In this document: piece by piece, positions 1-64,000 of the stretch
Position numbering within the stretch: position 1 is the first letter of the stretch
Layout of the letters: every line of letters begins with the position of its first letter
Source: Bdellovibrionales bacterium
GTDB taxonomy: Bacteria; Bdellovibrionota; Bdellovibrionia; Bdellovibrionales; UBA1609
DNA: 64,000 bases
Direction of reading: 5' to 3'
Assembly (NCBI GenBank): GCA_965242635.1
Contig: OZ251471.1
Location: forward strand, 1,332,322 to 1,396,321
Program-made: the position numbers and the translations under genes
The notes under the pieces: generated by a model
Databases searched by the model: none
Told to the model about the DNA's origin: nothing
Seen by the model: the letters and a program-made list of their open reading frames with translations, nothing else

Positions 1-3000
1 CTCTTCAAACACCTCTTTGAACTGTTTGGAGCAAAAAAGATCAATCCGGTTTATCACCTGAGAAAGCTTTTCTCTGGAGATTTTAAGATCCTCATATTGT
101 TTTTGATAAAAGTCATTTTCTTTTGAAAGCTCCTCGTATTCTTTTAAGGCCAGAAGATTTACCTCCCCCATACGGGAGAGCCGGTTCTTGAGGGCCTGCC
201 ATTTTTCACTTTCCTCTTCTCTGTTAAAGTGAGTAAGATCTTTCAGGGTTTTTTTTAAAAGCTCCTGATTTTCCGAATCCGCCTCTTCCATATCTGTTTT
301 TTCCATCAGGGCCTCTTTTTTTAAGAACAGGCTTTCCTTCTTGAGTTTAAAGCTGTTCAAGGCACTTTCGCTTTCTGTCAGGGCTTCATGTTGTGACATA
401 ATCTCTTCCTGTGTTCTCTCTCTTTGAATTTCCAGATTTTCTTCCTTTTTCTTAAACCGGCTTATCTCTTCTGACATTTCAGAGATCTGTTTTTCCATGT
501 GATTTTTTTCCTCTTCCTTTTGAGAGAGCAAAGTTTCACTGATTTGAATGCGAGCTTTTTTTTCTTTTAAATGTGCACTTCTTTGTGCAAACTCTTTTTG
601 CTCTTTTTCCTGTTCCCGCTCAAGGGCTTTTTTTTGTTCTTCACGGATGGCCTGTTCTTTTTCACAAAAGAGCAAATTTTGCCAAAGCTTTTCTTTTCTG
701 TTTGAAAGTGCCTGTTTTTCCTGTTCTGTTTGCCGGTGCTTTTCCGCCCACTCTTTCTCTGTTTTTTTTAAAAGGGTTTTTTCTGTTTTCAGATTATCTG
801 TTTCTGACTGTAAGAGCCGGCTTTCCTTCATAAGGCTTTTCTTTTTGTTGTGAGCGGAGTTTTGTTCAGCCTGAAGATGGCCTGTTTCCTCTTTTAACCG
901 CTTGAGGCTTTGGTTTAAAACCTCCAGGTCTTTTGTTATCTCCAAAGTCTGAATTTCATGGGCATGTTCCCTTTGGTTTAAAGCAGATATTTTATTGATC
1001 CGGCTTTCCAGCCTTTTTTCTGTTTCCTTTGCAATTTCTTCCAGCGAGAACCTGCTTGTTTTGGCCTTTTCATGTTTAAGCTTAAGCTCTTTAAGAGCTT
1101 TTTGCCAGCTCAGAAAAGGGCTTTTGGTTTTGTCAGAAACAGCTGTCAGATCCCCTTCGTGGCTTACCACCTCTCCTGTTAAAGCGATAAAGCACCAATG
1201 GGGGTGGCTTTTTTTTAATTTAATGGCGGTCCGGAGATCAGACACCACAGCGGTTTTGGCAAAAAGAGCCTCTATAAGGGCTTTTTCCCCCTCCACCTGA
1301 TCTTTTAACAAAAAATGAACCCCTGGATCTTTTTTCAAGGTCTCTTCTGTTTCGATGGCAGAGGCCCTGTCCTCTTCTTTTAAAGGCAGAACAAACCGGC
1401 AGGAACCTTCTCTGTCCTGATTTAATGTCTCAAGAGCTTTCATGGCCTTTTCCTCTTTTAGACAAAACAGGGAGTTGAGTCGGGGCTGTAAATAAGCGGT
1501 TAGGGCCTTTTGCAGAAAAGGGGAGGAGAGCTTAAGGGACCGGGCAGTATCCCAAAAATCCGCTGGCTGAGTTTTTAAAAGGAAGGTTTTTGCCCTGTCC
1601 CTCTCTTTTTCCTCTTCTTTTAAAAAGGCCTCTCTTTTTTTAAGGCTTTGCCATTCAGAATAAACAGAGGTTTCCTCTTCCTGCACAGCTTTAAGATTTT
1701 GTGCCTGAGTTTCCAGGTCTTTTTTGAGCTGGCCTGTTTCCTCCTTTTCCCGTTCCAGCAGATGACTCATGTCAAAGCTCATTTGTTTTCTTTTTTCCAA
1801 TTCCTCTTTTAAAGAGTTTTGCCGGAGCAGAAGTTTTTGTGTCTCCTCCTCTTGTTTCTTCAGCTGACTTTGTCTTTGGGCTTGCTTTTGCCCCTCTTCC
1901 TGAAGTTTTTCTTTAATTACAGATTCTTTTTGCCTGAGCCTTGCCTCTGTTTGTTCCTTTTCTTTTATTTGGTGGGAGAGGGCCTCTTTTTGCACAAGAA
2001 TACGGGAAAGCTCTGTGTTGAGATTTTCCTCCCCGGTCTTTAAGGAAAGCCACATCTCTTTCAGCTGGTTTTGTTTTTGTTCCCCCTGCTGGATCTCTTT
2101 TTTGCAGGCTTTAAGAGTGTCGACCTGTTTTTTTTGCTGGTTCGATTTAGTGGTGGTGTCTGAAAGGCTTTCCTTGCTCAGCTGAAGGGCCATCTTTTGT
2201 CCGGCTATTTCCTTTTCCAGGGGCATAAGCCGGGTTTTTAAGCTTTCCCATGTCCCCTCTTTTTTGGCTTTTGTTTCACGAAGGGTTTTAATTTCCCGGT
2301 TTAAAGCCAAAATTTGTTTTTTTGCTTTTTTCTGTTCTGTCTGGATATGGGACTGTTTTTTTGTCTCTGTCTGGATTTTTTTTGAGATTTGTTTTCGCTC
2401 TTTTTGAATTTGCATGAGATCCCACATTGTTATTTCATGCTCTGTTTTTTTTATTTGTTTTTTAAGGTCTTTGAATTTTAAAGCTGTTTCAGATTGTTTT
2501 TTTAAGTTTTTAAGTTGTGTTTCCTGCTGATTTAAGATATCCTCCAGCCGGTTCAAGTTGGTTTTGGTCAGCTCCAGCTTTCTTTCCGCCTCTTTTTTCC
2601 GGAACCGGAAACGGGATATACCGGCCACAGATTCCACCATAAGTTTTTTTTGCTCCGGGCGGGAGGAAATAAAATTTTCAACCGCCCCCTGCTCTATAAA
2701 GCTGAACCCATGTCGACCGGCCCCTGTGTCCATAAAAATTTCCTGCACATCCCTCATTCGTGCGGGCTGGGAATTGATCAGATATTCCGACAGCCCATCC
2801 CGATCCAGCCGGCGGGTGATCATGATTTCCTTTGATTTTAAGGGGTGTTTTTTCAAGTCAGGGGCTTTCCCCCCTTTTGTCTGTTCCAGTGTGAGGGAGA
2901 CCTCAGCCCATCCCGCTGACGGGTCACGGCCCGCACCGGCAAAGATCAGATCCTCCATGGCTTTTCCCCTTAATTGCCTTGGGGCACTTTCCCCCATGAC

Positions 3001-3138
3001 CCATAAAAATGCGTCCACCACATTGGACTTGCCACAGCCATTGGGCCCCACAATACAACTTATCCCCTCCCCGAACCGAATGCGGGTGCGATTTCTGAAG
3101 GACTTAAATCCTTTTAACTCCAACTGCTTGATTTTCAT
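1..3138 (-). CDS. smc: Chromosome segregation protein SMC (3' end outside window)
   Basis: Manual translation from ATG at 3138: MKIKQLELKGFKSF...IVGPNGCGKSNVVDAFLWVMGE (SMC Walker A), then long coiled coil and hinge-like region. It runs off the window start, so it is absent from the ORF track. Confidence 0.93.
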   Translation of the reverse strand, partial: MKIKQLELKGFKSFRNRTRIRFGEGISCIVGPNGCGKSNVVDAFLWVMGESAPRQLRGKAMEDLIFAGAGRDPSAGWAEVSLTLEQTKGGKAPDLKKHPLKSKEIMITRRLDRDGLSEYLINSQPARMRDVQEIFMDTGAGRHGFSFIEQGAVENFISSRPEQKKLMVESVAGISRFRFRKKEAERKLELTKTNLNRLEDILNQQETQLKNLKKQSETALKFKDLKKQIKKTEHEITMWDLMQIQKERKQISKKIQTETKKQSHIQTEQKKAKKQILALNREIKTLRETKAKKEGTWESLKTRLMPLEKEIAGQKMALQLSKESLSDTTTKSNQQKKQVDTLKACKKEIQQGEQKQNQLKEMWLSLKTGEENLNTELSRILVQKEALSHQIKEKEQTEARLRQKESVIKEKLQEEGQKQAQRQSQLKKQEEETQKLLLRQNSLKEELEKRKQMSFDMSHLLEREKEETGQLKKDLETQAQNLKAVQEEETSVYSEWQSLKKREAFLKEEEKERDRAKTFLLKTQPADFWDTARSLKLSSPFLQKALTAYLQPRLNSLFCLKEEKAMKALETLNQDREGSCRFVLPLKEEDRASAIETEETLKKDPGVHFLLKDQVEGEKALIEALFAKTAVVSDLRTAIKLKKSHPHWCFIALTGEVVSHEGDLTAVSDKTKSPFLSWQKALKELKLKHEKAKTSRFSLEEIAKETEKRLESRINKISALNQREHAHEIQTLEITKDLEVLNQSLKRLKEETGHLQAEQNSAHNKKKSLMKESRLLQSETDNLKTEKTLLKKTEKEWAEKHRQTEQEKQALSNRKEKLWQNLLFCEKEQAIREEQKKALEREQEKEQKEFAQRSAHLKEKKARIQISETLLSQKEEEKNHMEKQISEMSEEISRFKKKEENLEIQRERTQEEIMSQHEALTESESALNSFKLKKESLFLKKEALMEKTDMEEADSENQELLKKTLKDLTHFNREEESEKWQALKNRLSRMGEVNLLALKEYEELSKENDFYQKQYEDLKISREKLSQVINRIDLFCSKQFKEVFEE

Positions 3139-3233
3139 CTTTGTCTTATCTCTTTTGTGATGGCTGGGAGGAAATTGATGTCTTGTGCATAAAGTGGCAT
3201 GGGCCAGGCTTTTTTTTCATAAATCCTCCTGTT

Positions 3234-3485
3234 TCAGTCTATTTCAAAGGGGGTGGCGGATATCTGCTCCGGATGGCCAAAATCATCGTAGGCTCTGGCC
3301 GAGGAAGGCAGAAGAGAAAGCCGGCGGGCTTTTTTGACAGTCTTTCTGAGCCTTCTTTGTTCTCCGTGGGTCAGCCCCGTCAGCCGGGCCGGATTGATTT
3401 TCCCCCCCTCTGAGATAAAAGAGTAAAGAGTGACAGGGGACTTGTAATCCGTTTTGATATTCCTGTGCGTGGCTTTTTTTTCCAT
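3234..3485 (-). CDS. rpsR: 30S ribosomal protein S18 (stand-alone, Cys-less)
   Basis: DYKSPVTLYSFISEGGKINPARLTG...VKKARRLSLLP matches the S18 pattern; AGAGG 7 nt before ATG 3485. Confidence 0.8.
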   Translation of the reverse strand: MEKKATHRNIKTDYKSPVTLYSFISEGGKINPARLTGLTHGEQRRLRKTVKKARRLSLLPSSARAYDDFGHPEQISATPFEID

Positions 3486-3542
3486 TCTCACACCTCTGGT
3501 TTTTTTTGGAGGGGGGCCTTTTTTTGTGGCCCCCCTGATTTG

Positions 3543-4598
3543 TCAGTGGGTTGTTTTGGGGCTGGCTTTTTCTGTCAATCCCTCTTGTTTTGGGCCAGGT
3601 TCCGGCCTTTTTATATTGTAGGCTTTGAACACAGCCTCGCGGATTTTGTTTTGAACCTTTTGGTTTTCCTTTAAAAAAGCTCTGGCCAGATCTTTCCCCT
3701 GGCCTATTTTGTTGCCCTCAAAACTGAACCAGGCCCCGGACTTTTGCACGATCTCTTTTTTGCAGGCCAGATCCAAAAGCTCCATCTCCTGTGAAATGCC
3801 CTCCCCATACATGAGATCAAATTCGGCCCGGGCGAAAGGAGGGGCCATTTTGTTCTTGACCACCTTTACCACAGTTCTGTTGCCCATGATCTGATCCCCC
3901 TTTTTAATGGCCGACACCCTTCTCACATCCAGGCGGACAGAGGAATAAAACTTTAAGGCGTTTCCGCCTGTGGTGGTTTCAGGATTGCCGAACATGACAC
4001 CTATTTTCATCCTTATTTGATTGATAAAGATGACCAGAGTGCCACTGCGGTTGATGGCGGCGGTGAGCTTTCGAAGAGCCTGGGACATAAGCCTTGCCTG
4101 AAGCCCCATGTGGGAGTCCCCCATATCCCCCTCGATTTCCGCTCTGGGTGTGAGGGCCGCCACGGAATCCACAATCAAAACATCCACCGCATTGGAGCGG
4201 ACCAGAGTTTCTGTGATCTCCAGGGCCTGCTCCCCCGCGTCCGGTTGGGATATGAGCATGTCCTGCACACGGACGCCCAATCGGCCGGCATAAGTGAGGT
4301 CCAAAGCATGCTCTGCATCCACAAAAGCCACCTGCCCACCGGCTTTTTGTGCCTGGGCCGCGGTGGAAAGGGCCATAGTGGTTTTGCCTGAGCTTTCGGG
4401 GCCAAAAATCTCCACCACCCGGCCTCTGGGTAAACCCCCAATGCCCAAAGCCATGTCCAAAGAAAGGGAACCGGTGCTGTAGACCGGCACATTTTCATAG
4501 AGGGAACGTCCCCCCCCCAACTTCATAATGGAACCTTTGCCGAACTGTTTTTCAATGGATGTGATGGCCAAATCCAAAGCTTTTTGTTTTTCGTTCAT
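3543..4598 (-). CDS. recA: Recombinase RecA
   Basis: GPESSGKTT Walker [43 protein letters not shown]. Confidence 0.99.
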
Positions 4599-4713
4599 TG
4601 TTTCCCCCTTTGGTTGTATTTGTTTTGGTCTGCCCTTTATCGGGCCTTTTCGCCCCCGGTTAAATTGCCAGCCCTCTGAGCTGTTTTGTAAAAAAGCCCC
4701 CGGTTTTTGAGGC

Positions 4714-5307
4714 TCACTCCTTCTTAATACAGTTTTGCAAAAAATCCAAGGCCAAAAAAGCGGATTTTTTCTGAATATTGTGCCGTTCTCTTTTACTGGC
4801 CTTTTTTCCGGCTTCTTTTACCAAAAATCCACGGCTTTTTTCCCCTTTTGGGCCTGAAAATCCCACAAAAACTGTTCCCACAGGCGGATCTTGCTCATTT
4901 TTGCCCGGTCCAGCCACCCCCGTAATGGACAAGCCATAATCACTGCTCCACTTTTTTTTGACACCCTGTGCCATAAAAAGGCAAACGGACTTGTTGACAG
5001 TCCCCTCTCTTTTCAAAAGTTTTGTGGGCACTTTCAGCTGGCGGGTTTTGGAGGAGGGGGAGTAGCTCACCACGGCACCGGAGAAAAACCGGCTGGCCCC
5101 GGGTTTTAAGCTCAGGAGATAAGAGACAAGCCCTCCGGTCAGGCTTTCCGCCACCGACAGGGTTTTTTGGCCGGGCCCCAGGAGGTGGTGGATCTCAGAG
5201 GCCTTTTGTGCCAGCTCTTTAAAGGAAGGTGCTTTATCCATGGTTTTTTTGCTATAATTAATTGCCCTTGTTTGAGTTTTCATGTGCCGAATCTTCCTTG
5301 TGGACAC
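4714..5307 (-). CDS. cinA: CinA C-terminal domain protein (NMN deamidase, PncC-like)
   Basis: [29 protein letters not shown] motifs; sits directly upstream of recA. Start uncertain. Confidence 0.88.
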
Positions 5308-5470
5308 ATAAGGCCACTCTAAAGACAGGGTTTTTCAGTGGCAACCAATCAGTTTGTCATAAATAACAGGATATTCAAGCACAAAAACAGCCGATGGCAT
5401 AAAGGAAAAAAGAATTTTGACAAAGACCTGGCTTTTTGGTAAAAAAGCCGTCTATGGAAAGGGGAAAAAT

Positions 5471-5737
5471 ATGGCCAATCACAAGTCTTCGAAAAAAAGA
5501 ATCCGCCAGATTGCCCGCCGGCGACAGATCAACAAGAGTGCCCGAAATGAAATGAGCACTTTGGAAAAAAATCTCCGTAAAATGGTGCAGGAAAAAGCTC
5601 AAAACCAGGCTGTGGCACAACTGAAGGTCTTGCAGGCCAAAATGGACCGATCGGTAAGAAAAGGTTTGCAGAGCCAGAACAAAGTTCGCCGGAAAAAGGC
5701 CCAACTGGCTTTGCTGGTCCAAAGTATAAGCTCTTAA
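5471..5737 (+). CDS. rpsT: 30S ribosomal protein S20
   Basis: MANHKSSKKRIRQ...RKK pattern; start moved to ATG 5471 after GGGG. Confidence 0.93.
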   Translation: MANHKSSKKRIRQIARRRQINKSARNEMSTLEKNLRKMVQEKAQNQAVAQLKVLQAKMDRSVRKGLQSQNKVRRKKAQLALLVQSISS

Positions 5738-5738
5738 A

Positions 5739-5823
5739 CTGATCTTGTTTGAAAATGCATGTTTCACACATTTGCCTTATGGGAGGAAAACAGCCCAAAA
5801 GCAGCACCTTTTTCAAAAGGCAG
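5739..5823. repeat. 85-bp dispersed repeat, copy 1 (inverted copy at 55125-55207)
   Basis: ctgatcttgtttgaaaatgcatgtttc...gcacctttttcaaaaggcag matches the reverse complement of 55125-55207 apart from a 2-nt indel and a few substitutions. Confidence 0.9.
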
Positions 5824-5912
5824 ACCCTGCCCCCAAGCCCAGCAGTTTGGTTTAAACCCAACTGACAGAGGGAGTGCGGGCAGAGTCCCCGGAGGGCACG
5901 CACAGGTTTTGT

Positions 5913-6677
5913 TCAGGTCAGCTGTAATCTGACAGGGCAGTGATCGGAGCCGTGCACTGAACACATAATATCCGCTGATTTAAGGTGTGGGACCAAATCA
6001 GAAGTGACACAAATATGATCAATTCTCCAGCCCCGGTTATGTTTGCGGGCCATCTCTTTATAGGACCACCAGGTATAGACCTGCTTTTTTTCCGGATAAA
6101 AATGGCGATAACAATCCACAAACCCGGAGGTTAAAAAATCCCGAAACCAGGCCCGCTCTTCCGGCAAAAAACCACTCGCCTGGGCCAAAGCTTTGGGATC
6201 AAACACATCCTGTTCCATGTAAGCGATATTGTAGTCCCCCACCACAATCAGCTTTTTTTGGTTTTGCTTGAGCCTTTGAAGGTAAGAGGCAAAACGGCTT
6301 AAAAACTCCTGCTTGAAAAGATGGCGGGCCTCTGTTTGGGAGCCATTGGGAAAATACACATTAAAGAGGGTGAAGTCCCCATGATCGGTGATCACAAACC
6401 GGCCTTCGTGATCAAACTTTTTGATGCCGATGCCATAATGGACCGCTTTTACTGGCTTTCGGACAAAGGTGACTGTGCCGGAATAGCCTTTTCGATCAGC
6501 AGAGGACCAATAGGAGAGGCGATCAGGGGGCCATCTGAGCACTTTTTCCACATCGTCCGGGTGGGCTTTGCTCTCCTGAATGCAAAGTATGTCCGGATCC
6601 TCCTTTTCCAAAAAAGCCAAAAAGCCTTTTTGAGAGGCGGCTCTTATCCCATTGACATTCCATGAAATAATTTTCAT
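5913..6677 (-). CDS. xth: Exodeoxyribonuclease III
   Basis: MKIISWNVNGIRA, LCIQESK, VYFPNG, GDYN, WRIDH, SDHCP. Confidence 0.96.
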   Translation of the reverse strand: MKIISWNVNGIRAASQKGFLAFLEKEDPDILCIQESKAHPDDVEKVLRWPPDRLSYWSSADRKGYSGTVTFVRKPVKAVHYGIGIKKFDHEGRFVITDHGDFTLFNVYFPNGSQTEARHLFKQEFLSRFASYLQRLKQNQKKLIVVGDYNIAYMEQDVFDPKALAQASGFLPEERAWFRDFLTSGFVDCYRHFYPEKKQVYTWWSYKEMARKHNRGWRIDHICVTSDLVPHLKSADIMCSVHGSDHCPVRLQLT

Positions 6678-6835
6678 TGGTGTTATAGCTCCGGGTTTTG
6701 TTCTTGATGGTGTGTGGCCTGTTCTGAATGTATAGCCTGTATTGGGAAAAGGATCAACCGTATTTTTTGCCTCTTGACTTGTACTTAAAAAAGCCTTTAT
6801 TTTCAGTCTGCTTTGGTCTTTATACTGGACTCAAT

Positions 6836-7369
6836 ATGAACACTTTGCAATTTTACTATGCCCGTGAGGTTTTGGGGGTCCGTGCGATTCTTAAACCCAA
6901 GATTTTACGCACCACTTACCAGTTGAGCCGGCCTTTGGCCTGTCAGCAGGACTTTTTGTTTTTTTGTGGGGCTCTTAAGACCTCTCCACAAAAAGAGCTG
7001 ATAAAAAACATAGCCAGAGCTCTAAAGGGGTCAGCAGAACAAGTGGTGGAAATGGCAGGCCTTAAGCCTCTGCCTTTTTTACTGAACAACCTCATTTGCC
7101 GGTTTCCTCCCTCCAAAGGCTTTGTGATTTTTGGGGAGGATTTGGCCGATAAAATCAGACCCCCCTCTGACTTGGGGGATTCAGACCCTGCCTTCAAACA
7201 GAGTCTGAGAGGGGAGGAGGTGCTGGCTTTGCCGGCTCCTTTTTGCAAAAGTGGCACAATACCCGGTTGCCTTGTCCCTTCCATAAGCCAGCTCACCAGC
7301 CCCGATCCCGCTCAGGCACAAAAGGCCAAACAAAAAGCCTGGGGCCTTTTGCACAAGACCTTCCTTTAA
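6836..7369 (+). CDS. Hypothetical protein (C-terminus faintly resembles family-4 UDG tail)
   Basis: Clean ORF filling the gap; C-terminal 'SISQLTSPDPAQAQKAKQKAWGLL' recalls the 'LLRNPxxKxxAWxDL' end of family-4 UDGs. Start chosen at ATG 6836. Confidence 0.5.
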   Translation: MNTLQFYYAREVLGVRAILKPKILRTTYQLSRPLACQQDFLFFCGALKTSPQKELIKNIARALKGSAEQVVEMAGLKPLPFLLNNLICRFPPSKGFVIFGEDLADKIRPPSDLGDSDPAFKQSLRGEEVLALPAPFCKSGTIPGCLVPSISQLTSPDPAQAQKAKQKAWGLLHKTFL

Positions 7370-7374
7370 AAACA

Positions 7375-8133
7375 CTATTGGAGGGGGCTAAAGCCGGAGT
7401 GGCTGAGGCATTTCAGTTTTTGAGAGGGCATGCCTTGCGAGCAAAATCCAAGCGTGGAGGACTTGAATTCTTTGTCCGCCACATGGGATAAGCACTTCAT
7501 TTTGGAAAACATCCCCCGGACCTGGTTTCTGCAAAAGCTTAAAGCCCGTGGGCTGAACTTTCGCCCGGCGATGAGGCTTAAGCCCTCAAGTTTAAGGCTT
7601 TCTGAGCCTTTGATGTATTTATGGCAAAAGCGAAGGGCCGAAGGCAAAAACACCTTTCCTCTCATTATATTGTGGCAGTTTTTGAGGGCCTTTTCTCCCT
7701 TGACATAATGAGAGCAAAATATGTCCTCTTTGTTGTTTAAGGTGTTGATCTCCCGAAAGCCTGCCTCTTTTTGCCTCTGATACAAAACGGCGTTCATCTC
7801 ATACTCCTCCATGGAATCGGCCTGAGCCATTTTTTGCCCATAATTGGGGTAAGGAAGTAAAGGGCCTGTTTTGACCACTTTGCCTTCATCAAAAAACAGA
7901 TCCTGCGTGTATTCCTGAGAACGCCACCGAAACTGATAAGTCCAGCGGTCCAGGCCATCCCATCGGCCCACTTTGGCCGGCTTTCCCAAAGTGTTCCAGG
8001 CCCTTTCTTTGCTTGTGCCTGGGGCCATCTCCTGCAAAGCCTGGCGGGTGCTCACACAGCCGGCACAAAGCAACAAAGAGGCCCAAAACAGGACTTTCAG
8101 AGAAAACAAAAAAAACCACTTAAAACAGCACAT
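7375..8133 (-). CDS. Lipoprotein with BamE/SmpA-like N-terminal domain and Cys-repeat C-terminus
   Basis: Lipobox LCAGC; GTSKERAWNTLGKP...RWTY...LFFDEGKV resembles SmpA/OmlA; four FC-initiated repeats follow. Confidence 0.6.
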   Translation of the reverse strand: MCCFKWFFLFSLKVLFWASLLLCAGCVSTRQALQEMAPGTSKERAWNTLGKPAKVGRWDGLDRWTYQFRWRSQEYTQDLFFDEGKVVKTGPLLPYPNYGQKMAQADSMEEYEMNAVLYQRQKEAGFREINTLNNKEDIFCSHYVKGEKALKNCHNIMRGKVFLPSALRFCHKYIKGSESLKLEGLSLIAGRKFSPRALSFCRNQVRGMFSKMKCLSHVADKEFKSSTLGFCSQGMPSQKLKCLSHSGFSPLQ

Positions 8134-8469
8134 GTGGTTATTTTAAAATAAAACATTGTTTTTTAAAAGAAAATTTATCATAATCATTGTGGCAGGAGGC
8201 ATTTTGTCGCTTGATCTGGCCGGTTCAAGCCGTTTTGGCCGTCCAAAGCCACAAAAAACAGGGAGTTGATGTGTCAAAAAGCTCGTTTATATTGTGGCCA
8301 AAATCCAAAAAAATCGCCTGATTGTGTAAAAGGACACAAAAATTCGCTTGATATGCCTCTGTGGCAGGATCAGCCCCGGTGTTAAAACTTTTGACAGAAA
8401 AAGAGAGGCCTTGTAATCCATTAAAATCCAGTGGTTTTTTTGCTGAACCAAAGAAGGGAAGTCGGAAAA

Positions 8470-9024
8470 ATGAACTATAACAAAAGCGGGCTTGGGATTC
8501 TTGTGGCTGGTGTCTTGGCCAGCTTTGTCTGTTTTTTTTACATTTTGTTTTTTGCCCCTCCCATAAAATTGGCTCAGCTGGAAGGGGAAACAACAGCTGA
8601 AGGGCCTGACACCCCCTCAGCGGAATCCAGCCCAAAGGCCAGTGCCGACTCCTCTGGTTCAGCCCAAGCCGGGGCGGGAAAGCCCTGGGTTGCCAGTCCC
8701 TCCACTTTGGCTGAAGGAAAAAAAGCCTATCAGACCTATTGTTTTTCCTGTCATGGCCAAAAGGGTCTCGGCGATGGCCCGGCCGGCGGGGCACTCAAAC
8801 CCCCTCCCCGCAACCTTGTTGAGGGAAAGTGGCAACAGGGGGGAAGCTCCATAGCCCTCTATAAAACTCTGGCTCAGGGCATTGAGGGGACTTCCATGGT
8901 GTCTTTTTCCTATTTATCCAAAGAGGATCGCTGGGCTTTGGTCCATTATGTTCGCTCCATAACCCAAAACAAAGTGGAGGATAACCTTGAGGAGTTGGAG
9001 AAGTTTGCCAAAACAGCCCCTTAA
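8470..9024 (+). CDS. Membrane-anchored c-type cytochrome
   Basis: N-terminal TM, CFSCHG heme motif, GPAG..LKPPPRNL, GTSM axial Met, DRWALVHYVR. Confidence 0.9.
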   Translation: MNYNKSGLGILVAGVLASFVCFFYILFFAPPIKLAQLEGETTAEGPDTPSAESSPKASADSSGSAQAGAGKPWVASPSTLAEGKKAYQTYCFSCHGQKGLGDGPAGGALKPPPRNLVEGKWQQGGSSIALYKTLAQGIEGTSMVSFSYLSKEDRWALVHYVRSITQNKVEDNLEELEKFAKTAP

Positions 9025-9105
9025 AGTTTTTTTGGAGAGAAAACATAAAAAGGCCAGCCTGACAAGGAAAGCAGAGGTGCCAAAACTGGAGGTCATTTAA
9101 GAATG

Positions 9106-9131
9106 GTCATTCCCGCGAAGGCAGGAGTCTG
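9106..9131. repeat. REP-like palindrome GTCATTCCCGCGAAGGC(A)GGAGTC
   Basis: Matches the widespread GTCATTCCCGCGxAGGCGGGAATC intergenic palindrome; related pieces at 55281-55326 and 61589-61600. Confidence 0.6.
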
Positions 9132-9189
9132 CTTGTTTTTTACTCAAAGGGGGCTTTTTTCGCAGTCCCCAAAAAGGAGGTTTAAGAAC

Positions 9190-10002
9190 ATGAAAGGGAC
9201 AATAATATTTTTGGGGGTTTGGAGTTTGTGGGCCTTGGCTTACAGTCCTGAGAGGACTTTTTCCCCCTCTCAGGCCCCGGAGGAACTGGAAAAAACCAAA
9301 ATAGAGGAAAAGCCGGGGGCTTTTATAGATCTTGAACTGGTTTTCAGGGATGAAGAGGGAAAAAGGGTTGCACTTAAAAATTATGTTCAGGGCGAAAAGC
9401 CGGCTTTGCTCTCCATTGTATATTATAACTGCCCCAATCTGTGTGGCCTGCATTTGAATGGTTTGTCTGCCGGCTTAAAGGAATTGCCAGAGGACTTTAA
9501 GCAAAAATTTCATTTTGTTCTGCTCAGTATGGATGAAAGAGAGGGGCCGGGGCTGGCCCGTCAAAAAAAGCAAACTTATGTGGATAAATATGATCTGTTG
9601 CCGGAAAACACCCACTTTCTGACAGGAGACAAAAAAAACATTCAGGCTTTAAGTCGTGAGCTGGGCTTTCGTTTTTATTGGGATGAGAGTCAAAAGATTT
9701 TTGCACATCTGCCGGTGGCTTATGTGTTGACCCCTGAGGGACAAATTTCCCTCTACCTCTATGGTGTGATGTTTGAACCAAAGACTTTGCGTCTTTCTTT
9801 GGTGTCAGCCAGCCGGGGCCGAATTGGCACTATTTTCGATAGAGCCCTGCTTTTTTGTTTTCAATTTGATCCCAAAAAGAGGCGATACTCCTGGTATGCC
9901 TATAATATTATGAGGGCGGGAGGGGCTTTCAGCCTGATTTTTTTGCTTTGTTTTTTATTGCCGGTATGGATAAGAGAGAGTAAAAAAAACAAGGCCACTT
10001 GA
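9190..10002 (+). CDS. SCO family copper chaperone
   Basis: YYNCPNLC (CxxxC), FAH, C-terminal TM; AGGAGG before ATG 9190; lies before coxB. Confidence 0.9.
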   Translation: MKGTIIFLGVWSLWALAYSPERTFSPSQAPEELEKTKIEEKPGAFIDLELVFRDEEGKRVALKNYVQGEKPALLSIVYYNCPNLCGLHLNGLSAGLKELPEDFKQKFHFVLLSMDEREGPGLARQKKQTYVDKYDLLPENTHFLTGDKKNIQALSRELGFRFYWDESQKIFAHLPVAYVLTPEGQISLYLYGVMFEPKTLRLSLVSASRGRIGTIFDRALLFCFQFDPKKRRYSWYAYNIMRAGGAFSLIFLLCFLLPVWIRESKKNKAT

Positions 10003-10074
10003 AATATTTGAGGTGTTTTCTGCAAAGATTTGAGAAAAATTTAATTTTTACAAATTTAATCAGGGAGAAGTATT

Positions 10075-11106
10075 GTGTTTTTTATTCCTCGTGTTTTGGC
10101 TGATATGTTTAAGCTGTGGCCTGTCCTGTTTTTTACTTCCAGGGCTTTGGCCGGGTGGCTTCCGGTCCCGGCCACCAAGTGGGCGGAGGAGCTGGACAGG
10201 CTCACCTGGTTTTTGGTGTATATAAGTGCTCTGGCCTCTTTATTGGTCATTGCTGGCTTTATCTACTTTGCTTTTCGCTACCGCCGTCGCTCAGAGACAG
10301 ACAAAACCCCGGCCATAACCCATCATCACCTGCTGGAATTTCTTTGGAGCTTTATCCCTTTTGTGATCTTTATGTTTGTGTTTGCCTGGGGTTGGATTCT
10401 TTATGATAAAATGAGGGATCATCCCAAAGGGGCTTTGGAAGTGCATGTGTATGGGCAAATGTGGTTTTGGGATTTTATATACAAAAACGGCAAAACGAGT
10501 ACCGGGCTGTTAAAGGTGCCGGTGAACAGGCCCGTCAAGTTGATTATGAGCTCACGGGATGTGCTTCACAGTTTTTTTGTTCCCTCTTTTCGTATCAAGC
10601 AGGATGTGTTGCCGGGGGCTTACACCGCCCTCTCCTTTACAGCCAATAAAAAAGGAAAGTTTCCGGTGTTTTGCACAGAATTTTGTGGGGAGGGCCACTC
10701 GGCCATGTTGGCCAAAGTGCATGTCGTGGATCTCAAGGAATGGGAGGAGTGGTTGAGCGATAACCCCTATAAGGGCCTGGACCTGGCTGAGATAGGGCAA
10801 AAAGTGTTTCAGCAAAGGTGTTTGGCCTGCCACACAGCGACCACTGAAAAGCGGATTGGCCCAGGCTTTCAGGGTCTTTTTGGAGCCAAAAGAGAGTTTG
10901 AAAAAGGGGAAAGTGTAACAGCCGATGAAAACTATATCCGGGAATCCATTTTAAACCCCTCGGCCCGCCTGGTGAAAGGCTTTGGGAATCTCATGACCCC
11001 TTTTGCGGGGCTTTTGACAGAGGAGGAAATGACCGGCCTGATAGAATATATCAAGACTTTAAAGCAGGAGCCTGACCAAGCCTTGACTGACAAAAAAGCC
11101 AGTTAA
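10075..11106 (+). CDS. coxB: Cytochrome c oxidase subunit II with fused cytochrome c
   Basis: Two TMs, WFWDFIY, DVLHSFFVP, CTEFCGEGHSAM CuA motif, CLACH heme motif. Confidence 0.96.
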   Translation: MFFIPRVLADMFKLWPVLFFTSRALAGWLPVPATKWAEELDRLTWFLVYISALASLLVIAGFIYFAFRYRRRSETDKTPAITHHHLLEFLWSFIPFVIFMFVFAWGWILYDKMRDHPKGALEVHVYGQMWFWDFIYKNGKTSTGLLKVPVNRPVKLIMSSRDVLHSFFVPSFRIKQDVLPGAYTALSFTANKKGKFPVFCTEFCGEGHSAMLAKVHVVDLKEWEEWLSDNPYKGLDLAEIGQKVFQQRCLACHTATTEKRIGPGFQGLFGAKREFEKGESVTADENYIRESILNPSARLVKGFGNLMTPFAGLLTEEEMTGLIEYIKTLKQEPDQALTDKKAS

Positions 11107-11138
11107 CCAAGCCGGGTCTCTTTGGAGCGAATCAGAAG

Positions 11139-11159
11139 GCGGGATCATACACTTCCCGC
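11139..11159. terminator. Possible hairpin between convergent coxB and RNA ligase
   Basis: gcggga-tcatacact-tcccgc stem-loop in the convergent gap; no strong U tract. Confidence 0.35.
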
Positions 11160-11190
11160 ATAAAATCCTCTGCTGATGAGCAGGTGTTTA

Positions 11191-12279
11191 TTATCGGTGT
11201 TCTGTACCTTTTTTACGGGTGAGATAAGCCCCGGACACAATTTTTCTTAAGAGTCTCTCCCCTTTGGCATTTCGTCCCTCCTGGGGTGCACGAAGCACCA
11301 CACCCTCTCGAATATGGTCCACACCCTCCACGGCTGTTGGGCCATCGGCCAGCTCGTTGGCCCGCTCGATTTCATCGGGGCCGGGGCAGGGGGTTTCACC
11401 CAATAAAGGCACGGCCTTAAGGCCAAAGCCTTGGGCCAAAGCCTGAACCTCCTTAAAGTCCTCATACTCCCAGGGGCTTTCCTCTTTGTGTTTGACTATC
11501 ACTTCAAAAAGATAAAAGACCGGCCTTTGGTGGCCGTATTGCAGATCCTGCACTTTTGGCCCCACAATCTCGCCTATCACTCCAAAAGCCAGGGCCTCTG
11601 GCCACCGGTTTTTAAGGGTCGTTTTTATGGAGGGGAGGTGGGAACGCAAAGTGCGGTGATACACATTTTTTTCATTTTCTTTTAAGGCCATGTCTTTGGC
11701 AGAAAGCCCTTTTGAGGAGATAATCACCTCCTCCCCATAAAAGACCAGCATGGAAAGTGTGCCATGCAGTTTTTCGGTAATCAGCACAGGTGTGCCAGGT
11801 GGAATGGCCTCTGGATCAGACTTCCAGTTTTCCACATCATAGCGGGGGAGCCTCAGAGGGCTGGCATACATTTCCCCCGACATGTGCAAAGGGATCGGTG
11901 GTTCATACTTGATCACACCCAAAAATTTTGTTACATCCTCCCCCAACTCACATTCCTTTTGTTCCTCTGTTTCCGGATGGGTGAGACGGCCCTCTTTCAA
12001 GGGCAAAACCAGGCCTTGAGACAAGATCCCCCTCAGTTTTATGGCCTTGACCCTGTTTTTTTTGGAGCCGGCAAGCCTCCCCTCCACCCCCAACTTTTTT
12101 TGCAGGGGCAAAGAGACAAGAGCCTGTTCAGGGATATAAGCCACCTGTTCACCTGCCTGATGCTGGTCTTTTCCCACCACGATCTGCCAGCCTCCAATGC
12201 GAGCCACATCAAGGCGATCGGCATTGGGGTGTGCGGACACTTCATCCAGTTTTTGCACAGTAACCTTGAAATCGGCCAT
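11191..12279 (-). CDS. ATP-dependent RNA ligase, DRB0094 family
   Basis: N-terminal HPNADRL...VVGK...YIPE OB-like module, RLAGSKKNRVKAIKLRGILSQG, motif I ITEKLHGT, REGVVLR, C-terminal K..S..YL. Confidence 0.88.
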   Translation of the reverse strand: MADFKVTVQKLDEVSAHPNADRLDVARIGGWQIVVGKDQHQAGEQVAYIPEQALVSLPLQKKLGVEGRLAGSKKNRVKAIKLRGILSQGLVLPLKEGRLTHPETEEQKECELGEDVTKFLGVIKYEPPIPLHMSGEMYASPLRLPRYDVENWKSDPEAIPPGTPVLITEKLHGTLSMLVFYGEEVIISSKGLSAKDMALKENEKNVYHRTLRSHLPSIKTTLKNRWPEALAFGVIGEIVGPKVQDLQYGHQRPVFYLFEVIVKHKEESPWEYEDFKEVQALAQGFGLKAVPLLGETPCPGPDEIERANELADGPTAVEGVDHIREGVVLRAPQEGRNAKGERLLRKIVSGAYLTRKKGTEHR

Positions 12280-12364
12280 AATACCCTCCTTTGTTTGTAA
12301 ATTATACGGATTGGTTTTATTCTTTCACAATCAAGAGCTTTTATCAAGCAAAAACCAAGTTGGT

Positions 12365-12787
12365 TTAAAAAGGGCTGATGTGGTCTGAATTCTCCGGCAA
12401 CAAATCCATAAGATCCGGTTCTCTCTCCTTTATCTGGCTTAAGAGCCGGTAAAGCTTTTGTTCATTTTTGTAAAGGGCTTTTTGTATCAGGCTTTTTTCC
12501 GCCTGCCATTTGGCCACCTGTGCTGAGAGGGGCCGGGGCTCCCCACCGGATCCTCTGTTTTCCGGGAACAAAGCTTTTTGCTGAGGTGAGAGCCGGGTCT
12601 TGCTCTCTTTCAGGAGAGGCCTTACAAGCTGATAAAGTTTCTCTCTCTTTTGCCTCTCATCCCTTAAGCTGGTTTCCAGTTGGTTAAGACGGGTCACAAG
12701 GGCCGTCCAGGATTTGAGAGACACAACAAGCCTTTGTGGGTTTTCTGTGGAAGGGGGAAAAAGCTGATCCATGATTTTTCGGGCCAT
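12365..12787 (-). CDS. Hypothetical coiled-coil protein
   Basis: 140-aa ORF with heptad-like segments, same strand as the RNA ligase. Confidence 0.6.
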   Translation of the reverse strand: MARKIMDQLFPPSTENPQRLVVSLKSWTALVTRLNQLETSLRDERQKREKLYQLVRPLLKESKTRLSPQQKALFPENRGSGGEPRPLSAQVAKWQAEKSLIQKALYKNEQKLYRLLSQIKEREPDLMDLLPENSDHISPF

Positions 12788-12886
12788 GTGTTTTTGCCTT
12801 TTGGTTTGGTTTATAGCACTTTTTTGGGCCTCCCAAGGGCCATAAAAATTGTTGCTCTTTTTTTAACAGCTGTTATAGTGCCTTTT

Positions 12887-13861
12887 ATGTCCTCTGTCAC
12901 CCTTTTTAAATCTTATTTAAAGGAAAAAGCAAGGGAAAAGGAGCTTTTGAGCCTTTACCACCACCTTTGTTTTTTCTGTGAGGGGGAAAAAGAGCTGACC
13001 AGGAGCCTGATACAGGCTTTTTACAGGAAAGCCCTGCTTTTTCCCCACTGGCAAAGCCGTCTGTCTTTTTTGAGAGCCCGGCTGACAGAGGCTTTACTGA
13101 GCTTTTCTGAGGCCACCGGCCCTTTGGGTTTTGATCCCAAAAAAGAACCTCCCGCCGATCAGTGGCAGTGGATACGAGTAAAGCATGAGCGGGATCGCCT
13201 GAATATGGTTCGCCGGCACCTGAAAAGCCGAAAAGCACCGGAAGAAAGAGTTCAGGTTTTGCCAATGGAGGGGGATAAGGTTTTGGGCCTCCTTTTAAAG
13301 CCGAAAGCCGGACTTCAGGCTTTTGTCTTTGGCCCACTGGCCCTGATAGAGCAGGGTCAAATCGAGCCTCTAAGCCCTCTTTCCGTGCTGAATTACAATG
13401 CTCAATACGAGCTTTGCTCCGATGTCAGGCAGACACTGGAGATGGAGGAGGGGCATTTTGTTCATTTTCAGGTTCAGAGGGAAAAAGCCACAGGCCAGAG
13501 CATTCTGGGCCCGGCTTTTCAGCCCCTGAAGGAGTTTCAGCAAAAGCGGATCAGTGATCTTGTTTTTCTTTTTCTGCCTTTGAAAAGGCTGGAAAGCCTT
13601 TTTATTGAGCCATCCAGTGATCCGCACTACCAGGGGCTTTTGCGTTCTCTCAACCAAAGCTACCACCAATTGTTGACTTGCCCTGAGGAAAGCTCTTTAA
13701 AAGCTGAGTTGGCTTTGTTTCAGGCTCAAAAAGCCCTTAAAAACCTTTATCCCCATGACCCTCTTTTGCTTTTGCTCACAGCCAATATTGAATTTCATCT
13801 TAGGAAACACAAAAGAGCTTATGCGGATTCCGGCTCTCCTCCCTCCCCTTTGGAATTATGA
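12887..13861 (+). CDS. Hypothetical protein
   Basis: Long ORF overlapping the next start (ATGA); start chosen at ATG 12887 to avoid overlap with the divergent gene. Confidence 0.6.
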   Translation: MSSVTLFKSYLKEKAREKELLSLYHHLCFFCEGEKELTRSLIQAFYRKALLFPHWQSRLSFLRARLTEALLSFSEATGPLGFDPKKEPPADQWQWIRVKHERDRLNMVRRHLKSRKAPEERVQVLPMEGDKVLGLLLKPKAGLQAFVFGPLALIEQGQIEPLSPLSVLNYNAQYELCSDVRQTLEMEEGHFVHFQVQREKATGQSILGPAFQPLKEFQQKRISDLVFLFLPLKRLESLFIEPSSDPHYQGLLRSLNQSYHQLLTCPEESSLKAELALFQAQKALKNLYPHDPLLLLLTANIEFHLRKHKRAYADSGSPPSPLEL

Positions 13862-14583
13862 AAAGATCATGGCGTCTTGTGCATTTTTTGTCTTCGGCTC
13901 CGGGTGGGGTGTCCCGTCGAAAGGCCTTTCAGCTCATCAAAGAGGGTCAGGTGGAGGTGAATGGCCACCCGGAGCGTAATCCCTCCCGGAGGGTTTTTCC
14001 TCAAAAAGAGCTTGTTCGGTTTAAAGGCCAGGCATTAAAACCGGAAGGGCAGAAATGGCATATTGCCTTTAACAAACCTAAAAAGGTGCTGACCTCTTTA
14101 AGTGATCCCAAGGGCCGGGTCTGTGTGTCGTCTTATTTTCCCAAGGTCCGGGAGAGGCTTTTTCCTGTGGGCCGGCTGGACTGGGATTCTGAGGGACTGC
14201 TTCTCCTCACCAACGATGGCTCTTTTGCCAACAGGGTGTTGAGGGAAAAACCGCCCAAGACTTATATGGTCAAGTTACACCGTTCGGTGGATGAGGCCCG
14301 GCTCCACCGCTTGAGAAAAGGGCTTGGGACGGAGGTGGGACACTTAAAGGCCCTTTATGCGGATTTTTGCCGGGGACGAAATCCATGCTGGGCGAAAGTC
14401 ATTATTGCCGAGGGCCGAAACCGTCAGGTGCACCGCATGTTTGAAAAAGTGGGGCTTAAAATCAAGGTCTTGAGGCGAGTGGCCATTGGCCGGTTAAAGC
14501 TTAAAAAGTTAAAACCCGGTGCTTTTTTTCTTCTCTCCTCTTTGGACAAAAAAAAGGTGTTTTCCCCGCCCCCGGAGCTTTAA
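13858..14583 (+). CDS. rRNA pseudouridine synthase, RsuA/RluB family
   Basis: S4 domain (SRRKAFQLIKEGQVEVNG), FNKPK, PVGRLDWDSEGLLLLTNDG, EGRNRQVHRMF. Confidence 0.93.
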   Translation: MKRSWRLVHFLSSAPGGVSRRKAFQLIKEGQVEVNGHPERNPSRRVFPQKELVRFKGQALKPEGQKWHIAFNKPKKVLTSLSDPKGRVCVSSYFPKVRERLFPVGRLDWDSEGLLLLTNDGSFANRVLREKPPKTYMVKLHRSVDEARLHRLRKGLGTEVGHLKALYADFCRGRNPCWAKVIIAEGRNRQVHRMFEKVGLKIKVLRRVAIGRLKLKKLKPGAFFLLSSLDKKKVFSPPPEL

Positions 14584-14634
14584 ATCAAATTGGCTTGAGG
14601 GTTCTGCGGGGCTTTTTGGGGGGGGGGGTGAGTT

Positions 14635-15648
14635 ATGGAAAAAAGTTATATTTTTGATTCTTCTGTTGATTTGGCCCGGGCCCGGCTGGTTCTTCTCTCT
14701 GTCCCCTGGTCGGTCACACAGTCGGGGGGTGGGGGAGCGGACAAAGGCCCTGAGATGATACAAAAGGTCTCTTCTCAGATGGATTTTTTTTCGTTGAGGG
14801 GAAAAGACGCACGAAAACAGGGTATTCACTTAAAACCTCCGCCGGATTTTTTGACAACACTTAACCGGAAAATGAGAGAAAAAGCTCTCCCCATTTTGGC
14901 TCTGGAGGAAAAGGCTCCTGGCCCCTTTTCCCCCTCTTTGACAGAGGAAATAAACCGGGCCTGCTCTCAAATGGTGGATTGGGTGTTTGAAGAGGCCAAA
15001 ACCCTTTATAAAAGAGGCAAAAAAATTGGGCTGATAGGGGGGGATCATTCTGTCTCTGAGGGGATTTTACGGTTTTTGGGGGAAGAGCATAAGGGGGACT
15101 TTGGTGTTTTGCATATAGATGCACATGCGGACTTGAGAAAAAGTTATCAGGGGTTTCGGCATTCTCATGCCAGTGTTATGTATAATGTGATGAATCAGGG
15201 CTTTCCCCCTTTGGCCTTGGTGCAGGTGGGGGTGAGGGATTTTTCTGAAGAGGAATATCAGCGAATAAAGTCCCACAAAAACATACACACTTTTTTTGAT
15301 GAGGAAATAAAAAGTCAAATGTTTAAAGGCCGGCCTTATGCCGATTTAGTGGATTCTGTTCTTTCTTACTTACCGGAAAAAGTGTATGTCTCTTTGGATG
15401 TGGATGGCCTCTGCCCCTCTCTTTTTCCTCAAACGGGCACTCCTGTGCCGGGGGGCTTGAGCTTTTCGGAGGTGGTTTTTTTGTTAAACAAGCTGAGGCA
15501 AAAGCATAAAGTTATTGGCTTTGATCTGGTGGAGGTGGCAGAGGGGGAGAGGGCAAAGGGGGAGCTGACAGAGCTTCAAGGTTTAAAGATGTCCCTGGAC
15601 GCCATAAACGGGGCTTATCTCCTCTATAAACTGTGTGAAATTATTTAG
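14635..15648 (+). CDS. speB: Agmatinase/arginase family ureohydrolase
   Basis: GGDHS, DAHADLR..HSHAS, DVDGLCP, GTPVPGGL metal-binding motifs. Confidence 0.85.
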   Translation: MEKSYIFDSSVDLARARLVLLSVPWSVTQSGGGGADKGPEMIQKVSSQMDFFSLRGKDARKQGIHLKPPPDFLTTLNRKMREKALPILALEEKAPGPFSPSLTEEINRACSQMVDWVFEEAKTLYKRGKKIGLIGGDHSVSEGILRFLGEEHKGDFGVLHIDAHADLRKSYQGFRHSHASVMYNVMNQGFPPLALVQVGVRDFSEEEYQRIKSHKNIHTFFDEEIKSQMFKGRPYADLVDSVLSYLPEKVYVSLDVDGLCPSLFPQTGTPVPGGLSFSEVVFLLNKLRQKHKVIGFDLVEVAEGERAKGELTELQGLKMSLDAINGAYLLYKLCEII

Positions 15649-15711
15649 CGGATTCTTTTTACCTCCTACAGCGGATTATCATGGCCAGCCACCTGAGTCA
15701 CCCGGTGGTGA

Positions 15712-16037
15712 CTAATACTGGCATCTAATACCCTTGGGGATGAGAGAAAATCCTTTACATTTGTCATGGGCTTCATCAATACAATCATTCATGCAACCTT
15801 TTGTCTGGAGAGCACTACATTCTGCCATACAATCCAACACATAGCGGGTTTCAGGACCTCTGGTCCGTCGTTTCATATACTCGTATTTATCAAGGCATTT
15901 TGTATCTCGTATACCACACCACCACATTCAGCACGAGCAAACTGTTCATAGTCCTCCACACCGGCCACAGCACGGTTGTTCAGCTCACTGGTCACACAGC
16001 CTGTCAAGATGAGACCAAGGAAAAGTATTGTTTTCAT
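15712..16037 (-). pseudogene. Probable frameshifted Cys-rich lipoprotein (54-aa ORF 16037-15873 plus 71-aa ORF 15927-15712)
   Basis: GGAGG RBS and MKTILFLGLILTGC lipobox ORF stops at 15873; an overlapping frame continues with CxxxC repeats. Confidence 0.5.
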
Positions 16038-16088
16038 AATGAACCCTCCAAGTTAAAAGGTTGTTGTTTTCATATATCCTGCCCTCTT

Positions 16089-16421
16089 TTACTTTTTTAC
16101 CACCTCTTTTATCCCTTTAAAGCCTTCTTTCATTTCTGACTTGAGATCATCGAATTTTTTGTTTGTGTCCTGTCTAAGTTCATCGAATTTTTTGTTTGTG
16201 TCCACTCTGAGATCATCTGTCTTTTTGTTTGTATCAGTGATATGGTTGTCCAGCTTCTCGTTTATATGTTTTAACTCACCTCTGATAATCTCCATATTGG
16301 CTTTATTCTCATATCTGAATTCCCTCCTCAAAAAGAAGAAAAACACAATAAAAGCAATGACCAGGATTAAAATGTTGGCAGTGGTTTGCTCGGATAAAAG
16401 GTTTATCAAAAAAGGCTTCAT
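16089..16421 (-). CDS. N-terminal TM / coiled-coil protein, NHITDTNK family copy A
   Basis: TM helix, LDNHITDTNKK core, three 33-nt (11-aa) repeats at 16147-16235. Confidence 0.8.
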   Translation of the reverse strand: MKPFLINLLSEQTTANILILVIAFIVFFFFLRREFRYENKANMEIIRGELKHINEKLDNHITDTNKKTDDLRVDTNKKFDELRQDTNKKFDDLKSEMKEGFKGIKEVVKK

Positions 16422-16427
16422 GCCCTC

Positions 16428-16455
16428 ATTATAGCAGAGGACCAAGTTTTGTCAA
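16428..16455 (-). promoter_or_regulatory. Sigma70-type promoter giving a leaderless transcript
   Basis: TTGACA-16nt-TATAAT-6nt-ATG(16421). Confidence 0.8.
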
Positions 16456-16594
16456 GATGTGTTGAAAAATAGCCAACCGGGGCATTTTAAGGCCTCTGTT
16501 TCGCCAAAAAGGGCCTGATGAGGCGGTAAAAAGGGCCTGACTGCCCATATTATGGAGCTGATCTCAAAGTCAGGTTTTTTTAAGGCTTAAAGGC

Positions 16595-16975
16595 TTAGCG
16601 GGCCTGCCTTTTGTTTATACTCTCCCGGATCTCCGCCCCTTCAATGCTGAGCGAGGTCCAGGGCAGGGCCATAAGCCTTTCCGGTTCAATATACTCGCCT
16701 GTCTCTTCACACACGCCATAACAGCCCTGCTCTATCCGGGCCAGAGCCATTTCCACAGCCATAAGCCGGCCGTTAATTCTCTCGTTTCTGTATAAAAACT
16801 CTTTTTCTTCCATAAGCCGGACAGTCTGATCCCCTTCATCCCCTTTTTGATCCTCTGCAAAAAGCATGTCGTGTCGTGCCTCCCGCACCTGATTAAGCAG
16901 GTCTGTTTTGGTTTTCAGCAGTTTTTGTTTGCATTGATCCAAAATTTTTTTTGGAATTTCGTTTGTGGACATCAT
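16595..16975 (-). CDS. dksA: DksA/TraR family transcription factor
   Basis: Coiled coil with GDEGD tip, ALARIEQGCYGVCEETGEYIEPERLMALP; AGGAGAGG RBS. Confidence 0.85.
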   Translation of the reverse strand: MMSTNEIPKKILDQCKQKLLKTKTDLLNQVREARHDMLFAEDQKGDEGDQTVRLMEEKEFLYRNERINGRLMAVEMALARIEQGCYGVCEETGEYIEPERLMALPWTSLSIEGAEIRESINKRQAR

Positions 16976-17188
16976 GGCACCTCTCCTTGGTTAAAGTCCC
17001 GGCCCTTCCTCCCGAAGGGCCTTGTTGGCTGGTTAAAGGTTTTTTAAGTTTGCCTTTAAAATCTTTAAAAGCAAAAAACTTTAAGGACTTAAAGCCTAAC
17101 AGGGGCCGGGCAATATGTCATGTGTTTATTTGGCCCTTTGAGCCATAAGCCCTTCTGCCTTTTGAATCGGTTTTTGGGGCTAAAACTT

Positions 17189-17337
17189 TAAAAATACTTT
17201 GAATTATTGGCTTTTTTGGCCAAAGAATCAGAGAAACAGTCAAAGACAAAAGAGCTAATCATGGAGTTTGGGATGGGAAAATTCTGGTCTTTGGTCTGTG
17301 CACTTTTAATCAGGAGGCCTTGTCTTCTGGTGCAAAA
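17189..17337 (+). repeat. Degenerate copy of the antiporter 5' region (18327-18476)
   Basis: Both begin taaaaatactttgaattat and end cttctggtgcaaaa, with shared internal blocks (aaagaatcag, tttgggatggg, tggtctttggtctgtg). Confidence 0.85.
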
Positions 17338-18173
17338 AACCACCCTTTTGTCCAGCCCTTTTTCAGCCTCTGGTTTGTTTTTTTGACAAAGGATGGGTTT
17401 TTTTCAAACCCTATGAATTTTCGGCCGGATTTCAGACAAACAGTGGGCACAGTCCCCACGCCACAAAAAGGATCCAAAACAATATCCCCTTTGTTGGAGC
17501 TGGCCCGGACAATTCTTTCTATCAACTTTTCCGGTTTTTGGACCGTGTTTAAAGCATGTCTATCCACCAGCTCTTTGGACTTGTAAGTCAGTTGTTTTAT
17601 ATCCCCCCACACATCGCCGGGGTTTTTTCCTTTTTCGTTAAATTGAGTCATGCCCCATTTCCCGTTTTTGACAGAGGGCACATTTTCGCATCTCTTTCTG
17701 TGTTCTATCTCCACCAGCTGAGGGACCCTGATATCGTTTAGGTTATAGGTTTTGGCACGTTCCCCTTTCACGAAATAACATATAATGTCATAGTTATTGG
17801 TCCAGTTAATCCGTCCCTGAGCCAGCCGGCTGGGCTGATACCACACAATTTTTCTTTTGAGATTGAGATAGGGTGTATAGTCTATAAAATCCACACAGTC
17901 CGGTTTTCCAAAGAGGTAAAGGCTCGCACCAGGGGCCATTTTTTTGGAGAGTATTTTGATAAGCTGAAGATTATATTCCTGGATATTGGCAATTTTATCC
18001 CATTTGTTGGCGGTGACCCCATAAGGCCCATCACAGATGATAAGGTCTATGGAGGCAGGCTCAACCTGATGTATCAGATCAAAAAAATCCCCGCATAGCA
18101 CCACCCCTGGACACCTGTTGGAATGGATGGTTGGCTTGGAGGAGGGGGATTTAAGCTGGCTCATCAGTATCAT
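17310..18173 (-). CDS. Orphan beta-class N4/N6 DNA methyltransferase
   Basis: IDLIICDGPYG (motif IV variant), KNPGDVW, QKPEKLIERIVRASSNKGDIVLDPFCGVGT (motif I), FIGFEKN; no endonuclease nearby. Confidence 0.9.
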   Translation of the reverse strand: MILMSQLKSPSSKPTIHSNRCPGVVLCGDFFDLIHQVEPASIDLIICDGPYGVTANKWDKIANIQEYNLQLIKILSKKMAPGASLYLFGKPDCVDFIDYTPYLNLKRKIVWYQPSRLAQGRINWTNNYDIICYFVKGERAKTYNLNDIRVPQLVEIEHRKRCENVPSVKNGKWGMTQFNEKGKNPGDVWGDIKQLTYKSKELVDRHALNTVQKPEKLIERIVRASSNKGDIVLDPFCGVGTVPTVCLKSGRKFIGFEKNPSFVKKTNQRLKKGWTKGWFFAPEDKAS

Positions 18174-18267
18174 GGTTTAAAAGCTCCTGCTAAGCTGATC
18201 CATCAGTATCATGGTTTAAAAGCTCCTGCTAAGCTGATCCATCAGTATCATGGTTTAAAAGCTCCTG
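18153..18267. repeat. 39-bp tandem repeat, about 3 copies, spanning the MTase RBS and start
   Basis: Unit aagctgatccatcagtatcatggtttaaaagctcctgct at 18153, 18192 and 18231. Confidence 0.95.
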
Positions 18268-18399
18268 TCTGGTTTAACCAAAAGCTCTGGTCTACTTATA
18301 ATCGGCGGGTTTTTAAGGGTCAAGTATAAAAATACTTTGAATTATCAGCCGATTTTGGCTAAAGAATCAGGGGAAACAGTAGCAGTAAAGGAGTTTGAC

Positions 18400-19377
18400 A
18401 TGTGGTTTTGGGATGGGGTCATTTTGGTCTTTGGTCTGTGTGCTTTAATCAAGGGGGCGGACCTTCTGGTGCAAAAGTCCGCTCTTTTGTGTAGACGCTT
18501 TTCTCTCTCCCCTTTCTTTGTGGGGGTGGTGCTCCTGGGCATGGGCACCTCCGCCCCGGAGGCCGGGGTGTCAGCCCTATCCTCCCTAAAGGGTCTCTCT
18601 CATCTGGCGGTGGGAAATGTTTTTGGGTCCAATATTTTTAATATCCTGTTGGTTTTGGGCTTGATACTTTTTCAACCTCTTCCCTTAAAAAAAATCACCG
18701 GCAGAAAAAAGGACATCTGGTTTTTGGTTTTGACCGGGTTTGTTCTGGGCCCTTTGATGTGGGACCTTTTTCTCTCACGCCTGGAGGCTTTTTTATTAAG
18801 CCTTTTGTTTTTTGGCTATATGCTGATCTGTTACTTTAACTCCGGCCGGGAGGCAAAAGATCTCCTGACCGGGGGAGGGCCGGCAACAGCCAGGCTCCCG
18901 GTGGGTTCTTTTGGTTTGGCGGGCCTTTCTTTTTGGATGGGTTTGGGCTTTTTGTTGTTGGCGGGGGGGGCACATCTGACAGTGATGGGGGCAGAGGGGC
19001 TGGGACGAAGATGGGGCATTTCAGAAAGAATACTGGGGCTTTTGGTGGTGTCGGCGGGCACCAGCCTTCCGGAGTTTGTGGCCTCTTTGACGGCACTGAT
19101 AAAAGGGCATAAGGACATGGCAATAGGTAATATTATTGGCTCCAATGTGTTTAACACTTTTGCCATTTTGAGCCTGGCTGTGTGGATTAGACCAGCCCCT
19201 TTGGATATGAAAATGCTGGTCCTGGACCTGCCCGCCCTTTGGATCACTCATCTTCTTTTGTTGGTTCTCATTTTTGGATACCACCTGAAGTGGGTGCAAA
19301 AAGTTCTGCCTTATGTGTTTTTTATGGCCTACGGGGCCTTTCTTCTAAGCCTCTTTCTTTATCCTGAGGCGGGATAA
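18400..19377 (+). CDS. Ca2+/Na+ antiporter (YrbG family)
   Basis: Two alpha repeats GTSAPE/GTSLPE and GNVFGSNIFN/GNIIGSNVFN; AAGGAG before ATG 18400. Confidence 0.93.
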   Translation: MWFWDGVILVFGLCALIKGADLLVQKSALLCRRFSLSPFFVGVVLLGMGTSAPEAGVSALSSLKGLSHLAVGNVFGSNIFNILLVLGLILFQPLPLKKITGRKKDIWFLVLTGFVLGPLMWDLFLSRLEAFLLSLLFFGYMLICYFNSGREAKDLLTGGGPATARLPVGSFGLAGLSFWMGLGFLLLAGGAHLTVMGAEGLGRRWGISERILGLLVVSAGTSLPEFVASLTALIKGHKDMAIGNIIGSNVFNTFAILSLAVWIRPAPLDMKMLVLDLPALWITHLLLLVLIFGYHLKWVQKVLPYVFFMAYGAFLLSLFLYPEAG

Positions 19378-19487
19378 CACCTCCAAGCCAATTTTGGTAT
19401 AAGTGTGTAAATTTTTCACGGTTACAGGGGATAAAACTCAAATAATGCCTCTTCTCTAAAAAAAATCACAGGGTTTGGATATTTTTC

Positions 19488-19516
19488 TTGACAAAAACCT
19501 GTTCAAGGCACATAAT
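19488..19516 (+). promoter_or_regulatory. Sigma70-type promoter, probably leaderless
   Basis: TTGACA-17nt-CATAAT-7nt-ATG(19524), no SD. Confidence 0.55.
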
Positions 19517-19523
19517 GTAAAAC

Positions 19524-19877
19524 ATGGAAAAAAGAGAAAAAAACCCATCTTTGGAACCCTCTGGTGAGGAAAAAGCCTTTGTCTGCCAACAGGCCATGGA
19601 GCTTGGGCCTTTTTTGGCCGGAAGTGGCGGGGGCCCTGTGGCGGTGGTTTTGGAAAAAAACAAAGGGAAAAAAGGTGAACGTTTTGCCGTCACCTTTATT
19701 TTGATTCCCGACAAGTTCAATATCAAAATTCGGGCCAAGGGGGATAATCTTTTTGATGTCTGTAAGGATGCCAAAGATCAGGCCAAAAAAACCTTAAGCC
19801 TTATCATGAACCAGCAGGATTCCCCCATGAGGGATATGCACATGGCTCATCTCAAAAAATTCCCTTACCTTCAATAA
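19524..19877 (+). CDS. Hypothetical protein (weak HPF/RaiA-like appearance)
   Basis: 117-aa ORF with its own promoter; 'IRAKGDNLFDVCKDAKDQAKKTL' recalls the HPF helix. Not confirmed. Confidence 0.55.
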   Translation: MEKREKNPSLEPSGEEKAFVCQQAMELGPFLAGSGGGPVAVVLEKNKGKKGERFAVTFILIPDKFNIKIRAKGDNLFDVCKDAKDQAKKTLSLIMNQQDSPMRDMHMAHLKKFPYLQ

Positions 19878-21117
19878 AATTCACAGGAAAGCCCAGCTTT
19901 TTTAACAGGGCCTTTTGGTTTGGTTTGGAAAGGCTGGTCAGAGGAAGAGCGGGAACAATATAAAGGGCCTGGATTTTTTCAAAAGGGGATACTTTCCTGT
20001 TAAATTCCCGGATGGTGCCAATGAGGGCTTTTTGGTTCCAAATATCTGTTGTCACAGTGATTTGCCAGCCTTCTCTTTCAGAGGGAAGAGGCAGGAGATA
20101 AGCCCGCCCAGCAAAAGAATTTTTGAGCAAAAGACGGGTGAATCGATCTTTTAGATCAGGAATATCCACTTTTTCCCCCAATATTTTGATGAATTCCGCT
20201 CTTCCCACCTGCAAAAACCGGCCTTTTTGGACTTTTCCCAGATCTCCTGTCTTATACCAGGAATTTTTACGGTTTTGAAAGTGTATATTAAATGGGGCAG
20301 ATTTTGCCGCAGGAGCTGGTTTATTTAACAGAGGGGGGGCAAGAGGGACAAAGCCCGTGAGCAGGCTTTCTGACTTGAGAATGATCTCCCCTTTGATGAT
20401 TTTGACCTCAACATGAGGGAGTATTTTTAAAGCCGGCAAAGAGGAGGGGTCTTTCAGGGAGCCGGGTTCTGCTGTGGCCACCTGAGAGCCACACTCGGTC
20501 AGGCCATAAGTGGGAAGAAGAGGCCATTTGAGGGCCCGGGCCAACTGATAAAGACCGGGGCTTAAGCTCTCCCCGCCCACCAAAGCCAGCCTGAGGGCCG
20601 GGGGGGCCGGGAGCTTGGCCTGAACCAAATCATAAACCTGTGTGGGCACAAGAGAGCAAAGGCTGATTTTTTTCTCTTTTAAAAAATAACAAAAAGCTTT
20701 GGCCCCCCACTTTTTCCTGTAGACAAAGCAGGGGCTTTGAGAGAGATGGGCCCGGGCGGTTATGGCCAGCCCTCCCACATGAAAAAGGGGCAAACAAAGC
20801 CCCCATCGGTCTTTTGAGCTGACTTCAAGGTGCTGATTGACGGCCTGAGCGGAGATCAGCATGGCTTTTTTGGAAAGAGCCACCCATTTTTGCTGTGTGC
20901 GACCGGAGGTGGCGAGCCACACATGCCCTTTCAAACGGGGGAGCCGGGGAATGGAATTTAAAAAAAGGGCTTTATTCGCATGCTTTTTATTAAAAAAAAG
21001 TGAGGTTCTTTCTGAATCCCAATCCACTTTTGAGGGATTGATTTGATACAGTTTGGGGGTGGGGCCAGGGCCAGGGCTTGGCTTATGGGGGAGAGCTCTT
21101 TTTGGTTTCCGAATCAT
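19852..21117 (-). CDS. menE: O-succinylbenzoate-CoA ligase-like AMP-binding enzyme
   Basis: TSGRT, LPLFHVGGL, SLVPTQ, YGLTECGSQ, TGDLG, GEKV. Confidence 0.8.
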   Translation of the reverse strand: MIRKPKRALPHKPSPGPGPTPKLYQINPSKVDWDSERTSLFFNKKHANKALFLNSIPRLPRLKGHVWLATSGRTQQKWVALSKKAMLISAQAVNQHLEVSSKDRWGLCLPLFHVGGLAITARAHLSQSPCFVYRKKWGAKAFCYFLKEKKISLCSLVPTQVYDLVQAKLPAPPALRLALVGGESLSPGLYQLARALKWPLLPTYGLTECGSQVATAEPGSLKDPSSLPALKILPHVEVKIIKGEIILKSESLLTGFVPLAPPLLNKPAPAAKSAPFNIHFQNRKNSWYKTGDLGKVQKGRFLQVGRAEFIKILGEKVDIPDLKDRFTRLLLKNSFAGRAYLLPLPSEREGWQITVTTDIWNQKALIGTIREFNRKVSPFEKIQALYIVPALPLTSLSKPNQKALLKKLGFPVNFIEGKGIF

Positions 21118-21246
21118 AGCCCCCCTGATACACTATTTTTTGATATAAAAAAAGCCCCCCGGCAAAAGAGGGTCTGCCGGGGCCCCAAGCTCCCGGAATT
21201 TTTAAAGCCTGCTAATGGTCTATTTGCTTGGCGGAGGCTTGTTTTT

Positions 21247-21537
21247 TTACCCCAGCTGACGGGTTATAGGGGCTGGACCCACTTCTTCTGTTTCAGAACC
21301 ATCAAACTCCTCTCCACGCTCTGTTTCCTCTTCTTCTGTATCCCCCTCTTCTTCTGTATCCCCCTCCTTGCCCTCTTCTTTATTTTCTTCCTTGTTTTCC
21401 CCGTCGGGTGGGTTTTTGACCGGATCGGGCCGGGCGTTCTGGCTTATAGAGAACTGATGATCTTTAAAGCCCCCCGGTTCCTTTAAAGGGGCACAATTTA
21501 AAATAAGGGACAAAAGAACAAAAATGAGCCATTTCAT
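21247..21537 (-). CDS. Small lipoprotein with acidic low-complexity tail
   Basis: MKWLIFVLLSLILNC signal/lipobox-like start after AGGAGA; E/G-rich tail. Confidence 0.6.
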   Translation of the reverse strand: MKWLIFVLLSLILNCAPLKEPGGFKDHQFSISQNARPDPVKNPPDGENKEENKEEGKEGDTEEEGDTEEEETERGEEFDGSETEEVGPAPITRQLG

Positions 21538-21764
21538 ATATCTTCTCCTTTTTCCTGGGCTAAAGGCCACTCTCTTTTTATCGGCTTTGGTCCTGATTTT
21601 CTTAAGCCTTTTGACGGGCCGGCCCCCAGGGACCGCATAAAAGAGACATCCGGGGGGCCAAAACCGTCCAAAAGTGTCCAAGTTGGCCTTTCTCGACAAA
21701 TCTTATTTCTGTGGTATAGTGGGTATGAGTATGGGGGGGGTATAAATTTATCAGCAATAACCGG

Positions 21765-21792
21765 TTGACAAAGCTTGTTTCTGTGCTATAAT
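21765..21792 (+). promoter_or_regulatory. Sigma70-type promoter giving a leaderless transcript
   Basis: TTGACA-16nt-TATAAT-6nt-ATG(21799); degenerate upstream duplicate at 21693-21730. Confidence 0.8.
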
Positions 21793-21798
21793 GGGTGT

Positions 21799-22059
21799 AT
21801 GAGTTTAAACAAAATCTTGGCCGTTTGTGGCTTTCTTATTCTTTACACAGGATTGCTCTTTGGTGGGTGGGCATGGATGCTTAATGCTCAGACTAAACAA
21901 ATAGAGGCGAAAATAGAGCCTATAAAAGAGCTATTGACCAACCATATCACTGATACCAACAAAAAGATTGAAGAAAACAGCAGAAAAATTGATCGGTTAA
22001 GCGACCGGTTTGACCGGCTTTATGAATTGCTTTTAAAGGAAAAAACCAAAAAACCCTGA
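21799..22059 (+). CDS. N-terminal TM / coiled-coil protein, NHITDTNK family copy B
   Basis: TM helix, LTNHITDTNKK, C-terminal DRFDRLYELLLKEK similar to copies C and D. Confidence 0.8.
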   Translation: MSLNKILAVCGFLILYTGLLFGGWAWMLNAQTKQIEAKIEPIKELLTNHITDTNKKIEENSRKIDRLSDRFDRLYELLLKEKTKKP

Positions 22060-22078
22060 ATCCAATTGGAGGCCCATT

Positions 22079-22651
22079 ATGAAAGTAATAATTTTCCTTG
22101 GTCTTAGCTTGGCAGGCTGTGTGACTAGTGGGCTTAAAACCCGGTCTGTGGCCCGTGAAGACTGTAATATTGAGAATTATCAGGATTTTATAAACAAGTC
22201 AGGTGTTCATAATTGCGATTTAGCTGGAGCAAATTTTGACCATGCGGACTTAAAAGCGGCGAATTTTGCCGGGGCTAATTTGAAAGGGGCAAGTTTGGTC
22301 CATGCGAAGTTGGTCCGGGCACGCCTGAGAGAGGCTGATTTGGCTTCTGCGGATTTGATGGGTGCGAATTTAGAAGGGGCGGATGTGGCCTCTGCGAATT
22401 TTGCCGGGGCTAGTTTACAAGGAGTGCAATTGGCTTTTGCGTATTTGGAAAGGGCGAACTTGGAAAAGGCGGATTTAAGCCATGCACGACTGGAAGAGAC
22501 GAATTTGATCGGGGCCAATAACTTGGAAAAGGCCAATCTAAAAGGAGCAAGAGTCACTGTTTCCATGGGAGGTTTTTTAAAGTCAAAAGGCTTAAGTGGC
22601 TTTGTTGTTGATTCTTCTTATCGGAAGAGGCGGGGTTGGATAGCACAGTAA
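22079..22651 (+). CDS. Pentapeptide-repeat lipoprotein
   Basis: Lipobox LAGC; many A(D/N)Lxx repeats (ANFDHADLKAANFAGANLKGA...). Confidence 0.9.
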   Translation: MKVIIFLGLSLAGCVTSGLKTRSVAREDCNIENYQDFINKSGVHNCDLAGANFDHADLKAANFAGANLKGASLVHAKLVRARLREADLASADLMGANLEGADVASANFAGASLQGVQLAFAYLERANLEKADLSHARLEETNLIGANNLEKANLKGARVTVSMGGFLKSKGLSGFVVDSSYRKRRGWIAQ

Positions 22652-22792
22652 GTCAAAAGATCATGGCATTATGTTGGGTTTCAAAAGGCTAAAAATGACC
22701 AAAAAATTCGGTAAAAATTCGGATTTCCGAATTTTTTTGTCTCAAAACCCCCTTTTTGGCCCTCCATTTCCTTTCCGCTGTTTGCATATCCT

Positions 22793-24235
22793 TTGGGTAT
22801 GAACATTTTTTCTTTTACTCATGATGGGGATAAGATCATCCCGGTGGAAGTGGAGCTGAGCCTGGTGCCGGGTCTTCCGCAGACCCAGTTTACAGGTCTG
22901 GCCGATGTGGCCATCAAAGAGAGCATTATGCGAATCAAGTCCGCCGTTCAGGCCCAGGGCTTTGAATGGCCGAAGACCCGGCAGATGATTATCAATCTTC
23001 GCCCCGCCCACTTGAAAAAAAGCTCTCAGGGCATGGATTTGGCCATTGCCACGGCCTTGCTTTGGAAAACCGGGCAAATAAGCCCCCCACCCGATATGTC
23101 CTCCCCTTTCCATGTCTATGGGGAGCTTTCTCTCAGCGGAAAAGTCCTGGCCCCCTCAGATTGGGAAAGCCTGCCCCCTCAAAGAGGAGGCATCCTGACA
23201 GGCCAGACAGGGACAGAAAACCACCTTTGCCCTTTGTTTCAGGTCTCCTCCCTTAGTGAGCTTTCCAACCCGGTTTTTGTGCCGGCCAAACCTTTGGAGA
23301 CACTGTTAAAAAAACCTGATCTTCCGGACATCTCCTTTTCAGAGGCGGGGGCACATATTCTGGCGGTTTCTGCCACCGGAGAGCACTCTTTGCTTTTGGC
23401 CGGAGAGGCCGGGTCGGGAAAAAGCACCCTGGCAGAACACTTGCCCCTCCTTCTGCCTCCCCCCTCTCTTGACGAGTTTAAGGTCACCCGCCGGATATGG
23501 TCCCGCATGGGGCAGGAGTTAAACTGGAGACCTTTTGTCCGCCCTCATCACAGTGCCACCCCTTTGGCCATGACGGGAGGGGGTTATCCTCTGTTTTTTG
23601 GTGAAATCACCAAAGCCCACGGTGGAGTGCTGTTCATGGATGAATATTTGGAATTTCACCCCAGAGTTCAGGAGGCCTTGAGAGAACCTGTGGAAAAAGG
23701 GGAGATCTGTATTGCCCGAAGGGGCAAGAGTGAGTGGTTTCCCGCCCGTTTTTTATTGGTGTCGGCCACCAATCTTTGCCCTTGTGGGGATTTGGTGCCG
23801 GGTCGGGCCTCTCCCTGTTCTTATTCCCTGAGAAGATGTTTTTCTCATCTGGAAAGGCTTAACGGCCCCATGCTGGACCGCTTTGATATACTGGCTTTTT
23901 CTCCCCAGTGGAACAGGAAAAAACTGACTGTGCCTTTAAAAGACATCCATAAAAGAGTGGAGAGGGCATGGCAGTTCAGGGAAAAAAGAAATCAGGAAAA
24001 ACCCAACAGCCTTCTTTCACTTCAGGAGCTTTATCTCTCTCTCAATGATGTGGCCAAAAAACTTCACACTTCCTCTTTTTCCTCCAAAAGAAGGGGGAAA
24101 GCCCTTTTGAAAGTGGCCCGCACTTTGGCGGACCTGAAGGGGGAGGAGGAGGTGGGCTTAAATCATATTGAAGAGGCCAAGGAGTTAAGCCTCATCCCCT
24201 TTGTGGCTCTCAAAAACCGGGACGGCTTTCCCTGA
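22793..24235 (+). CDS. comM: ComM/YifB Mg-chelatase-like AAA+ ATPase
   Basis: GLPQTQFTGL...IKES, INLRP..KK...DLAIA, RPFVRPHH, AHGGVLFMDE, ALREPVE, NLCPCG, GPMLDRFD. Confidence 0.9.
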   Translation: MGMNIFSFTHDGDKIIPVEVELSLVPGLPQTQFTGLADVAIKESIMRIKSAVQAQGFEWPKTRQMIINLRPAHLKKSSQGMDLAIATALLWKTGQISPPPDMSSPFHVYGELSLSGKVLAPSDWESLPPQRGGILTGQTGTENHLCPLFQVSSLSELSNPVFVPAKPLETLLKKPDLPDISFSEAGAHILAVSATGEHSLLLAGEAGSGKSTLAEHLPLLLPPPSLDEFKVTRRIWSRMGQELNWRPFVRPHHSATPLAMTGGGYPLFFGEITKAHGGVLFMDEYLEFHPRVQEALREPVEKGEICIARRGKSEWFPARFLLVSATNLCPCGDLVPGRASPCSYSLRRCFSHLERLNGPMLDRFDILAFSPQWNRKKLTVPLKDIHKRVERAWQFREKRNQEKPNSLLSLQELYLSLNDVAKKLHTSSFSSKRRGKALLKVARTLADLKGEEEVGLNHIEEAKELSLIPFVALKNRDGFP

Positions 24236-24462
24236 AACCAGCTGGATCCATTATCCAGTCGGACTTGAGAAACCTTTATTTTTGAGTCCGCTTAAGAAGA
24301 TCATTTTTTGACCTCTGCCCATTTTTAGTAATATTTATGACAATAAAACAGACAAGTGTGTAAAATTTACACTGAGTTTACTTTTTATGCTGGATTTTTA
24401 TTTTTTTTTAAAGGGTTCCTGATTTTTGTGGTATTAAATAAGCAGGCCCTGAAAAATTTGTG

Positions 24463-24550
24463 TTGAGTTACTCGTGTTCAAAGTCCGCCCCGTTTCGGGA
24501 CGGAATACCTTGGACCCTCACGGCACGGACTTTGAACACAAGTACTTAAT
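24463..24550 (+). repeat. Palindromic element copy 1 (14-bp perfect stem; core cgtttcgggacgg...ctcacggcacgg)
   Basis: gtgttcaaagtccg (24474-24487) pairs with cggactttgaacac (24526-24539); close homologue at 41621-41700 on the minus strand. Confidence 0.85.
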
Positions 24551-24591
24551 GACGTACTCTTTTTAGGGCCTTTAAAATAAGGAGAGAATTA

Positions 24592-26088
24592 ATGAAATAT
24601 TTGTTTTGTAGGGTTTTCAGGACTTTATATCTGCCTTGGCTTTTATTTTCGTCCATGGCTTTTGGGGCTTTGCCGGCGGTGGAAAGTGCCTTGTATGAAG
24701 ATACTGTTAAAGAGACACAGCTTGAGGTGGTTTTTTTTGAAAGAGAGGGGCAAAACCTTGTTCCCTCCTGCCGGGTGCCGGTGACGGATTACCCGGAAAT
24801 GGAGCAAGTGGATCTTCCTTTTTCCTTCTTGCATGAGCTGTCTGAACCAAAGGGCCACGAAGTGTCTCTTGAAGAAGGGCTGGAGTCAGGAAATGAATCC
24901 CTGGCCCGCTTTGATCTTGAGCCTTGTGCTCCGGACTTAAGTGCCAGACTGGCCGAAAGGGCAGAGCACTTTCAATTATATCCTCAGGTGGCGGTGGCTA
25001 TGCTTCCAGCTTTAGGGTCAGCCCTTGCAAGAGGCAGTGTTTTATTGAGCAAAATACCCAAGCGTTCAGTTGTAGGGACGGGCGTGATAGGTAGTGTGAA
25101 TGTGGCGTCATGTTTTTTGGCGGGTGGCATGGTAGGGCTTGGTGTTTACACACATATAACAGAGGAACAAGCTAAAATTCGTGCTTTGAATGCCGAGAGG
25201 CTGGATTGGGGATGGGTAAACTATGCACCAACAAGCGGTCAGATTTTAGCGGGGGGTGGGGCTACTGCCGGATCTGCTTTGGGTGCCGTTCAAACTCATG
25301 CTTACTTGCCTGCTTTCATGAAGAATAGGAGATCCTTAAAAAACCAAGTATTTCATCGCACCTTGGTTGGAGCCAGTGCGGCAGTGGGAATTGTATGCTC
25401 TGCGGCCGGGGGGGCTGTGGGGTATTTTAGTGCTTATGCTCAAAAAGCCGAATCTGCCTTGGAGAGATCTCAAGAGGCACTAAGTGAGTTTTTCCGTGCT
25501 TTGCCAGAGGCCTACCACCAAACGGTGGAGCAGGAAATAAAATCGCGGGAAAACCTCACCACAGCCCATGAAACAATTGACCGGCTAACTTCAGAGATAA
25601 AAGCCGGGATCATAGCCCAAGAGACACTGGAAAAACAGCTGGCGGAGAAACAAGCCGAGCTGGCGAACACCCAGAGCCTGTTGGAGCAAAGCCAAGTCGA
25701 GTTGACACAGGCACAAAACGAATTGAAAGAGGCTGAGGGGACGCGTGATGAGCTGTCCCAAGCCTTGCAGAAGGAATACCACCGCTCCGTTGAACAGGAA
25801 AGGAGAGCACGGGAGGATTTAAGCAAAGCCCATCAAACAATTGACCGGTTAACTTCAGACATAAAGGCCGGGATCATAGCCCAAGAGGCACTGAAAACAC
25901 AGGTGGCAGAAAAACAAGCCGAGCTGGTGAACACCCAGAGCCTGTTGGAGCAAAGCCAAGTCGAGTTGACACAGGCACAAAACGAATTGAAAGAGGCTGA
26001 GGAAACACGTGATGAGCTGTCCCATGCTTTGCAGGAGGAATACCGCCAATCTGTTGAGCAGAGAATAGAAGACAGCCCGTCGCCATAA
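24592..26088 (+). CDS. Secreted protein with Gly-rich hydrophobic helices and duplicated coiled-coil tail
   Basis: AAGGAG RBS, signal peptide ending AFG, GxxxG-rich segments, 88-aa tandem coiled-coil repeat. Confidence 0.8.
   Translation: MKYLFCRVFRTLYLPWLLFSSMAFGALPAVESALYEDTVKETQLEVVFFEREGQNLVPSCRVPVTDYPEMEQVDLPFSFLHELSEPKGHEVSLEEGLESGNESLARFDLEPCAPDLSARLAERAEHFQLYPQVAVAMLPALGSALARGSVLLSKIPKRSVVGTGVIGSVNVASCFLAGGMVGLGVYTHITEEQAKIRALNAERLDWGWVNYAPTSGQILAGGGATAGSALGAVQTHAYLPAFMKNRRSLKNQVFHRTLVGASAAVGIVCSAAGGAVGYFSAYAQKAESALERSQEALSEFFRALPEAYHQTVEQEIKSRENLTTAHETIDRLTSEIKAGIIAQETLEKQLAEKQAELANTQSLLEQSQVELTQAQNELKEAEGTRDELSQALQKEYHRSVEQERRAREDLSKAHQTIDRLTSDIKAGIIAQEALKTQVAEKQAELVNTQSLLEQSQVELTQAQNELKEAEETRDELSHALQEEYRQSVEQRIEDSPSP
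25563..26060 (+). repeat. Intragenic 264-bp (88-aa) tandem duplication
   Basis: agcccat(g/c)aaacaattgacc at 25563 and 25827; long identical blocks follow. Confidence 0.9.
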
Positions 26089-26319
26089 TAAATAATCGGA
26101 CCTGAAAAGACCTGATATTTGAGCAATTGGTCCTTGTTTTAAGCAGTTTGTTTCCAAGAACTGTCAGGCTGAACAATAATGCAGTGCGTCTTAAAATCCG
26201 GCTTTTATTGGCCGGGCTTTTCTTAAAATTCAGTTAAACACCCCCAAGTCCATAAAACAGTGAAAAAATCATTAAAAGTCTTTGGATCGGTCCAAAAAAG
26301 CTGATAGTCTTGAATCATT

Positions 26320-28776
26320 ATGAAAATCAAGGATTTTGCCACAGGCAGATTAGTGAAGGTTTCACCGGAAGAGGAGGTGCGACAGGAATATGAACAAGTC
26401 CTGGTGGAAAGTTATGGGTATAAAAAATCAGAAATGGATATTGAAGTTCCTATCCCACGTGGGACTGGTTATTTTCCGGATCGTGCGGATATTGTTGTAT
26501 TTCAATCCTCTTCCGGCAGAGATCCTGCTAAAGATATTGTGGGAATTGTAGAGACCAAGCGTCCTGAAAGGCAAGACGGATTATCACAGTTGAAATCATA
26601 TATGACAGCCACATCTGCCCTTTGGGGAGTCTGGACAAATGGAGATGATATTGCTTATGTATGCCGGCCACCGGGACAATCTCAAGTTGTGGATAACTAT
26701 ATAAATGATATTCCTGTCAGAGGGCAACCTGTTGACTTTATTGGAAATATCAAGAAGTCAGATCTAAAGCCATTTGAAAGACAACACCTTAAAAGCGTGT
26801 TTCGCAGAATTCTCAGGACACTTTATGCAAATACCAATATCAGTCGCAGAGAAAAATTAGGCAATGAAATGATAAAATTAATTTTCTCCAAGATTGAAGA
26901 TGAGAAAACATATTTGGATCGTCCTCCTGATTTCAGAGCCACAGCAGGTGAACCGCCGGATCAAGTTAAAGAAAGAGTGATTAAATTGTTTAACCGTGTC
27001 AAGAACGAGTTAAAAGAAGATGGTGTTTTCCTGGAGCATGAAAGTGTCACTTTGGATTCCCGATCTGTGACTTGGGTGGTAGGGCAGTTGGAGAGAGGAA
27101 GTCTTTTAAAAACAGACACAGATGTTGTGGGTGATGCGTTTGAGGTGTTTGCGGAATCCCGTTTGGTTGGGGAAAAAGGGGAATTTTTTACGCCCCGTGG
27201 AGTCATTGATTTATCTGTTCGCCTCACCAACCCAAAGATAGAAGAAACAATTTGTGATCCGGCCTGTGGGTCAGGTGGATTTTTAATATACGCCATGAAA
27301 TATATCTGGAAATCCATGACTGATAATCCCCGGTATAAAAATTCACCAAAACTGATGGAACAGAAAAAAAGGATGGCTTCGCGAACAATATTTGGAATTG
27401 ATAAAGAGTCTGATCTTGTAAAAATTGCCAAAGCTTATATGGCCATCTCAGGAGATGGGCGGAGCAATATTATTCATGAAAACTCCTTGCATAAAGTGGA
27501 GGAATTTAACTCTCCTGCCAAAGAAAAATTTGTTAGACAAAACAAGTTTAAAAAATTTAATATTATATTAACAAATCCTCCTTATGGAACTAAAACAAAA
27601 GTGGTGGTATCAGATTCCAGGCACTTTGATCTTGGACATAAGTGGACGAAAACCACTACGGCCGGGTGGAAAAAAAGTCGAATACCATGTCAACGTGATC
27701 CTTATGTGTTGTTTATTGAACGTTGCCTGAATATGCTTGCAGAAAATGGCCGTCTTGCCATTGTGTTGCCGGAAACTGTTTTTCATGCTCCAAAAACAGA
27801 ATATATCAGACACTTTATTATGGAAAGAGCCAGCATTGAAGCCATTATTGGATTACCTCATAATACATTTCGTCCTCATTGCAATGCAAAAACCTGTCTT
27901 TTGGTGTTAAAAAACACAACAAAACAGGCAGAGAATGTAATTATGTCAAACCCAAAAGAAATGGGACATGATCATAATGGCAGGCCCTTGTTGCACCCTG
28001 TGACAGGAAAATTATGGGATGATCTGGTGGTTGTGATGAAAGAATTACAAAAGCCAAAATCATCAAATAATAAGTTTACATTTACTGTTCGTTGGAGTAA
28101 AATTAAAAAGTCAGGCAACCTTATCCCTTCTTACTATCAAGGGCTGGTTATTCCACCTTTAGTTCCAAAAAATCAGATAAAAGTAAATATTGGTGAACTG
28201 GTCAATAAAGGTATCCTGGGAGCTTGGGATGGCCATGGCTCTCCTCCTTCTGAATCAAAAGGAAAAGGAAAAGTTCCTTATATCAGGGTATCAGACATTG
28301 TAAACTGGGAATTATACAGGAATCCTGTCTCAGGGATACCGGAGGATATTTACAAAAAAATGGTACTAAATAAAGAGAAACCCAAAGCAGGTGATATTTT
28401 ATTTGTGCGCCGGGGAAGCTATAGAATTGGAACTGTTGCCATGGCCAGTCCTCAGGACAGCCATGTTTTATTGACAAGAGAGTTGCTTACTTTTAGAATA
28501 CTTAAGCCACATAATTCTTATAATATAGATGCTTTTTACCTTCTGGCTTTGCTGTCTTCAAAATTTGTGCAAGATCAAATTGGTTCAAAAGTATTTGTGG
28601 ATACAACACTGCCAAATATAGGAGATAGATGGAAAGAGCTTATACTTCCCATACATAAGAATGAAAAGGAAATTAACAAAATCAGCAATTTAACCAAGTC
28701 AAGTGTTTTGAAAAAATGGTCAGCACAAAATCAGATTCAGGAGATAAGAAATCAAATGGGCGGGCTTATAACATAA
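26320..28776 (+). CDS. Fused restriction-modification enzyme (type IIG-like: endonuclease, N6-MTase, TRD)
   Basis: EEEVRQ..., ADIVVF...IVETK (HSDR_N-like PD-(D/E)xK), GEFFTPR, CDPACGSGGFL, NPPYG, C-terminal S-subunit-like region; visibly AT-richer than flanks. Confidence 0.88.
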   Translation: MKIKDFATGRLVKVSPEEEVRQEYEQVLVESYGYKKSEMDIEVPIPRGTGYFPDRADIVVFQSSSGRDPAKDIVGIVETKRPERQDGLSQLKSYMTATSALWGVWTNGDDIAYVCRPPGQSQVVDNYINDIPVRGQPVDFIGNIKKSDLKPFERQHLKSVFRRILRTLYANTNISRREKLGNEMIKLIFSKIEDEKTYLDRPPDFRATAGEPPDQVKERVIKLFNRVKNELKEDGVFLEHESVTLDSRSVTWVVGQLERGSLLKTDTDVVGDAFEVFAESRLVGEKGEFFTPRGVIDLSVRLTNPKIEETICDPACGSGGFLIYAMKYIWKSMTDNPRYKNSPKLMEQKKRMASRTIFGIDKESDLVKIAKAYMAISGDGRSNIIHENSLHKVEEFNSPAKEKFVRQNKFKKFNIILTNPPYGTKTKVVVSDSRHFDLGHKWTKTTTAGWKKSRIPCQRDPYVLFIERCLNMLAENGRLAIVLPETVFHAPKTEYIRHFIMERASIEAIIGLPHNTFRPHCNAKTCLLVLKNTTKQAENVIMSNPKEMGHDHNGRPLLHPVTGKLWDDLVVVMKELQKPKSSNNKFTFTVRWSKIKKSGNLIPSYYQGLVIPPLVPKNQIKVNIGELVNKGILGAWDGHGSPPSESKGKGKVPYIRVSDIVNWELYRNPVSGIPEDIYKKMVLNKEKPKAGDILFVRRGSYRIGTVAMASPQDSHVLLTRELLTFRILKPHNSYNIDAFYLLALLSSKFVQDQIGSKVFVDTTLPNIGDRWKELILPIHKNEKEINKISNLTKSSVLKKWSAQNQIQEIRNQMGGLIT

Positions 28777-28858
28777 AAATTCTATCAGTTATTTTGGACC
28801 AATGACAACCGGTGGTTTTTTGTAAGAAAGAGTGGTCCAAAGAGAAAGGGATTGAGCT

Positions 28859-30001
28859 ATGGGCACAAAGAAAAAAGCTTGGGGTTTTGCCACGAGGGCC
28901 ATCCATGCCGGGCAAAGCCCGGACCCGGTGACAGGGGCCGTGATGACCCCCATAACACTAAGCTCCACTTATGCACAAAGTGCACCCGGCCGGCACAAGG
29001 GCTATGAATATTCCCGTGTATCCAACCCCACGAGAAAAGCTTTGGAGGACTGTCTTTGTTCTTTGGAAGAGGGCCGTTTTTGTGTGGCCACCTCCTCTGG
29101 TGTGTCAGCCAGCACTTTGGTGTTTGAGCTTTTAAAGCCTGGAGATCTTTTGGTGGCGGAAAAAGACCTTTATGGGGGCAGTTTAAGGATTTTAAATCAA
29201 ATTTTAAAACCGCGGGGCATAGCCATTCATTTAATGGACCTGTCTGATAAAGGCCATATAAGTCGTATTCCTCAAAAAGCCAAAATGATATGGGTGGAAA
29301 GCCCCACCAACCCTTTGATGAAACTTATGGACCTTCGAGCTTTAAGCCGGTGGGCCAAAAAACACAAGGCCCTGTTGGCGGTGGATAACACTTTTATGAG
29401 TCCTTTTTTTCAAAAGCCTTTGCTTTTGGGTGCGGACTTAGTGGTGCATTCGGCCACCAAGTATTTGAGCGGGCATTCGGACATTGTGGGTGGGGTGATT
29501 GTGGGAAAAAGCTCTGCCTTGGAGGAAAACTTAAAGTTTTTAAGCAAATCTCTTGGGCCTTGTTTATCCCCTTTTGATTCTTATTTGTTGTTAAGAAGCC
29601 TCAAGACTTTGCCGGTGCGTATGAAAGGACATGAGGAAAACGCCCTTGAGTTGGCGGGTTTTTTGGCAAAACACAAAGCTGTCAAAAAAGTATTTTATCC
29701 GGGTTTAAGGTCTCATCCGCAGTATGATTTGGCCAGCCAACAGATGTCTGGTTTTGGTGGGATGTTGAGTTTTGTTCTTAAAGGGGGCAAAAAAGAGGCT
29801 TTTAAAGTTTTGAGCCGGTTTGAAACAGCCACTTTGGCGGAAAGCCTTGGGGGGGTGGAGTCTTTGGTGGAGCACCCGGACACCATGACCCATGCAGAAT
29901 CACCTCACCCTCCACCGGATTCTTTAATCCGGGTGAGCGTGGGTTTGGAGGACATAGAGGATTTAAAAAAAGATTTTGCCCAGGCCTTAAAAGGAGTGTA
30001 G
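28859..30001 (+). CDS. metB: Cystathionine gamma-synthase/lyase (PLP-dependent trans-sulfuration enzyme)
   Basis: YEYSRVSNPTR, WVESPTNP, VDNTF, HSATKYLSGHSD, AESLGGVESL, IRVSVGLE. Exact specificity not determinable. Confidence 0.85.
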   Translation: MGTKKKAWGFATRAIHAGQSPDPVTGAVMTPITLSSTYAQSAPGRHKGYEYSRVSNPTRKALEDCLCSLEEGRFCVATSSGVSASTLVFELLKPGDLLVAEKDLYGGSLRILNQILKPRGIAIHLMDLSDKGHISRIPQKAKMIWVESPTNPLMKLMDLRALSRWAKKHKALLAVDNTFMSPFFQKPLLLGADLVVHSATKYLSGHSDIVGGVIVGKSSALEENLKFLSKSLGPCLSPFDSYLLLRSLKTLPVRMKGHEENALELAGFLAKHKAVKKVFYPGLRSHPQYDLASQQMSGFGGMLSFVLKGGKKEAFKVLSRFETATLAESLGGVESLVEHPDTMTHAESPHPPPDSLIRVSVGLEDIEDLKKDFAQALKGV

Positions 30002-30076
30002 GATGTTTCATCTGTCACAGATACTGGTGATGTTGGAAGGCCGGCAAAGTTAAGTAAACTTTGCAAACTGTGATTC

Positions 30077-30185
30077 TCTCTTTGAGCAGACTTTAGCCTT
30101 GTTCGGGACGGCCGTCCGTGGCCTCATGCCGATCTAATCCGTCCGTGGGTCGGAGCCCTCACCGGCTAAAGTTTGCTCAAAGAGA
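30077..30185 (+). repeat. Palindromic element copy 3 (22-bp stem, diverged core)
   Basis: tctctttgagcagactttagcc pairs with ggctaaagtttgctcaaagaga (one G-T); loop contains ttcgggacgg and ccctcac. Confidence 0.7.
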
Positions 30186-30255
30186 CTGTGTCCAATGCAA
30201 AAAAGTTTGTCAGGCTTGCTGGCAAGCTTAAGTAAAGAGAGGAAGGTTAAGTAAA

Positions 30256-32148
30256 ATGACAGGATATACAAAAAATACAGAAGAGAATCAGGCTCTTTTG
30301 GAGTTAAGGGAGTATGCGAAAAACCAGCCTCCAGGGGAGGGGCTTGTTCCTTTAAAGGATTTTTTTAAGAACGCTGAAATTCAGCAGGTCCAGCTTTCTC
30401 CTGATGGGAAGTATCTGGCTTACTTAAAGGCCTGGGAGGGCCGGATGAATATTCATGTCCGGCCGGTGGATAAAAGTGCGGAAGAACGAAGAATCACCAA
30501 GCAGAAAGACAGAGACATCCCTTACTTCTTTTGGAAAGAAAATAGCACCTTGTTATTTTTAAAAGATGAGGGAGGGGATGAAAATGATCATATTTTTCGT
30601 GTCTTTGCCAATGGAGAGGGGGAAAAGGACCTGACCTCTTTTACGGATACAAAAGTGGAGTTGGTGGATGATTTGGATAATATTTCAGAGGAGGAAATCC
30701 TTATTGGCATGAACAAAAGGAACAAGGAGGTTTTTGATGTTTATCGTCTCAACATAAAGACGGGGGACATGAAGATGGTGGCCGAAAATCCGGGTCATTT
30801 TATATCCTGGATGACAGACCACAGGGGTAAACTGAGGGTGGCCTTATCCGCCGAGGGCACAAACAAGGCCCTTTACTGCAGAGGGACAGAGGAAGAGCCG
30901 TTTGACAAAATTATCACGTATTCTTTTAAAGATAGTGTAAATCCTTATTTTTTTACTTTTGACAATAAAAATCTTTACATGTCTTCCAGCCTTGACAGGG
31001 ATAAAAGTGCTGTAGTTGTATTTGATCCCAGGCAAAAAAAAGAGGTTCAGCTTTTGTTTTCTCATCCTCAGGTGGATGTGGGAGGGTTGGCGTATTCCAA
31101 AAAAAGGAAAGTGCTGACATATATTGCTTACTCAGCAGAAAAGTTAAACTATCACTTTTTGGATTCAGAAACAGAAAATATTTTTAAAGAGCTTAAAGCT
31201 CAATTTTTGGATAAGAACATTCGTCTTGTTTCGAACAATCGGGAGGAGACTCTCATGGTCGTTCATGTGGGAAGTGATCGTAACCCCGGTTCTTATTACC
31301 TGTTTAATGTGTTGGATAAAAGTTTAAGTAAAATTGCTGACACCCGCCCCTGGCTTAAAGAGGAGACTCTGGCAGAAATGACACCTTTAAGTTACAAGGC
31401 CCGTGATGGTCTGACTGTTCCCGCTTATTTGACTAAACCAAAGGGGGCAAAGGGCCCTTTGCCTTTGGTGGTGCATCCTCATGGAGGGCCTGGGTCAAGA
31501 GATCATTGGGGATATTCTGCCGAAGTCCAGTTTTTGGTCAGCAGGGGTTATGCTGTGTTTCAGATGAATTTCAGAGGTTCTGTGGGTTATGGTAAAAAGT
31601 TTTGGCAGGCGGGCTGGAAGCAGTGGGGCCGGGCCATGCAGGATGATGTGACCGATGGAGTAAAGTATTTGATAGAAAAGGGTGTAGCTGACAAGGATAA
31701 AGTGGCGATCTTTGGGGGGAGTTACGGGGGCTATGTGGTGTTGGCGGGCCTCACTTTCACACCGGATCTTTATGCTTGTGGGGTGGATTATGTGGGGGTT
31801 TCCAATATGTTTACGCTTTTAAAAACTGTTCCTCCTTATTGGAAACCTCTCCTGGAGTGGCTATATGAAATGGAGGGCCATCCGGAAAAAGACAAGGAGC
31901 TTTTGCGGGCGATCTCTCCTGTTTTTCATGCAGACAGGATAAAAGCCCCTTTGTTTGTGGTGCAGGGGGCAAACGATCCTCGTGTGAAGAAGTCAGAATC
32001 GGATCAGATAGTGAAGGCTTTGGAGGACAGGGGGGTGGCTGTCCCTTATCTTGTGAAAGAAAATGAGGGGCATGGTTTCAGGAATGAAGAGAATCGTTTG
32101 GAATTTTATGCTCTTATGGAGGCTTTTTTAAGAAAACACCTTGGCTGA
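30256..32148 (+). CDS. S9 family serine peptidase (prolyl oligopeptidase / acylaminoacyl peptidase-like)
   Basis: Propeller region then HGGP, NFRGSVGYG, GGSYGG nucleophile, GANDPRV, NEGHGF. Confidence 0.93.
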   Translation: MTGYTKNTEENQALLELREYAKNQPPGEGLVPLKDFFKNAEIQQVQLSPDGKYLAYLKAWEGRMNIHVRPVDKSAEERRITKQKDRDIPYFFWKENSTLLFLKDEGGDENDHIFRVFANGEGEKDLTSFTDTKVELVDDLDNISEEEILIGMNKRNKEVFDVYRLNIKTGDMKMVAENPGHFISWMTDHRGKLRVALSAEGTNKALYCRGTEEEPFDKIITYSFKDSVNPYFFTFDNKNLYMSSSLDRDKSAVVVFDPRQKKEVQLLFSHPQVDVGGLAYSKKRKVLTYIAYSAEKLNYHFLDSETENIFKELKAQFLDKNIRLVSNNREETLMVVHVGSDRNPGSYYLFNVLDKSLSKIADTRPWLKEETLAEMTPLSYKARDGLTVPAYLTKPKGAKGPLPLVVHPHGGPGSRDHWGYSAEVQFLVSRGYAVFQMNFRGSVGYGKKFWQAGWKQWGRAMQDDVTDGVKYLIEKGVADKDKVAIFGGSYGGYVVLAGLTFTPDLYACGVDYVGVSNMFTLLKTVPPYWKPLLEWLYEMEGHPEKDKELLRAISPVFHADRIKAPLFVVQGANDPRVKKSESDQIVKALEDRGVAVPYLVKENEGHGFRNEENRLEFYALMEAFLRKHLG

Positions 32149-32160
32149 CTTATTGGTTTG

Positions 32161-32392
32161 GCAGAAGACGGGAAACATTGTGAATCCCGGGGATGTTTCG
32201 TTGGTCATCTGTTTCAGGTACTGGAAATGGTGGTGGCGGGTTGAGTGGGGCTTGGTAAGGTAACCCGCTGGCAAGGACAAGCAAGAAAAGGCTCGGTAGC
32301 TCAGTCGGTAGAGCAGAAGACGGGAAACATTGTGAATCCCGGTTTGTGCAAGCAAGAAAAGGCTCGGTAGCTCAGTCGGTAGAGCAGAAGAC
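32161..32392 (+). repeat. Nested direct repeats duplicating the tRNA-Phe 5' half
   Basis: 30-bp block at 32161-32190 and 32313-32342; 44-bp block at 32278-32321 and 32349-32392. Confidence 0.9.
32290..32321 (+). pseudogene. tRNA-Phe 5' fragment (acceptor 5' strand, D-arm, 5' anticodon stem only)
   Basis: Identical to 32361-32392, then diverges before the anticodon. Confidence 0.8.
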
Positions 32393-32433
32393 TGAAAATC
32401 TTTGTGTCGGCGGTTCGATTCCGTCCCGAGCCA
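32361..32433 (+). tRNA. tRNA-Phe(GAA)
   Basis: Cloverleaf: GGCTCGG/CCGAGCC acceptor, GCTC/GAGC D-stem, CTGAAAA loop (GAA), GGCGG-TTCGATT-CCGTC T-arm; CCA not fully encoded (ACCT). Confidence 0.97.
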
Positions 32434-32540
32434 CCTCGCTACGCGAGGAGGAAAAGTTGACGCAGATTTCTCCTTTGATCGTGACTCTTGACCATAAAAA
32501 AAAGCTTGCAGGGGGCAAATTATCAGGATAATCTGCCCGT

Positions 32541-33704
32541 ATGGGGCAAATTATCAAAAGACATCTTCGTCTGTCTCTGCCTGAGGGCCAGTCCGCTTTT
32601 CTGTGGGGGCCCAGGCGGGTGGGCAAAAGTTATTGGCTTAAGAACAGTTTTCTTAAGAACGGCCATCTTAAGTCCAGGAAAAAATTTATTGATCTTTTAA
32701 AAACGGACATATTTTTTGAATATGCCCGCCGTCCCGCACTGTTGAGGGAAAGGTGGAAGGGGGAGTTGACTGTCATAGATGAAATTCAGAAAATCCCTGC
32801 CCTGTTAAATGAGATTCACTGGCTTATTGAAAACAAGTCTGCCTCTTTTTTGCTCACAGGGAGTTCTGCCCGGAAATTGAGGACCAGGTCCGCTCATCTT
32901 TTGGCGGGCCGGGCATGGCGTTTTGAAATGACCCCTCTTTCTTTTTATGAAACAAAGGGTTTTGACTTGGAAAGAGCTTTAAATACAGGGCTTTTGCCTC
33001 CTCATTTTTTATCTCGCGAGCCTTTAAGGGATTTAAGGGCTTATGTTTCGGATTATCTGAAGGAGGAGATTTCAGCCGAATCTGTCACACGAAATATCCC
33101 TGCTTTTTCGGAATTTTTAAGGGTTTCGGCTCTGACCAACGCAGAGCTTTTAAACTACACGAACATCGCAAGGGAAGCGGGAGTGAGTGCGAAAGCGGTG
33201 CGGGGGTATTTTGAAATTCTGGAGGACACTTTTTTGGCCTGTCGTCTGCCTCCTTACAGGCGGAGCCAAAAAAGACGCATGATTTTAACAGAGAAATTTT
33301 ATTTTTTTGATGTGGGTGTAGCTAATTTTCTGGCTGGCCGAAAACCTTCTTTGGGGAATGAGGCTTTTGGAAAAAGCTTTGAGCACTATATTTTTATGGA
33401 ACTTATGAGCTATAAAAAATATAGAGATCCGGAGTTGAACATAAGTTTTTGGAGAACGGCGGGTGGGCATGAAGTGGATTTTATCTGTGGGGATATGCAC
33501 ACGGCCATTGAGGTTAAATCTTCCACGCGGATACACAGCGGGCATTTGAAAAGCTTAAAGGCCTTGAGGGAGGAAAAAAAAGCCAAGAATCTTATTGTGG
33601 TTTGCCGGGAGAGGGAGCCAAGAACTCAGGATAAGGACATTCATATTTGGCCTTGGCGGTTTTTTCTCAAAAAACTTTGGAAAGAGGGTCTTCTTAAAAA
33701 CTGA
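32541..33704 (+). CDS. AAA+ ATPase, AAA_14 + DUF4143 (COG1373) family
   Basis: GPRRVGKS, IDEIQK, LTGSSA, LAGRA, KFYFFDVG, FWRT..GHEVDF, IEVKS. Confidence 0.9.
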   Translation: MGQIIKRHLRLSLPEGQSAFLWGPRRVGKSYWLKNSFLKNGHLKSRKKFIDLLKTDIFFEYARRPALLRERWKGELTVIDEIQKIPALLNEIHWLIENKSASFLLTGSSARKLRTRSAHLLAGRAWRFEMTPLSFYETKGFDLERALNTGLLPPHFLSREPLRDLRAYVSDYLKEEISAESVTRNIPAFSEFLRVSALTNAELLNYTNIAREAGVSAKAVRGYFEILEDTFLACRLPPYRRSQKRRMILTEKFYFFDVGVANFLAGRKPSLGNEAFGKSFEHYIFMELMSYKKYRDPELNISFWRTAGGHEVDFICGDMHTAIEVKSSTRIHSGHLKSLKALREEKKAKNLIVVCREREPRTQDKDIHIWPWRFFLKKLWKEGLLKN

Positions 33705-33873
33705 TATTTCTTTTTTTAACGCCATTGCCACCAGCCATGTCTTGGTTTAGGAGCAGATCCAAAGCTGTTTCAGCCTTCTTTTTTTTCCAGCTCTTGCCAT
33801 TGTTGGCCTGATCCTGTATATTTTTATCCGTGCAGTTTTTGGACAGGTCAGGACACAGTAAACAGGAGGTCTC

Positions 33874-34854
33874 ATGCCCTTTAATCTCATGCCTTTTAAA
33901 AAGAGTCATAAAAAAGCAGTCACCGCTCTCATGTCATGGCTTTTTCTGGCCGGGGTCGCCGGTTTCGCCGGTGCCGTCAACTCTGCCAAAGAAAAAGTAC
34001 TGCCCGCCCATTTGCAAAAAGCTTATATTATTCAGAAAAACGCCCTTGTATACACAAGACCTGACTTTGATTCCATGCAGATAAGCCAAATTCCTGCCGG
34101 TCAAGTGGTCACCATTTCCAAAAAGATATATCGACCTCCCAATCGCTTTGGCACTTTTTATCGAATCTATTTAAAAAAGCCCAAAAAAATAAAAGCCTAT
34201 ATCTCTGAAATTGATGTCACACCCCGTTATATCAGGTCCGGTTCCAGCTATAAGCTCAACCCGGCCTTTGCTCAGGTCAAAAAAAAGCTGAAGTATGTCA
34301 AGGACTTTCAGTTCAACAGCTCCGAACCGGAGGATTTGCTGGATCTGACAGACAAGCCTCTTTCCAGTAACAGGTTTATTGGCCTTGTGGCCTCCCGCTC
34401 CTGGATGGCTTATAAAGGGCAGGAACAACTTTCTCCCTTATGGCTTTTTGGCCTCAGGCTCACCGGCCCCGGTCTTCCCATAAACAAAGTCCTGACAGAC
34501 TTCAGCTTTCTTTTTTCCTTTCCTCCCCTTACAGACAACAAAATTTTTATAAACCAGAAACAAATAAAAAAAAGCTGGCTTTTGATGGGGGATTTTTTGC
34601 TTAAATTTGTTTTGCTGTCTGCCCCCCGGTTTGAGCTTTACCTGAGTGGAGGGCTTATGGCCAATATGAAAGGGGCTTTTTCCCCCCAGGAATCTTCACC
34701 GGTGAGTGTGGGTGTTGGGGCCATAAGTTCCCTGTCTTTGATTCTTAAAATGAGGGAGAGAATTTCTTTGTTGGTGGAAGGGCAGGCGGGCTATGATTTT
34801 TCAGAAAAAGCCTTTTTCCCCTCTGCCCGCATGGGCCTGTTGGTGGCCTTCTGA
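33874..34854 (+). CDS. Secreted protein with SH3-like region and probable beta-barrel C-terminus
   Basis: Signal peptide; ALVYTRPDFDS...GTFYRI...AYISEIDV SH3b-like segment; alternating-residue C-terminus ending in F. Confidence 0.6.
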   Translation: MPFNLMPFKKSHKKAVTALMSWLFLAGVAGFAGAVNSAKEKVLPAHLQKAYIIQKNALVYTRPDFDSMQISQIPAGQVVTISKKIYRPPNRFGTFYRIYLKKPKKIKAYISEIDVTPRYIRSGSSYKLNPAFAQVKKKLKYVKDFQFNSSEPEDLLDLTDKPLSSNRFIGLVASRSWMAYKGQEQLSPLWLFGLRLTGPGLPINKVLTDFSFLFSFPPLTDNKIFINQKQIKKSWLLMGDFLLKFVLLSAPRFELYLSGGLMANMKGAFSPQESSPVSVGVGAISSLSLILKMRERISLLVEGQAGYDFSEKAFFPSARMGLLVAF

Positions 34855-34861
34855 TTTATTT

Positions 34862-35413
34862 TTATTCAGAGTCTGAATCTTTCTTTTCATCCTCTGCCGG
34901 TTCCTCTACTGTTTCCTTTTTTGCCGGCTCCTTTACAGGTTCTCGCTCATCTGAAGAGGTTGAGGATTTTCTGTAAACACCATCACAGCTGGAAAAAACA
35001 TACTCCTGCTTTTTTTCCGAGGACTCTTTCAGACAAAAAAGACCTTTGTCTATAAGCAAAACCTGACCGGAGTTATCCAGCTCAATATATCTTTGTTTGA
35101 CACAATAGGTCTGCACAATGGGGGAAGGACCATGCCCCACCCTTATTGGCACTTCTGAAAATTTGACTGTGGCATCTCCCTGAAAATGATCTTTCAGGTA
35201 ATTGCACCCCTGGTCAGGAAAATAAGCGAATATTTTGTTGTTATCGATTATGGTGCAGGACACAATATTTCCAGAGCTGTCCACCCATTGTTGTTGCTGT
35301 TGATTGTAAGTGTATTGACGGCAATGTGAGACACCGCTCAGGTTGAGATTGGGGCATGAAGCCAGCAGAAGGCATAACAGAATCCAAAAACTATTGAATA
35401 ATAATGATCTCAT
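34862..35413 (-). CDS. Hypothetical lipoprotein
   Basis: Lipobox LASC, several Cys, acidic tail; downstream of the kinase. Confidence 0.65.
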   Translation of the reverse strand: MRSLLFNSFWILLCLLLASCPNLNLSGVSHCRQYTYNQQQQQWVDSSGNIVSCTIIDNNKIFAYFPDQGCNYLKDHFQGDATVKFSEVPIRVGHGPSPIVQTYCVKQRYIELDNSGQVLLIDKGLFCLKESSEKKQEYVFSSCDGVYRKSSTSSDEREPVKEPAKKETVEEPAEDEKKDSDSE

Positions 35414-37361
35414 TTCTTTTCCTCCCTGCTTTTTTGGTTAATGAGTATTTAATTTCTCTTCCCAATTTCTGTGGAGACAAAGCAACAGATTTGTCATGGT
35501 AGCCCCTTTTTTTGATAAGCATTTTGGTTGGCTGGCCCTGAGGAATGGATACAAATGTGGGAGTGGTGTTGCGGATTTTCACCCCATTTATATACACATG
35601 GGCACCGGAAGGGCGTGTGATCAGGAAAACATTTTTGGAGACCGGGGCTCTTGGAGAGGCCGACTGGACATCCCCTCTGACAGCGGGAGAAAAAGCAGTG
35701 GGTTCTCTTTTAAGGGAGGGGGCCGCGGAGTCAGCCTCTTCCGCCTCTGTTGTGTGAGATTCAGGTTGTTCATCGGCGGGATTTGACTGGGACAAGGTCC
35801 GCTTTTTGTCATCTGTTTTCAAAACATGATTCAGCTGGTGTGTGAGATTCAGAAAATGGCTTTTGATCTCTGAGGAAAAAAACCAGGAGCTGAAGGGCAC
35901 TCCCAGAACAAATAAGAGGATAAAAGCTCTTTGAAAGAGTTTACGCTTTCTTTTGCTTCGAATCAGTGCTTTTCGCCGGTCGCTCAAAGATCGGTTTTTC
36001 TCCGGTGAATGCCACGGGTTGTATTGTAATGAACCTTTATCTTTAAGGGTGGTGGTGATAATACTTCTGGTGCCACCTTCATTGGTGATGGTGTAGTTGT
36101 CCGTCAAGGTGGTGGGCACATCTCCTGAATCCAAAGGATCGTCAAACTTGGTTTTTGTGATCTCTTTTCTGTGGCCGGCCATGCTGGGTCGGGTTTCTGT
36201 TTCCGTATACTCTGAGCCTTCTTCTTCGGGTGCAGTGGACAATGTTCCACCGAGATCGGAATAACCGGCTGAATTTGTGGCCACCTTGGTTTTTTGCTCA
36301 AACTCCTTGGTGTATCCTTTGAACTGAGAGGCAAAAGTTTCTGTGACAGCGGAATCTTTGATTTGAGGGCTTGAGGCCCCGGACTTTGTCAGAATTTTTG
36401 ACCAGGTTTTTAGATTTTCCCTCTCCTCCATTATTTCCTCAATATACACCTCCTTTATAAAAGAGGTGAAATGAGAGCTGGTGAAATCCGGATAATGCTT
36501 GTTCAGAAACAAGGAAATGTCATTACCCATGTCCGCCACAGTATTATATCTTAAGTTCTTGTTGGCGTTTAAGGCCTTGTTGACTATGGTCGCCAGTTTG
36601 TCCGGAACATGTGGGTTGATTTTTTTTAAGTCTGGAATCTGACAATCCCTTATTTTTTTCAATAACTGAATTTCATTGTTTCCGGTAAAGAGCTTTCGCC
36701 GGGCCAACAGCTCCCACAGCACATTTCCAAGAGAAAATATATCCGTTTGTTTGTCTATATTTTTGCCTCTGGCCTGCTCCGGGCTCATATACTCAAACTT
36801 CCCTTTTAACACACCCGCCTTTGTGGCTTCGGAATCATCTATTTTGGCTATGCCAAAATCAATAACCTTGACATCACCGCTGAAGCTCACCATAACATTC
36901 TGAGGGCTTATATCCCGATGCACAATATTCAGGGGCTGGCCTGTTATATTGTCCGTGCAGTTATGGGCGTAATCCAGGCCCTGACACACATATTTGATAA
37001 TATAAGCACAAAACTCCACACTGAGCTGTTTTTTCTGCCTTTTGAGTTTTTGGACCAACTGCCTCAAGTTCCGGCCGGACACATATTCCATACAGATGAA
37101 GTATTGGTCTTTTTCCACACCAAATTCATAAATGGAGCCAATATTGCTGTGGTTGAGGTTAATGGCTATCTTGCCCTCATTTTGAAACATTTTGTTAAAT
37201 TCCCGGCTTTTTGAGTGCATGAGGGATATGCGTTTGATGACCACAAACTTGTGGGCACCTTCAATACTGCCTGTGCAGGCCAGAAAGATCTCAGCCATGC
37301 CCCCTCTGGCAATTTGCTTCAGGAGCTTGAACTTTCCAAATTTTTTTATATCAAGGCTCAT
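35391..37361 (-). CDS. Hanks-type Ser/Thr kinase with TM and C-terminal PEGA-like domain
   Basis: ARGGMAEIF, VVIKRI, HRDISPQN, DFGIAK, GKFEYMSPEQ, DIFSLG; TM; TRPSGAHVYING..TP. Confidence 0.95.
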   Translation of the reverse strand: MSLDIKKFGKFKLLKQIARGGMAEIFLACTGSIEGAHKFVVIKRISLMHSKSREFNKMFQNEGKIAINLNHSNIGSIYEFGVEKDQYFICMEYVSGRNLRQLVQKLKRQKKQLSVEFCAYIIKYVCQGLDYAHNCTDNITGQPLNIVHRDISPQNVMVSFSGDVKVIDFGIAKIDDSEATKAGVLKGKFEYMSPEQARGKNIDKQTDIFSLGNVLWELLARRKLFTGNNEIQLLKKIRDCQIPDLKKINPHVPDKLATIVNKALNANKNLRYNTVADMGNDISLFLNKHYPDFTSSHFTSFIKEVYIEEIMEERENLKTWSKILTKSGASSPQIKDSAVTETFASQFKGYTKEFEQKTKVATNSAGYSDLGGTLSTAPEEEGSEYTETETRPSMAGHRKEITKTKFDDPLDSGDVPTTLTDNYTITNEGGTRSIITTTLKDKGSLQYNPWHSPEKNRSLSDRRKALIRSKRKRKLFQRAFILLFVLGVPFSSWFFSSEIKSHFLNLTHQLNHVLKTDDKKRTLSQSNPADEQPESHTTEAEEADSAAPSLKREPTAFSPAVRGDVQSASPRAPVSKNVFLITRPSGAHVYINGVKIRNTTPTFVSIPQGQPTKMLIKKRGYHDKSVALSPQKLGREIKYSLTKKAGRKRNEIIIIQ

Positions 37362-37432
37362 AATTCTTCACTTAAGGTTTAAATGTGCTAAAGTGTATAC
37401 TGTGCTTATCGGTCAGCAAAGAGAGGGACTTT

Positions 37433-38113
37433 ATGCGGAAAATAGCCATAACGGGGGTCATGGGGGCGGGAAAATCCACAGTGGGCCGAATTTTGGCTCG
37501 TCATGGCCTGCCCTTTATTTCGGCAGACGCACTCAACAAAGAGGCCATAAGGCCCCCGGAGGGGCCAGCTTACAAGCCCCTTTTGAAGTTGCTGGGGCCG
37601 GGCTTTACAAGTGAAAAAGGCCTTTTTGACACTCAAAAAATAGCCCGGCGGGTTTTCCGGGACCAAAAAATGTTACATGATATGGAATCCCTTCTCCACC
37701 CCATAATATGGGATTTGATGAAAAAAAAAGAAAAAACAGGACCTTTTTTGAAAAAAACCCTGATTTTTTACGAGATTCCGCTGTTGTTTGAAAAAAAATG
37801 GGAGAGCTTTTTTTCCGATCAGGTGCTTATTGCCCTGGATCCGGCCAGACAAATCAGCCGTTTACAGCAAAACCGGGACCTAAGTCTGGAAGAGATCGAA
37901 GATCGTCTCCGTTTTCAGGGTGCACAGGCGGAACATATCCAGAAAGCAGACCATGTGATATGGAATAACGGCACTTTGAGAGAGTTGGCAAAAGAGGTTC
38001 AAAGTCTGATAAAAAAACTTCAGCCCAGAAAAGGGGTCCCGAAATCAAAAAAAGAGGCAGAATATGGAATTGATGGGCTTTATCCGGCCGGCCGACAAAA
38101 ACCGGCTTTTTAA
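37433..38113 (+). CDS. coaE: Dephospho-CoA kinase
   Basis: IAITGVMGAGKST, ISADAL, LLHPII, YEIPLLFE, ADHVIWNNG. Confidence 0.93.
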   Translation: MRKIAITGVMGAGKSTVGRILARHGLPFISADALNKEAIRPPEGPAYKPLLKLLGPGFTSEKGLFDTQKIARRVFRDQKMLHDMESLLHPIIWDLMKKKEKTGPFLKKTLIFYEIPLLFEKKWESFFSDQVLIALDPARQISRLQQNRDLSLEEIEDRLRFQGAQAEHIQKADHVIWNNGTLRELAKEVQSLIKKLQPRKGVPKSKKEAEYGIDGLYPAGRQKPAF

Positions 38114-40841
38114 GGATTTTAATCCGGATAATTCCTTGTGGATTGTTTCGGACATCAAGTCTCATTCTTTTGTTTTGGAACAGATCCGACAAAATCAAAA
38201 GGTGTTGGGTGGGGACGAAGAGCCACAAAGCTCCGCCCCTTGGCCTAAAAGTGTGTGGCGGGCCAGGGATTTCTGGAAATACTGCCTGTCTTTGTCCCGC
38301 CCGGATATAGTGATGGCTTCCCGATCGGTTCTGACTTTTATTTATCAGGAATGGGCACGGGACCGTGAGCCGGTTTGGCAAAGGGGCCGGGAAACAGGTC
38401 AGGTTCTTTGCCAGTATATGGAGGCTATGGCACAGGTCTTACAGCACCCGCTGAAAGAAAGCCTTATGGAGGAGTGGCTGGCAGAGGAAGGGGGGGAGGA
38501 CCTTGTCCGGTGGCAAAAATGGGCTGGAGAGTTTTGGAACCACCTGAACCAGGGGCCCAAAGGAAAAGGGCCTTTTGTCATTGAGGATTCCTGGGCAAGT
38601 GCCCTTTTGACAGACCAGTTTCCCCATGTGCATTTTCCCTGCCGGACTATGGTGTTTGACCTGGGTTTTGATCTGGATCCGGTGGAGGCGGAACTTGTCA
38701 CACAAATAGCTCAAAAAATCCCCGTTCAGGTGTTAGTGCCCTTAAACCAAAACGAAAAGGATGTGCCCCAAACCTACAAAGTGTTTTCTCATCAGAAGAT
38801 GACGGTTCTTTCGACAAAAACAAATCAGGCCAAAGCTTCCCTCGTCCGGGTGAAAAAGTTTTCCACCCCTCTGGCGGAGATCAAAGACCTGAGTGCTTAT
38901 GTGGGTGCCCTTCTGCAAAAAGGGGTCCCGGCCCACAAAATCAGTGTGATAGCCCCTGATATGGAGAGTTACTGGCTGGCCCTTAAAAGCCATCTCAAAA
39001 AGGAGAAAGTGCCTGTAAACAAAAGTGAGAAAGTGGGTCTGACAAGCTTTTATGACACAGAACTTTGGTTCAGCAGGATGTGGACACATTTATCTGTTAT
39101 TCGATACGAAAACATGTCGGCCCTCTCCGCTCTTAAAAACTCGCATCAAAACTTCAGTCGTTTGAAATCAGATCTGCACCATGTCAGGGATATTGGGGGC
39201 TGGCCTGAGGCCCTCTGTCAAAAACACCACCTTCGGGACAAGAACCAGATGGTGTCTCTTGCTGAATTTATAAAATGGGCCTCGGTGCATTTACCGGAGC
39301 CGGGCCGGAACAAAACAAGGCCGGAACAAAAAACTCCTGTTGTCTCTCTTTTAAGAACCAACCTGAACGATTTTGCCAAATCCCTTGCCCGACTCTTAAA
39401 TCTCAGGCTCCCCTATTCGTCCTGTCTCAAAATGCTGGAATCTTATCTCAAAACAAAGGAACTGATCCTGAAAGAGGAAACAAATGAAGGCATCCACTGC
39501 CTCAGTTTCAACGCTCTTTCTTATTTGCCGGCGGATTTTGTTTATATAGTGGGCTTGAGTGAGCAAAATTTAAAAATGCCCTCTGTTTTGCCTTTGTCCC
39601 TGACAGAAAGCCTGAACCGGAACCTGGGTTTTCTGGTCAAAGCGGAGCCTGTAGACAAAATGGAGCAAATTGTTTCTCATTTTATGGCTCAGGGGCCAGA
39701 GGAGCTGACCCTTTCTTTTGCCACCTCTGATTTTGAGGGGATATCGGCCAGCCCCTCTTTTTTATGGCTGAAAAAAGCGAAGGCGGAAGGAAGGGATATG
39801 CAGAGCTTTGACACAGCTCAAGAGGGCTTGTGGGACAGACAGAAGGAAAAAAGCTCTGTGAAGGATATTTTGTCTTCCCTTTCCCCGTCGCGGGGGGATT
39901 TAATGGAAAAGTCCATTAAGGAGGATCAGGGGAGCTGTGTGCCAGCCCCTTTTGTCGGGGGCCCTCTGGACCGGATGACGGTGTCTCTTTTGGAGGACTA
40001 TGTCAGTTGCCCTTTTATTTTTTCTGCCAAGAGCCACTTTCGCTTGTGGGATGGGCCGGAGAGGAATATGGATATGCCGGCTTTGGACCGGGGAATCCTC
40101 ATCCACAAGGTGTTTGAGGATTTGACTGTTTGCTTAAAGAAAGGGGAGGCACCGGAAGAGACGGCAGTTATGGACATAATAGAGGAAAATTACATCCGGC
40201 TGAAAACAGGGAAACTCCACCCTCTTATATGGGAAAAGGAAAAAGACCGTATTTTTAAGAAAGCCCTTGCTTTTTTGAAAAGAGAAAAGAAAAACACAGG
40301 CCTTTTGAAGGGCCATAAATACATGGCTTTTGAAAAAGCCTATAATTGTTATTGGGATGAGGCAAAAAAGCATTTTGCGGGGGAAGGGGATATTCCTTTC
40401 AAAGGCAAGATAGACCGTATTGATTTTCATAATCAGACTTATCATATTATGGATTACAAGGGGCGTCTGGCCACAGGATCCTCTGCTCCTTCATGGGAAT
40501 CCCAGTCCAACCTGCAAATGGCGGTTTACACACAAGTGGTGGAGAGGGGGCTGACGGGCCTCCCGGCTCTCCCTGTGTCATCGGCCATATACCTGAGCTA
40601 TAAGGACTTCAGTGCTCAGGGTATGGTTTTAAAAGACTCCCCCTCTTTTTTGGATGGACCAAATAAAAGGTCCTTTGTCTCAGAGGAGCAAAAACAGAGT
40701 ATTTTGCAGGAGGTAAATAAAAAAATTCAAAGTATTGTTTTGCGTATGCGGAAGGGGGATTTTTTGGCCCGGCCCAAGAGCCAAACCCTTTGCGAAACAT
40801 GCCGGTGGCGAAAGATATGTCGTGCCCCCCACCTCAATTAA
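38064..40841 (+). CDS. addB: AddB-like PD-(D/E)xK nuclease with Fe-S cysteines
   Basis: LEDYVSCPFIF, RGILIHKVFE, FKGKIDRID...IMDYKG, LQMAVY, C-terminal CETC...C. Confidence 0.75.
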   Translation: MELMGFIRPADKNRLFKDFNPDNSLWIVSDIKSHSFVLEQIRQNQKVLGGDEEPQSSAPWPKSVWRARDFWKYCLSLSRPDIVMASRSVLTFIYQEWARDREPVWQRGRETGQVLCQYMEAMAQVLQHPLKESLMEEWLAEEGGEDLVRWQKWAGEFWNHLNQGPKGKGPFVIEDSWASALLTDQFPHVHFPCRTMVFDLGFDLDPVEAELVTQIAQKIPVQVLVPLNQNEKDVPQTYKVFSHQKMTVLSTKTNQAKASLVRVKKFSTPLAEIKDLSAYVGALLQKGVPAHKISVIAPDMESYWLALKSHLKKEKVPVNKSEKVGLTSFYDTELWFSRMWTHLSVIRYENMSALSALKNSHQNFSRLKSDLHHVRDIGGWPEALCQKHHLRDKNQMVSLAEFIKWASVHLPEPGRNKTRPEQKTPVVSLLRTNLNDFAKSLARLLNLRLPYSSCLKMLESYLKTKELILKEETNEGIHCLSFNALSYLPADFVYIVGLSEQNLKMPSVLPLSLTESLNRNLGFLVKAEPVDKMEQIVSHFMAQGPEELTLSFATSDFEGISASPSFLWLKKAKAEGRDMQSFDTAQEGLWDRQKEKSSVKDILSSLSPSRGDLMEKSIKEDQGSCVPAPFVGGPLDRMTVSLLEDYVSCPFIFSAKSHFRLWDGPERNMDMPALDRGILIHKVFEDLTVCLKKGEAPEETAVMDIIEENYIRLKTGKLHPLIWEKEKDRIFKKALAFLKREKKNTGLLKGHKYMAFEKAYNCYWDEAKKHFAGEGDIPFKGKIDRIDFHNQTYHIMDYKGRLATGSSAPSWESQSNLQMAVYTQVVERGLTGLPALPVSSAIYLSYKDFSAQGMVLKDSPSFLDGPNKRSFVSEEQKQSILQEVNKKIQSIVLRMRKGDFLARPKSQTLCETCRWRKICRAPHLN

Positions 40842-40856
40842 ACCTTGAGGGGAAGT

Positions 40857-41567
40857 TTATTTGACTTTAATCAGTTCCACTTCAAAGATCAAAACAGAAT
40901 GAGGGGGGATGCCTGGGGCCCCTCTTGTTCCATAAGCCAGGTCAGAGGGGATATAAAATTCATACCTGGCCCCTTCCTTCATCAGTTGAAGTCCCTCCGT
41001 CCAGCCTTTAATCACGCCATTCAGGGGGAAGGAAATGCTTTGATTTCTTTTGTAGGAGCTGTCGAATTCTCTGCCGTCAATGAGTGTGCCACGGTAATGC
41101 ACTTCCACTGTGTCCTGGGCTGAGGGGCTTTGTCCCTGGCCTTCCCGCAAGACTTTGTATTGCAGGCCGGAGGGGCTTGTTGTGACATCAGGTTTTTTGG
41201 CATTTTCCTTAAGGAATATTTGTCCCTCTTCTCTGGTTTTCATGTGGAGTTCCTTCCTTTGTGAGGTGTTTTGTGTTGTATAGCCCTTGCCCGGTGTTAC
41301 AGTCCCCCTGCTCAAAAGGGGCTTTTGGCCTTTAAACCCGTGTTTAAAGCCCCGGACAAAGGTTTTTCGTTCTTTTTTTGTCTTGAGAATCTTGCTTGTG
41401 GTGCGGCCCAAATTATGGCCCATAAGGTAAGCTTTTTTGGCTTTGTCATCTTCTTTTAAGGTTTTTTCTGTAAACTTGTCCCGCACACTATAGGCCCCGG
41501 CAAACACGATGGCAAAAATCACCAGCATATAAAGCAGGTACTTTTTCAGAAAAGCGTATTTTTTCAT
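40857..41567 (-). CDS. fkpA: FKBP-type peptidyl-prolyl isomerase (FkpA/Mip-like)
   Basis: SGLQYKVLREG, VEVHYRGTLIDGREFDSSY, VIKGWTEGL, YIPSDLAYG, LIFEVEL. Confidence 0.9.
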   Translation of the reverse strand: MKKYAFLKKYLLYMLVIFAIVFAGAYSVRDKFTEKTLKEDDKAKKAYLMGHNLGRTTSKILKTKKERKTFVRGFKHGFKGQKPLLSRGTVTPGKGYTTQNTSQRKELHMKTREEGQIFLKENAKKPDVTTSPSGLQYKVLREGQGQSPSAQDTVEVHYRGTLIDGREFDSSYKRNQSISFPLNGVIKGWTEGLQLMKEGARYEFYIPSDLAYGTRGAPGIPPHSVLIFEVELIKVK

Positions 41568-41620
41568 AAATCATGTCCTTAAAACTGTTAATTCTCTGGC
41601 CAAGCGGAAAAAAAAGATCT

Positions 41621-41700
41621 CTTAAGCATTTGTGTCCAAAATCCGTGCCATGAGGGTCCAAGGTATTCCGTCCCGAAAGGGTGCGGATTTTGGACATAAG
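41621..41700 (-). repeat. Palindromic element copy 2
   Basis: Minus strand tgtccaaaatccg-caccctttcgggacggaataccttggaccctcatggca-cggattttggacac, homologous to 24474-24539. Confidence 0.88.
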
Positions 41701-41905
41701 AGACTCAGGACAGAGTTTTTTCACAGGCTGTTGCCATAACAACAATAATGCACTTAAGTCTTTTTGGCAAGCTTTTGCTGTGCTGTGTCTTTTGGGGGTT
41801 TTCAGCTTGCTTTTTTTATTGGCTTTTGCCTTAAGTCATGCCATAATTGCCTGCCTTTTGCTGTTTGTCAAAGTAGACTTGATTTTATAAAAAGGGCCTG
41901 AAAAA

Positions 41906-43759
41906 ATGACTTTTTGGGGAAAGATCGCCCTTTTGGGCTGTGTTTTGTTTTGGTGGCCCTCTCTGGCTCTGGCCAGATACAAGGTCTGTTCCATCACCAT
42001 TAACTCTGCCGACGAAATCAAAGCTTTTAAAAAGCACTTGAGCCATGAGGATTTTGAGTTTGTGGAATTGGTGCCTTTGTCTCAAAAAACCCGGCCCAAC
42101 GATGTCCACTGGTTTAAGTCGGCCTGCAAAAAAAATCATAAATGCGATATTGTGGTGATCTCCGGCCATTTTGGGGGGCTCTTTTTTGGCGAAAACCACA
42201 ACTATATTTTGCCTGTTAACATTATGGAAAGGCAGGCCTGTGCCAATTCCTGCTCCGGTCTTTTGTCTCAGGTCAGGGAAGTGTTTTTATTTGGTTGCAA
42301 CACTTTGGCCGGTAAAGAGCAGGATCAAAGAACCCCTGAAGAGCTGTTGCAGGTTTATTTGGATCATGACTATGCCCGCGACATGGCAGAAATTATGGTG
42401 GCCAGCCGTTATCTTCCTTTTGGGCTTTCTTTTAAGGAGCAGATGCGAATGGTGTTTGAAGGGCCAAGCCATATTTACGGGTTCACTTCGCTAAGCCCTT
42501 TGGGGAAATACCTGCGTCAGCCCCTGAGGCATTACTTTCAATCCATAAAAGAGCAATACGGCAGTTATAAAGCCTATCTGGATCAAAAAACACCTCTTTC
42601 AAAAAATCCCACTTTGCTTTCGGCCCTGGCGGGTTCCAGCACAGAGACAACAGGCATAACATCAGAATCAGCTCTTTTCCCTGATTTTCAGAAAATGTGT
42701 CATCTGTATAAAAAAAGCACCACCAAAACAAGTGGGCTGAAAGTTATCCATGAGCTTATGGATTCCGGCAAAGCCCAAAGGGCCTATTATGCCATCAAAA
42801 ATTTTATACTGGAAAATCAGCCTTTTGAGGGGGACAGTTTAAAAGCTTTTAACACCATAAAACAAAATGCCGACTTTAAGGAGGACTGGACCACACTTTA
42901 TGAACAGATAAGCCCAAGACTGCCGTATGTGCGTATTCAGTTTTTGAACTTTTTAAAGGGCTTTGACTGGGTGTCTGATTCCGCCCATCAAAAAGGTCTT
43001 AAAGACCACACCCTTCAAATAGCAGGGACCCCCAATTCCGAGGCTTTTGATTTTATAACAACTTTAACTTACGATGAAAAAATAAATACAAGGGATTTAA
43101 ATTTCGGAGTTGGTGATTTTCCCCCTTCTTTTTATAGGAATATCTGGAGTGCTCTGATTTTGGAGAGCCTGCATGTCAAAGACTATCTGGCACATAGACG
43201 CCTTATGAACCTTTGTCTCTCCCGTGTCAGGCCCGATATTCGGGACCCTCAAAAAGAGCCAGTCCTTTGTTATCAGGTTTTTAAAAGTTTGGGGAACTTG
43301 AATGTGAGTGACAGTTTGACAGTGCAGAAAATGGCGAACTTTTTGGACTACGCCCACGATGGGCTTGTTTATTATGCCATATATGGCTTGGCTCAGGCAC
43401 AGGTGGCCACCCGTGAAGTCCACTTGGGAATAAGCCGGCACTTTAATCATCCTGACCGGCACATTCAGGAGCGGGCTGTATGGGCGGTGGGGTATCTGCA
43501 CTCTCAAAATGATCAGGTAAACTACAGGCTAATTCAGCTGTTGGCAGACACAGGGGCAAAGATACAAAAAAAAATACAAAGCGGAACTGAGGCCGGCTCC
43601 TCCCAACTCAGCCATGAGGAGAAGCTTTTGAAACAAATTTTTATTTCTCTGTCCCGTATGGATCCTCCTCGTGCCCCTCTTCGTAAAATCATCAAAAAGA
43701 GCGAACTGGATCAATATCCAAAGGAGGAGATCAAAAACTGGGCCTTGTCTTTTTTGTGA
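41906..43759 (+). CDS. Secreted hypothetical protein with C-terminal HEAT-like repeats
   Basis: Signal peptide (ALA), Cys-containing N-domain, 'LVYYAIYGLAQ' and 'QERAVWAVG' HEAT-like helices. Confidence 0.75.
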   Translation: MTFWGKIALLGCVLFWWPSLALARYKVCSITINSADEIKAFKKHLSHEDFEFVELVPLSQKTRPNDVHWFKSACKKNHKCDIVVISGHFGGLFFGENHNYILPVNIMERQACANSCSGLLSQVREVFLFGCNTLAGKEQDQRTPEELLQVYLDHDYARDMAEIMVASRYLPFGLSFKEQMRMVFEGPSHIYGFTSLSPLGKYLRQPLRHYFQSIKEQYGSYKAYLDQKTPLSKNPTLLSALAGSSTETTGITSESALFPDFQKMCHLYKKSTTKTSGLKVIHELMDSGKAQRAYYAIKNFILENQPFEGDSLKAFNTIKQNADFKEDWTTLYEQISPRLPYVRIQFLNFLKGFDWVSDSAHQKGLKDHTLQIAGTPNSEAFDFITTLTYDEKINTRDLNFGVGDFPPSFYRNIWSALILESLHVKDYLAHRRLMNLCLSRVRPDIRDPQKEPVLCYQVFKSLGNLNVSDSLTVQKMANFLDYAHDGLVYYAIYGLAQAQVATREVHLGISRHFNHPDRHIQERAVWAVGYLHSQNDQVNYRLIQLLADTGAKIQKKIQSGTEAGSSQLSHEEKLLKQIFISLSRMDPPRAPLRKIIKKSELDQYPKEEIKNWALSFL

Positions 43760-43838
43760 CTGGCTTTTTTGTGCTTGAATGCTTGATGTTTTGCTGTTAG
43801 ACTGCCTCAGCAAATTTGTTTTGAACAGGGAATTTTTT

Positions 43839-45227
43839 ATGTCTTATCAGGTATTGGCCAGAAAGTGGCGTCCGGTGCTGTTTCAGGATCTGGTGGGTCA
43901 AAACGCGGTGGTGCGTATTTTGACCAATGCCCTGAAACACAAACGCCTGCATCCGGCTCTCATTTTTGCCGGCCCAAGGGGCACGGGCAAAACCTCCACT
44001 GCCCGCATTCTGGCCAAAAGCCTGGCCTGCCCCAAGGTCAAAGACTTTAACCCCTGTAATAAATGCAAAACCTGTGAGGACATCATTCACAGTCGTTCTC
44101 TGGATATTATGGAGATCGATGGTGCGAGCAACAATGGGGTGGAGGCTGTTCGGCAATTAAAGGAAACCAGCTCCTATCTGCCCTCTGGTTCCTATAAAGT
44201 GTATATCATAGACGAAGTGCACATGCTATCCACCGGGGCCTTTAATGCTCTTTTAAAAACCCTGGAGGAGCCTCCTCCCCATGTGCTTTTTGTCATGGCC
44301 ACCACAGAAATGAGAAAAATCCCCGCCACAGTGCTTTCCCGTTCTCAAATACTGCAGTTTCAGCATATTGCCGATCCTCTCATTCATCAGCAGTTAAAAA
44401 AAATCTGTGAGCAGGAGAACACAGAAGTGGAGGAAAGTGCCCTTTGGATGCTGGTGAGAGAGGCACGTGGTTCCTTAAGGGACGCTCAGGGGCTTTTGGA
44501 TCAAATGATCACTTTTTGCCAAAACAAATTTAACTCTCACGATGTCAGTGACATTCTGGGCCTGACAGACAGGTCTCTCATTATGGATTGCCTTGAAGCT
44601 TTGATGAAAAGAGATCCTTCTCTGGTCATGAAGGTGCTGAGTCAATTTCAGATCAAAGGGGGTGAGCCTTCTTTGTTTTTGCAAAACCTCCTGCAGGAGA
44701 TAAGAAACCTGCTTTTGCTGAAATTATCCAAAGGCGAAAGCCCCCGGCGGGAGCTTATCCCTTTGTCAGAGGAGGAAAAAGAGCAGAACTTGAAGTGGGC
44801 GAAAGGGGTGTCACATGAAGATCTGCAACTTTTGTTTGATATGGCTTTAACCGGTTCACAAAAGATAAGCCATGTGCAGGACAGCAAAGTGTTTTTGGAG
44901 ATGCTACTGTTGAAAATGAGCCAGGCCCCTTATATTGAAAGCATTTTTGGAGGGGACCTGGGTGGACCTGGGAGGGCTCCCTCCTCTGCACCAACCGATA
45001 CAGATCAACAAAAAGCTCAAACGGCAGAAAACAGGCATAGCCAGCGTGCTGAACAGCTATCAGCCCTGATGGCCCCTCAGTCCACAGAAGAAAGCAAAAA
45101 AAGGCCCTTGGGACCAACAGATCAAATAGATAATAAAAAAGAGGCAGAGGCTATTCAGAAAAACCCTTTTATTCAGCAGGTGCGCCAGACTTTTTCTGCC
45201 GATATTGTCGACCCCGGCACCAAATAA
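43839..45227 (+). CDS. dnaX: DNA polymerase III subunit gamma/tau
   Basis: MSYQVLARKWRP, GPRGTGKTS, PCNKCKTC, EIDGASN, IIDEVHMLS, NALLKTLEEPP. Confidence 0.97.
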   Translation: MSYQVLARKWRPVLFQDLVGQNAVVRILTNALKHKRLHPALIFAGPRGTGKTSTARILAKSLACPKVKDFNPCNKCKTCEDIIHSRSLDIMEIDGASNNGVEAVRQLKETSSYLPSGSYKVYIIDEVHMLSTGAFNALLKTLEEPPPHVLFVMATTEMRKIPATVLSRSQILQFQHIADPLIHQQLKKICEQENTEVEESALWMLVREARGSLRDAQGLLDQMITFCQNKFNSHDVSDILGLTDRSLIMDCLEALMKRDPSLVMKVLSQFQIKGGEPSLFLQNLLQEIRNLLLLKLSKGESPRRELIPLSEEEKEQNLKWAKGVSHEDLQLLFDMALTGSQKISHVQDSKVFLEMLLLKMSQAPYIESIFGGDLGGPGRAPSSAPTDTDQQKAQTAENRHSQRAEQLSALMAPQSTEESKKRPLGPTDQIDNKKEAEAIQKNPFIQQVRQTFSADIVDPGTK

Positions 45228-45240
45228 CCCCCGTGCCAGG

Positions 45241-46077
45241 TTATTTTGAGTTTTTGGGATCGAAGAAGTCTCTCAAACCATCCCCACAAAGCTGAAAGCT
45301 CAAAACCGTTAAAAAAAGGGCCAGCCCCGGAAAAAAACTCAAGTGCGGGGCCTCCTCCAAAACCTGCCGTCCAGAGCTGATAAGCCGACCCCAGGAAGGC
45401 ATGTCCGGGGGTGTTCCCAAACCCAAAAAACTCAAGCCCGCCTCCGCTATCACCACCGCCACAAGAGACAAAGCCATTTGCACCATCAGAAGACCCAGGA
45501 GATTGGGCCAGATATGAAAAACCATAATCCGTAAAGGCCCGGCCCCAAGGGACCTGGCACTTAACACATACTCTTCCTGTTTCAGGTGCAGGACTTCCGC
45601 TCGCACCAAGCGGGCAAAGCCGGCCCAGCCCGAAAGGCACAAGGACAGGATGAGGTTGAACACACTGGACCCCAGGATGGCCAAAAGGGCCAGGGCCAGT
45701 AAAAAACGGGGAAAGGCCAAAACCACATCCACCAATCTTAGCAAAATCTGATCCACCAAAGAGCCGCACCACCCGGCCAAAGAACCTACAATCAAACCGA
45801 TCAAAAGACTTATCAACACCACAGAAAACGCCATCGATAAAGAGAGCTTGGCACCATAAAGAACCTGCGAAAGAAGATCCAGGCCATTTTCATCCAAACC
45901 AAAAGGGTGCTGAAGGCTGGGGCTTTCCAAAGAACGGCTGAGATCCCCCTCCAAAGGATTGTAGGGCCAAAGTTTTTCTGCCAGCCCGGCACAAAGAAAA
46001 ATAACAAAGAGGCCCGTCAGGCCAGCTTTGTTTTTTGTGTTAAAAAACTTTTTTTTCTTCATTGGAAAAGCCACCAC
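45241..46077 (-). CDS. dppC: Peptide ABC transporter permease (DppC/OppC)
   Basis: HPFGLDENGLD, EEYVLSARSLGA, EAGLSFLGLG, GDGLRD. Confidence 0.88.
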   Translation of the reverse strand: MVAFPMKKKKFFNTKNKAGLTGLFVIFLCAGLAEKLWPYNPLEGDLSRSLESPSLQHPFGLDENGLDLLSQVLYGAKLSLSMAFSVVLISLLIGLIVGSLAGWCGSLVDQILLRLVDVVLAFPRFLLALALLAILGSSVFNLILSLCLSGWAGFARLVRAEVLHLKQEEYVLSARSLGAGPLRIMVFHIWPNLLGLLMVQMALSLVAVVIAEAGLSFLGLGTPPDMPSWGRLISSGRQVLEEAPHLSFFPGLALFLTVLSFQLCGDGLRDFFDPKNSK

Positions 46078-46078
46078 C

Positions 46079-46993
46079 TTATGAGCGCATTTGAGGGTGA
46101 ATCCACATGTAAATCAGATCCACTGCCAGATTCACCAAAACATAAATAACAGCGATTAAAAGCACCGTTCCCTGCACCACAGGGTAGTCCCTTCTTTGAA
46201 TGGACTCCAGCAGTAAAAGCCCAAGGCCCGGCCAGTCAAAAATACTCTCCACTATCACTGTCCCGGTGAGAAGAGCCCCGCTTTGAAGACCCAAAATCGT
46301 CACAATGGGGATAAGAGCGTTTTTCAGGCCATGCCTTAAGCCAGCCCCCATGTAAGAAAGCCCTTTGGCCTGAGCGGTGCGGATATAATCTTTTTGCAAA
46401 ACCTCCAGCAAAGCGGCCCGGCTCATTTTCAGCAAAACAGCCCCCAGGGGCAGGGCCAGGCTCACTGCCGGCAAAATCCAGTATTTAAAGCTGTCCCCCT
46501 TTTCACTGACCGGGAAAAAAGAGAGCTTAATGGCAAAAAGCCAAATCAAAAGCGGGGCCAGAAAAAACACAGGAAAAGACATACCCACAAGGGAAAAAAG
46601 AGAAAGTCCTCTGTCCCAAAAACCTCTTTTGAGGGCGGAGAACACCCCTGCCGGAAGGCCCCAGAGGATGGCCAGCAAAAGCGACAAAAAAGCCAGCTGA
46701 AAGGTGGCAGGAAGAGTGTTGAGGAGAAGATTCAAAACCGGCTCATCAGAGTAAAGGGAACGAGACAAGTCCCCTTTAAAAAACAATTTAAAAAGAAAGC
46801 TTGTGTATTGCTGAAACAGGTTTTTGTCCAGCCCCATGCTTTTTATCAGGTTCTCCCGATCCATGGGGCTGGCCTGATCTCCAAGAATCAGATCCACCGG
46901 ATCCCCAGGGGCGATATGGATCAGAAAGAAACTGAAAGTGCAGGCTGTGAAAAGAGCCAGAAGGCTTAAAGACAGCCTTTGAATAAACTTCAT
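46079..46993 (-). CDS. dppB: Peptide ABC transporter permease (DppB/OppB)
   Basis: APGDP, DYIRTAQAKGL, ETIF-like ESIFDWPGLG, RDYPVVQG. Confidence 0.88.
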   Translation of the reverse strand: MKFIQRLSLSLLALFTACTFSFFLIHIAPGDPVDLILGDQASPMDRENLIKSMGLDKNLFQQYTSFLFKLFFKGDLSRSLYSDEPVLNLLLNTLPATFQLAFLSLLLAILWGLPAGVFSALKRGFWDRGLSLFSLVGMSFPVFFLAPLLIWLFAIKLSFFPVSEKGDSFKYWILPAVSLALPLGAVLLKMSRAALLEVLQKDYIRTAQAKGLSYMGAGLRHGLKNALIPIVTILGLQSGALLTGTVIVESIFDWPGLGLLLLESIQRRDYPVVQGTVLLIAVIYVLVNLAVDLIYMWIHPQMRS

Positions 46994-47177
46994 GTGTTTG
47001 AACTCAATCCCAATGGGGCCTGATTGTTATTGTCAGGCCCCATTATCCTCTGTTTTAAAGTGGAGGTCATTATGTTTTTTTTATTGACGGCACGGGTGGC
47101 CTCTGATACATGACAGCCCCTGAAACAATCAGGATTTTGGTATGGCAAAAGCAAAAAATGATCTTCAGAGGATGTTC

Positions 47178-48341
47178 ATGAAAAATTGTCTCTGGACCAG
47201 TGAGTCGGTATCCGAAGGCCATCCGGACAAGGTGGCCGATCAGATAAGTGACGCTTTGTTGGATGCTTTCTTAAAGCAGGACCCCGAAAGCCGGGTGGCC
47301 TGTGAAGTGATGGTGACCACGGGCCTCGCAGTGGTGGCCGGCGAGGTGAGTGCGAACTGTTATGTGGATGTGCAAAAAGAAACCCGTCAGGTTATCAAAC
47401 GGATTGGCTATGATCATGGGAAAAAGGGCCTGGATTACAAGTCCTGCTCGGTGCTCACCGCTATCCATGAACAGAGTCCGGACATTGCACGGGGGGTCCG
47501 GGAAAGTCAGGGCTTCTCCCAAGGGGCGGGCGATCAGGGCCTGGTCTTTGGCTATGCCGTCAATGAGACAAAAGAGTATATGCCCTTGAGCCTCTCCCTT
47601 TCACACAAATTGATGAAAACTTTGGCCCGGCTCAGAAAGGGAGGCCATGCATGGGCCAGGGAGCATATATGGCCGGACAGCAAAAGTCAGGTGACGGTGG
47701 AGTATCAGGAGGGCCGGGTGAGGAGTATTCCCTCCGTGGTGCTTTCCACTCAACACTCACCTGATACAAAAATGCCGGACTTAAAAGAATTTGTTATGGA
47801 GGAGTTGATTAAGAAAGTGGTCCCGGCCCGGTTTTTAAGCAAAAAGTCCCGGTTTTATATCAACCCCACAGGGCGTTTTGTGATAGGAGGGCCGGCAGGG
47901 GACTCAGGCCTGACAGGCCGTAAAATCATTGTGGACACCTACGGGGGGCATGGGGCACATGGAGGAGGGGCTTTTTCTGGAAAAGATCCTTCCAAGGTGG
48001 ATCGCTCCGGGGCTTATGTGGCCCGGCACATTGCCAAAAATATTGTGGCCAGTGGCCTGGCCTCAAAATGCCTTGTGCAGATAGCTTACGCTATTGGTGT
48101 GGCCCGGCCTGTGAGCCTTTCCGTTGAGGCCTATGGCACTTTGTGTGTGGAGGAGCAAAAACTGGTCCGGGCCATTCAAAAACTCTGGGACTTGAGGCCC
48201 CACAGCCTGATTAAGGAGTTTGATCTCAAAAAACCCATTTACGCCAAAACCGCCAGTTATGGGCATTTTGGGAGAAATGAGACAGGCTGGACATGGGAAA
48301 AACTAAACAAAGTGTCTGCCCTTAAAACCGAATGCCGTTAA
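47178..48341 (+). CDS. metK: S-adenosylmethionine synthetase
   Basis: [43 protein letters not shown]. Start placed 6 nt after AGAGG; ATG 47142 is an alternative. Confidence 0.98.
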
Positions 48342-48406
48342 TACAAAAACCTGGTATGAGGGCAAAAGTGGAGGTCAAAACCCCAATATTTTGTGGTTTT
48401 GACCCC

Positions 48407-48434
48407 TTGACAGGCTTTTATCCTGTGTTATAAT
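48407..48434 (+). promoter_or_regulatory. Sigma70-type leaderless promoter with upstream 10-bp inverted repeat
   Basis: GGTCAAAACC-12nt-GGTTTTGACC, then TTGACA-16nt-TATAAT-6nt-ATG(48441). Confidence 0.8.
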
Positions 48435-48440
48435 GGGGAT

Positions 48441-48815
48441 ATGGGTTTGGCAGAAATATCCGCTTTTTTTGAGCAGTCTGTCCCGATTGGGATTGTCGGC
48501 ATAATAGTTTATCTTGCTATAATAAGCAGGGATATGAAGTATATTAATGAGAAGTTGGATAATCATATCACTGATACAAACAAGACGATCGATGATAACA
48601 GACAAGAAATTCATGCTCTCAGACAAGAAATGAGGGAAGGTTTTGCCAAACAAGATGATCGTTTTGACAAAATGAATGATCGTTTTGACAAAATGAATGA
48701 TCGTTTTAACAAAATGAATGATCGTTTTGACAAAATAAACGACCGGTTTAACAAACAAGATGATCGTTTTAACAAGTTGTATGATCTTCTTGTGCAGGAA
48801 AAAGTGGCAAAATAA
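48441..48815 (+). CDS. N-terminal TM / coiled-coil protein, NHITDTNK family copy C
   Basis: TM, LDNHITDTNKT, 21-nt DRFDKMN-type heptad repeats. Confidence 0.85.
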   Translation: MGLAEISAFFEQSVPIGIVGIIVYLAIISRDMKYINEKLDNHITDTNKTIDDNRQEIHALRQEMREGFAKQDDRFDKMNDRFDKMNDRFNKMNDRFDKINDRFNKQDDRFNKLYDLLVQEKVAK

Positions 48816-49053
48816 CTTTTTTCGGCCCCTACTCACTTTCTGGATATGAGCGGGGCACTAAACAGGCCTTTTCTCATGAATATTTCCCCTTTTTCCGATA
48901 CCTGTTATTGTATTTATCGGCCAGCCCCCGAAAAACTTAAGTTTTTTTCTGGATTTTAGCGGAAGATCTGGCCTTTTTGGCCTTTAGGTGGAAAAAATGA
49001 GAGGACCAGCATGCGGTCGCAACAATCACCCACTCAAAACATCCCTCAAGATA

Positions 49054-49350
49054 TTAGAGCTTACTTCTTTTTTTGGGTTGTGTTTTATTACTATTTTTAT
49101 CTTCCTGCTTTTTTAGTAACTTTATAATTTTTTCACCAGGAATAACAGCAATAACTCTTGCTCCGGTTTTAAGCTTAAAGTTTTTTGAAATTCTATTTCT
49201 GCTCACCTTTATTTTTTTTCCGTTATCTTGGGCTAACACTACCTTTTTTTTATCATAGCTCACCACAATACCTTCTACTGTAAAATCAGCAACAGCTGAA
49301 AAAAGGAAAGGTGAAAAGAATAAAACACTGTTGAGCAATACTATTTTCAT
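49054..49350 (-). CDS. Small secreted basic hypothetical protein
   Basis: Signal peptide ending AVA; beta-rich, Lys-rich; co-oriented with the upstream gene. Confidence 0.7.
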   Translation of the reverse strand: MKIVLLNSVLFFSPFLFSAVADFTVEGIVVSYDKKKVVLAQDNGKKIKVSRNRISKNFKLKTGARVIAVIPGEKIIKLLKKQEDKNSNKTQPKKRSKL

Positions 49351-49362
49351 ATCTATATTCCT

Positions 49363-50124
49363 TTATCGAACAGAACCACCCTCCCAAGAAGGTGTCATCT
49401 TAACAGGTTTATTTTCTTCAGGTTGATCATCGTCTATACCATAGGACCTTAGCTTACTTAGATTCTCTGCATAGATTGATTCTGTGAGATGTTTTGACTC
49501 ATCTAAGATACATTGTGTTGGTGAGGGACACTTTTTATCTGATTCAGCTCGGCAATAAGCAGTAGTGTTAATCGGTTGACCATCTATTATACAATACAAA
49601 TTTGCAATGCAAGAAGTTTCACCCGGACACCTTATGGACCGTATGACATAGGCGGTATCTGTATAAGTGCACTGAACCGTTCTTTGTTTATTCGGTTTTC
49701 TGCTTAATTCACCTAAAGTTCCTTTTCTTTGTGTTCCATCTTTGTCTTCGTATAAAACAGTGCTGTTATCAAACACAACCCCATATTCAGGGTTTATTTG
49801 AATTTCATTTCTTCCCAGTGGGATCCCTTTTGGTTCTAACTTTGATATTACTTGTTCTATTATCCAATCATCATTGTTAACATTTTTGGGGTTTTGATAA
49901 TAGAGGGCTTTTTGGGGAGGGGAATTTAAGGTTTCTTTCTCTATTATTTCATTTTTGCTGTTTATAACTTGAATTCTTAGAGCTTTCGGTCTTGTGTCAT
50001 GTTTTATGAATCCTGAAATACCTCCTTCACAATGAAAGGAAGTGCAATTAGTAAAACATCTCGCCTGTGCCTCAAAATTGCACCCTACTTGGGCTTGTGC
50101 AAAAGGGATAAAAAATCCGAACAA
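49363..50124 (-). CDS. Cys-rich secreted hypothetical protein (true start probably further upstream)
   Basis: AQA cleavage motif, N- and C-terminal Cys clusters; frame stays open upstream to 50268; AT-rich. Confidence 0.7.
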   Translation of the reverse strand: MFGFFIPFAQAQVGCNFEAQARCFTNCTSFHCEGGISGFIKHDTRPKALRIQVINSKNEIIEKETLNSPPQKALYYQNPKNVNNDDWIIEQVISKLEPKGIPLGRNEIQINPEYGVVFDNSTVLYEDKDGTQRKGTLGELSRKPNKQRTVQCTYTDTAYVIRSIRCPGETSCIANLYCIIDGQPINTTAYCRAESDKKCPSPTQCILDESKHLTESIYAENLSKLRSYGIDDDQPEENKPVKMTPSWEGGSVR

Positions 50125-50221
50125 TATTAAAGAAAAGTTTTGTATACCAAAAATTAAAGAGAAAGTGAGAGAGGCGACGGCCTTGGGTCTTATATGTGAG
50201 TCAACACTTATGACGCGGTGC

Positions 50222-50239
50222 GGGGGGGGGGGGGGGGGG
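50222..50239. repeat. G18 homopolymer
   Basis: 18 consecutive G between the divergent genes. Confidence 0.85.
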
Positions 50240-50627
50240 TGACCAAAATATTCAATGATTTTAAGTATTTACAGAAACTTCCCAAGGGGAATACAGGTGG
50301 GGCGAAAAGCCTCCTTGCGGGACTTGGTGATTTTATTAACTTACATGCATTTCTTAATAATTTGGACATTTTTTTTGCTCCTTTGGCGACTGATCCAGTC
50401 AGTTGTATTTTAACCTTCAGAGCTTTAAGCTTAGCTCATCATGGGCCGGGACACAAGAACCAAGGATATTTCTGGACTTCAGTCCAACTGATTTAAGCAA
50501 AAACCTCCAAAAACAGCCCAAAAAAGAGGTTTTGACCCCCCGACAGGCTTTTATTCTGTTATTCTTATTGACGACTGGCCAATTTTCGGCTATCTTGGAA
50601 TTGAATTCCAACATGGACGAGGATAAA

Positions 50628-51851
50628 ATGTTTCAGAGAACTCTCTCTCCTGTGATTCGGGAGGTTTCCTCCTGTTTTCCTGTTTTGCTTTTAACAGGGC
50701 CCCGTCAAGTGGGCAAAACCACCCTTCTTGAAATGTTGGCAAACTCCCATCGCCGTTATGTTACTTTGGACAATCTGAACTCGCGAAACCTGGCTCAAAA
50801 AGACCCTGCTTTATTTATTCAGACCTTTAAGCCCCCTGTCATTATTGATGAAATCCAGTATGCTCCCCATTTGTTCAGCTTTATTAAAATGGAAGTGGAT
50901 CGTCAAAAACAAAAGCCGGGGATGTATTGGATCACAGGTTCACAAAAATTCAGCTTGATGAAGGGGATAACAGAAAGCCTGGCTGGTCGGGTGGCTGTTA
51001 TGGATTTGCTGGGGTTTTCTCAAGCGGAAATGGAAGGCCGGCCCAAAACTTCCCCTTTTTTGCCCACCACCAAGTGGCTCAATAAGGCCCGCAAAAACTT
51101 TAAGAGGGAATGGAATGCCAAAACCCTTTATCATCGTATTTGGCAGGGATCTTTTCCAAAAGTATTGGAAATGTCAGTCAAACAGCGAGATATTTATTAC
51201 AGCTCCTACATACAAACTTATATTCAAAGGGATGTCCGGGATATGGCAGGAGTTTTTGATGAGATCAAATTTCATAATTTTATTACTGCTGTTTCCGCCC
51301 GCACGGGCCAGTTGCTGAACTATGCCGATTTGGCCAGAGATATTGCCATTGACAACAAAACAGCAAAATCCTGGCTTTCCATTTTGCGAGCTGGTGGTCT
51401 GGTTTACCTGTTACAACCCTGGCACAGCAATCTTGACAAGCGGTTGGTTAAAACCCCCAAGCTTTACTTTTTGGATACAGGTTTGGCCAGTTATCTCACC
51501 AAATGGACGGATCCGGAGACTTTATCCAAAGGAGCCATGTCCGGTTCCATACTGGAGACCTGGTTTTTCATTGAAATTTTAAAAAGCTATTGGCATGCAG
51601 GCCAGACAGCTTATTTTTATTTTTATCGCAATAAAGACATGCGAGAGGTGGACCTGCTGATAGAAACAGCAGAAAACTTTTACCCTGTGGAGTTTAAAAA
51701 AACAGCTTCCCCATCCCAGAAGGAGATAAAAAATTTTTCCTTGCTTAAAAATGTGGGCAAAAAGACAGGGCCGGGAGCTTTGCTCTGCCTTGTTGAAAGA
51801 GATATCCCCCTTTCCCGCTCTGTCATCGCCTTACCAGCCACTTATCTTTGA
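50628..51851 (+). CDS. AAA+ ATPase, AAA_14 + DUF4143 (COG1373) family
   Basis: GPRQVGKTT, IDEIQYAP, TGSQKF, ESLAGR, KTPKLYFLDTGL, REVDL; GAGG before ATG 50628. Confidence 0.9.
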   Translation: MFQRTLSPVIREVSSCFPVLLLTGPRQVGKTTLLEMLANSHRRYVTLDNLNSRNLAQKDPALFIQTFKPPVIIDEIQYAPHLFSFIKMEVDRQKQKPGMYWITGSQKFSLMKGITESLAGRVAVMDLLGFSQAEMEGRPKTSPFLPTTKWLNKARKNFKREWNAKTLYHRIWQGSFPKVLEMSVKQRDIYYSSYIQTYIQRDVRDMAGVFDEIKFHNFITAVSARTGQLLNYADLARDIAIDNKTAKSWLSILRAGGLVYLLQPWHSNLDKRLVKTPKLYFLDTGLASYLTKWTDPETLSKGAMSGSILETWFFIEILKSYWHAGQTAYFYFYRNKDMREVDLLIETAENFYPVEFKKTASPSQKEIKNFSLLKNVGKKTGPGALLCLVERDIPLSRSVIALPATYL

Positions 51852-52022
51852 AAGGACTTTACTCTCACTTGATGAAAATTGGGTTTTCATGAGAATATGT
51901 GCTGGATTTTAGGCAGTCCCGGGGTCTTATCGGCCAGCACCACCCGCAGAGCTACTGCTTTTATTCGGGTCAAATTGGAAAAAAGGAGGGTCAAAACCCC
52001 AATATTTCGTGGTTTTGACCCC

Positions 52023-52050
52023 TTGACAAGCTTTTATTCTGTGTTATAGT
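52023..52050 (+). promoter_or_regulatory. Sigma70-type leaderless promoter
   Basis: TTGACA-16nt-TATAGT-6nt-ATG(52057). Confidence 0.75.
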
Positions 52051-52056
52051 GGGGGT

Positions 52057-52476
52057 ATGGGTTTGGCAGAAATATCAGCTTTTTTTGAGCAGTCTGTCCC
52101 GATTGGGATTGTCGGCATAATAGTTTATCTTGCTATAATAAGCAGGGACATGAAGTATATTAATGAGAAGCTGGATAATCATATCACTGATACAAACAAG
52201 ACGATTACTGCTCTCAGAGTTGATACAAACAAGACGATTACTGCTCTCAGAGTTGATACAGGCAAGAAAATCGATGATAACAGACAAGAAATTCATGCTC
52301 TCAGACAAGAAATGAGGGAAGGTTTTGCCAAACAAGATGATCGTTTTGACAAAATGAATGACCGTTTTGACAAAATAAACGACCGTTTTAACAAAATAAA
52401 CGACCGGTTTGACAAACAAGATGATCGTTTTAACAAGTTGTATGATCTTCTTGTGCAGGAAAAAGTGGCAAAATAA
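52057..52476 (+). CDS. N-terminal TM / coiled-coil protein, NHITDTNK family copy D
   Basis: Paralogue of 48441-48815 with two extra 11-aa repeats (TNKTITALRVD). Confidence 0.85.
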   Translation: MGLAEISAFFEQSVPIGIVGIIVYLAIISRDMKYINEKLDNHITDTNKTITALRVDTNKTITALRVDTGKKIDDNRQEIHALRQEMREGFAKQDDRFDKMNDRFDKINDRFNKINDRFDKQDDRFNKLYDLLVQEKVAK

Positions 52477-52558
52477 CTTTTTTCGGCCCCTACTCACTTC
52501 TTAGTAAACTGTCCGATTTTCAGGACCGATCCAACCCTCCAAAAGGGCCCTCTTTTGG

Positions 52559-53320
52559 CTAATCCTTCAACAGTTTTTTGATTCTTTTGGTCACTTCAGG
52601 CTGTTTCCGGCTCTCACTGATAAGGTGCAAGGCCTCCTCCTTTAAATGATCGGGAGTGAGACGATTGGAGGAAAGGGAGGAAAGCCGGTTCAGCCACTTT
52701 TTGGTTTCTGTAAGAGCCTTGGGATCCAGAGTTTTTAAATCTGTTAAAAGCTTTTCCTGAAACAAAGCACAGGCTGATCTTGTTCCCACAAAGTGAACCA
52801 AACCCCTCTCATAAGCCTCGCGGGCAGAAAACACCCTGGCACTGAGCATGAGGAACCGGGCCCAGGACAGCCCTGTTTTTTTTAAAACAAAAGGGCTTAT
52901 GACAGAGGGCACAAGCCCTAAGTGGGTTTCACTGAAACGAAAAAAAGCTCTATCCTCCGCCACCACCACATCTGCCACAGAAAGCAGGCCCAGGCCCCCG
53001 CCCACAGCAAAACCCTGAACCATCGCTATCACAGGCAAAGGGCAGTTTTCCACAGCCTGTAAAAGAGAAAACAGCTTTTTTAGGTCTTTTACGGAAAAAG
53101 CAGAGGAATCAGCCAGCCACTTCAGGTCTGCACCACTGCAAAAAGCTTTTCCCTCCCCGGAGAGCACCACCGCCTTTGTGTCAGAGGACCAGCCCGGTGC
53201 CTCAAAAAAACACAACAACTCTTTTATCAAAGGGGGGTTGAGTGCGTTTCTTTTTTCCGGGCGGTTAAGAGTCACAAAGGCCACTTCCGCCTCTGTTTTT
53301 ATTCGCAAAAGTTCGCTCAT
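52559..53320 (-). CDS. liuC: Enoyl-CoA hydratase family (methylglutaconyl-CoA hydratase-like)
   Basis: TLNRPEKRNAL, AFCSGADL, GFAVGGGLGL, FSETHLGLVP; follows the carboxyltransferase gene. Confidence 0.8.
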   Translation of the reverse strand: MSELLRIKTEAEVAFVTLNRPEKRNALNPPLIKELLCFFEAPGWSSDTKAVVLSGEGKAFCSGADLKWLADSSAFSVKDLKKLFSLLQAVENCPLPVIAMVQGFAVGGGLGLLSVADVVVAEDRAFFRFSETHLGLVPSVISPFVLKKTGLSWARFLMLSARVFSAREAYERGLVHFVGTRSACALFQEKLLTDLKTLDPKALTETKKWLNRLSSLSSNRLTPDHLKEEALHLISESRKQPEVTKRIKKLLKD

Positions 53321-53394
53321 TATTATTCTCCTGAAGAGACAATATTATTGAAACTTTTTTTTTTAAATCACCAACCCATCCACATAAAAGAGGC

Positions 53395-55023
53395 TTAAAA
53401 GCGATAGACTCCCTTTAAAGGAGGTGACAAGGGAGCATAAAGGCTCATGTTTAGCCCCAAGCTCAGCACTTTTCGGGTGTCCACCGGATCAATCAGGCCA
53501 TCATCCCACAGCCGGGCGGTGGCGTAAAAGGCCTGGCTCTCACGATCATATTGTGCCACAAGAGAATCGCCTTTGTCTTTCCCTGAACCACCTGTGGATT
53601 TGATAAGCTGTAACACTTTTTCTGCCTGTGGGCCACCCATAACAGCCATACGGGCAGAGGGCCAAAGCCAAAGCTGACGGGGCTGATAAGCCCTTCCGCA
53701 CATGGCATAATTGCCCGCACCATAAGAGGCCCCAACAATGACAGTAAACTTGGGAACACGGGCCAAGCTTAAAGCGGTCACCATTTGTGCCCCCTGCTTG
53801 GCGATGCCCATGCTTTCATATTGCCGGCCCACCATAAAGCCTGCAATATTTTGTAAAAAAAGAAGAGCATGCCCCCTTTTGTCAGAGAGATCGATAAAGT
53901 GTGCTCCCTTTAAGGCCGATTCGCCAAACAACACCCCATTATTGGCCACTATCCCCACGGGATGTCCTCCAAGGCGTGCCCACCCGGTGAGCAAAGTGGA
54001 GCCATAATTTTTCTTGAACTCATGAAATTCAGAACCATCCACCAAACGGGCTATGATCTCCCGCATATCAAAAGGGGTCTTTAAATCAGAGGAGACCAGG
54101 CCATACATTTCCTCCGCCGGATACAAGGGTGAGCACACTTCCCCTGCCGGAAGGCTTCGCTTTTGAGCTGGCCTCAGGTGAAAGACAATGTCCCTAGCTT
54201 TTTCCAAAGCCTGATCCTCGCTCTCCACCGCATGATCGCACACCCCGGATTGAGAGGTATGCACAAGTGCTCCGCCCAATTCCTCCGCACTCACCTTTTC
54301 CCCCGTGGCCGCCAACACCAAGGGTGGCCCACCCAAAAACAAGGCCCCCTTTCCCCGCACAATAATGTTTTCGTCCGACATGGCCGGCACATAAGCCCCC
54401 CCGGCCGTGCAGTGCCCCAACACCAAAGAGATCTGAGCCAGCCCCTGAGCTGTCAGCCGGGCCTGATTATAAAAAAGCCGGCCAAAGTGATCCCGATCGG
54501 GAAAAACATTGGCCTGATAAGGGAGGTAAGCCCCCCCACTATCCACCAAATAAATGCATGGAAGATGATTTTCCAAAGCTATTTCTTGTGCACGAAGGTG
54601 TTTCTTTATGGTGATGGGGAAATAAGTTCCGCCTTTGACACGCCAGTCATTGGCCACCACCACAAAGGGCTGGCCATGCACCAAAGCCACACCGGTCACC
54701 ATGCCTGAAGAAGGCAGATTCTCCTTGTAAAGCCCCCTTCCCGCCAAAGGCGAAAACTCCAGAAAACAGGTTTTTGGATCTTTTAACTTTTCGATTCGCT
54801 CGTAAGCTGTGTATTTTTCGTGTTTTTTTCCCGCTGAAAAGCTTTGGCCTGGTTTTTTGGCAGAAGGGCTTTGTTTCTCCAAAAAGGGGGAGGCACTGAT
54901 GACAGGTGCAACAGCCTGAGCCATCTGTATCTCCTGTTTAAGCCAGTCCACCTTTTCTTTCATGGACTGGAAGTTTTGCCGAAAAACCGCCGACTGAGGC
55001 TTGATCTGTGTTTGTAAAATCAT
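53395..55023 (-). CDS. liuB: Methylcrotonyl-CoA carboxylase beta (carboxyltransferase) subunit
   Basis: KGGTYFPITIKKHLRAQEIA, DSGGAYLP, CTAGGAYVPAM, GASYGAGNYAMCGRAY, ARLWDDG. Confidence 0.92.
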   Translation of the reverse strand: MILQTQIKPQSAVFRQNFQSMKEKVDWLKQEIQMAQAVAPVISASPFLEKQSPSAKKPGQSFSAGKKHEKYTAYERIEKLKDPKTCFLEFSPLAGRGLYKENLPSSGMVTGVALVHGQPFVVVANDWRVKGGTYFPITIKKHLRAQEIALENHLPCIYLVDSGGAYLPYQANVFPDRDHFGRLFYNQARLTAQGLAQISLVLGHCTAGGAYVPAMSDENIIVRGKGALFLGGPPLVLAATGEKVSAEELGGALVHTSQSGVCDHAVESEDQALEKARDIVFHLRPAQKRSLPAGEVCSPLYPAEEMYGLVSSDLKTPFDMREIIARLVDGSEFHEFKKNYGSTLLTGWARLGGHPVGIVANNGVLFGESALKGAHFIDLSDKRGHALLFLQNIAGFMVGRQYESMGIAKQGAQMVTALSLARVPKFTVIVGASYGAGNYAMCGRAYQPRQLWLWPSARMAVMGGPQAEKVLQLIKSTGGSGKDKGDSLVAQYDRESQAFYATARLWDDGLIDPVDTRKVLSLGLNMSLYAPLSPPLKGVYRF

Positions 55024-55124
55024 ATTTCCAATAGTGTTCTTAAGACATGTCCCCTAAAAAAAACCGTTCAGCATATAGTGCCTGATTTTTACCCACTTGG
55101 CAAGAAAATCATAACCAAGCCAAA

Positions 55125-55207
55125 CTGCCTTTTGAAAAGGGTGTTGCTTTTGGGCTGTTTTCCTCCCACAAGGCAAATGTGAAACATGCATTTTCAAACA
55201 AGATCAG
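55125..55207. repeat. 85-bp dispersed repeat, copy 2 (inverse of 5739-5823)
   Basis: Reverse-complement match by eye. Confidence 0.9.
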
Positions 55208-55280
55208 ATAACCGGCCTTGAAAAAAGCTTGGTATTTGAGACAGTGCCCCTGTTTTTTAAACGGTCTGTTTCCAGGGGCG

Positions 55281-55326
55281 GTCATTCCCGCAAAGGATTT
55301 TAAAAAGTGTGCCCCGCGGGAATCTG
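55281..55326. repeat. REP-like palindrome (gtcattcccgc...gcgggaatc)
   Basis: Same family as 9106-9131. Confidence 0.55.
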
Positions 55327-55375
55327 GTCAAATCAAGCTTGAAATTTCAAACAGGATCAGCATAAAATTAAGACA

Positions 55376-57172
55376 ATGAAAACAAAAAAACCGATTTTAT
55401 TTTTCTGTATTTTTACTGTTAGTGCTGTTTGTGTGGTCTTGAGTGCTTATTGGTCCGGCACAAAATCAGCCAAAGCCACTTTAAGCCGGGAAGTCAGACA
55501 CAAGCTCAAAAAATATCTCAAGCCCCTGCCTCCTCCACCCTTTAAGAAAGTCCTGGGTCATGAGGTCAGTCTCCGCTCGGCCCACTTGGGCCATAAACTT
55601 TTTAATGATCCCATACTGTCCCGCAACAACGATGTGTCCTGTGCCACCTGCCACCTGACCAATCATGGCTTTGCCGATGGAAACCGCCTTAACTTTGGGG
55701 CCTTGGGGGCTGGCGGCCCCACGGGCCACAATGTGGGCAAAAGGTGGGGGGAGGGAGTGCTTTCCACCCATCGCTTTTGTGGGGAGGATGGGGCTGGTTT
55801 CTTTTGTGATGATCCCATGTTCAGAAACTCCCTCTCCACCCTGAATGTGATTTACAGGGCCAACCCGCATACCGATTCCGGTCTGTTGTGGGATGGCCGG
55901 TTTGGCCGGTTGGCTTTTCAGGTCCTGCTCCCCATTCACACACCAGAGGAGATGTGCGGAGTCAATCCTGTGCCCTCCCAAAACAACCCCTTTCGAAAAG
56001 GAGGGCCTTTGTTTGACAAACCTGTCACTGTTCGGCACAGCCACCTGTATCTGCCGGAAACAGGCCGGCAGATTTTTTCCTTTAACAGCCCTCCACAGAC
56101 CATTCCTGGGGTGGAAAGTTTTCGAAAAACCGGCAATATTGTGTATCCGGCCAGAAATGAATGCATGGCTATAGCTGTGGCCAAAGTTCGAAAAGTCCCT
56201 TACTACCAAAAACAATTCAAAAAGATATACCGAAAAGAGGTGAGCGATCTGCTGATAGGTCGTGCACTGGCCGATTTTGTCAGCACCCATATTGCCAACA
56301 AAAGCCCTTATGACCTCTTTCAGGCCGGGTCAAATGCTCTATCCCCCAAGCAATTAAAGGGGATGGCTGTTTTTATGATCCCTTTGGGGGAAAGTGTGAC
56401 CCTGACCGGGCAGGCTGTCAAAGGGGCCGGCTGTGCCCACTGCCATTCCCCGCCTTTTTTTGGCGGATCCGGATTTTATTCCCTGGGTGTTAAGGGGGAT
56501 GAGAGAAGCTCCTTGTCCCGTCCCAGCCTGATAGCGGAAAAAGGGGGCTTTGCCCTGAATGTGCGATCCAGCCATGGAAAAAGACTCCCTGCATGCCATA
56601 TAGCTGGTCGCTCCGCCAGTTTGAGCAGTGCCTCCCCCGACATGGGAAGGGCCATTTACACCTCTGACGAAAAAGACTGCTTTCAATTTCGTGTGCCGGT
56701 CTTAAGAAATGTGATTGAAAGCCACCCTTATTTTCACCACGGCACAGAAACGGGCTTAAGTGCCCTGCCCCATCAAAGAAAAAACTTTAAAGAGTTAAGC
56801 CTTTACAGTTTAAGGCGGGCCATTGAATATCACTTGAGAGGCCCTGTGGATATGGCCCGGATCAACGCACTCAGCCTGAACGAAGTCTTTTTTGATGCTT
56901 TTTTTCAGATAGATCCTCTTGTGCCAGGGGAGTTGATGGATTTTGGTGCCAGCCTCAAGCACTATCCTGTGAACTTGTCCGCAGAAGAGCTGGAGGCTCT
57001 TTTGGATTTTGTGGCTTTTGGCCTGTGGGATAAAACAGCTGTGGAGAAGGGTTGGCTGAACAATAATCTCAGTCATCCCCGCCGGGTGCCAAGCGGTTTT
57101 TCCCCTTCCATAACAAGGGACAGTGGCACACAAACAGAACTGCCCCCCGCCGGCCGATTCCCCACAAAATAA
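55376..57172 (+). CDS. Di-heme cytochrome c peroxidase/MauG superfamily protein
   Basis: LGHKLFNDPILS, CATCH, RNSLST.N, LWDGR, CAHCH, FRVPVLRNV...PYFHHG. Confidence 0.88.
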   Translation: MKTKKPILFFCIFTVSAVCVVLSAYWSGTKSAKATLSREVRHKLKKYLKPLPPPPFKKVLGHEVSLRSAHLGHKLFNDPILSRNNDVSCATCHLTNHGFADGNRLNFGALGAGGPTGHNVGKRWGEGVLSTHRFCGEDGAGFFCDDPMFRNSLSTLNVIYRANPHTDSGLLWDGRFGRLAFQVLLPIHTPEEMCGVNPVPSQNNPFRKGGPLFDKPVTVRHSHLYLPETGRQIFSFNSPPQTIPGVESFRKTGNIVYPARNECMAIAVAKVRKVPYYQKQFKKIYRKEVSDLLIGRALADFVSTHIANKSPYDLFQAGSNALSPKQLKGMAVFMIPLGESVTLTGQAVKGAGCAHCHSPPFFGGSGFYSLGVKGDERSSLSRPSLIAEKGGFALNVRSSHGKRLPACHIAGRSASLSSASPDMGRAIYTSDEKDCFQFRVPVLRNVIESHPYFHHGTETGLSALPHQRKNFKELSLYSLRRAIEYHLRGPVDMARINALSLNEVFFDAFFQIDPLVPGELMDFGASLKHYPVNLSAEELEALLDFVAFGLWDKTAVEKGWLNNNLSHPRRVPSGFSPSITRDSGTQTELPPAGRFPTK

Positions 57173-57309
57173 AACTTTCTTTTTTGGGGGGCTTTGGGGG
57201 AGGTTTGGGGGTTTTGGGGGAGGTTTTGAAACTTCTGAAAAAAGCTTGCCTTCCTTTTACCATTGAACCATAATGCAGGTGGTTCTGAGGAATTTCTGTT
57301 TTTGGCCTC

Positions 57310-57391
57310 TTTTCGTTTCAGGCCACCCGTTTCAGGACGAACCACTCGTTTCGAGACGGCATACTGCTCACGGCACGGGCTTGAGACAAAA
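57310..57391 (+). repeat. Palindromic element copy 4 (diverged stem, conserved core)
   Basis: cgtttcgagacggcatac...ctcacggcacgg core inside an imperfect stem. Confidence 0.65.
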
Positions 57392-57449
57392 ACCCTGATG
57401 GGGCATTTATTCAGGAGGACCTTGATTTAAAAAAGGGAGGCGGGGAACT

Positions 57450-58280
57450 ATGAAAAAAGACATGCCAAAATTGTTTAAAGTTTACCGGTTTCGTATTCTG
57501 TCCGGAATACTTTTTCTGGTTTTTCTCATCAGCACATGGTTTGTGTTTTACCAAAAGCCCAAATACCCTGAGGCTCTTCATATCAGTCTGCAGGAGCAGT
57601 TAAAACAGATCATCCGGTCCGCTCTTCAGAAACAAAAGCCCTTGGCCCAAAACCTGCAATTTCAAAAGATGTGGACCGAGGCCTCAAGACGGAAAAATCA
57701 AATCAGGGCTATTTTTCAATACTCCTTTGAGGATAAAGAGGGGGTGCACCTTTCTGTCAAAGGCCATGCCATAATGATACAAAAAACAGTGGACGACACC
57801 CATGAGCTGTGGCGGGTCCATCATATTCAGACAAACAACACCCAAATAGCCTTTCCAGAGCCTGTTCTGCTCTTTTCTGACAAGTTTAAAGACCCCGATT
57901 CTGATGAAGACCCTGATTCTGATGAAGAAGACCCTGAGGGGGCAGACCTTGGTGGGGTAGATACCGAACTGGAGGAAAATGGTGCTGATGGGAAAGACTC
58001 CGGTGAGGCAGACCTTGAGGGGGCAGACTCCGGCGGGAAAGAGGCAAGCTCAGGCGACACCCATAAACCCGACCCCACCACTGAAACAGCTGGCCCCACT
58101 TCAAAAGAGGCAGATACCGATTCAGGCGACACCCATAAACCCGACTCCACCATTGAAACAGCTCCAAAAGAGGCTGTGGCCAACTCAGGCGAGAAAGAGG
58201 CAACAAACTCTGGTGAGGGAGAGGCAGATTCGGGCAATACCACTGAGGCAGGCCATGCGAATCCTGATAATAGACGATGA
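57450..58280 (+). CDS. Membrane-anchored protein with acidic low-complexity tail
   Basis: GGGAGG RBS, N-terminal TM, D/E/G-rich tail with SGDTHKPD twice (72-nt period). Confidence 0.75.
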   Translation: MKKDMPKLFKVYRFRILSGILFLVFLISTWFVFYQKPKYPEALHISLQEQLKQIIRSALQKQKPLAQNLQFQKMWTEASRRKNQIRAIFQYSFEDKEGVHLSVKGHAIMIQKTVDDTHELWRVHHIQTNNTQIAFPEPVLLFSDKFKDPDSDEDPDSDEEDPEGADLGGVDTELEENGADGKDSGEADLEGADSGGKEASSGDTHKPDPTTETAGPTSKEADTDSGDTHKPDSTIETAPKEAVANSGEKEATNSGEGEADSGNTTEAGHANPDNRR

Positions 58281-58629
58281 GGTCTTGATTGGAAAGTGTT
58301 TTTGTCAGATGGCACTTTCCCGCGGGCATCAGGCCAAAGTGGAGTTGAACGGCACAGAGGGTTTAAAAACATGGAAAGCCTTCCAGCCTCATTTGGTGTT
58401 TTTGGATATTCTTATACCGGGGGGGGATGGCCCTTCCATCTTAAAAAAAGCGGGTAAAAAAAACAACGAAAAGGTGGTGATGATGTCGGCACACCGGGCC
58501 TTCTCCGATGGCTTTTCTGTGCCGGGGGTGGATTTGTTTGTCTCCAAGCCTTTTCCGGACATTGTGTCGGTATTTGATCAGGCAGAGCGTCTGATCCTTG
58601 GCACTTCAAAGGATGTATCTCCCTCATGA
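58255..58629 (+). CDS. Single-domain response regulator receiver
   Basis: MRILIIDDE, VFLDILIPGGDG, VMMSA, VSKPF. Confidence 0.88.
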   Translation: MRILIIDDEVLIGKCFCQMALSRGHQAKVELNGTEGLKTWKAFQPHLVFLDILIPGGDGPSILKKAGKKNNEKVVMMSAHRAFSDGFSVPGVDLFVSKPFPDIVSVFDQAERLILGTSKDVSPS

Positions 58630-59180
58630 GAATTATTGCTGGTCGTTTTAAGGGGCAAAAACTTTGTTCGTTTTCTGCGAATTTTATTCGTCCCATGACC
58701 GACAGGGTCCGGACCTCTCTTTTCGACACTTTAAACTCCAGTGGGCTTTCCCCTTTGGGGAAAAGGGTATTGGATCTGTTTTCCGGAACAGGCAGTCTGG
58801 CTTTTGAGGCTTTGTCCCGAGGGGCCAGGGAGGTGGTATTGGTGGAGGAAAGCAGAAAAGCCATTCATATTATCAAAAAAAACCAGATCAAGCTAAAAAT
58901 ACATTCCGGCCTTAAAGTTTATCATAAGGATGTGTTTCGTTTCCTTTCCTCTTATCAAGGCCAGCCTTTTGATCTGATTTTTGCTGATCCTCCTTTTAAA
59001 AAGCAGTATGGGGAAAAGGTCTTGTCCGCCTCTGTCTCTTCTTCGGCTGTGACAAAAGGCACTATGCTGTTTTTGGAACTTTCCCTTCAGGAGGATCCTC
59101 CTGAAAAAAGCTCTTTTTACAAGCTGACAAACACAAAAAAATTTGGCGACAAAAAAATACTCTTCCACCAATTCTTATAA
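58626..59180 (+). CDS. rsmD: 16S rRNA m2G966 methyltransferase
   Basis: MRIIAGRFKG, RPMTDRVR, LDLFSGTGSL.FEALSRGA, FADPPF. Confidence 0.95.
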   Translation: MRIIAGRFKGQKLCSFSANFIRPMTDRVRTSLFDTLNSSGLSPLGKRVLDLFSGTGSLAFEALSRGAREVVLVEESRKAIHIIKKNQIKLKIHSGLKVYHKDVFRFLSSYQGQPFDLIFADPPFKKQYGEKVLSASVSSSAVTKGTMLFLELSLQEDPPEKSSFYKLTNTKKFGDKKILFHQFL

Positions 59181-59412
59181 GCCCCTGTTTCATATCTGTC
59201 GGGGTTTTGGATCTCCAAAAACCAGTTGACAGGTGGTATTATCAACTTTACACTGGCTTTTGGTGGCAGGCCTTTTTGGTTGTGATTCCGTTTTTTTTTA
59301 GGAAAAAGCACTAAATTCAGCATAATCCACTCAAAAAATGACCTGTATCAGTCTTTTTGTTGACTGCTATATGAATATTTGATAATATATCCCTATCCAT
59401 AAGAGATAAAAA

Positions 59413-60741
59413 ATGATTACTGAATTAAAACTTTCCAATTTCCGCTTGTTTGATGAGGAGGTGACTGTCCGCTTCCGGCCCATTACTGTATTGATAGGTC
59501 GAAACAACTCTGGCAAATCCTCCATTATCAAGTTTTTGCTTATGCTGAAACAGTCTCTTGACAGAGAAAGTACTCTGTTTTTAAACCCTCAGGGGGACAG
59601 AGTCAATTTAGGCAGGTTTGAGGATCTTCAAAATACTTTAAAAAAGAAAGAAGATTTGTTTTTTCAGTTGACTGCCAAAGAAAAAACAAGTTCTGGGGAT
59701 CCAGTCATATCTTATATAAAAAATCAATACCAAGTGCCTGTTGATCAAAGCAATGTTGAGGTGCTTTATGAAGTGCTTGCAAATGTATCTTATCAGCAAA
59801 AACAAAAGGCTGTAAAAGAATATAAAGTTATTGCCTCTTATAAGCAAAACAGTGTGGAATTAAAAAAAATTGTTTTTGATAATATTCAATTTTTGGATTT
59901 TACCAAGGAATGGAAAAATGCAATATATGATGTCCAACATAAGATTAGTTCTCTAAAAAACCAACAAAAGCGATCACAACAAGAAGAGTTATCAAAAGAA
60001 TTGATGCACACAGAACACCAACACATTGCAGAACAAAAAATGGTAAACACATTAAAAAATAATCTGAATAATCTCTATCATTTGGGACCTGTTAGGGATA
60101 ATGCAAAAGAACCTTCTGGTAAAGCATCACCACCGTTTACCACCGTTGGGCAGAAAGGGCAATACGTTCTTCAACATTTACAGGAAATAAAAGAGAAAAA
60201 ACAAAATGATTATAAATTCATTCTCCCTTATATACAAAATGTGGCAGGTGTTAAGGGGATAGATTTTGAAAAAAAAGAATTCACGTCAAAATGTTTTGGT
60301 GTTAATAAATTAACAGGTGCAAAAGTGCCAATATATGATTTTGGTTTTGGGGTCAGCCAGTGCCTCCCCATTTTTGTGCAAGGGGCTTTAATGTCTCAAT
60401 ACAGTTCTCTTATGGTGGAACAGCCGGAGGCTCAGTTGCACCCCACAGCTCAGTTGGCATTGGGCGAATTTTTTGCTGATCTGTGGAAAAAGCGACAAGT
60501 GGGATCCATTCTTGAAACTCATAGTGATAATATTTTACTGAGACTGAGGCGACTTATTGCAAAAGGAACACTCCAGCCTGAAGATGTGTCTGTTGCCTTT
60601 TTTGACTTTGATGAGGATAAAAACCAACCTGTGATTAAGAATCTGGATATTGCAGAGGATGGCTCCATGCAGGAAGGGCTCCCTTGGGAATTTTTTGGTA
60701 AAAATGTAAAAGAGATTGTTAAAATGGGAGCTGGAGAGTAA
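59413..60741 (+). CDS. ABC-type ATPase (AAA_15/AAA_21 with DUF3696-like C-terminus)
   Basis: GRNNSGKS Walker A, GFGVSQ signature, VEQPEAQLHP Walker B/D-loop, ETHS H-loop; AT-rich. Confidence 0.88.
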   Translation: MITELKLSNFRLFDEEVTVRFRPITVLIGRNNSGKSSIIKFLLMLKQSLDRESTLFLNPQGDRVNLGRFEDLQNTLKKKEDLFFQLTAKEKTSSGDPVISYIKNQYQVPVDQSNVEVLYEVLANVSYQQKQKAVKEYKVIASYKQNSVELKKIVFDNIQFLDFTKEWKNAIYDVQHKISSLKNQQKRSQQEELSKELMHTEHQHIAEQKMVNTLKNNLNNLYHLGPVRDNAKEPSGKASPPFTTVGQKGQYVLQHLQEIKEKKQNDYKFILPYIQNVAGVKGIDFEKKEFTSKCFGVNKLTGAKVPIYDFGFGVSQCLPIFVQGALMSQYSSLMVEQPEAQLHPTAQLALGEFFADLWKKRQVGSILETHSDNILLRLRRLIAKGTLQPEDVSVAFFDFDEDKNQPVIKNLDIAEDGSMQEGLPWEFFGKNVKEIVKMGAGE

Positions 60742-61292
60742 TGAATGCTTTGACTTCTGACTTTATTGCCATAGACACAAATGTTTTTGAGCATTTATTG
60801 AATCCACAGAACAATACAAATAATCATATTTCCAAGCTATTTATAAAACTTATGGATGACAAAATAACACTTTTAGTGGATGATAAAGATAGAATTGTCA
60901 ATGAGTATTCACAAAAAATAGAAAGAATCCTGGATGAGAAAGATGAGATGGGAGATGCAGTTAAAATACTTGGAACTACTTATTTATACTTTATGGACCA
61001 TAAACAACCGGTGCCAGTTGTTTCTCATGATTCTTTGATGACTGCCATAAAAAGCATTATCAAAAAAAAGAAGAAGTCTTCAGTAACAGACAGATTTTTT
61101 GTTTATGTGGCTTTTAAAAGTGATCGAATCTTAATAACCAATGACAAAAAAGATATGATTGATGAACGTAATCAGAAGGGAAAAAGAAAGCAAAAATTGC
61201 TTAAAATGGCCAAAAAACAGAGCCTCAAAAGGGCAGATATCCTCACTTCAGAGTCAGCTTGCGAGAAATTGAACATGGCCAATGGAGCGTGA
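60741..61292 (+). CDS. PIN-domain protein (putative RNase)
   Basis: IAIDTNVF, TDRFFVYVA...ILITNDKKD acidic PIN pattern; TAATG coupling to the ATPase. Confidence 0.75.
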   Translation: MNALTSDFIAIDTNVFEHLLNPQNNTNNHISKLFIKLMDDKITLLVDDKDRIVNEYSQKIERILDEKDEMGDAVKILGTTYLYFMDHKQPVPVVSHDSLMTAIKSIIKKKKKSSVTDRFFVYVAFKSDRILITNDKKDMIDERNQKGKRKQKLLKMAKKQSLKRADILTSESACEKLNMANGA

Positions 61293-61314
61293 AAACGGCT
61301 TTGTTTTTTGACTG

Positions 61315-61401
61315 AGAGCTTGCTCAGAGCAGAGATTCTACTTTTTGTGGAGTATGGGCTGGAATGTGGTCGTCCAAGAGCCTGCTCAGAGCAGAGATTC
61401 T
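61315..61401. repeat. Two 25-bp direct repeats with palindromic core TGCTCAGAGCA, 37-bp spacer
   Basis: agagc(t/c)tgctcagagcagagattct at 61315 and 61377. Confidence 0.75.
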
Positions 61402-61745
61402 GCCTTCTGTAGCCCCTCCTCCGGCCTTTATCCGGGATAACAAAGCTCAGGCAGAAGGAACAAGGCTCGACGGGCCAGGCAGGCTTTATATGAGAAATAT
61501 CAGTTTTTTGAGTTGACAGGCCTGTTATTATGTGTTGAGCTGTACCGCTGGATAAGGCGAATTCGAGAAAAACCCTGCAAAAAGGCCCGGATTCCCGCCT
61601 CTGCTTTTGCGAAAACAGGCTCATGAATGGGATAACGGCGAAAAAACAGCTTTTATTCAGGACAGGCGGGTTGACCTTAAAGAGAAATAACTGTTAAACC
61701 AAAAACCAATGGAGAACCAACAAAATTTTGCAAAGGCAAACGAAA

Positions 61746-62510
61746 ATGAAAAAAACAATCACGTTGCAGGATAAAGAATCACAAATATTATCTGGTTTTA
61801 GAAAAGCAGGGGATATTTACAAAGAGCTGTCCCTGGATCCAGCCACTTGTCGTCTTTATCTGCAAAAAATCAAAGACATAAAAATTCCTCTGTTTCCGGA
61901 TGATTATATTATTATTCACGGAGGGGAACAAATGGCTACAGGTGATTGCAACAACAACGAGGAACATAATCCCACTTTAAAAACCACTTTTCCTTTTACA
62001 TTAAATGGCAATAAAACAACAGAACATTTTAAAACAGCAAAAGTAACTGGAAAAGAAATTTGTTTGTTGGATAAAGAATTGGACAATCCTCTTTTGTTTG
62101 TCACTGTAAACGAGATAACTGACACTTTTGTCCAAAATGACTGGACACTTGTTATTCAGGATAAGGATGTTTATTGGACAATACCCTTTGATGAAGAAAA
62201 GGTGGTTGATCTGGAAAAATGTGCCAAATCAGATCGCCGGCCACCCAAAGGACAAAAATTTTATAAAATTAAAATTGATGGAGAAAAATATAAAGTACAC
62301 AGTCAAAAGATGACAGGGGCTGAGATTTTGGGATTGGCAGGCAAAACTTATGATGAGTGGTCTTTAAATCAAAAGTTTCATGGAGGCAGGAGAAAACCCA
62401 TTGAATTAAAAGAATTTGTTGACTTTTCTCTTAAAGGTATTGAACGTTTTGAAACTGTCAGAAAACAAGCTCAGCAGGGGGCCTTTCATGGAAAAGCTCC
62501 TGTTGCCTGA
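61746..62510 (+). CDS. Multi-ubiquitin (three beta-grasp) protein, BubA-like precursor
   Basis: Three Multi_ubiq-like segments; linker DLEKCAKSDRRPPKG..YKIKIDG; MTGAEILGLAG; VDF..KGIERFET; ends QAQQG-AFHGKAPVA. Confidence 0.85.
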   Translation: MKKTITLQDKESQILSGFRKAGDIYKELSLDPATCRLYLQKIKDIKIPLFPDDYIIIHGGEQMATGDCNNNEEHNPTLKTTFPFTLNGNKTTEHFKTAKVTGKEICLLDKELDNPLLFVTVNEITDTFVQNDWTLVIQDKDVYWTIPFDEEKVVDLEKCAKSDRRPPKGQKFYKIKIDGEKYKVHSQKMTGAEILGLAGKTYDEWSLNQKFHGGRRKPIELKEFVDFSLKGIERFETVRKQAQQGAFHGKAPVA

Positions 62511-62874
62511 AGAGGATTTGGAATATCTAAAAGCCAATTTCCCTGATTATGAATGTAGGAGGGAAAATTCCAAAAAAGGGATTATTATCCATGATTATCC
62601 ACTGCCGAAAGGTTATAATCCAGATAAATCCAGTCTGATGCTTATTATACCGGAGAATTATCCCACAACAAAAATTGACATGTTTTATTTCTCACCCAAC
62701 ATAGAAAGGCAGGATAGAGCTACAATAGAAGCTTTGAGTGATGAAAATCATTTTAACCAAAATTGGCAAAGATGGTCGAGGCATTATGATTGGCGACCAG
62801 GCATAGATAATATTTCCACTCATATATCGTATATACATAATCAATTAAAATCGGAAGCAGGCACAGGACAATGA
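62488..62874 (+). CDS. Prokaryotic E2 family E protein, BubB-like
   Basis: IHDYPLPKGYN, LIIPENYP..KIDMFYFSP, WQRWSRH..WRPGIDNISTH; start overlaps the Ubl tail. Confidence 0.88.
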   Translation: MEKLLLPEEDLEYLKANFPDYECRRENSKKGIIIHDYPLPKGYNPDKSSLMLIIPENYPTTKIDMFYFSPNIERQDRATIEALSDENHFNQNWQRWSRHYDWRPGIDNISTHISYIHNQLKSEAGTGQ

Positions 62875-64000
62875 ATTCTTCTCTTGTTTTAAAAGAAAGT
62901 GATTATAAGGCACTTAAAAAGCACTTATATCCAGGAGATAATCTGGAGTTTTCAGCGATAATGCTTTGTCATTATGGACGAGGCAAAGAGGGTTTTCGCC
63001 TTATGGTCAAGGAAGTAATAAAAATACCCAAGGATAAATACGATGAACAGAAAGCCAATTATTTATCCTGGGCTTTTTCTGAATATATGACACCAAAAAA
63101 GATAGAAAAAACAGATAAAGAAGGGTTGTCTGTTTTCACCATTCACAGTCACCCCAATGGATACAGTCAATTTTCCCAAGTTGATGATAAAAATGATAAA
63201 TCTCTTTTTCATTCGATAAACAACTGGTTTGATGATAAAAGGCCCAATGGCTCAGCCATTATGTTGCCAAGTGGAGAGATAATAGCCAGACTGGTTACAG
63301 GCAAAGGGCAGTTTAAACCAATTCAAAAAGTGTCAGTTGCAGGTAAAAATATTAAAATATGGCACTCTTCCAATATCCAGGAAAAGGTGCCTGATTATGG
63401 CCTGAAGATTTTACAAACCTTTGGAAAGGGCACTTTTAGTACTTTAAGAAAGATGAAAGCAGGTGTGGTGGGATGTTCAGGAACGGGAAGTATTATAGTG
63501 GAGTTATTAACCCGTAATTGTGTTGGAAGTCTTGTCCTGGTGGATCCGGATGTTGTGGAAGAAAAAAATCTTAACCGCATTTTAAATACAGGTCAAATGG
63601 ACAGCAAAAACAAAATACATAAAGTGTCTGCTTTAAAAAAAGCTATTTTAAAAACAGGCATAGGCACACAAGTGTCTGTTTATGCCAAAACCACAGGAAA
63701 TAAAGAGGTTATAGAGGCATTGACTGATTGTGATGTGATTTTTGGTTGTGTTGACTCTGCAACAGGAAGGTATCATTTGGAATGTATGGCAACTGCTTAT
63801 TTTATTCCCTACTTTGATATTGGTGTATATATTTCAGCTGATAATCATGGAGGAATCAATCATGCAGATGTGGCTTCTCATTATATATACCCGGAAAGCA
63901 ACAGTTTGATTTCCAGAGGTGTTTACACAACTGAACAACTGACTTCAGAGAGCTGGAGACAAACTGACAAAGATTATTATAAAAAAAATAAAAAAGCAGG
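62871..64000 (+). CDS. JAB/JAMM peptidase - ThiF/E1 fusion, BubCD-like (3' end outside window)
   Basis: Manual translation: DNLEFSA (E), FTIHSHPNGYSQFSQVD (HxH-x7-S-x2-D), VVGCSGTGS, VDPDVVEEKNLNRI, GCVDS..GR; ATGA overlap with the E2 stop. Confidence 0.88.
   Translation, partial: MNSSLVLKESDYKALKKHLYPGDNLEFSAIMLCHYGRGKEGFRLMVKEVIKIPKDKYDEQKANYLSWAFSEYMTPKKIEKTDKEGLSVFTIHSHPNGYSQFSQVDDKNDKSLFHSINNWFDDKRPNGSAIMLPSGEIIARLVTGKGQFKPIQKVSVAGKNIKIWHSSNIQEKVPDYGLKILQTFGKGTFSTLRKMKAGVVGCSGTGSIIVELLTRNCVGSLVLVDPDVVEEKNLNRILNTGQMDSKNKIHKVSALKKAILKTGIGTQVSVYAKTTGNKEVIEALTDCDVIFGCVDSATGRYHLECMATAYFIPYFDIGVYISADNHGGINHADVASHYIYPESNSLISRGVYTTEQLTSESWRQTDKDYYKKNKKA

Follow-up and report, generated by a model that had tools for sequence, protein, structure and literature searches.

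An uncultured Bdellovibrionales genome carries two diverged lipoprotein genes of a family with a shared 5' cassette and unrelated bodies

Within the window, a 64,000-nt stretch of an uncultured Bdellovibrionales genome (2.0 Mb, G000), two lipoprotein genes, lipoA and lipoB, share their 5' ends and carry unrelated bodies. With a probability of roughly 75%, we regard them as divergent members of a set of small lipoprotein genes that is restricted to this lineage, numbers about 40 and uses one portable 5' cassette; the placement of the two genes behind NHITDTNK-family (NH) genes looks incidental or secondary.

lipoA and lipoB share a 5' cassette at the DNA level

Over ~93 nt, lipoA (16051-15959(-)) and lipoB (22066-22157(+)) agree at 82% of positions (E 4.4e-19 when the entire genome was searched), and the predicted DNA-level homology of the 5' regions of the genes at 16037(-) and 22079(+) is thereby confirmed. 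The match spans the TTGGAGG ribosome site, the lipobox Cys and the ...R(A/S)VA tether (~codon 27), where it ends. The lipoA copy of the cassette (15959..16083, minus strand) starts 5 nt past the stop codon of the upstream gene NH-A and comprises a remnant of the family -10 block, the 5'UTR, GGAGG, ATG, the signal peptide MKTILFLGLILTGC and the tether VTSELNNRAVA. The lipoB copy (22048..22157, plus strand) is composed of an A-rich 5'UTR, which overlaps the last codons of NH-B, followed by GGAGG, ATG, the signal peptide MKVIIFLGLSLAGC and the tether VTSGLKTRSVA.

Most family copies own a conserved promoter block, which neither window copy has in full. The full cassette contains a sigma-70-type promoter (TGGACA/TTGACA, 17 nt, TGaTATAGT) with a likewise conserved spacer, an A-rich 5'UTR of 29-38 nt, a strong GGAGGTG ribosome site and a very short signal peptide with lipobox (consensus MK(A/V)LIIFLSLVF(M/V)GC). 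The mature N-terminus begins with CVT in all classes and reads CVT(S/G)GxxxR(A/S)VA in two of them. The -10 block was found in 27 of 39 classed copies, mostly with a recognisable -35, and ribosome site and ATG are present in all copies. The promoter-plus-leader block of 115 nt occurs 21 times (83-100% identity). Judged from sequence, the family would make use of these putative promoters. When leaders were compared over 45 nt, lipoA and lipoB represented the most diverged variant and were mutual best matches.

All four CGN codons are used across copies for the Arg of the R(A/S)VA tether, which suggests constraint at the protein level. Third-position conservation within the leader is high (0.83), which is compatible with recent spread and equally with homogenisation that still continues. 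RNA structure was rejected as a cause of the 5' conservation, the 84-nt 5'UTR plus leader scoring no better than shuffles (z +0.44).

lipoB encodes a pentapeptide-repeat lipoprotein and lipoA is frameshifted

lipoB (22079..22651, plus strand) is intact and encodes a 190-aa lipoprotein of body class P. The pentapeptide-repeat beta-helix occupies residues ~44-160 (22208..22558, plus strand), with the class-specific caps CNIENYQDFINKSGVHNC and FLKSKGLSGFVV on either side. It was assigned to PF00805 by its tandem A(D/N)LXX repeats, which exceed the gathering threshold of Pfam with 117.1 bits (cut-off 20.2; E 2.1e-34) in four stretches, in agreement with the pentapeptide repeats originally proposed for the 22079(+) product. 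It matched the PDB beta-helix structures All3740, Np275/276, Alr5209, Rfr and TL15 (best E 5.6e-28), and its scores for all named NCBIfam subfamilies, Qnr, MfpA, HetL and PipB among them, remained below the respective cut-offs. The pentapeptide beta-helix is thus shared with PF00805 proteins such as cyanobacterial Rfr and thylakoid-lumen TL15, whereas lipoB differs from other members in its predicted export and lipid anchor and in family-specific caps (Cys-x16-Cys N-cap, ..LKSKGxSGFVV C-cap). The exact lipoB protein had no match in public assemblies, and a related-locus search that started from lipoB gave nothing but generic pentapeptide proteins of many phyla.

The reading frame that starts at 16037(-) encodes only 54 aa (15873..16037, minus strand), namely the leader and the start of a class C1 body, and runs into a premature stop at 15873. 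The Cys-rich part of the C1 body (15712..15912, minus strand; ..DTKCLDKYEYMKRRTR..C..C..C..DC..) lies in another frame, within a 71-aa ORF (15927-15712(-)), and the site GGTGTGGT (15913..15920, minus strand) parts the two halves. When a C1 profile built from the six intact paralogues was aligned to lipoA, its positions 1-41 matched 16037-15921 and its positions 44-104 matched 15912-15748 in a different frame, with E 3.5e-11 and 8.9e-16 for the two halves. Because the two halves of the profile fall in different frames, the Cys-rich lipoprotein gene is frameshifted in this assembly. With the frames joined, lipoA aligned to the C1 paralogues over the full length, including every conserved or invariant Cys; it belongs to C1 by alignment and Cys pattern, but lacks an intact reading frame. 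The original description of the 16037(-) gene as Cys-rich holds for the C1 body that is present, but not for the 54-aa ORF itself. lipoA should be annotated as a pseudogene in this assembly, although the shift could be an assembly error.

The cassette precedes three unrelated body classes

A genome search with a 28-aa leader HMM yielded about 40 ORFs with this leader, and a DNA search with the lipoA leader likewise found many further copies, so that the search proposed with the original prediction returned a family with three unrelated classes of bodies. Class P is the pentapeptide beta-helix of lipoB, class C1 the disulfide-rich four-helix bundle of lipoA, and class C2 has a disordered tether that bears a single helical twin-CX3C hairpin or two of them. 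The predicted C1 model shows four helices (pLDDT 81-93 from residue 31 on) and looks like a generic helical bundle; a fold search with this model against the PDB gave no match at E < 1. For C2, two helix-loop-helix hairpins were predicted. Neither C1 nor C2 had a match in Pfam, NCBIfam or PHROG. The proteins are small (80-190 aa) and their genes chromosomal, spread over 24 loci with tandem clusters of up to five genes; elsewhere in the genome the next gene after a family member is another lipoprotein with this leader. P bodies were also found behind ordinary non-lipoprotein signal peptides.

Lipoprotein signals were recognised by a positive n-region, a hydrophobic h-region and the lipobox [LVI][ASTVI][GAS]C, and both lipoB (MK-VIIFLGLS-LAGC) and lipoA (MK-TILFLGLI-LTGC) possess them. 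Family signal peptides are unusually short, with the Cys at position 14-16, which is the short end of the known lipoprotein range. The genome encodes Lgt (PF01790, G000 1516679-1517713, E 5e-50) and LspA (PF01252, G000 950329-950754, E 1e-37). Through the cassette, all members would have their transcription and translation signals in common and leave the cell by one route, running from Sec via Lgt and LspA to anchoring in the outer membrane; periplasmic or surface functions of various kinds would reside in the bodies. Outer-membrane anchoring would be expected because Val, not Asp, follows the lipid-modified Cys; this putative outer-membrane or surface site is predicted with the sorting rules of E. 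coli, and these may not apply to Bdellovibrionota. The conserved tether may itself be a sorting signal in this phylum.

Thirteen relatives share ComM, encoded next to lipoB, at 63-75% identity. Near their ComM genes there were no NH or leader genes and no other flanking gene was conserved; with ComM alone conserved, the boundaries of an insertion at this locus are not definable. A cluster of leader genes was found on a single plasmid-like contig of a relative. Exact-pattern scans for the leader and the -10 block gave no match in JGI metagenomes or GTDB genomes.

Leaders and bodies have different histories

The nearest leader (45 nt, from ATG to the lipobox Cys) belonged to another body class for 24 of the 39 copies. 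The leader of C2_297821 is 100% identical to that of P_298152, the C2_1917903 leader is 100% identical to those of P_575232 and P_1918290, and all seven C1 leaders were nearest to a P leader. Conversely, P_298152 and P_1955341 have bodies that are 90-100% identical and signal peptides that are only 67-80% identical, whereas P_298152 and the adjacent C2 gene share 100% of the signal peptide and ~45-50% of the body. A relative even encodes a chimera, P0047, in which the leader is followed by a P body and a C2 hairpin. Leader and body thus differ in history. One cassette has repeatedly been placed before different bodies by recombination or gene conversion at the leader, which supports a swapping through recombination on an evolutionary time scale. 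The predicted constant export module with unrelated, exchanged bodies is borne out by the disagreement of leader and body phylogenies across the three classes. Neighbours of different class did not share leaders significantly more often overall (mean identity 0.72 versus 0.69, p ~0.1), and local gene conversion is evident in individual pairs only and not as a general rule.

Active switching, NHITDTNK linkage and other explanations

The mosaic leaders and bodies and the tandem clusters could also point to active phase or antigenic variation, in which the repertoire would be switched within a population by gene conversion, inversion between leaders or slippage in the 5'UTR A-tract. In addition, a close relative has a cluster beside a resolvase gene, the contig in question being labelled as circular and having an 11.8-kb period, the window copies form inverted repeats around 6 kb, and the 5'UTR A-run varies from 5 to 9 among copies. 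We nevertheless consider active switching unlikely. No copy lacks a ribosome site or ATG of its own, a separate promoter is present in most, and neither silent 5'-truncated cassettes nor a single expression site were detected among the family copies. Besides a single resolvase (G000 1189843), the genome encodes tyrosine recombinases, two of them full-length and two fragmentary, and none of these genes is located within a cluster; one of the enzymes, possibly of Xer type, lies ~1.4 kb from the cluster at 1844712, the others adjoin no cluster, and a dedicated invertase was not found. The A-run has a length of 6 in 16 of the 27 copies and is located downstream of the -10 box, outside the promoter spacer, which makes it a weak candidate for a phase switch. 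The window repeats, at 82% over 93 nt, are a poor substrate for frequent homologous recombination. The analogy with antigenic-variation loci was thus not upheld, as the family lacks silent cassettes and an expression site, has no recombinase next to it and shows no hypervariable tract.

It was further proposed that an NH gene and a lipoprotein gene form a two-gene cassette with a swapped surface domain, as in polymorphic toxins or antigenic-variation loci. Both window lipoprotein genes indeed lie directly downstream of an NH gene. NH-A (16089..16421, minus strand) encodes an NHITDTNK-family protein of 110 aa, in which a TM helix at the N-terminus is combined with a hendecad coiled coil (DTNKKFDxLRQ repeats), and NH-B (21799..22059, plus strand) an 86-aa protein of a different subfamily, so that the two pairs in the window use NH genes of different subfamilies. 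Their predicted promoters (16428..16455, minus strand, and 21765..21792, plus strand) have the same layout, TTGACA, 16 nt and TGnTATAAT, each with 12/12 matches. The ATG is positioned 6 nt past the -10 box in both genes, which for NH-A implies a leaderless mRNA. Three NH-lipoprotein junctions exist in the genome (G000 1348413/1348358, 1354377/1354400 and 1509747/1509728), with short gaps of 19-51 nt and no terminator-like site between the genes, which makes co-transcription plausible, and both window copies carry the same leader variant. Against this, tabulation of the upstream neighbours placed an NH gene before only 3 of the ~40 leader lipoprotein genes and left 37 without one, the family -10 block is common among the classed copies, and 15 of 18 NH genes have no lipoprotein gene downstream. 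Degeneration has affected two of the three lipoprotein genes with an NH gene upstream: one is frameshifted and one cut to 35 aa. Six congeners with 5-26 NH copies each gave no match to leader-cassette DNA or to the C1/C2 body profiles, and at five congener NH loci, where NH genes occur singly or as tandem copies, the 1.5-kb flanks contained no lipobox ORF.

The polymorphic-toxin analogy fares no better. The C-termini of the family are pentapeptide repeats or small Cys-rich helices, in which Pfam, NCBIfam and PHROG revealed no toxin domain, and no immunity-like gene lies next door, lipoB being followed by ComM and lipoA facing a convergent agmatinase gene. The counts largely refute the two-gene cassette, which we consider very unlikely, and the NH placement of lipoA and lipoB looks incidental or secondary and not like a functional unit. 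In annotation, an NHITDTNK neighbour should not be taken as a sign of a general operon arrangement.

The order of a gene for a TM and coiled-coil protein followed by a lipoprotein gene is also that of separated two-component spanins, with the NH protein as the inner-membrane i-spanin-like and the lipoprotein as the outer-membrane o-spanin-like partner, and NH proteins weakly match PHROG Rz-like spanins (E 0.018-0.1). These E-values are not significant and are explained by coiled-coil composition; tape-measure, apolipoprotein and ATP-synthase b models are matched equally weakly. No holin- or endolysin-like gene was present among the genes screened in or beside the interval, where Pfam identified a DksA/TraR-type protein and a DNA methylase and gave no match for the ORF 21247-21699, the remaining ORFs being judged by translation only. 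Moreover, o-spanins are short and Pro-rich, in contrast to the beta-helix protein of 190 aa encoded by lipoB, positive residues after the NH-A TM helix (FFFFLRREFRYENK) suggest a cytoplasmic coiled coil, and the NH-lipoprotein pairing is rare. A spanin pair is accordingly highly improbable. Finally, chance or convergence of two ordinary lipoprotein signal peptides, whose composition is similar everywhere, is refuted for practical purposes by identity at the DNA level that includes the untranslated ribosome-site region and 10 codons past the Cys, and by the ~40 recurrences of the same block.

Comparison with known systems

The use of one promoter/leader cassette on unrelated lipoproteins is understood chiefly from spirochaetes and mollicutes, in connection with host interaction and immune evasion. 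The same design, combined with leader/body mosaicism, in a small-genome member of the Bdellovibrionales suggests a recurrent solution for diversifiable exported repertoires. The family also provides a compact, strong cassette of promoter, ribosome site and lipobox and two new, predicted small disulfide-rich folds. More tentatively, and with doubts prevailing, the block may be a portable "express-and-display" cassette, in which an operator-like spacer, a sorting-signal tether and gene conversion among chromosomal and plasmid clusters would maintain a co-regulated, reshuffled surface repertoire at the host or prey interface, an independent counterpart of Erp.

Polymorphic toxins (CdiA-CT, Rhs, LXG) share with the family only the idea of a constant N-terminus and variable C-termini; a large trafficking domain is absent here, and the constant part is a promoter, a signal peptide of 14-16 aa and a short tether. 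The Vsp, Vpma and Vlp lipoproteins of Mycoplasma bovis, M. agalactiae and M. hyorhinis, respectively, have a 5'UTR and signal-peptide region that is conserved within the family, and beyond it their mature parts show no relationship (PMC2268961). The family resembles these systems in its tandem clusters and shared 5'UTR and signal peptide. The Mycoplasma genes are switched by a site-specific recombinase or a promoter tract, whereas the family has no hypervariable promoter tract, and its bodies are folded Cys-rich or beta-helix domains instead of low-complexity repeats.

The Erp family of Borrelia burgdorferi comprises OspE-related, OspF-related and Elp ("OspE/F-like leader peptide"; PMC12242104) lipoproteins, which are larger than the proteins of the present family. 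Erp genes are a multi-copy lipoprotein set with a conserved promoter/operator (upstream homology box), leader peptide and first mature residues, and the rest of the recombining ORFs is of many independent origins. Likewise, the promoter block, leader and CVT tether of the family are common to three unrelated body classes with mosaic histories. Leader sharing with recombination of the Erp/Elp type is therefore found as an analogy, without detectable sequence homology to Erp and in a different phylum, the Bdellovibrionota. The loci are chromosomal, 24 in number, in contrast to the one allelic site per cp32 prophage occupied by Erp genes, and surface exposure, co-expression and host-ligand binding are putative in the family. 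By analogy, the closest counterparts of the family are Borrelia Erp/Elp and Mycoplasma Vsp/Vpma, where this design is already known.

A common 5' segment in lipoA and lipoB

The 5' ends of the window genes lipoA, which begins at 16037(-), and lipoB, which begins at 22079(+), were compared by DNA alignment. They are 82% identical over ~93 nt (16051-15959(-) versus 22066-22157(+)), and this was the top non-self match when the whole genome was searched (E 4.4e-19), confirming the DNA-level homology claimed in the original prediction. The shared stretch begins with the TTGGAGG ribosome site and runs through the start codon, the signal peptide (13 residues) and the lipobox Cys to the tenth codon beyond it (CVTSELNNRAVA versus CVTSGLKTRSVA), where the homology ends abruptly. 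As predicted, lipoB encodes an intact pentapeptide-repeat protein (190 aa; PF00805, E 2.1e-34). The gene at 16037(-) had been described as a Cys-rich lipoprotein. A Cys-rich body indeed exists, but it lies in another frame, and the frameshift had been overlooked: the ORF starting at 16037(-) comprises 54 aa and stops at 15873, and the Cys-rich sequence forms a 71-aa ORF at 15927-15712(-). With a profile of intact paralogues, the first frame of lipoA matched profile positions 1-41 and the second frame positions 44-104. The joined frames align end to end with six paralogues, with every invariant Cys present. Because the profile halves fall in different frames and the joined sequence aligns with these paralogues, lipoA is, as judged from its sequence, a frameshifted copy in this assembly. 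The frame change is located within GGTGTGGT (15920-15913). Another ORF of the window, at 21247-21699(-) with an internal start (MKWLIFVLLSLILNCAPL...), has a signal-peptide-like N-terminus, a lipobox that is atypical in having Asn at -1, and a tail rich in Glu; Pfam gave no match.

A genome-wide family with three body classes

The window covers 1,332,322-1,396,321 of a single 1,998,056-bp contig with 44.7% G+C. Judged by similarity of ComM, the closest public genomes are MAGs of 1.3-2.3 Mb labelled Bdellovibrionales bacterium. Using an HMM of the 28 N-terminal residues, ~40 ORFs carrying the leader were detected in the genome, so that the further copies expected for the module do exist. They are spread over 24 loci, some of them tandem runs of up to five genes. 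Their mature parts fall into three classes. In class P (11 copies, lipoB in the window) the caps CNIENYKDFINKEGVHNC and KVTQEQAEYLKSKGFSGFVVVE enclose pentapeptide repeats. Class C1 (7 copies, lipoA in the window) has a body of the form C-x7-8-C..LKRRTR..C..C..C..DC. Class C2 (~20 copies, none in the window) has the tether ANTRDLSAINP... followed by one or two CX3C-x10-CX3C units. AlphaFold modelled C1 as a four-helix bundle (pLDDT 81-93 from residue 31 on), for which a fold search of the PDB gave no match at E < 1, and C2 as two helix-loop-helix hairpins on disordered linkers. Neither the C1 nor the C2 body had a match in Pfam, NCBIfam or PHROG. The class P copy at 1955341(-) of the genome has TTT (Phe) as its lipobox Cys codon (VVVSFVAS) in an otherwise intact signal peptide, and its product has therefore probably lost the lipid anchor. 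Most of the lipoprotein clusters are flanked by multi-copy repeats of 200-1000 bp that are 75-100% identical and dispersed over the chromosome, and paralogous segments are unusually abundant for a 2-Mb genome.

The shared block includes a putative promoter

Alignment of the 5' flanks revealed a conserved block that is longer than originally predicted: ...TGGACA(or TTGACA)caagccgataggcaTGaTATAGTgagaaaaaaccatttaccttttGGAGGTGcattATGAAAG... We read it as a sigma-70-type -35 box, a conserved 17-nt spacer, an extended -10 box, an A-rich 5'UTR of 29-38 nt and, 4 nt ahead of the start codon, a strong ribosome site. The -10 block was found in 27 of 39 classed copies, in most of which the -35 box is also recognisable. 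Followers within tandem runs usually retain just the part from 'aaccttttggaggtgcattATG' onward. A 115-nt block is present 21 times at 83-100% identity. In lipoA the block is retained from a -10 remnant onward and begins 5 nt past the stop codon of the upstream NHITDTNK-family (NH) gene, NH-A; lipoB retains the 5'UTR, ribosome site and leader only. No unusual RNA folding was seen for the 5'UTR and leader (z +0.44).

Leaders and bodies have different histories

Leader DNA (45 nt, ATG to lipobox Cys) was compared among copies, here labelled by class and coordinate. For 24 of the 39 copies the nearest leader belongs to another body class. The leader of C2_297821 is identical to that of P_298152, and the leader of C2_1917903 to those of P_575232 and P_1918290. 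Each of the seven C1 leaders is nearest to a P leader, and those of lipoA and lipoB are mutual best matches. Sliding-window identities made the mosaic structure explicit: P_298152 and P_1955341 share 90-100% identity in the body and only 67-80% in the signal peptide, whereas P_298152 and the adjacent C2_297821 share 100% in the signal peptide and ~45-50%, which is background, in the body. On these comparisons, the cassette is shown to have recombined with three unrelated bodies. Across the family, leader similarity did not depend significantly on genomic proximity (p about 0.1). Third positions of leader codons are as conserved as first positions (0.83), which points to spread or homogenisation of leaders at the DNA level. 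In the R(A/S)VA tether, the copies encode the invariant Arg by all four CGN codons, pointing to constraint of the tether at the protein level.

P bodies were also found behind ordinary non-lipoprotein signal peptides. Pentapeptide proteins at 181180-180500(-), 1845592-1845137(-) and 1412606-1411671(-) of the genome combine such signal peptides with the P C-terminal cap, one of them also with the N-cap, so that at least two types of export signal occur in front of P bodies. In a related assembly, P0047 (221 aa) is a natural chimera of leader, pentapeptide body and a C-terminal C2-type CX3C...CX3C hairpin (..YEDCMVDCLANGGSTRGCHEVCE).

Linkage to NHITDTNK genes is not conserved

Both lipoA and lipoB lie directly downstream of an NH gene (NH-A and NH-B), as originally noted, with gaps of 51 nt and 19 nt, respectively, and no terminator-like site was seen in either gap. 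NH-A and NH-B are preceded by predicted promoters with a perfect consensus extended -10 (TTGACA-16 nt-TGnTATAAT) at 16428-16455(-) and 21765-21792(+). Only 6 nt separate the -10 box from the ATG in both cases, which would imply leaderless NH mRNAs, and lipoA and lipoB may be transcribed by read-through from these promoters. The 'LCYNGGM' motif that precedes many NH genes in frame is the translated NH promoter, and the same pattern recurs in congeners as 'VCYNTNM'.

The genome holds ~18 NH genes, whose small products combine an N-terminal TM helix with a hendecad coiled coil. Only three, the window pair and one at 1509728, precede a leader lipoprotein gene; one of these lipoprotein genes is frameshifted and one is cut to 35 aa. 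The truncated gene follows three tandem NH genes (1510617-1509624(-)), whose NH-to-NH junctions (taatccaaacttggaggtcca...) are similar to the junction of NH-B and lipoB. NH-A is of a different NH subfamily from NH-B. NH genes occur in 9 of 15 genomes of the genus, with 5-26 copies in each of six congeners. Promoter/leader DNA and C1 and C2 body profiles found nothing in these six, except for one weak remnant-like match per protein search in one of them (G009). At five congener NH loci the NH genes stood alone or in tandem, and their 1.5-kb flanks contained no lipobox ORF. On this evidence, NH gene and lipoprotein are not a conserved unit. The proposed swappable module holds on an evolutionary scale and extends far beyond lipoA and lipoB, but a two-gene NH cassette is not supported.

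The family appears confined to a narrow clade

When the C2 profile was searched against 5.8 billion proteins, matches were confined to this genome and a small number of ENA assemblies, the latter being contigs of 2.14 and 2.18 Mb and fragments from sample ERZ26050812. Among the few related assemblies with the family is ERZ25070167. In the 2.18-Mb relative, one cluster is made up of alternating P and C2 genes, which share a genome-specific leader variant, LLSFVFVS(S)CVT. The ERZ26050812 contig ctg25163_2x_c (32,243 bp, with a circular label and an internal repeat of 11.8 kb that is 99.4% identical) contains a run of five leader lipoproteins (four C2 and one C1) with the same promoter and leader blocks. 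Next to the run are genes for a resolvase and a pilin-like (N_methyl) protein, and a third gene that by eye looks replication-initiator-like. In this close relative the contig could represent either a plasmid or a tandemly amplified region. On a 532-bp scaffold of a different metagenome (ENA ERZ23495932), a diverged promoter block (TTGACAatccgataaactgTGaTACAGT) and leader precede a C1 gene; a stop interrupts the signal peptide of this gene, and the start of another leader gene comes next. Scanning JGI metagenomes and GTDB genomes for exact patterns gave no match. As few assemblies match and these scans were empty, the family appears to be confined to a narrow clade.

Proposed working of the cassette

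From established knowledge of the lipoprotein pathway we infer the following functional steps. The cassette would provide all members with a common promoter and with strong translation initiation. The promoter spacer, whose conservation across species hints at an operator, may serve as one. The lipobox signal peptide would be handled by Sec, Lgt and LspA; Lgt and LspA are both encoded in the genome. In Escherichia coli, a residue other than Asp after the lipidated Cys leads to transfer to the outer membrane. In the predicted lipoproteins this residue is Val, not Asp, and by the E. coli rule their destination would be the outer membrane. The Cys-rich bodies would point to an oxidising environment, that of the periplasm or of the cell surface, and the conserved tether may act as a sorting or spacer element.

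Comparison with known systems

Antigenic variation had been offered as an analogy. This reading is not supported; no dedicated recombinase or evident phase switch was found for the family in this genome. The suggested likeness to polymorphic toxins fails on each of their defining features, and a spanin reading was rejected since it was based on non-significant matches only. The nearest analogue is the Borrelia Erp/Elp family. In the Mycoplasma vsp/vpma genes a conserved 5'UTR and signal peptide precede unrelated bodies (PMC2268961), an arrangement that the leader-cassette family shares. It is homologous to neither system, and its genes are chromosomal and scattered. The observation underlying the original prediction is real, and the family is a variant of an already known design.

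Follow-up and report, generated by a model that had tools for sequence, protein, structure and literature searches.

A genus-restricted family of small, putative membrane-anchored coiled-coil proteins with a conserved leaderless-type promoter geometry in Bdellovibrionales

By architecture, the closest analogue of the genes described here is Bdr ('KID-repeat'; PFam80; IPR003900) of Borrelia, a multi-copy set of small proteins that are expressed from their own promoters, anchored in the inner membrane, and built on a central helical region with a variable number of short tandem repeats carrying a K-I-D/K-I-E core (PMC4370689; PMC10016077). Despite the many copies, the function of Bdr is unknown (PMC10016077). 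Our family has in common with Bdr the multi-copy paralogues (about 21 in the genome studied, differing in the number of 33-nt and 21-nt repeats), their own promoters, a predicted inner-membrane anchor and variable short repeats, here DTNKK(I/F)D. The likeness is one of architecture and not of sequence homology, and the family is not a member of Bdr: whereas in Bdr one C-terminal hydrophobic segment serves as the anchor, the sole hydrophobic segment here is N-terminal in all members, and whereas Bdr genes are carried on the cp32 prophage-plasmids and linear plasmids of a spirochaete, the genes described here are chromosomal in a genus of Bdellovibrionales. Pfam scans of two sets of family proteins (4 and 7) returned no KID-repeat family, and the sole match with a Borrelia name, Borrelia_orfA, reached 18.8 bits in one protein against a cut-off of 25.8. 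We know of no description of a leaderless promoter geometry or of anchor-module reassortment for Bdr.

Among curated families, the best score came from ZapG/YhcB (PF06295, DUF1043), with 26.1 bits over residues 18-99 of copy C, below the gathering threshold (cut-off 33.5 bits), while the NCBIfam ZapG model gave 22.8 bits against a cut-off of 150. ZapG is predicted to combine an N-terminal membrane helix with a cytoplasmic coiled coil and is a conserved single-copy gene without tandem repeats. The architecture and charge bias of the present proteins would fit such an arrangement, the cytoplasmic side being a prediction. Their number, however, varies from 0 to 27 matches per genome, they occupy no fixed position, and they carry a motif of their own, NHITDTNKKID. 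DUF1640/CCDC90-like proteins (PF07798) likewise form small rods that repeat every 11 and 7 residues and have a membrane helix at one end; in contrast to them, the anchor here lies at the opposite, N-terminal end and there is no head domain. PF07798 matched none of the motif-bearing members and gave 16.7 bits (cut-off 33.5) for a related protein lacking the motif. A set of weak matches (P0010-P0012, P0154) carries near-identical repeats (DxRFDKV/M, IDETNKRID) but a C-terminal anchor.

Architecture of the four copies and their paralogues

The window, meaning the whole 64-kb stretch of DNA analysed, contains all four family ORFs, A to D, and each has the single N-terminal membrane helix and the NHITDTNK sequence that the preliminary description assigned to it. 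Copy A (16089-16421, minus strand, 110 aa) consists of a type II anchor (LINLLSEQTTANILILV...RREFRYENK), an NHITDTNKK neck, three DTNKKFDxLRx hendecads and a type Y C-terminus (MKEGFKGIKEVVKK); its hendecads appear in TRF as 2.7 copies of a 33-nt tandem repeat, that is of 11-residue units (16144..16232, minus strand). Copy B (21799-22059, plus strand, 86 aa) joins a type III anchor (FLILYTGLLFGGWAWML) to an NHITDTNKK neck and a type X C-terminus (RFDRLYELLLKEK), and TRF detected no tandem array in it. Copy C (48441-48815, plus strand, 124 aa) has a type I anchor (MGLAEISAFFEQSVPIGIVGIIVYLAII), an NHITDTNK neck, heptads of the form (N/Q)DRF(D/N)K(M/I/Q) and a type X C-terminus, with 6.5 copies of a 21-nt heptad repeat at 48640..48786 (plus strand, TRF). 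Both repeat lengths are present in copy D (52057-52476, plus strand, 139 aa), where TRF found 2.4 copies of a 33-nt repeat (52188..52267, plus strand) followed by 5.5 copies of a 21-nt repeat (52322..52436, plus strand). The stalk repeats of variable number originally noted are thus TRF arrays in three of the four copies (A, C and D). Two further observations of that description hold as well: the N-terminal hydrophobic segments are of three unrelated kinds, distributed over A, B and C=D, and RF(D/N)(R/K)LY(E/D)LL forms the C-terminal end of B, C and D, but not of A.

Family-wide, the protein begins with an N-tail of 6-13 residues, mostly acidic, followed by one membrane helix, for which there are three or more unrelated module types. 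The invariant neck h-x-x-h-L-x-N-H-(I/V)-T-(D/E)-T-N-K-K-I-D lies a median of 12 residues past this helix, and after it come rods made of 11-residue (DTNKKFDxLRx) and 7-residue (NDRFDKM) repeats and, at the C-terminus, either module X (seen in B, above) or module Y (MKEGFKEIKE). The rods show a hydrophobic period of 3.55-3.64 and a charged fraction of 42-52%, and an AlphaFold2 monomer model, which by its nature does not address assembly, folds residues 3-123 into one helix (pLDDT 82). All six combinations of the three anchor types and the two C-terminal types occur, which supports the proposed modular character; anchor and tail modules reassort between paralogues.

Promoter geometry and start codons

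Leaderless genes in which the promoter abuts the start codon are exemplified by lambda cI transcribed from PRM and by many actinobacterial and Deinococcus genes. Such genes and the present family have a -10 hexamer 6-8 nt upstream of the ATG and no Shine-Dalgarno sequence; unlike the known cases, here the arrangement is inherited by a whole paralogous family and kept across species, in a host that uses Shine-Dalgarno sequences (GGAGG precedes the gene downstream of B). In the window, TTGACA-N16-TATA(A/G)T-N6-ATG has four exact matches, found only at A to D, and none in 100 shuffles, so the fixed geometry without a Shine-Dalgarno sequence, as first described, is confirmed. A promoter scan of the window ranked the same four sites at the top, all with a TG-extended -10 box: A (16428..16455, minus strand, TTGACA-N16-TATAAT, 12/12), B (21765..21792, plus strand, 12/12), C (48407..48434, plus strand, 12/12) and D (52023..52050, plus strand, TATAGT, 11/12). 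In all of them only 6 nt separate the -10 box from the ATG, which leaves no space for a Shine-Dalgarno sequence and means that the mRNA should start at or near the start codon. The earlier caveat that leaderless-type starts also occur at 19524 and 55376 was right, as the scan gave both a 7-nt gap.

Across the genome, 35 sites have a leaderless geometry, at least 10 of which are family members, all with the N16 spacer and a homologous spacer sequence, and DNA homology between paralogues starts at -34, the -35 box. Among 39 copies from other species, 18 have a -10 box (at least 5/6 positions) located 5-8 nt before the ATG, compared with 3.5% of all ATGs; the gap is exactly 6 nt in 13 of these 18, and 17 have a TG-extended -10. 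Since the promoter-to-ATG geometry is retained in other species, leaderless expression is probably an ancestral trait of the family. Each gene would then form its own transcription unit behind a near-consensus, TG-extended sigma-70 promoter, with the 5' end of the mRNA predicted at the start codon or within 1-2 bases of it and translation expected to need no Shine-Dalgarno sequence. Where copies form a tandem array, the downstream ones may use a Shine-Dalgarno sequence instead: in the tandem trio, genes 2 and 3 are preceded by GGAGGT rather than by the promoter geometry. A second promoter copy lies upstream at three loci, where leadered transcripts could arise. At B, a degenerate family promoter (TCGACA-16-TATAGT) with a 5' gene fragment (tttatcagcaataaccgg) occupies 21693..21764 (plus strand) and is fused directly to the working promoter, and the same junction occurs at two further loci in the genome.

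Distribution, dispersal and protein-level constraint

The copy number of four given initially is correct for the window, but this 2.0-Mb Bdellovibrionales genome as a whole has about 21 motif-bearing ORFs, 14 of the matches in an HMM search falling at E<1e-10. The count ranges from 0 to 27 matches per genome in 15 genomes of the same genus, and 300 other genomes of the phylum, from 170 genera, gave zero family matches. A profile search of 1.84 billion proteins retrieved at least 278 representative clusters (50% identity), with the same architecture in almost all inspected members, and in the contig database every family locus belongs to a 'Bdellovibrionales bacterium' MAG. Searches against Pfam, NCBIfam, PADLOC, PHROGs and PDB sequences yielded no match past threshold, the sub-threshold matches being of generic coiled-coil or apolipoprotein type, and the positions of the genes are not syntenic. 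A literature search for the NHITDTNK motif returned nothing relevant. A phage or plasmid origin was rejected, because IMG/VR (2.9 million viral contigs) and 50,697 GenBank phage records held no relatives; the single match in these collections was a weak coiled-coil match. Copies A to D belong to a gene family that is undescribed and restricted to one genus, with about 21 paralogues in this genome. Short-read contigs were observed to break at family genes, and the placement of copies relative to origin and terminus by GC skew was uninformative.

We compared occupied and empty sites with relatives, and all three tested family loci were empty in 11/11 congeners. Copy A lies within a 943-bp insert whose two flanking genes are adjacent in 11/11 congeners. 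The insert is bracketed by two copies of the 7-bp direct repeat TTAGCGG, which can also be read directly from the sequence: the left copy (15645..15651) includes the stop codon of an agmatinase-like gene, and the right copy (16595..16601) includes the stop codon of a dksA-like gene on the minus strand. Together with the 0-27 matches per genome, the empty sites and this insert support the dispersing character proposed for the family. In a check for transposable elements and MITEs, one insert, that of A, had a flanking direct repeat, but homology between paralogues was limited to promoter plus ORF, and neither conserved element termini nor a transposase was seen.

Copy D is a recent duplicate of C that differs by a 66-nt (2 x 33) insertion and a 21-nt deletion. 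The duplicated unit comprises a hairpin, the promoter, the ORF and 24 nt, and at its 5' edge lies the inverted repeat GGTCAAAACC...GGTTTTGACC (48373..48404, plus strand). As a family-specific element this upstream hairpin was rejected, because GG(C/T)CAAAACC words are 8-15x over-represented genome-wide. That the genes are self-contained, as had been suggested, is upheld by the promoter of each copy, the minimal C/D unit, and the 23 of 39 copies in other species that have no same-strand ORF (at least 45 codons) starting within 150 nt downstream. The family grows by duplicating units of about 0.5 kb that land at non-syntenic sites, and rod length is altered by gain or loss of whole repeats.

We considered that the ORFs might be by-products of a dispersed, promoter-bearing repeat of non-functional DNA. 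The units, at about 0.5 kb, are indeed short; they are dispersed and rich in repeats, truncated fragments of promoter and 5' end are present, and long shadow ORFs run on the opposite strand. The core motif, however, points the other way. Its DNA word aa(c/t)catatcactgatac(a/c)aacaa occurs four times against 0 expected, and had been described as conserved DNA; the conservation stands, but at the level of protein, as synonymous positions in the motif vary freely across 50 copies, on which ground a DNA-level role of the core as recombination site or RNA element was rejected. Between C and D there are 6 synonymous and 2 non-synonymous substitutions, with indels only of in-frame whole repeats. Constraint acts on the protein, every motif-bearing copy in the genome is an open reading frame, and the inspected members of the 278 divergent clusters share one architecture, all of which makes the repeated-DNA explanation extremely improbable.

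Membrane topology and possible roles

Of 132 members, 121 carry more K/R in the 15 residues that follow the membrane helix than in the entire N-tail; 80 of the 132 N-tails lack K/R altogether, and the mean N-tail carries 1.4 acidic and 0.7 basic residues. By the positive-inside rule, the short acidic N-tail is predicted to point outward and the rod to be cytoplasmic, which argues against an outward fibre. Some type III anchors have K/R in the N-tail (MKKDSLWP..., MSLNK...) and are ambiguous in topology.

These same anchors would fit the opposite orientation (N-in/C-out), in which the rod is a periplasmic stalk and serves as an envelope spacer, as a tether to the outer membrane or a lipoprotein (as Lpp or an Rz-type spanin), or as part of a surface fibre; this reading corresponds to the membrane fibre of the preliminary description. 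Most N-tails are acidic without K/R, and the charge count in 121/132 favours a cytoplasmic rod instead. Envelope spacers and adhesins typically have coiled-coil stalks of variable length, and a lipoprotein gene led by a Shine-Dalgarno sequence, with a shared leader, lies 17-50 nt downstream of A and of B. Such a neighbour is rare, however: 2-3 of the 21 copies in this genome have one, as do 2 of 39 in relatives, and the lipoprotein itself is a member of a different multi-copy family that matches 26 places in the genome; family gene plus lipoprotein as a general two-gene cassette was rejected on these counts, the lipoprotein leader being a separate multi-copy module. Profile similarity exists to Lpp (E=0.25) and to a spanin of the Rz-like kind (phrog_739, 22.5 bits), but it is weak, these matches are far under any threshold and no holin or endolysin lies nearby. 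A two-component spanin (Rz/Rz1) is also at odds with the missing lysis cassette, the opposite predicted topology and the lack of relatives in the phage collections. We regard the periplasmic stalk as unlikely.

A small membrane toxin, holin-like protein or defence/effector cassette, whose helix would damage the membrane of the cell itself, its prey or a competitor and whose dispersed copies would be addiction, defence or effector modules, is more doubtful still, to the point of being very improbable. Small single-pass proteins with highly variable copy number at non-syntenic positions would suit it, and a few copies adjoin defence-like or mobile genes, namely an AAA ATPase pair (G000, 1546 kb), an ImmA/XRE pair (911 kb) or a serine recombinase (1190 kb). 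Yet most copies look monocistronic, with no conserved partner or antitoxin gene, and a near-consensus constitutive promoter is unlikely for a toxin. Neck and rod are conserved while the membrane helix, of unrelated types, is not. One PHROG of unknown function scored 33.7 bits, but no PADLOC match exceeded 18 bits and the 2.9 million viral contigs and 50,697 phage records contained no relatives. For the small effector suggested at the outset we therefore found no evidence, with neither a PADLOC, phage or toxin-family match nor a partner gene.

Our preferred reading, held with middling confidence, is a small single-pass inner-membrane protein, encoded by a leaderless gene and oriented N-out/C-in, which forms parallel coiled-coil rods in a scaffold-like role. 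The acidic N-tail would be translocated as in Pf3-coat-type insertion, with the K/R-rich flank holding the rod in the cytoplasm. The part after the neck is predicted to be one uninterrupted alpha-helix, about 60-160 residues (9-24 nm) long; rods may pair or bundle as parallel coiled coils anchored through their membrane helices, and the polar Asn-His-Thr neck could determine register or oligomer state, or be the binding site of a small ligand. This would yield rods of discrete lengths attached to the membrane, with the C-terminal module recruiting or contacting a partner. By analogy with Borrelia Bdr, our best guess is that the proteins act structurally or as scaffolds at the inner face of the membrane.

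A bolder version, which we regard as a long shot, is a combinatorial kit of cytoplasm-facing membrane rods with swappable membrane helices, a universal Asn-His-Thr neck, length steps of 11 and 7 residues and two tips, used as rulers or tethers in a small-genome predatory or epibiotic bacterium, spreading as a transposase-less promoter-plus-ORF unit with a short target duplication and with leaderless translation under selection. If true, the kit could, for instance, keep a cytoplasmic structure at defined distances from the membrane or act in SNARE-like membrane remodelling, and leaderless translation would let every new copy be expressed wherever it inserts.

The analysis defines an unnamed protein family, which at 50% identity comprises at least 278 clusters and has neither a curated profile nor a solved relative. 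Its repeat-wise length changes and module swaps provide a natural variant series for structure-function work on hendecad and heptad coiled coils. The inheritance of promoter and start codon as one unit across a paralogous family is a clean natural example in a lineage that otherwise uses Shine-Dalgarno sequences, and makes the family a convenient model for the question of when, and why, bacteria opt for leaderless translation. With 0-27 matches between sister species, the family is among the most expanded gene sets in these small-genome, uncultured Bdellovibrionales, and copy-number variation of this kind often marks genes of interaction or envelope adaptation.

Four window copies and their relatives

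The source genome is a single contig of 2.0 Mb with 44.7% G+C, and related records carry the title 'MAG: Bdellovibrionales bacterium'. All four open reading frames named in the preliminary description are present in the window: copy A (16089-16421, minus strand, 110 aa), copy B (21799-22059, plus strand, 86 aa), copy C (48441-48815, plus strand, 124 aa) and copy D (52057-52476, plus strand, 139 aa). Four instances of the promoter string TTGACA-N16-TATA(A/G)T-N6-ATG lie in the window, at A-D only, and none was seen in 100 dinucleotide-preserving shuffles. An independent consensus scan placed A-D as the top promoter-like sites of their regions (12/12, 12/12, 12/12 and 11/12), with each -10 box carrying the TG of an extended -10 and ending 6 nt before the ATG. 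The 23-nt word encoding NHITDTNK is found exactly four times, against zero expected. The N-terminal hydrophobic segments are of three unrelated kinds, one in A, one in B and one in both C and D, while B, C and D have the ending RF(D/N)(R/K)LY(E/D)LL in common. Tandem Repeats Finder recovered the length-variable repeats, with a 33-nt unit in A, a 21-nt unit in C and both in D, and detected no tandem array in copy B. The structural description of the family first drawn from these copies is right.

A profile built from A-D gave 14 matches in the genome below E=1e-10, and a six-frame motif scan together with the profile matches raised the total to about 21 open, motif-bearing genes, counting a tandem trio at 1,509,744-1,510,587 of the source genome; the figure of four copies therefore holds for the window and not genome-wide. 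Within the genus, matches range from 0 to 27 per genome, with at least one in 12/15 genomes. Outside it we found a single weak match (E=7e-5), in a second genus belonging to the same taxonomic family, and no match at E<=1e-6 in 300 genomes sampled evenly across 170 genera of the phylum. When 1.84 billion representative proteins were searched with a profile, 278 clusters were returned at E<=0.001; 150 of them were inspected, and nearly all follow a common plan from N- to C-terminus: a short N-tail and a single hydrophobic helix, then a spacer leading to the motif L-x-N-H-(I/V)-T-(D/E/G)-T-(N/D)-K-K-I-(D/E), and finally a charged, repeat-rich helix.

The family does not map to a characterised Pfam entry of known function, and searches of Pfam, NCBIfam, PADLOC and PDB returned no family at threshold. 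The best curated match is ZapG-like (26.1 bits, under the 33.5-bit cut-off), the remaining ones are generic coiled-coil or apolipoprotein-type, and one PHROG of unknown function scores 33.7 bits. No relatives were found in viral contigs or phage genomes, and a full-text literature search for the motif gave nothing relevant. The family is real, which we state with high confidence, and it is undescribed and genus-restricted.

The core motif and the inherited promoter

The core had been described as conserved at the DNA level. We compared its codons in 13 copies from the source genome and 37 from other species and found that the choice among synonyms varies for N, I, T, D and K, much as it does genome-wide; a clear single-codon excess is seen for His alone (CAT in 45/50 copies). 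The conserved core stands for the four window copies, but its conservation as DNA does not: judged by codon usage, it is a protein motif and not a DNA element, and the DNA identity noticed initially reflects amino-acid constraint and relatedness.

Among old paralogues (70-87% DNA identity), homology begins at -34 or -33, the first base of the -35 box, and extends into the ORF, taking in a conserved spacer (aaCCTtaaTCCTGTG), the -10 box and a 6-nt discriminator rich in G, so that the promoter forms part of the inherited unit. A genome-wide scan for ORFs of >=40 codons preceded by a relaxed leaderless geometry yielded 35 sites, at least 10 of which are family members, each of those with the N16 spacer. 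As already cautioned, leaderless-type geometry is not family-specific, since other genes have it too (e.g., at 19524 and 55376); the family is strongly enriched nonetheless. At loci in other species, a -10 box matched at >=5/6 positions lies 5-8 nt before the family ATG in 18/39 cases (13 at exactly 6 nt, 17 TG-extended), against 3.5% of all ATGs in the same 39 loci, and several further loci show, by eye, TG-n-TTTAAT at equal distance. The promoter-to-ATG geometry therefore seems to have been present in the family's ancestor.

In the tandem trio, the promoter stands at the first gene only and GGAGGT precedes both downstream genes, so the organism uses SD-led initiation for copies that are not promoter-proximal. 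We consider leaderless expression of family genes likely. At three loci (B, and 976,862 and 1,510,354 of the source genome) the working promoter is directly preceded by a fused second promoter copy, partly degenerate, together with the opening 7-8 codons of a type I gene, and the junction is the same in each case (...TATCAGCAATAAC(C/T)GG, then TTGACA). These fused copies are a trace of illegitimate recombination, and some leadered transcripts could arise from them. The degenerate copy before B contains a G8 tract (21733-21740).

Family-type promoter copies without a family ORF are present at 1821401 (+), 1825871 (+) and 1760628 (-) of the source contig, with the sequence TTGACAAAC(T/C)TT.GT.CT.TG.TA.AGTGGGG. 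Two of them, 4.5 kb apart, both run into the non-ATG sequence ataaatttcgctgtcat(t/c)ccagtgaaaga, and one precedes a truncated 5' gene fragment. Two family promoters have tandem arrays immediately upstream (before 1884790 and 528660), with units of 11 nt (cagctcaaaac, about six copies) and of ~60 nt (at least three copies).

Module reassortment, insertion sites and turnover

Three anchor types were distinguished among the membrane helices, type I (xLSAISAFFEQSVPIG...), type II (LINLLSEQTTANILILV...RREFRYENKANM) and type III (LVLYTGLLFAGFSWML), as well as two C-terminal types, X (RFDRLYELLLKEK) and Y (MKEGFKEIKE), and all six combinations are present in the source genome alone. Over -34 to +267 the DNA of A matches the paralogue at 1,410,336. 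Past that point the two part company: A, in its C-terminal part, matches the genes at 1,884,578 and 976,862, and the C-terminal part of the 1,410,336 gene matches B and the gene at 460,431, all segments being at a similar 76-83% identity. Such segment-wise switching of partners at similar identity shows that modules were reassorted among paralogues, and both the combinations and the DNA-level switches bear out the term 'modular'.

We compared three sites with their counterparts in 11 congeners (59-79% identity between housekeeping proteins and those of the source genome), and in all 11 the sites of A, B (upstream of comM) and C/D carry no family gene. At site A, convergent dksA-like and agmatinase-like genes lie about 0-90 nt apart in 11/11 congeners, with overlapping stop codons in one. 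In the source genome they are separated by a 943-bp insert containing A, its promoter and a degenerate lipoprotein gene, and bracketed by a 7-bp direct repeat, TTAGCGG (15645-15651 and 16595-16601), whose two copies supply the stop codons of both flanking genes. At site C/D, most congeners have a CopG-like gene downstream of metK, followed in eight of 11 by lepA. In the source genome metK is followed by copy C (region 48341-48441 of the window), the CopG-like gene is absent, and lepA lies 0.55 Mb away, adjoining a gene of a related anchor-sharing family (region 1932561-1933631 of the source contig); this broken order places C at a synteny breakpoint.

A recent duplication gave rise to the pair C and D; the duplicated unit starts 76 nt before the ATG and ends 24 nt beyond the stop codon. 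Between the two ORFs there are six synonymous and two non-synonymous substitutions as well as two indels, one of 66 nt (2 x 33) and one of 21 nt, differences that point to purifying selection and to divergence that proceeds fastest through change of whole repeats. The insert at A combines two multi-copy modules (the family unit and a lipoprotein leader) and lacks conserved ends. No transposase adjoins the family copies. The earlier reading of the unit as self-contained and dispersing gains support from the promoter inherited with the ORF and from the empty congener sites.

The genes just downstream of A and B (15873-16037, minus strand; 22079-22651, plus strand) share an SD sequence and a lipoprotein leader (MK(T/V)I(L/I)FLGL..GCVTS) at ~82% DNA identity over ~90 nt, after which their bodies diverge, one Cys-rich and apparently frameshifted, the other a pentapeptide-repeat protein. 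The pentapeptide lipoprotein has 26 matching places in the source genome, and about a dozen other loci match the leader DNA by itself. Within the stretch between C and D, a run of 18 G (50222-50239), a candidate slippage tract, lies in the intergenic region between divergent genes for a Cys-rich exported protein (49363-50124, minus) and an AAA ATPase (50403-51851, plus). A perfect 39-nt tandem repeat (x2.7, 100% identity, 18162-18267) covers the 5' end of, and the region upstream of, a DNA-methylase-like gene (17310-18173, minus) and lies just upstream of a membrane transporter gene (18337-19377, plus); a 264-nt tandem repeat (x1.8, 92% identity) spans 25563-26044.

The source genome also holds further small families with a membrane helix and repeats and without the NHITDTNK neck, at 28436-28792(-), 271378-271788(-), 327181-327570(+), 1706460-1706759(-) and 1932561-1932950(-), and as five genes in tandem at 94353-96799(+). 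The type III anchor (TATFLVLYTGFIFAGFGWML) recurs in one of them, whose proteins end in a basic QNTHHKGK... tail; the other carries ELKADMAEV repeats, and the promoters of both abut or nearly abut the ATG.

Predicted topology and comparison with known systems

AlphaFold2 with the family alignment predicted copy C as one uninterrupted helix (residues 3-123, mean pLDDT 82). The rods, ~9-24 nm long, contain 42-52% charged residues and almost no Pro or Gly, and their hydrophobic periodicity of 3.55-3.64 residues falls between heptad (3.50) and hendecad (3.67). Since such a helix is stable only as a coiled coil, the proteins would oligomerise. The neck lies a median of 12 residues past the membrane helix, in register with the first hendecad, which puts Ile and Thr into the core and Asn-His next to it; the neck may set register or oligomer state, or bind a ligand.

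The positive-inside rule is well established. Among 132 members, 121 have more K/R in the 15 residues past the membrane helix (mean 3.1) than in the whole N-tail (mean 0.7), and 80 N-tails lack K/R entirely and are net acidic. By that rule the short tail is predicted to be translocated and the rod cytoplasmic, although a few type III anchors are ambiguous by charge. The membrane fibre proposed earlier, if pointing outward, thus probably has the wrong orientation, and the proposal of a small effector found no support. A spanin-like reading was rejected as well, as lipoprotein neighbours are rare, no lysis genes lie nearby and the predicted topology is opposite.

ZapG/YhcB and DUF1640 share the architecture in part, but the family misses the threshold for both. 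The nearest analogue in kind is Bdr of Borrelia, inner-membrane proteins with KID/KIE tandem repeats and many paralogues, each with its own promoter, whose function is unknown (PMC4370689; PMC10016077). The family does not belong to Bdr, however: its proteins have no profile match and carry the anchor at the opposite end. In our working model, the family proteins would be cytoplasm-facing, membrane-anchored coiled-coil rods with a scaffolding role, a statement that, taken whole, we hold with middling confidence. The standout features of the family are a promoter fused to the start codon, conserved family-wide and across species, and anchor, rod-length and tip modules that reassort freely.

What the first reader, a model, noticed from the sequence alone, without database searches (positions are those of the whole stretch)
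61746..64000. Bub-type bacterial ubiquitination operon with all catalytic signatures visible
Seen: triple-Ubl gene, E2 and JAMM-E1 fusion, all overlapping. The Ubl has QQG (Gly codon 62478-62480) followed by a 9-aa tail encoded across the E2 RBS and start, so it needs processing; the JAMM motif that could do this is intact. The E2 has no active-site Cys but has WQRWSRH. Established: Multi_ubiq / Prok-E2_E / JAB-ThiF operons correspond to the Bub class related to anti-phage Bil systems, with a Ser-based E2. To my knowledge their targets and biological role are largely unresolved. The E1 catalytic Cys region lies outside the window.
Basis: partly seen in the sequence, partly recalled or inferred. 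Interest (0 to 1): 0.75.

Follow-up and report, generated by a model that had tools for sequence, protein, structure and literature searches.

The report
Bub ubiquitin-like operon with ATPase–PIN partner
This is a complete bacterial ubiquitin-like protein-tagging operon of the known "Bub" type that uses serine and tyrosine in place of cysteine. It travels as one horizontally acquired block with an ATPase and a PIN nuclease, and that pair is a candidate partner for a system whose biological role is still unknown.

Summary
Window 61746-64000 encodes a three-β-grasp Ubl (BubA), a Prok-E2_E E2 (BubB) and a JAMM–E1 fusion (BubCD). BubA is QQG plus a 9-aa tail. BubB has Asp64/Ser97/His99 and no conserved Cys. 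The genes overlap by 23 and 4 nt.

The whole genome shows the E1 is full length (463 aa). A DUF6527 protease (BubE) follows 73 nt downstream. All catalytic residues of the Citrobacter Bub structures are conserved.

One point is wrong. There is no E1 catalytic Cys. The invariant crossover-loop Tyr378 takes that role, and its codon starts 2 nt past the window end.

The locus is a member of the known Type I Bub family. The split Ubl/E2 form is already catalogued.

What appears new in the papers I could search:
- The four Bub genes are the 3' part of a low-GC six-gene block whose first two genes are a Menshen NsnB-like ABC ATPase and a PIN nuclease.
- This pairing marks one clade of Bub operons spread over three phyla. 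The two modules have co-diversified.
- Outside Bdellovibrionota the block sits between mod and res of type III R-M operons.
- A second, distant Ubl–E2–JAMM/E1–ATPase–PIN cassette lies in the same genome.

Functional coupling of the two modules is inferred, not shown.

The parts
59413..60741 (+). NsnB-like (Menshen-type) ABC ATPase of the AAA_15 family, 442 aa. First gene of the six-gene block.
   Evidence: Pfam AAA_15 4.5e-26. PADLOC NsnB 5.5e-50 and PDC-M55A 2.2e-46. Found directly upstream of the Bub genes in 19 genome loci and 3 metagenome loci. Its tree is congruent with the BubCD tree (Mantel r 0.76, 0 of 5000 permutations).
60741..61292 (+). PIN-fold nuclease, 183 aa. Its start overlaps the ATPase stop by 1 nt.
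   Evidence: AF2 model pLDDT 91, pTM 0.88. The best Foldseek matches are VapC/PIN proteins such as 5h4g, 1v8o and 2bsq, with probability 1.0. D12, D47, D117, N134 and D135 are invariant and E55 is nearly invariant in 16 orthologues.
61293..61745 (.). 453-nt spacer between PIN and BubA, unusually long for this cassette. It holds a 34-nt direct repeat (61315-61348 and 61377-61410).
   Evidence: In most related loci the PIN-to-BubA gap is -11 to +34 nt. Here only the last ~50 nt are conserved with the nearest relative. The spacer is unique in the genome. Repeat found.
61746..62510 (+). BubA precursor, 254 aa, with three β-grasp domains. The mature C-terminus is predicted at Gly245 (codon 62478-62480). 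The 9-aa tail is encoded at 62481-62507.
   Evidence: Pfam Multi_ubiq. AF2 model and Foldseek hits to the Citrobacter, E. coli and M. brachiatum three-domain Ubl structures. ERFET..Q.QQG is invariant across 50 aligned homologues.
62488..62874 (+). BubB, a Ser-type E2, 128 aa. Asp64 (62677-62679), Ser97 (62776-62778), His99 (62782-62784).
   Evidence: Prok-E2_E 5.1e-32. Citrobacter BubB 9eae_C 2e-18, with D299, S333 and H335 aligned. D is conserved in 81/83 loci, S in 83/83 and H in 83/83.
62871..64000 (+). BubCD, a JAMM peptidase-E1 fusion. The window holds the first 376 of 463 aa. The gene ends at window-equivalent 64262. BubE (DUF6527, 102 aa) follows at window-equivalent 64335-64643.
   Evidence: Citrobacter BubCD 9ea4 4.3e-64 over residues 4-436. 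E26, H92, H94, S102, D105, R236 and Y378 are conserved in 76-77 of 77 loci, and the crossover loop has no Cys in 75 of 77. BubE: Pfam DUF6527 3.5e-12. In BubE, S65 is kept in 71/71 loci, H76 in 70/71, and the four Zn Cys (C29, C34, C73, C75) in 65-71 of 71.

Best explanation
The region is a complete, apparently functional Type I Bub (bacterial ubiquitination-like) operon of the subtype with separate Ubl and E2 genes.

Predicted pathway, by homology with the Citrobacter system:
1. The JAMM domain of BubCD removes the nine residues after Gly245 of BubA.
2. The E1 domain adenylates that Gly.
3. BubA passes as an oxyester to Tyr378 in the E1 crossover loop.
4. It then passes to Ser97 of BubB, assisted by His99 and Asp64.
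5. It ends on a lysine of a target that is still unknown.
6. BubE, a Ser65/His76 protease with a C4 zinc site, removes the tag again.

Shown here: the gene content, the folds and the conservation of every catalytic residue. Inferred: every chemical step.

The four Bub genes are the 3' part of a six-gene, low-GC, horizontally acquired block. Its first two genes are a Menshen NsnB-like ABC ATPase and a PIN nuclease with intact acidic residues. I consider it about even odds that this pair works with Bub, as sensor/adaptor and nuclease effector, or as the target of tagging, in a defence or abortive-infection response.
For: Family and catalytic residues: Pfam calls. PDB matches to Citrobacter BubCD (4e-64) and BubB (2e-18), with E28, H91, H93, D104, R227 and Y370, and D299, S333 and H335, all aligned to identical residues. 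These residues are near-invariant across 77-83 loci. BubE keeps the Ser-His dyad and four Cys. The Ubl model has three β-grasp domains and a disordered tail. The mechanism is taken from Ye et al., bioRxiv 10.1101/2024.11.21.623953.

One block: GC is 32-40% from the ATPase start to the BubE end, against 46-52% in the rsmD and gmk/yicC flanks.

Linkage with ATPase-PIN:
- The loci with the pair lie in one clade of the BubCD tree (SH-aLRT 96). Three changes of state are needed, against 14.7 for shuffled labels.
- The PIN-to-BubA gap is -11 to +34 nt in most loci.
- The ATPase and BubCD trees are congruent.
- The same pair sits between type III mod and res without Bub and with Bub.
- A second, distant Ubl-E2-JAMM/E1-ATPase-PIN cassette is conserved in four genomes of the genus.
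- 26 further Bub loci have a different AAA_15 ATPase starting right after BubE.
Against: No biochemical or expression data exist for this locus, and no RNA runs were found.

Here, and in the closest relative, PIN and BubA are 453-542 nt apart, so the two modules may be transcribed separately.

The ATPase-PIN pair also exists without Bub. Four Bdellovibrionota Bub loci nested in the clade lack it. Bub operons of cultured bacteria carry regulators (CapH/CapP, CapK/CapS) upstream instead. The pair is therefore not required for Bub in general.

Bub operons have not yet been shown to protect against phage (PMC13373217).

The Prok-JAB Pfam score is 0.6 bit below its cut-off.
Confidence: 0.8

Rival explanations
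1. There are two autonomous systems that merely travel together. ATPase-PIN is a self-contained abortive-infection module, a minimal Menshen/PARIS-like sensor plus nuclease. Bub is a separate conjugation system. They are linked only because compact defence cassettes are co-selected and co-transferred.
For: The ATPase-PIN pair occurs without Bub inside type III R-M operons. Bub occurs without it in most loci. This locus has a 453-nt spacer with its own conserved upstream ~50 nt. Menshen operons are often next to R-M and BREX without a proven functional link (PMC12065111).
Against: Gene order and tight or overlapping junctions persist down to 39% ATPase identity and across three phyla. The two modules have co-diversified. 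A second ATPase-PIN pair, at most 29% identical over part of the ATPase, is joined to a second, distant Ubl-E2-E1 set. A third type of AAA_15 ATPase abuts BubE in 26 loci.
Confidence: 0.4
2. The operon is a stress-response protein-modification system with no role in phage defence.
For: No Bub operon has yet protected E. coli from phage. Authors in the field state that a global stress role is possible.
Against: The distribution is patchy: close BubCD homologues occur in only 2 of 14 other genomes of the genus. The block is a low-GC island. It sits between mod and res of type III R-M in relatives and is joined to nuclease-bearing ATPase modules. One relative carries it beside an integrase and a relaxase.
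Confidence: 0.15
3. The Ubl and E2 are made as one BubAB fusion by a +1 ribosomal slip on GGG-G at the Gly codon. In that case the 9-aa tail is a minor product.
For: The E2 frame is +1 relative to the Ubl frame. A slip on the G-run 62477-62481 would read ...QQG-PFMEKLLLPEED, which resembles the fused relatives. The nearest relative has the same geometry.
Against: The E2 has its own ATG 6 nt after a G-rich Shine-Dalgarno-like element. Most split loci have frame offsets and sequences with no slippery run, and tails of 0-9 aa. Nothing requires a fusion, because Citrobacter BubA and BubB work when expressed separately.
Confidence: 0.05

Closest known systems
Type I Bub operon (earlier called 6E.1 or the DUF6527 operon), Citrobacter sp. 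RHBSTW-00271 BubAB/BubCD/BubE (Ye et al., bioRxiv 10.1101/2024.11.21.623953; PDB 9ea4, 9eae, 9eav)
   Same: Same four domain families in the same order. The JAMM-E1 fusion matches at 4e-64 and the E2 at 2e-18. Every catalytic residue is identical: JAMM E/HxH/D, adenylation Arg, crossover Tyr, E2 Asp/Ser/His, BubE Ser/His plus four Cys. The Ubl has three β-grasp domains and ends in a conserved Gly.
   Different: Ubl and E2 are separate, overlapping genes, not a fusion. That subtype is already listed in the paper's Table S1. Ubl domains 1 and 2 have no sequence-level match to the solved three-domain Ubls. No CapH/CapP, CapW or CapK/CapS regulator is present. An ABC ATPase and a PIN nuclease precede the operon.
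Menshen (NsnA-NsnB-NsnC) antiphage system (Li et al., NAR 2025, PMC12065111)
   Same: The ATPase is NsnB-like (PADLOC NsnB 5.5e-50). Its small partner has a PIN fold, like the N-terminal domain of NsnC that binds NsnB. Menshen is also often found with type III R-M.
   Different: There is no NsnA (ParB-DUF262) sensor. The PIN protein has no C-terminal toxin domain and keeps the acidic catalytic residues that NsnC's 'inactive PIN' lacks. The pair is joined to a Ubl-conjugation operon, which that paper does not mention.
Bil (bacterial ISG15-like) systems
   Same: Both are bacterial Ubl-E2-E1-JAB sets linked to anti-phage immunity. Some Bil Ubls also have three β-grasp domains.
   Different: [quoted passage not shown] It has no DUF6527. 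None of these fit this locus.
PARIS (AriA/AriB) and PrrC: ABC-ATPase or nuclease modules that back up R-M systems
   Same: Both pair an ABC ATPase sensor with a nuclease effector. The module is embedded in or next to R-M operons in relatives of this cassette.
   Different: The effector is a PIN nuclease, not Toprim or an anticodon nuclease. No trigger is known. The resemblance rests on gene architecture and position only.

Membership tests
Type I Bub operon | Ubl with β-grasp domain(s) ending in a conserved Gly that becomes the C-terminus | tested here: met
   Multi_ubiq 6.9e-11. Three β-grasp domains in the AF2 model. QQG (Gly245) is invariant in 50 of 50 aligned homologues.
Type I Bub operon | Prok-E2_E E2 with a catalytic Ser plus His and Asp, and no catalytic Cys | tested here: met
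   Prok-E2_E 5.1e-32. D64, S97 and H99 align to Citrobacter D299, S333 and H335. They are conserved in 81-83 of 83 loci, and the lone Cys23 is not conserved.
Type I Bub operon | JAB/JAMM peptidase fused to an E1 adenylation domain (BubCD), both active sites intact | tested here: met
   9ea4 4.3e-64 over residues 4-436. E26, H92, H94, S102, D105 and R236 are conserved in 76-77 of 77 loci. The Pfam Prok-JAB score of 24.4 bits is just under the 25-bit cut-off.
Type I Bub operon | E1 crossover loop without Cys and with an invariant Tyr | tested here: met
   The loop 351-386 has no Cys. Tyr378 aligns to Y370 and is conserved in 77 of 77 loci. Its codon lies 2 nt beyond the window end.
Type I Bub operon | DUF6527 protein (BubE) with a Ser-His dyad and C4 zinc site | tested here: met
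   DUF6527 3.5e-12 for the ORF at window-equivalent 64335-64643. S65 is conserved in 71/71 loci, H76 in 70/71, and C29, C34, C73 and C75 in 65-71 of 71.
Type I Bub operon | Ubl and E2 encoded as one BubAB fusion (as the paper's text says) | tested here: not met
   They are separate genes in different frames with a 23-nt overlap. The paper's own Table S1 files operons with separate Ubl and E2 under Type I. About 56 of 83 related loci are split. I therefore treat fusion as common but not defining.
Type I Bub operon | Cleavage after the Gly by BubCD; Tyr and Ser oxyester intermediates; deconjugation by BubE | not testable with these tools
   Biochemistry only. Inferred from residue conservation.
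Menshen (NsnABC) | NsnA sensor with ParB-DUF262 and ParBDB domains | tested here: not met
   No such gene lies in the block or its flanks. The neighbours are rsmD, gmk and yicC.
Menshen (NsnABC) | NsnB ABC ATPase (AAA_15, DUF3696 tail) | tested here: met
   PADLOC NsnB 5.5e-50 over the whole length, and AAA_15 4.5e-26. Pfam did not call DUF3696 in this copy, but it did in the second cassette's ATPase.
Menshen (NsnABC) | NsnC: an inactive PIN-like N-terminal domain plus a C-terminal nuclease or toxin domain | tested here: not met
   The 183-aa protein is a PIN fold only. Its acidic residues D12, E55, D117 and D135 are conserved.
Bil (Type I/II) | Cys-based E2 and an IAD-AAD-CYS E1, with a separate JAB | tested here: not met
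   The E2 has no conserved Cys. The E1 is a 463-aa JAB fusion of the single-adenylation-domain type.

The most novel reading that the evidence does not exclude
In this clade Bub is one arm of a composite immune module. The NsnB-like ABC ATPase senses a phage cue, as AriA or NsnB are proposed to do. Ubl conjugation by BubB/BubCD, reversed by BubE and the JAMM domain, then licenses or restrains the PIN nuclease. It could do this by tagging the ATPase-PIN complex, or by using the ATPase as the missing substrate adaptor (an 'E3'). The whole module would act as a second line of defence embedded in type III R-M operons. This would give Bub its first effector and target.
Probability: 0.3. Interest if true: 0.8.

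Novelty: new variant of a known kind. Interest (0 to 1): 0.58.

Why it matters
Bub systems are biochemically striking because they conjugate a ubiquitin-like protein through Tyr and Ser oxyesters with no cysteine. As of 2026 no phage-defence role had been demonstrated (PMC13373217), and I found no report of an effector or target.

On its own this locus is one more member of the family. The comparative work adds testable leads:
- One Bub clade is welded to an ABC-ATPase/PIN-nuclease pair.
- The same kind of pairing arose again with a distant Ubl system in the same genus.
- In other phyla the block sits between mod and res of type III R-M operons.

Together these strengthen the case that Bub is an immune system. 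They also name candidate partners for pull-down and reconstitution.

A smaller point concerns the JAMM active site. It is fully conserved in all 10 loci whose BubA ends exactly at QQG. The peptidase must therefore do more than trim the precursor, contrary to the tentative suggestion in the Bub paper.

Tried and rejected
- **Sequencing error at the G-run.** I tested whether a homopolymer error splits a true BubAB fusion. Rejected: contigs from two other samples show no indel, and a relative whose Ubl is 84% identical has the same layout.
- **Empty-site test.** rsmD and gmk are far apart in all 14 other genomes of the genus, so no empty site could be shown.
- **RNA evidence.** No run labelled as RNA holds the locus.
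- **Ca2+ filament residues.** Mapping the Ca2+-binding residues of three-domain Ubls failed. Only the C-terminal domain aligns by sequence with the solved structures.
- **Other libraries.** PADLOC and NCBIfam have no models for BubA, BubB or BubE. Rfam finds nothing in the region.
- **Spacer.** The 453-nt spacer is not a repeated element in the genome.
- **Citrobacter koseri plasmid.** The 'ATP-binding' and 'DNA-binding' pair upstream of its Bub operon looked like the same layout. It is not homologous to the pair here. From its annotation, its position and the 2026 paper's description I take it to be the CapK/CapS regulator pair.
- **Programmed +1 frameshift.** Considered but not needed (see rival explanations).
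Full report
**What is in the sequence**

Three co-oriented, overlapping ORFs fill window 61746-64000:
- A 254-aa protein at 61746-62510.
- A 128-aa protein at 62488-62874, overlapping the first by 23 nt.
- An ORF from 62871 that runs off the window, overlapping the second by 4 nt.

Pfam assigns Multi_ubiq, Prok-E2_E and Prok-JAB plus ThiF to them. The G-run 62477-62481 that carries the Gly codon also serves as the G-rich ribosome-binding element 6 nt before the E2 ATG.

**Completing the operon from the genome**

The window is G000:C1:1332322-1396321 of a single 2.0-Mb contig. Earlier notes and the titles of the nearest relatives place it in Bdellovibrionales.

Downstream sequence shows that the E1 fusion is full length at 463 aa. 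After a 73-nt gap comes a 102-aa ORF that matches DUF6527, the BubE family. The next genes are gmk and yicC on the opposite strand. rsmD lies upstream of the block.

**Identity with the characterised Bub system**

The JAMM-E1 protein matches Citrobacter BubCD (PDB 9ea4) at 4.3e-64 over residues 4-436. The E2 matches Citrobacter BubB (9eae_C) at 2e-18. I read the alignments against the residue numbers in Ye et al.. The correspondences are:
- JAMM E28, H91, H93, D104 = E26, H92, H94, D105.
- Adenylation R227 = R236.
- Crossover-loop Y370 = Y378, within KAGYLQS.
- E2 D299, S333, H335 = D64, S97, H99.

Across related loci these residues are conserved in 76-77 of 77 BubCD sequences and 81-83 of 83 BubB sequences. 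The crossover loop has no Cys in 75 of 77. BubE keeps S65 in 71/71 loci and H76 in 70/71, and its four Zn-site Cys in 65-71 of 71.

Bub E1s use Tyr. That Tyr's codon begins at window-equivalent 64002, two bases past the window end.

**The Ubl**

I made an AlphaFold2 model from 50 homologues. It is confident (pLDDT 91, pTM 0.83). It shows three β-grasp units, at about 1-67, 85-146 and 173-239, and a disordered end from residue 240.

The best Foldseek matches are the three-domain Ubls of Citrobacter (9d5a), E. coli ZDHYS365 (9cd2) and M. brachiatum (8u38, 9d5b). The last domain superposes on Citrobacter BubA 155-229 with a TM-score of 0.81.

Domains 1 and 2 have no sequence-level match to those structures. 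I could not test whether the Ca2+ filament sites are kept.

**The split junction and the tail**

The Bub paper's text says Type I operons encode a BubAB fusion. I therefore tested whether a homopolymer error splits a fusion here. It does not:
- Contigs from two other samples cover the junction with no indel.
- A genome whose Ubl is 84% identical has the same 23-nt overlap and the tail GVYGKIPSA.

Among 83 related loci about 27 are fused and 56 are split. Tails range from 0 to 9 aa, are not conserved, and arise from the overlap with the E2 start. The paper's own Table S1 lists Type I operons with separate Ubl and E2 genes. The split form is therefore known.

In all 10 loci where BubA ends exactly at QQG, the JAMM residues are all intact. 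This implies that the peptidase has a role beyond trimming the precursor.

**The surroundings: one six-gene block**

Directly upstream and co-oriented lie two more genes:
- A 442-aa AAA_15 ABC ATPase. Its best PADLOC match is NsnB of Menshen, at 5.5e-50.
- A 183-aa protein that starts on the ATPase stop codon. Its AF2 model (pLDDT 91) is a PIN fold, with VapC-type top hits. The acidic residues D12, E55, D117 and D135 are conserved.

GC content is 32-40% from the ATPase start to the BubE end, against 46-52% in both flanks. All six genes therefore look like one acquired block. Close BubCD homologues occur in only 2 of 14 other genomes of the genus.

**Is the ATPase-PIN link more than adjacency?**

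A scan of one genome per species returned 80 related loci. In 19 loci in all (17 from that scan, plus this locus and two relatives fetched by exact protein look-up) the same ATPase and PIN genes sit immediately upstream of BubA.
- On the BubCD tree these loci lie in one clade (SH-aLRT 96). Three changes of state are needed, against 14.7 for shuffled labels.
- Four Bdellovibrionota loci nested in that clade lack the pair. They have fused BubAB, and the simplest reading is a loss.
- The clade spans Bdellovibrionota, Nitrospirota and Pseudomonadota.
- The PIN-to-BubA distance is -11 to +34 nt in most loci, which is typical of one operon.
- That distance is 453 nt here and 542 nt in the closest relative. 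Only the last ~50 nt are conserved between the two.
- The ATPase and BubCD trees agree (Mantel r = 0.76; 0 of 5000 permutations reach it).

A metagenome scan with the PIN alignment gave two kinds of context:
- The same six-gene block with a single-domain Ubl. Three metagenome records were returned, apparently copies of one sequence.
- ATPase-PIN pairs without Bub, embedded between the mod and res genes of type III R-M operons (three loci long enough to judge).

I then clustered the neighbours of all 83 loci. Outside Bdellovibrionota the block itself lies between type III mod and res. The order is Mod-ATPase-PIN-BubA-BubB-BubCD-BubE-Res, with both flanks present in four loci.

In the sister clade, 26 loci carry a different ~540-aa AAA_15 ATPase that starts within a few bases of the BubE stop. 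Its best PADLOC hits are AriAB and NsnB. These loci often have CapH/CapP regulators upstream and type I R-M genes nearby.

**A second cassette in the same genome**

At C1:1537388-1541499 (minus strand) lie five genes in a row:
- A 155-aa Multi_ubiq protein.
- A 140-aa protein that may be an E2.
- A 483-aa JAMM-E1. It is 27% identical to this BubCD and has a CxxC in its crossover region.
- An AAA_15 plus DUF3696 ATPase.
- A PIN-like protein.

The same five-gene order is kept in three other genomes of the genus at 56-75% identity. A Ubl-conjugation set has therefore been joined to an NsnB-like ATPase and a PIN protein at least twice.

**Reading**

The core identification as a Type I Bub operon is secure. 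Its chemistry is inferred from conserved residues.

I rate functional coupling to ATPase-PIN at about even odds.
- For: recurrence, co-diversification and operon-like spacing in most loci.
- Against: the long spacer in this genome, independent occurrence of each module, and the absence of the pair from Bub operons of cultured bacteria. Those carry regulators instead. For example, the upstream pair in a Citrobacter koseri plasmid is not homologous to the pair here and is most likely the CapK/CapS regulator pair.

**Literature**

Neither the Bub papers nor the Menshen paper mentions this association. A 2026 paper still states that Bub has not been shown to protect against phage.

**Verdict**

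The added interest lies in the conserved ATPase-PIN partnership and the embedding in R-M operons.

Noticed in passing
own genome G000:C1:1537388-1541499 (minus strand); L104:3388-7499: A second, distant Ubl cassette: Multi_ubiq (155 aa, ending ..LSSGPTPVA), a 140-aa possible E2, a JAMM-E1 (483 aa, CxxC in the crossover region), an AAA_15+DUF3696 ATPase, and a PIN-like 158-aa protein. There is no DUF6527 gene. An NYN-domain gene lies upstream. The five-gene order is conserved in three other genomes of the genus.
   Followed up: partly
L014, L017, L018, L021 (also L009-L013, L015): In Gammaproteobacteria and other non-Bdellovibrionota MAGs the ATPase-PIN-Bub block lies between the mod (N6_N4_Mtase, ~860 aa) and res (ResIII, ~930-970 aa) genes of a type III R-M operon. 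This makes an eight-gene array with near-zero intergenic gaps.
   Followed up: partly
L024-L078, 26 loci (e.g. L066:12856-14556): In the Bub clade without the upstream pair, a ~540-566-aa AAA_15 ATPase starts 0-20 nt after BubE. Its best PADLOC hits are AriAB and NsnB. The C-terminal half has no Pfam match.
   Followed up: partly
L019, L020, L022, L023 (upstream of fused BubAB): Four Bdellovibrionota loci carry two conserved genes of unknown function (~400 aa and ~335 aa, no Pfam or PADLOC hit) in the position that ATPase-PIN takes in their sister loci.
   Followed up: no
L006-L085 (record titles): Many of the 80 genomes carrying this Ubl clade are MAGs whose names point to sponge symbionts, such as Poriferihabitans, Porisulfidus, Spongiihabitans and Tethybacter. 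They span about ten phyla, which suggests wide horizontal spread within one habitat.
   Followed up: no
window 61315-61348 and 61377-61410: A 34-nt direct repeat (88% identical, 62 nt apart) lies in the unusually long, non-conserved spacer between PIN and BubA. It may be a regulator-binding site or a scar of an insertion.
   Followed up: partly
L005:1482-4640 and 11486-12301: In a relative whose Ubl is 63% identical, the six-gene block sits beside Replic_Relax, HTH_17 and phage-integrase genes and is followed by an NYN-domain gene. There it rides on a mobile element.
   Followed up: no
window-equivalent 64335 (L003:6657): BubE appears to start at GTG with no good Shine-Dalgarno element at normal spacing. 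An ATG 14 nt upstream is in another frame. The true start is uncertain.
   Followed up: no
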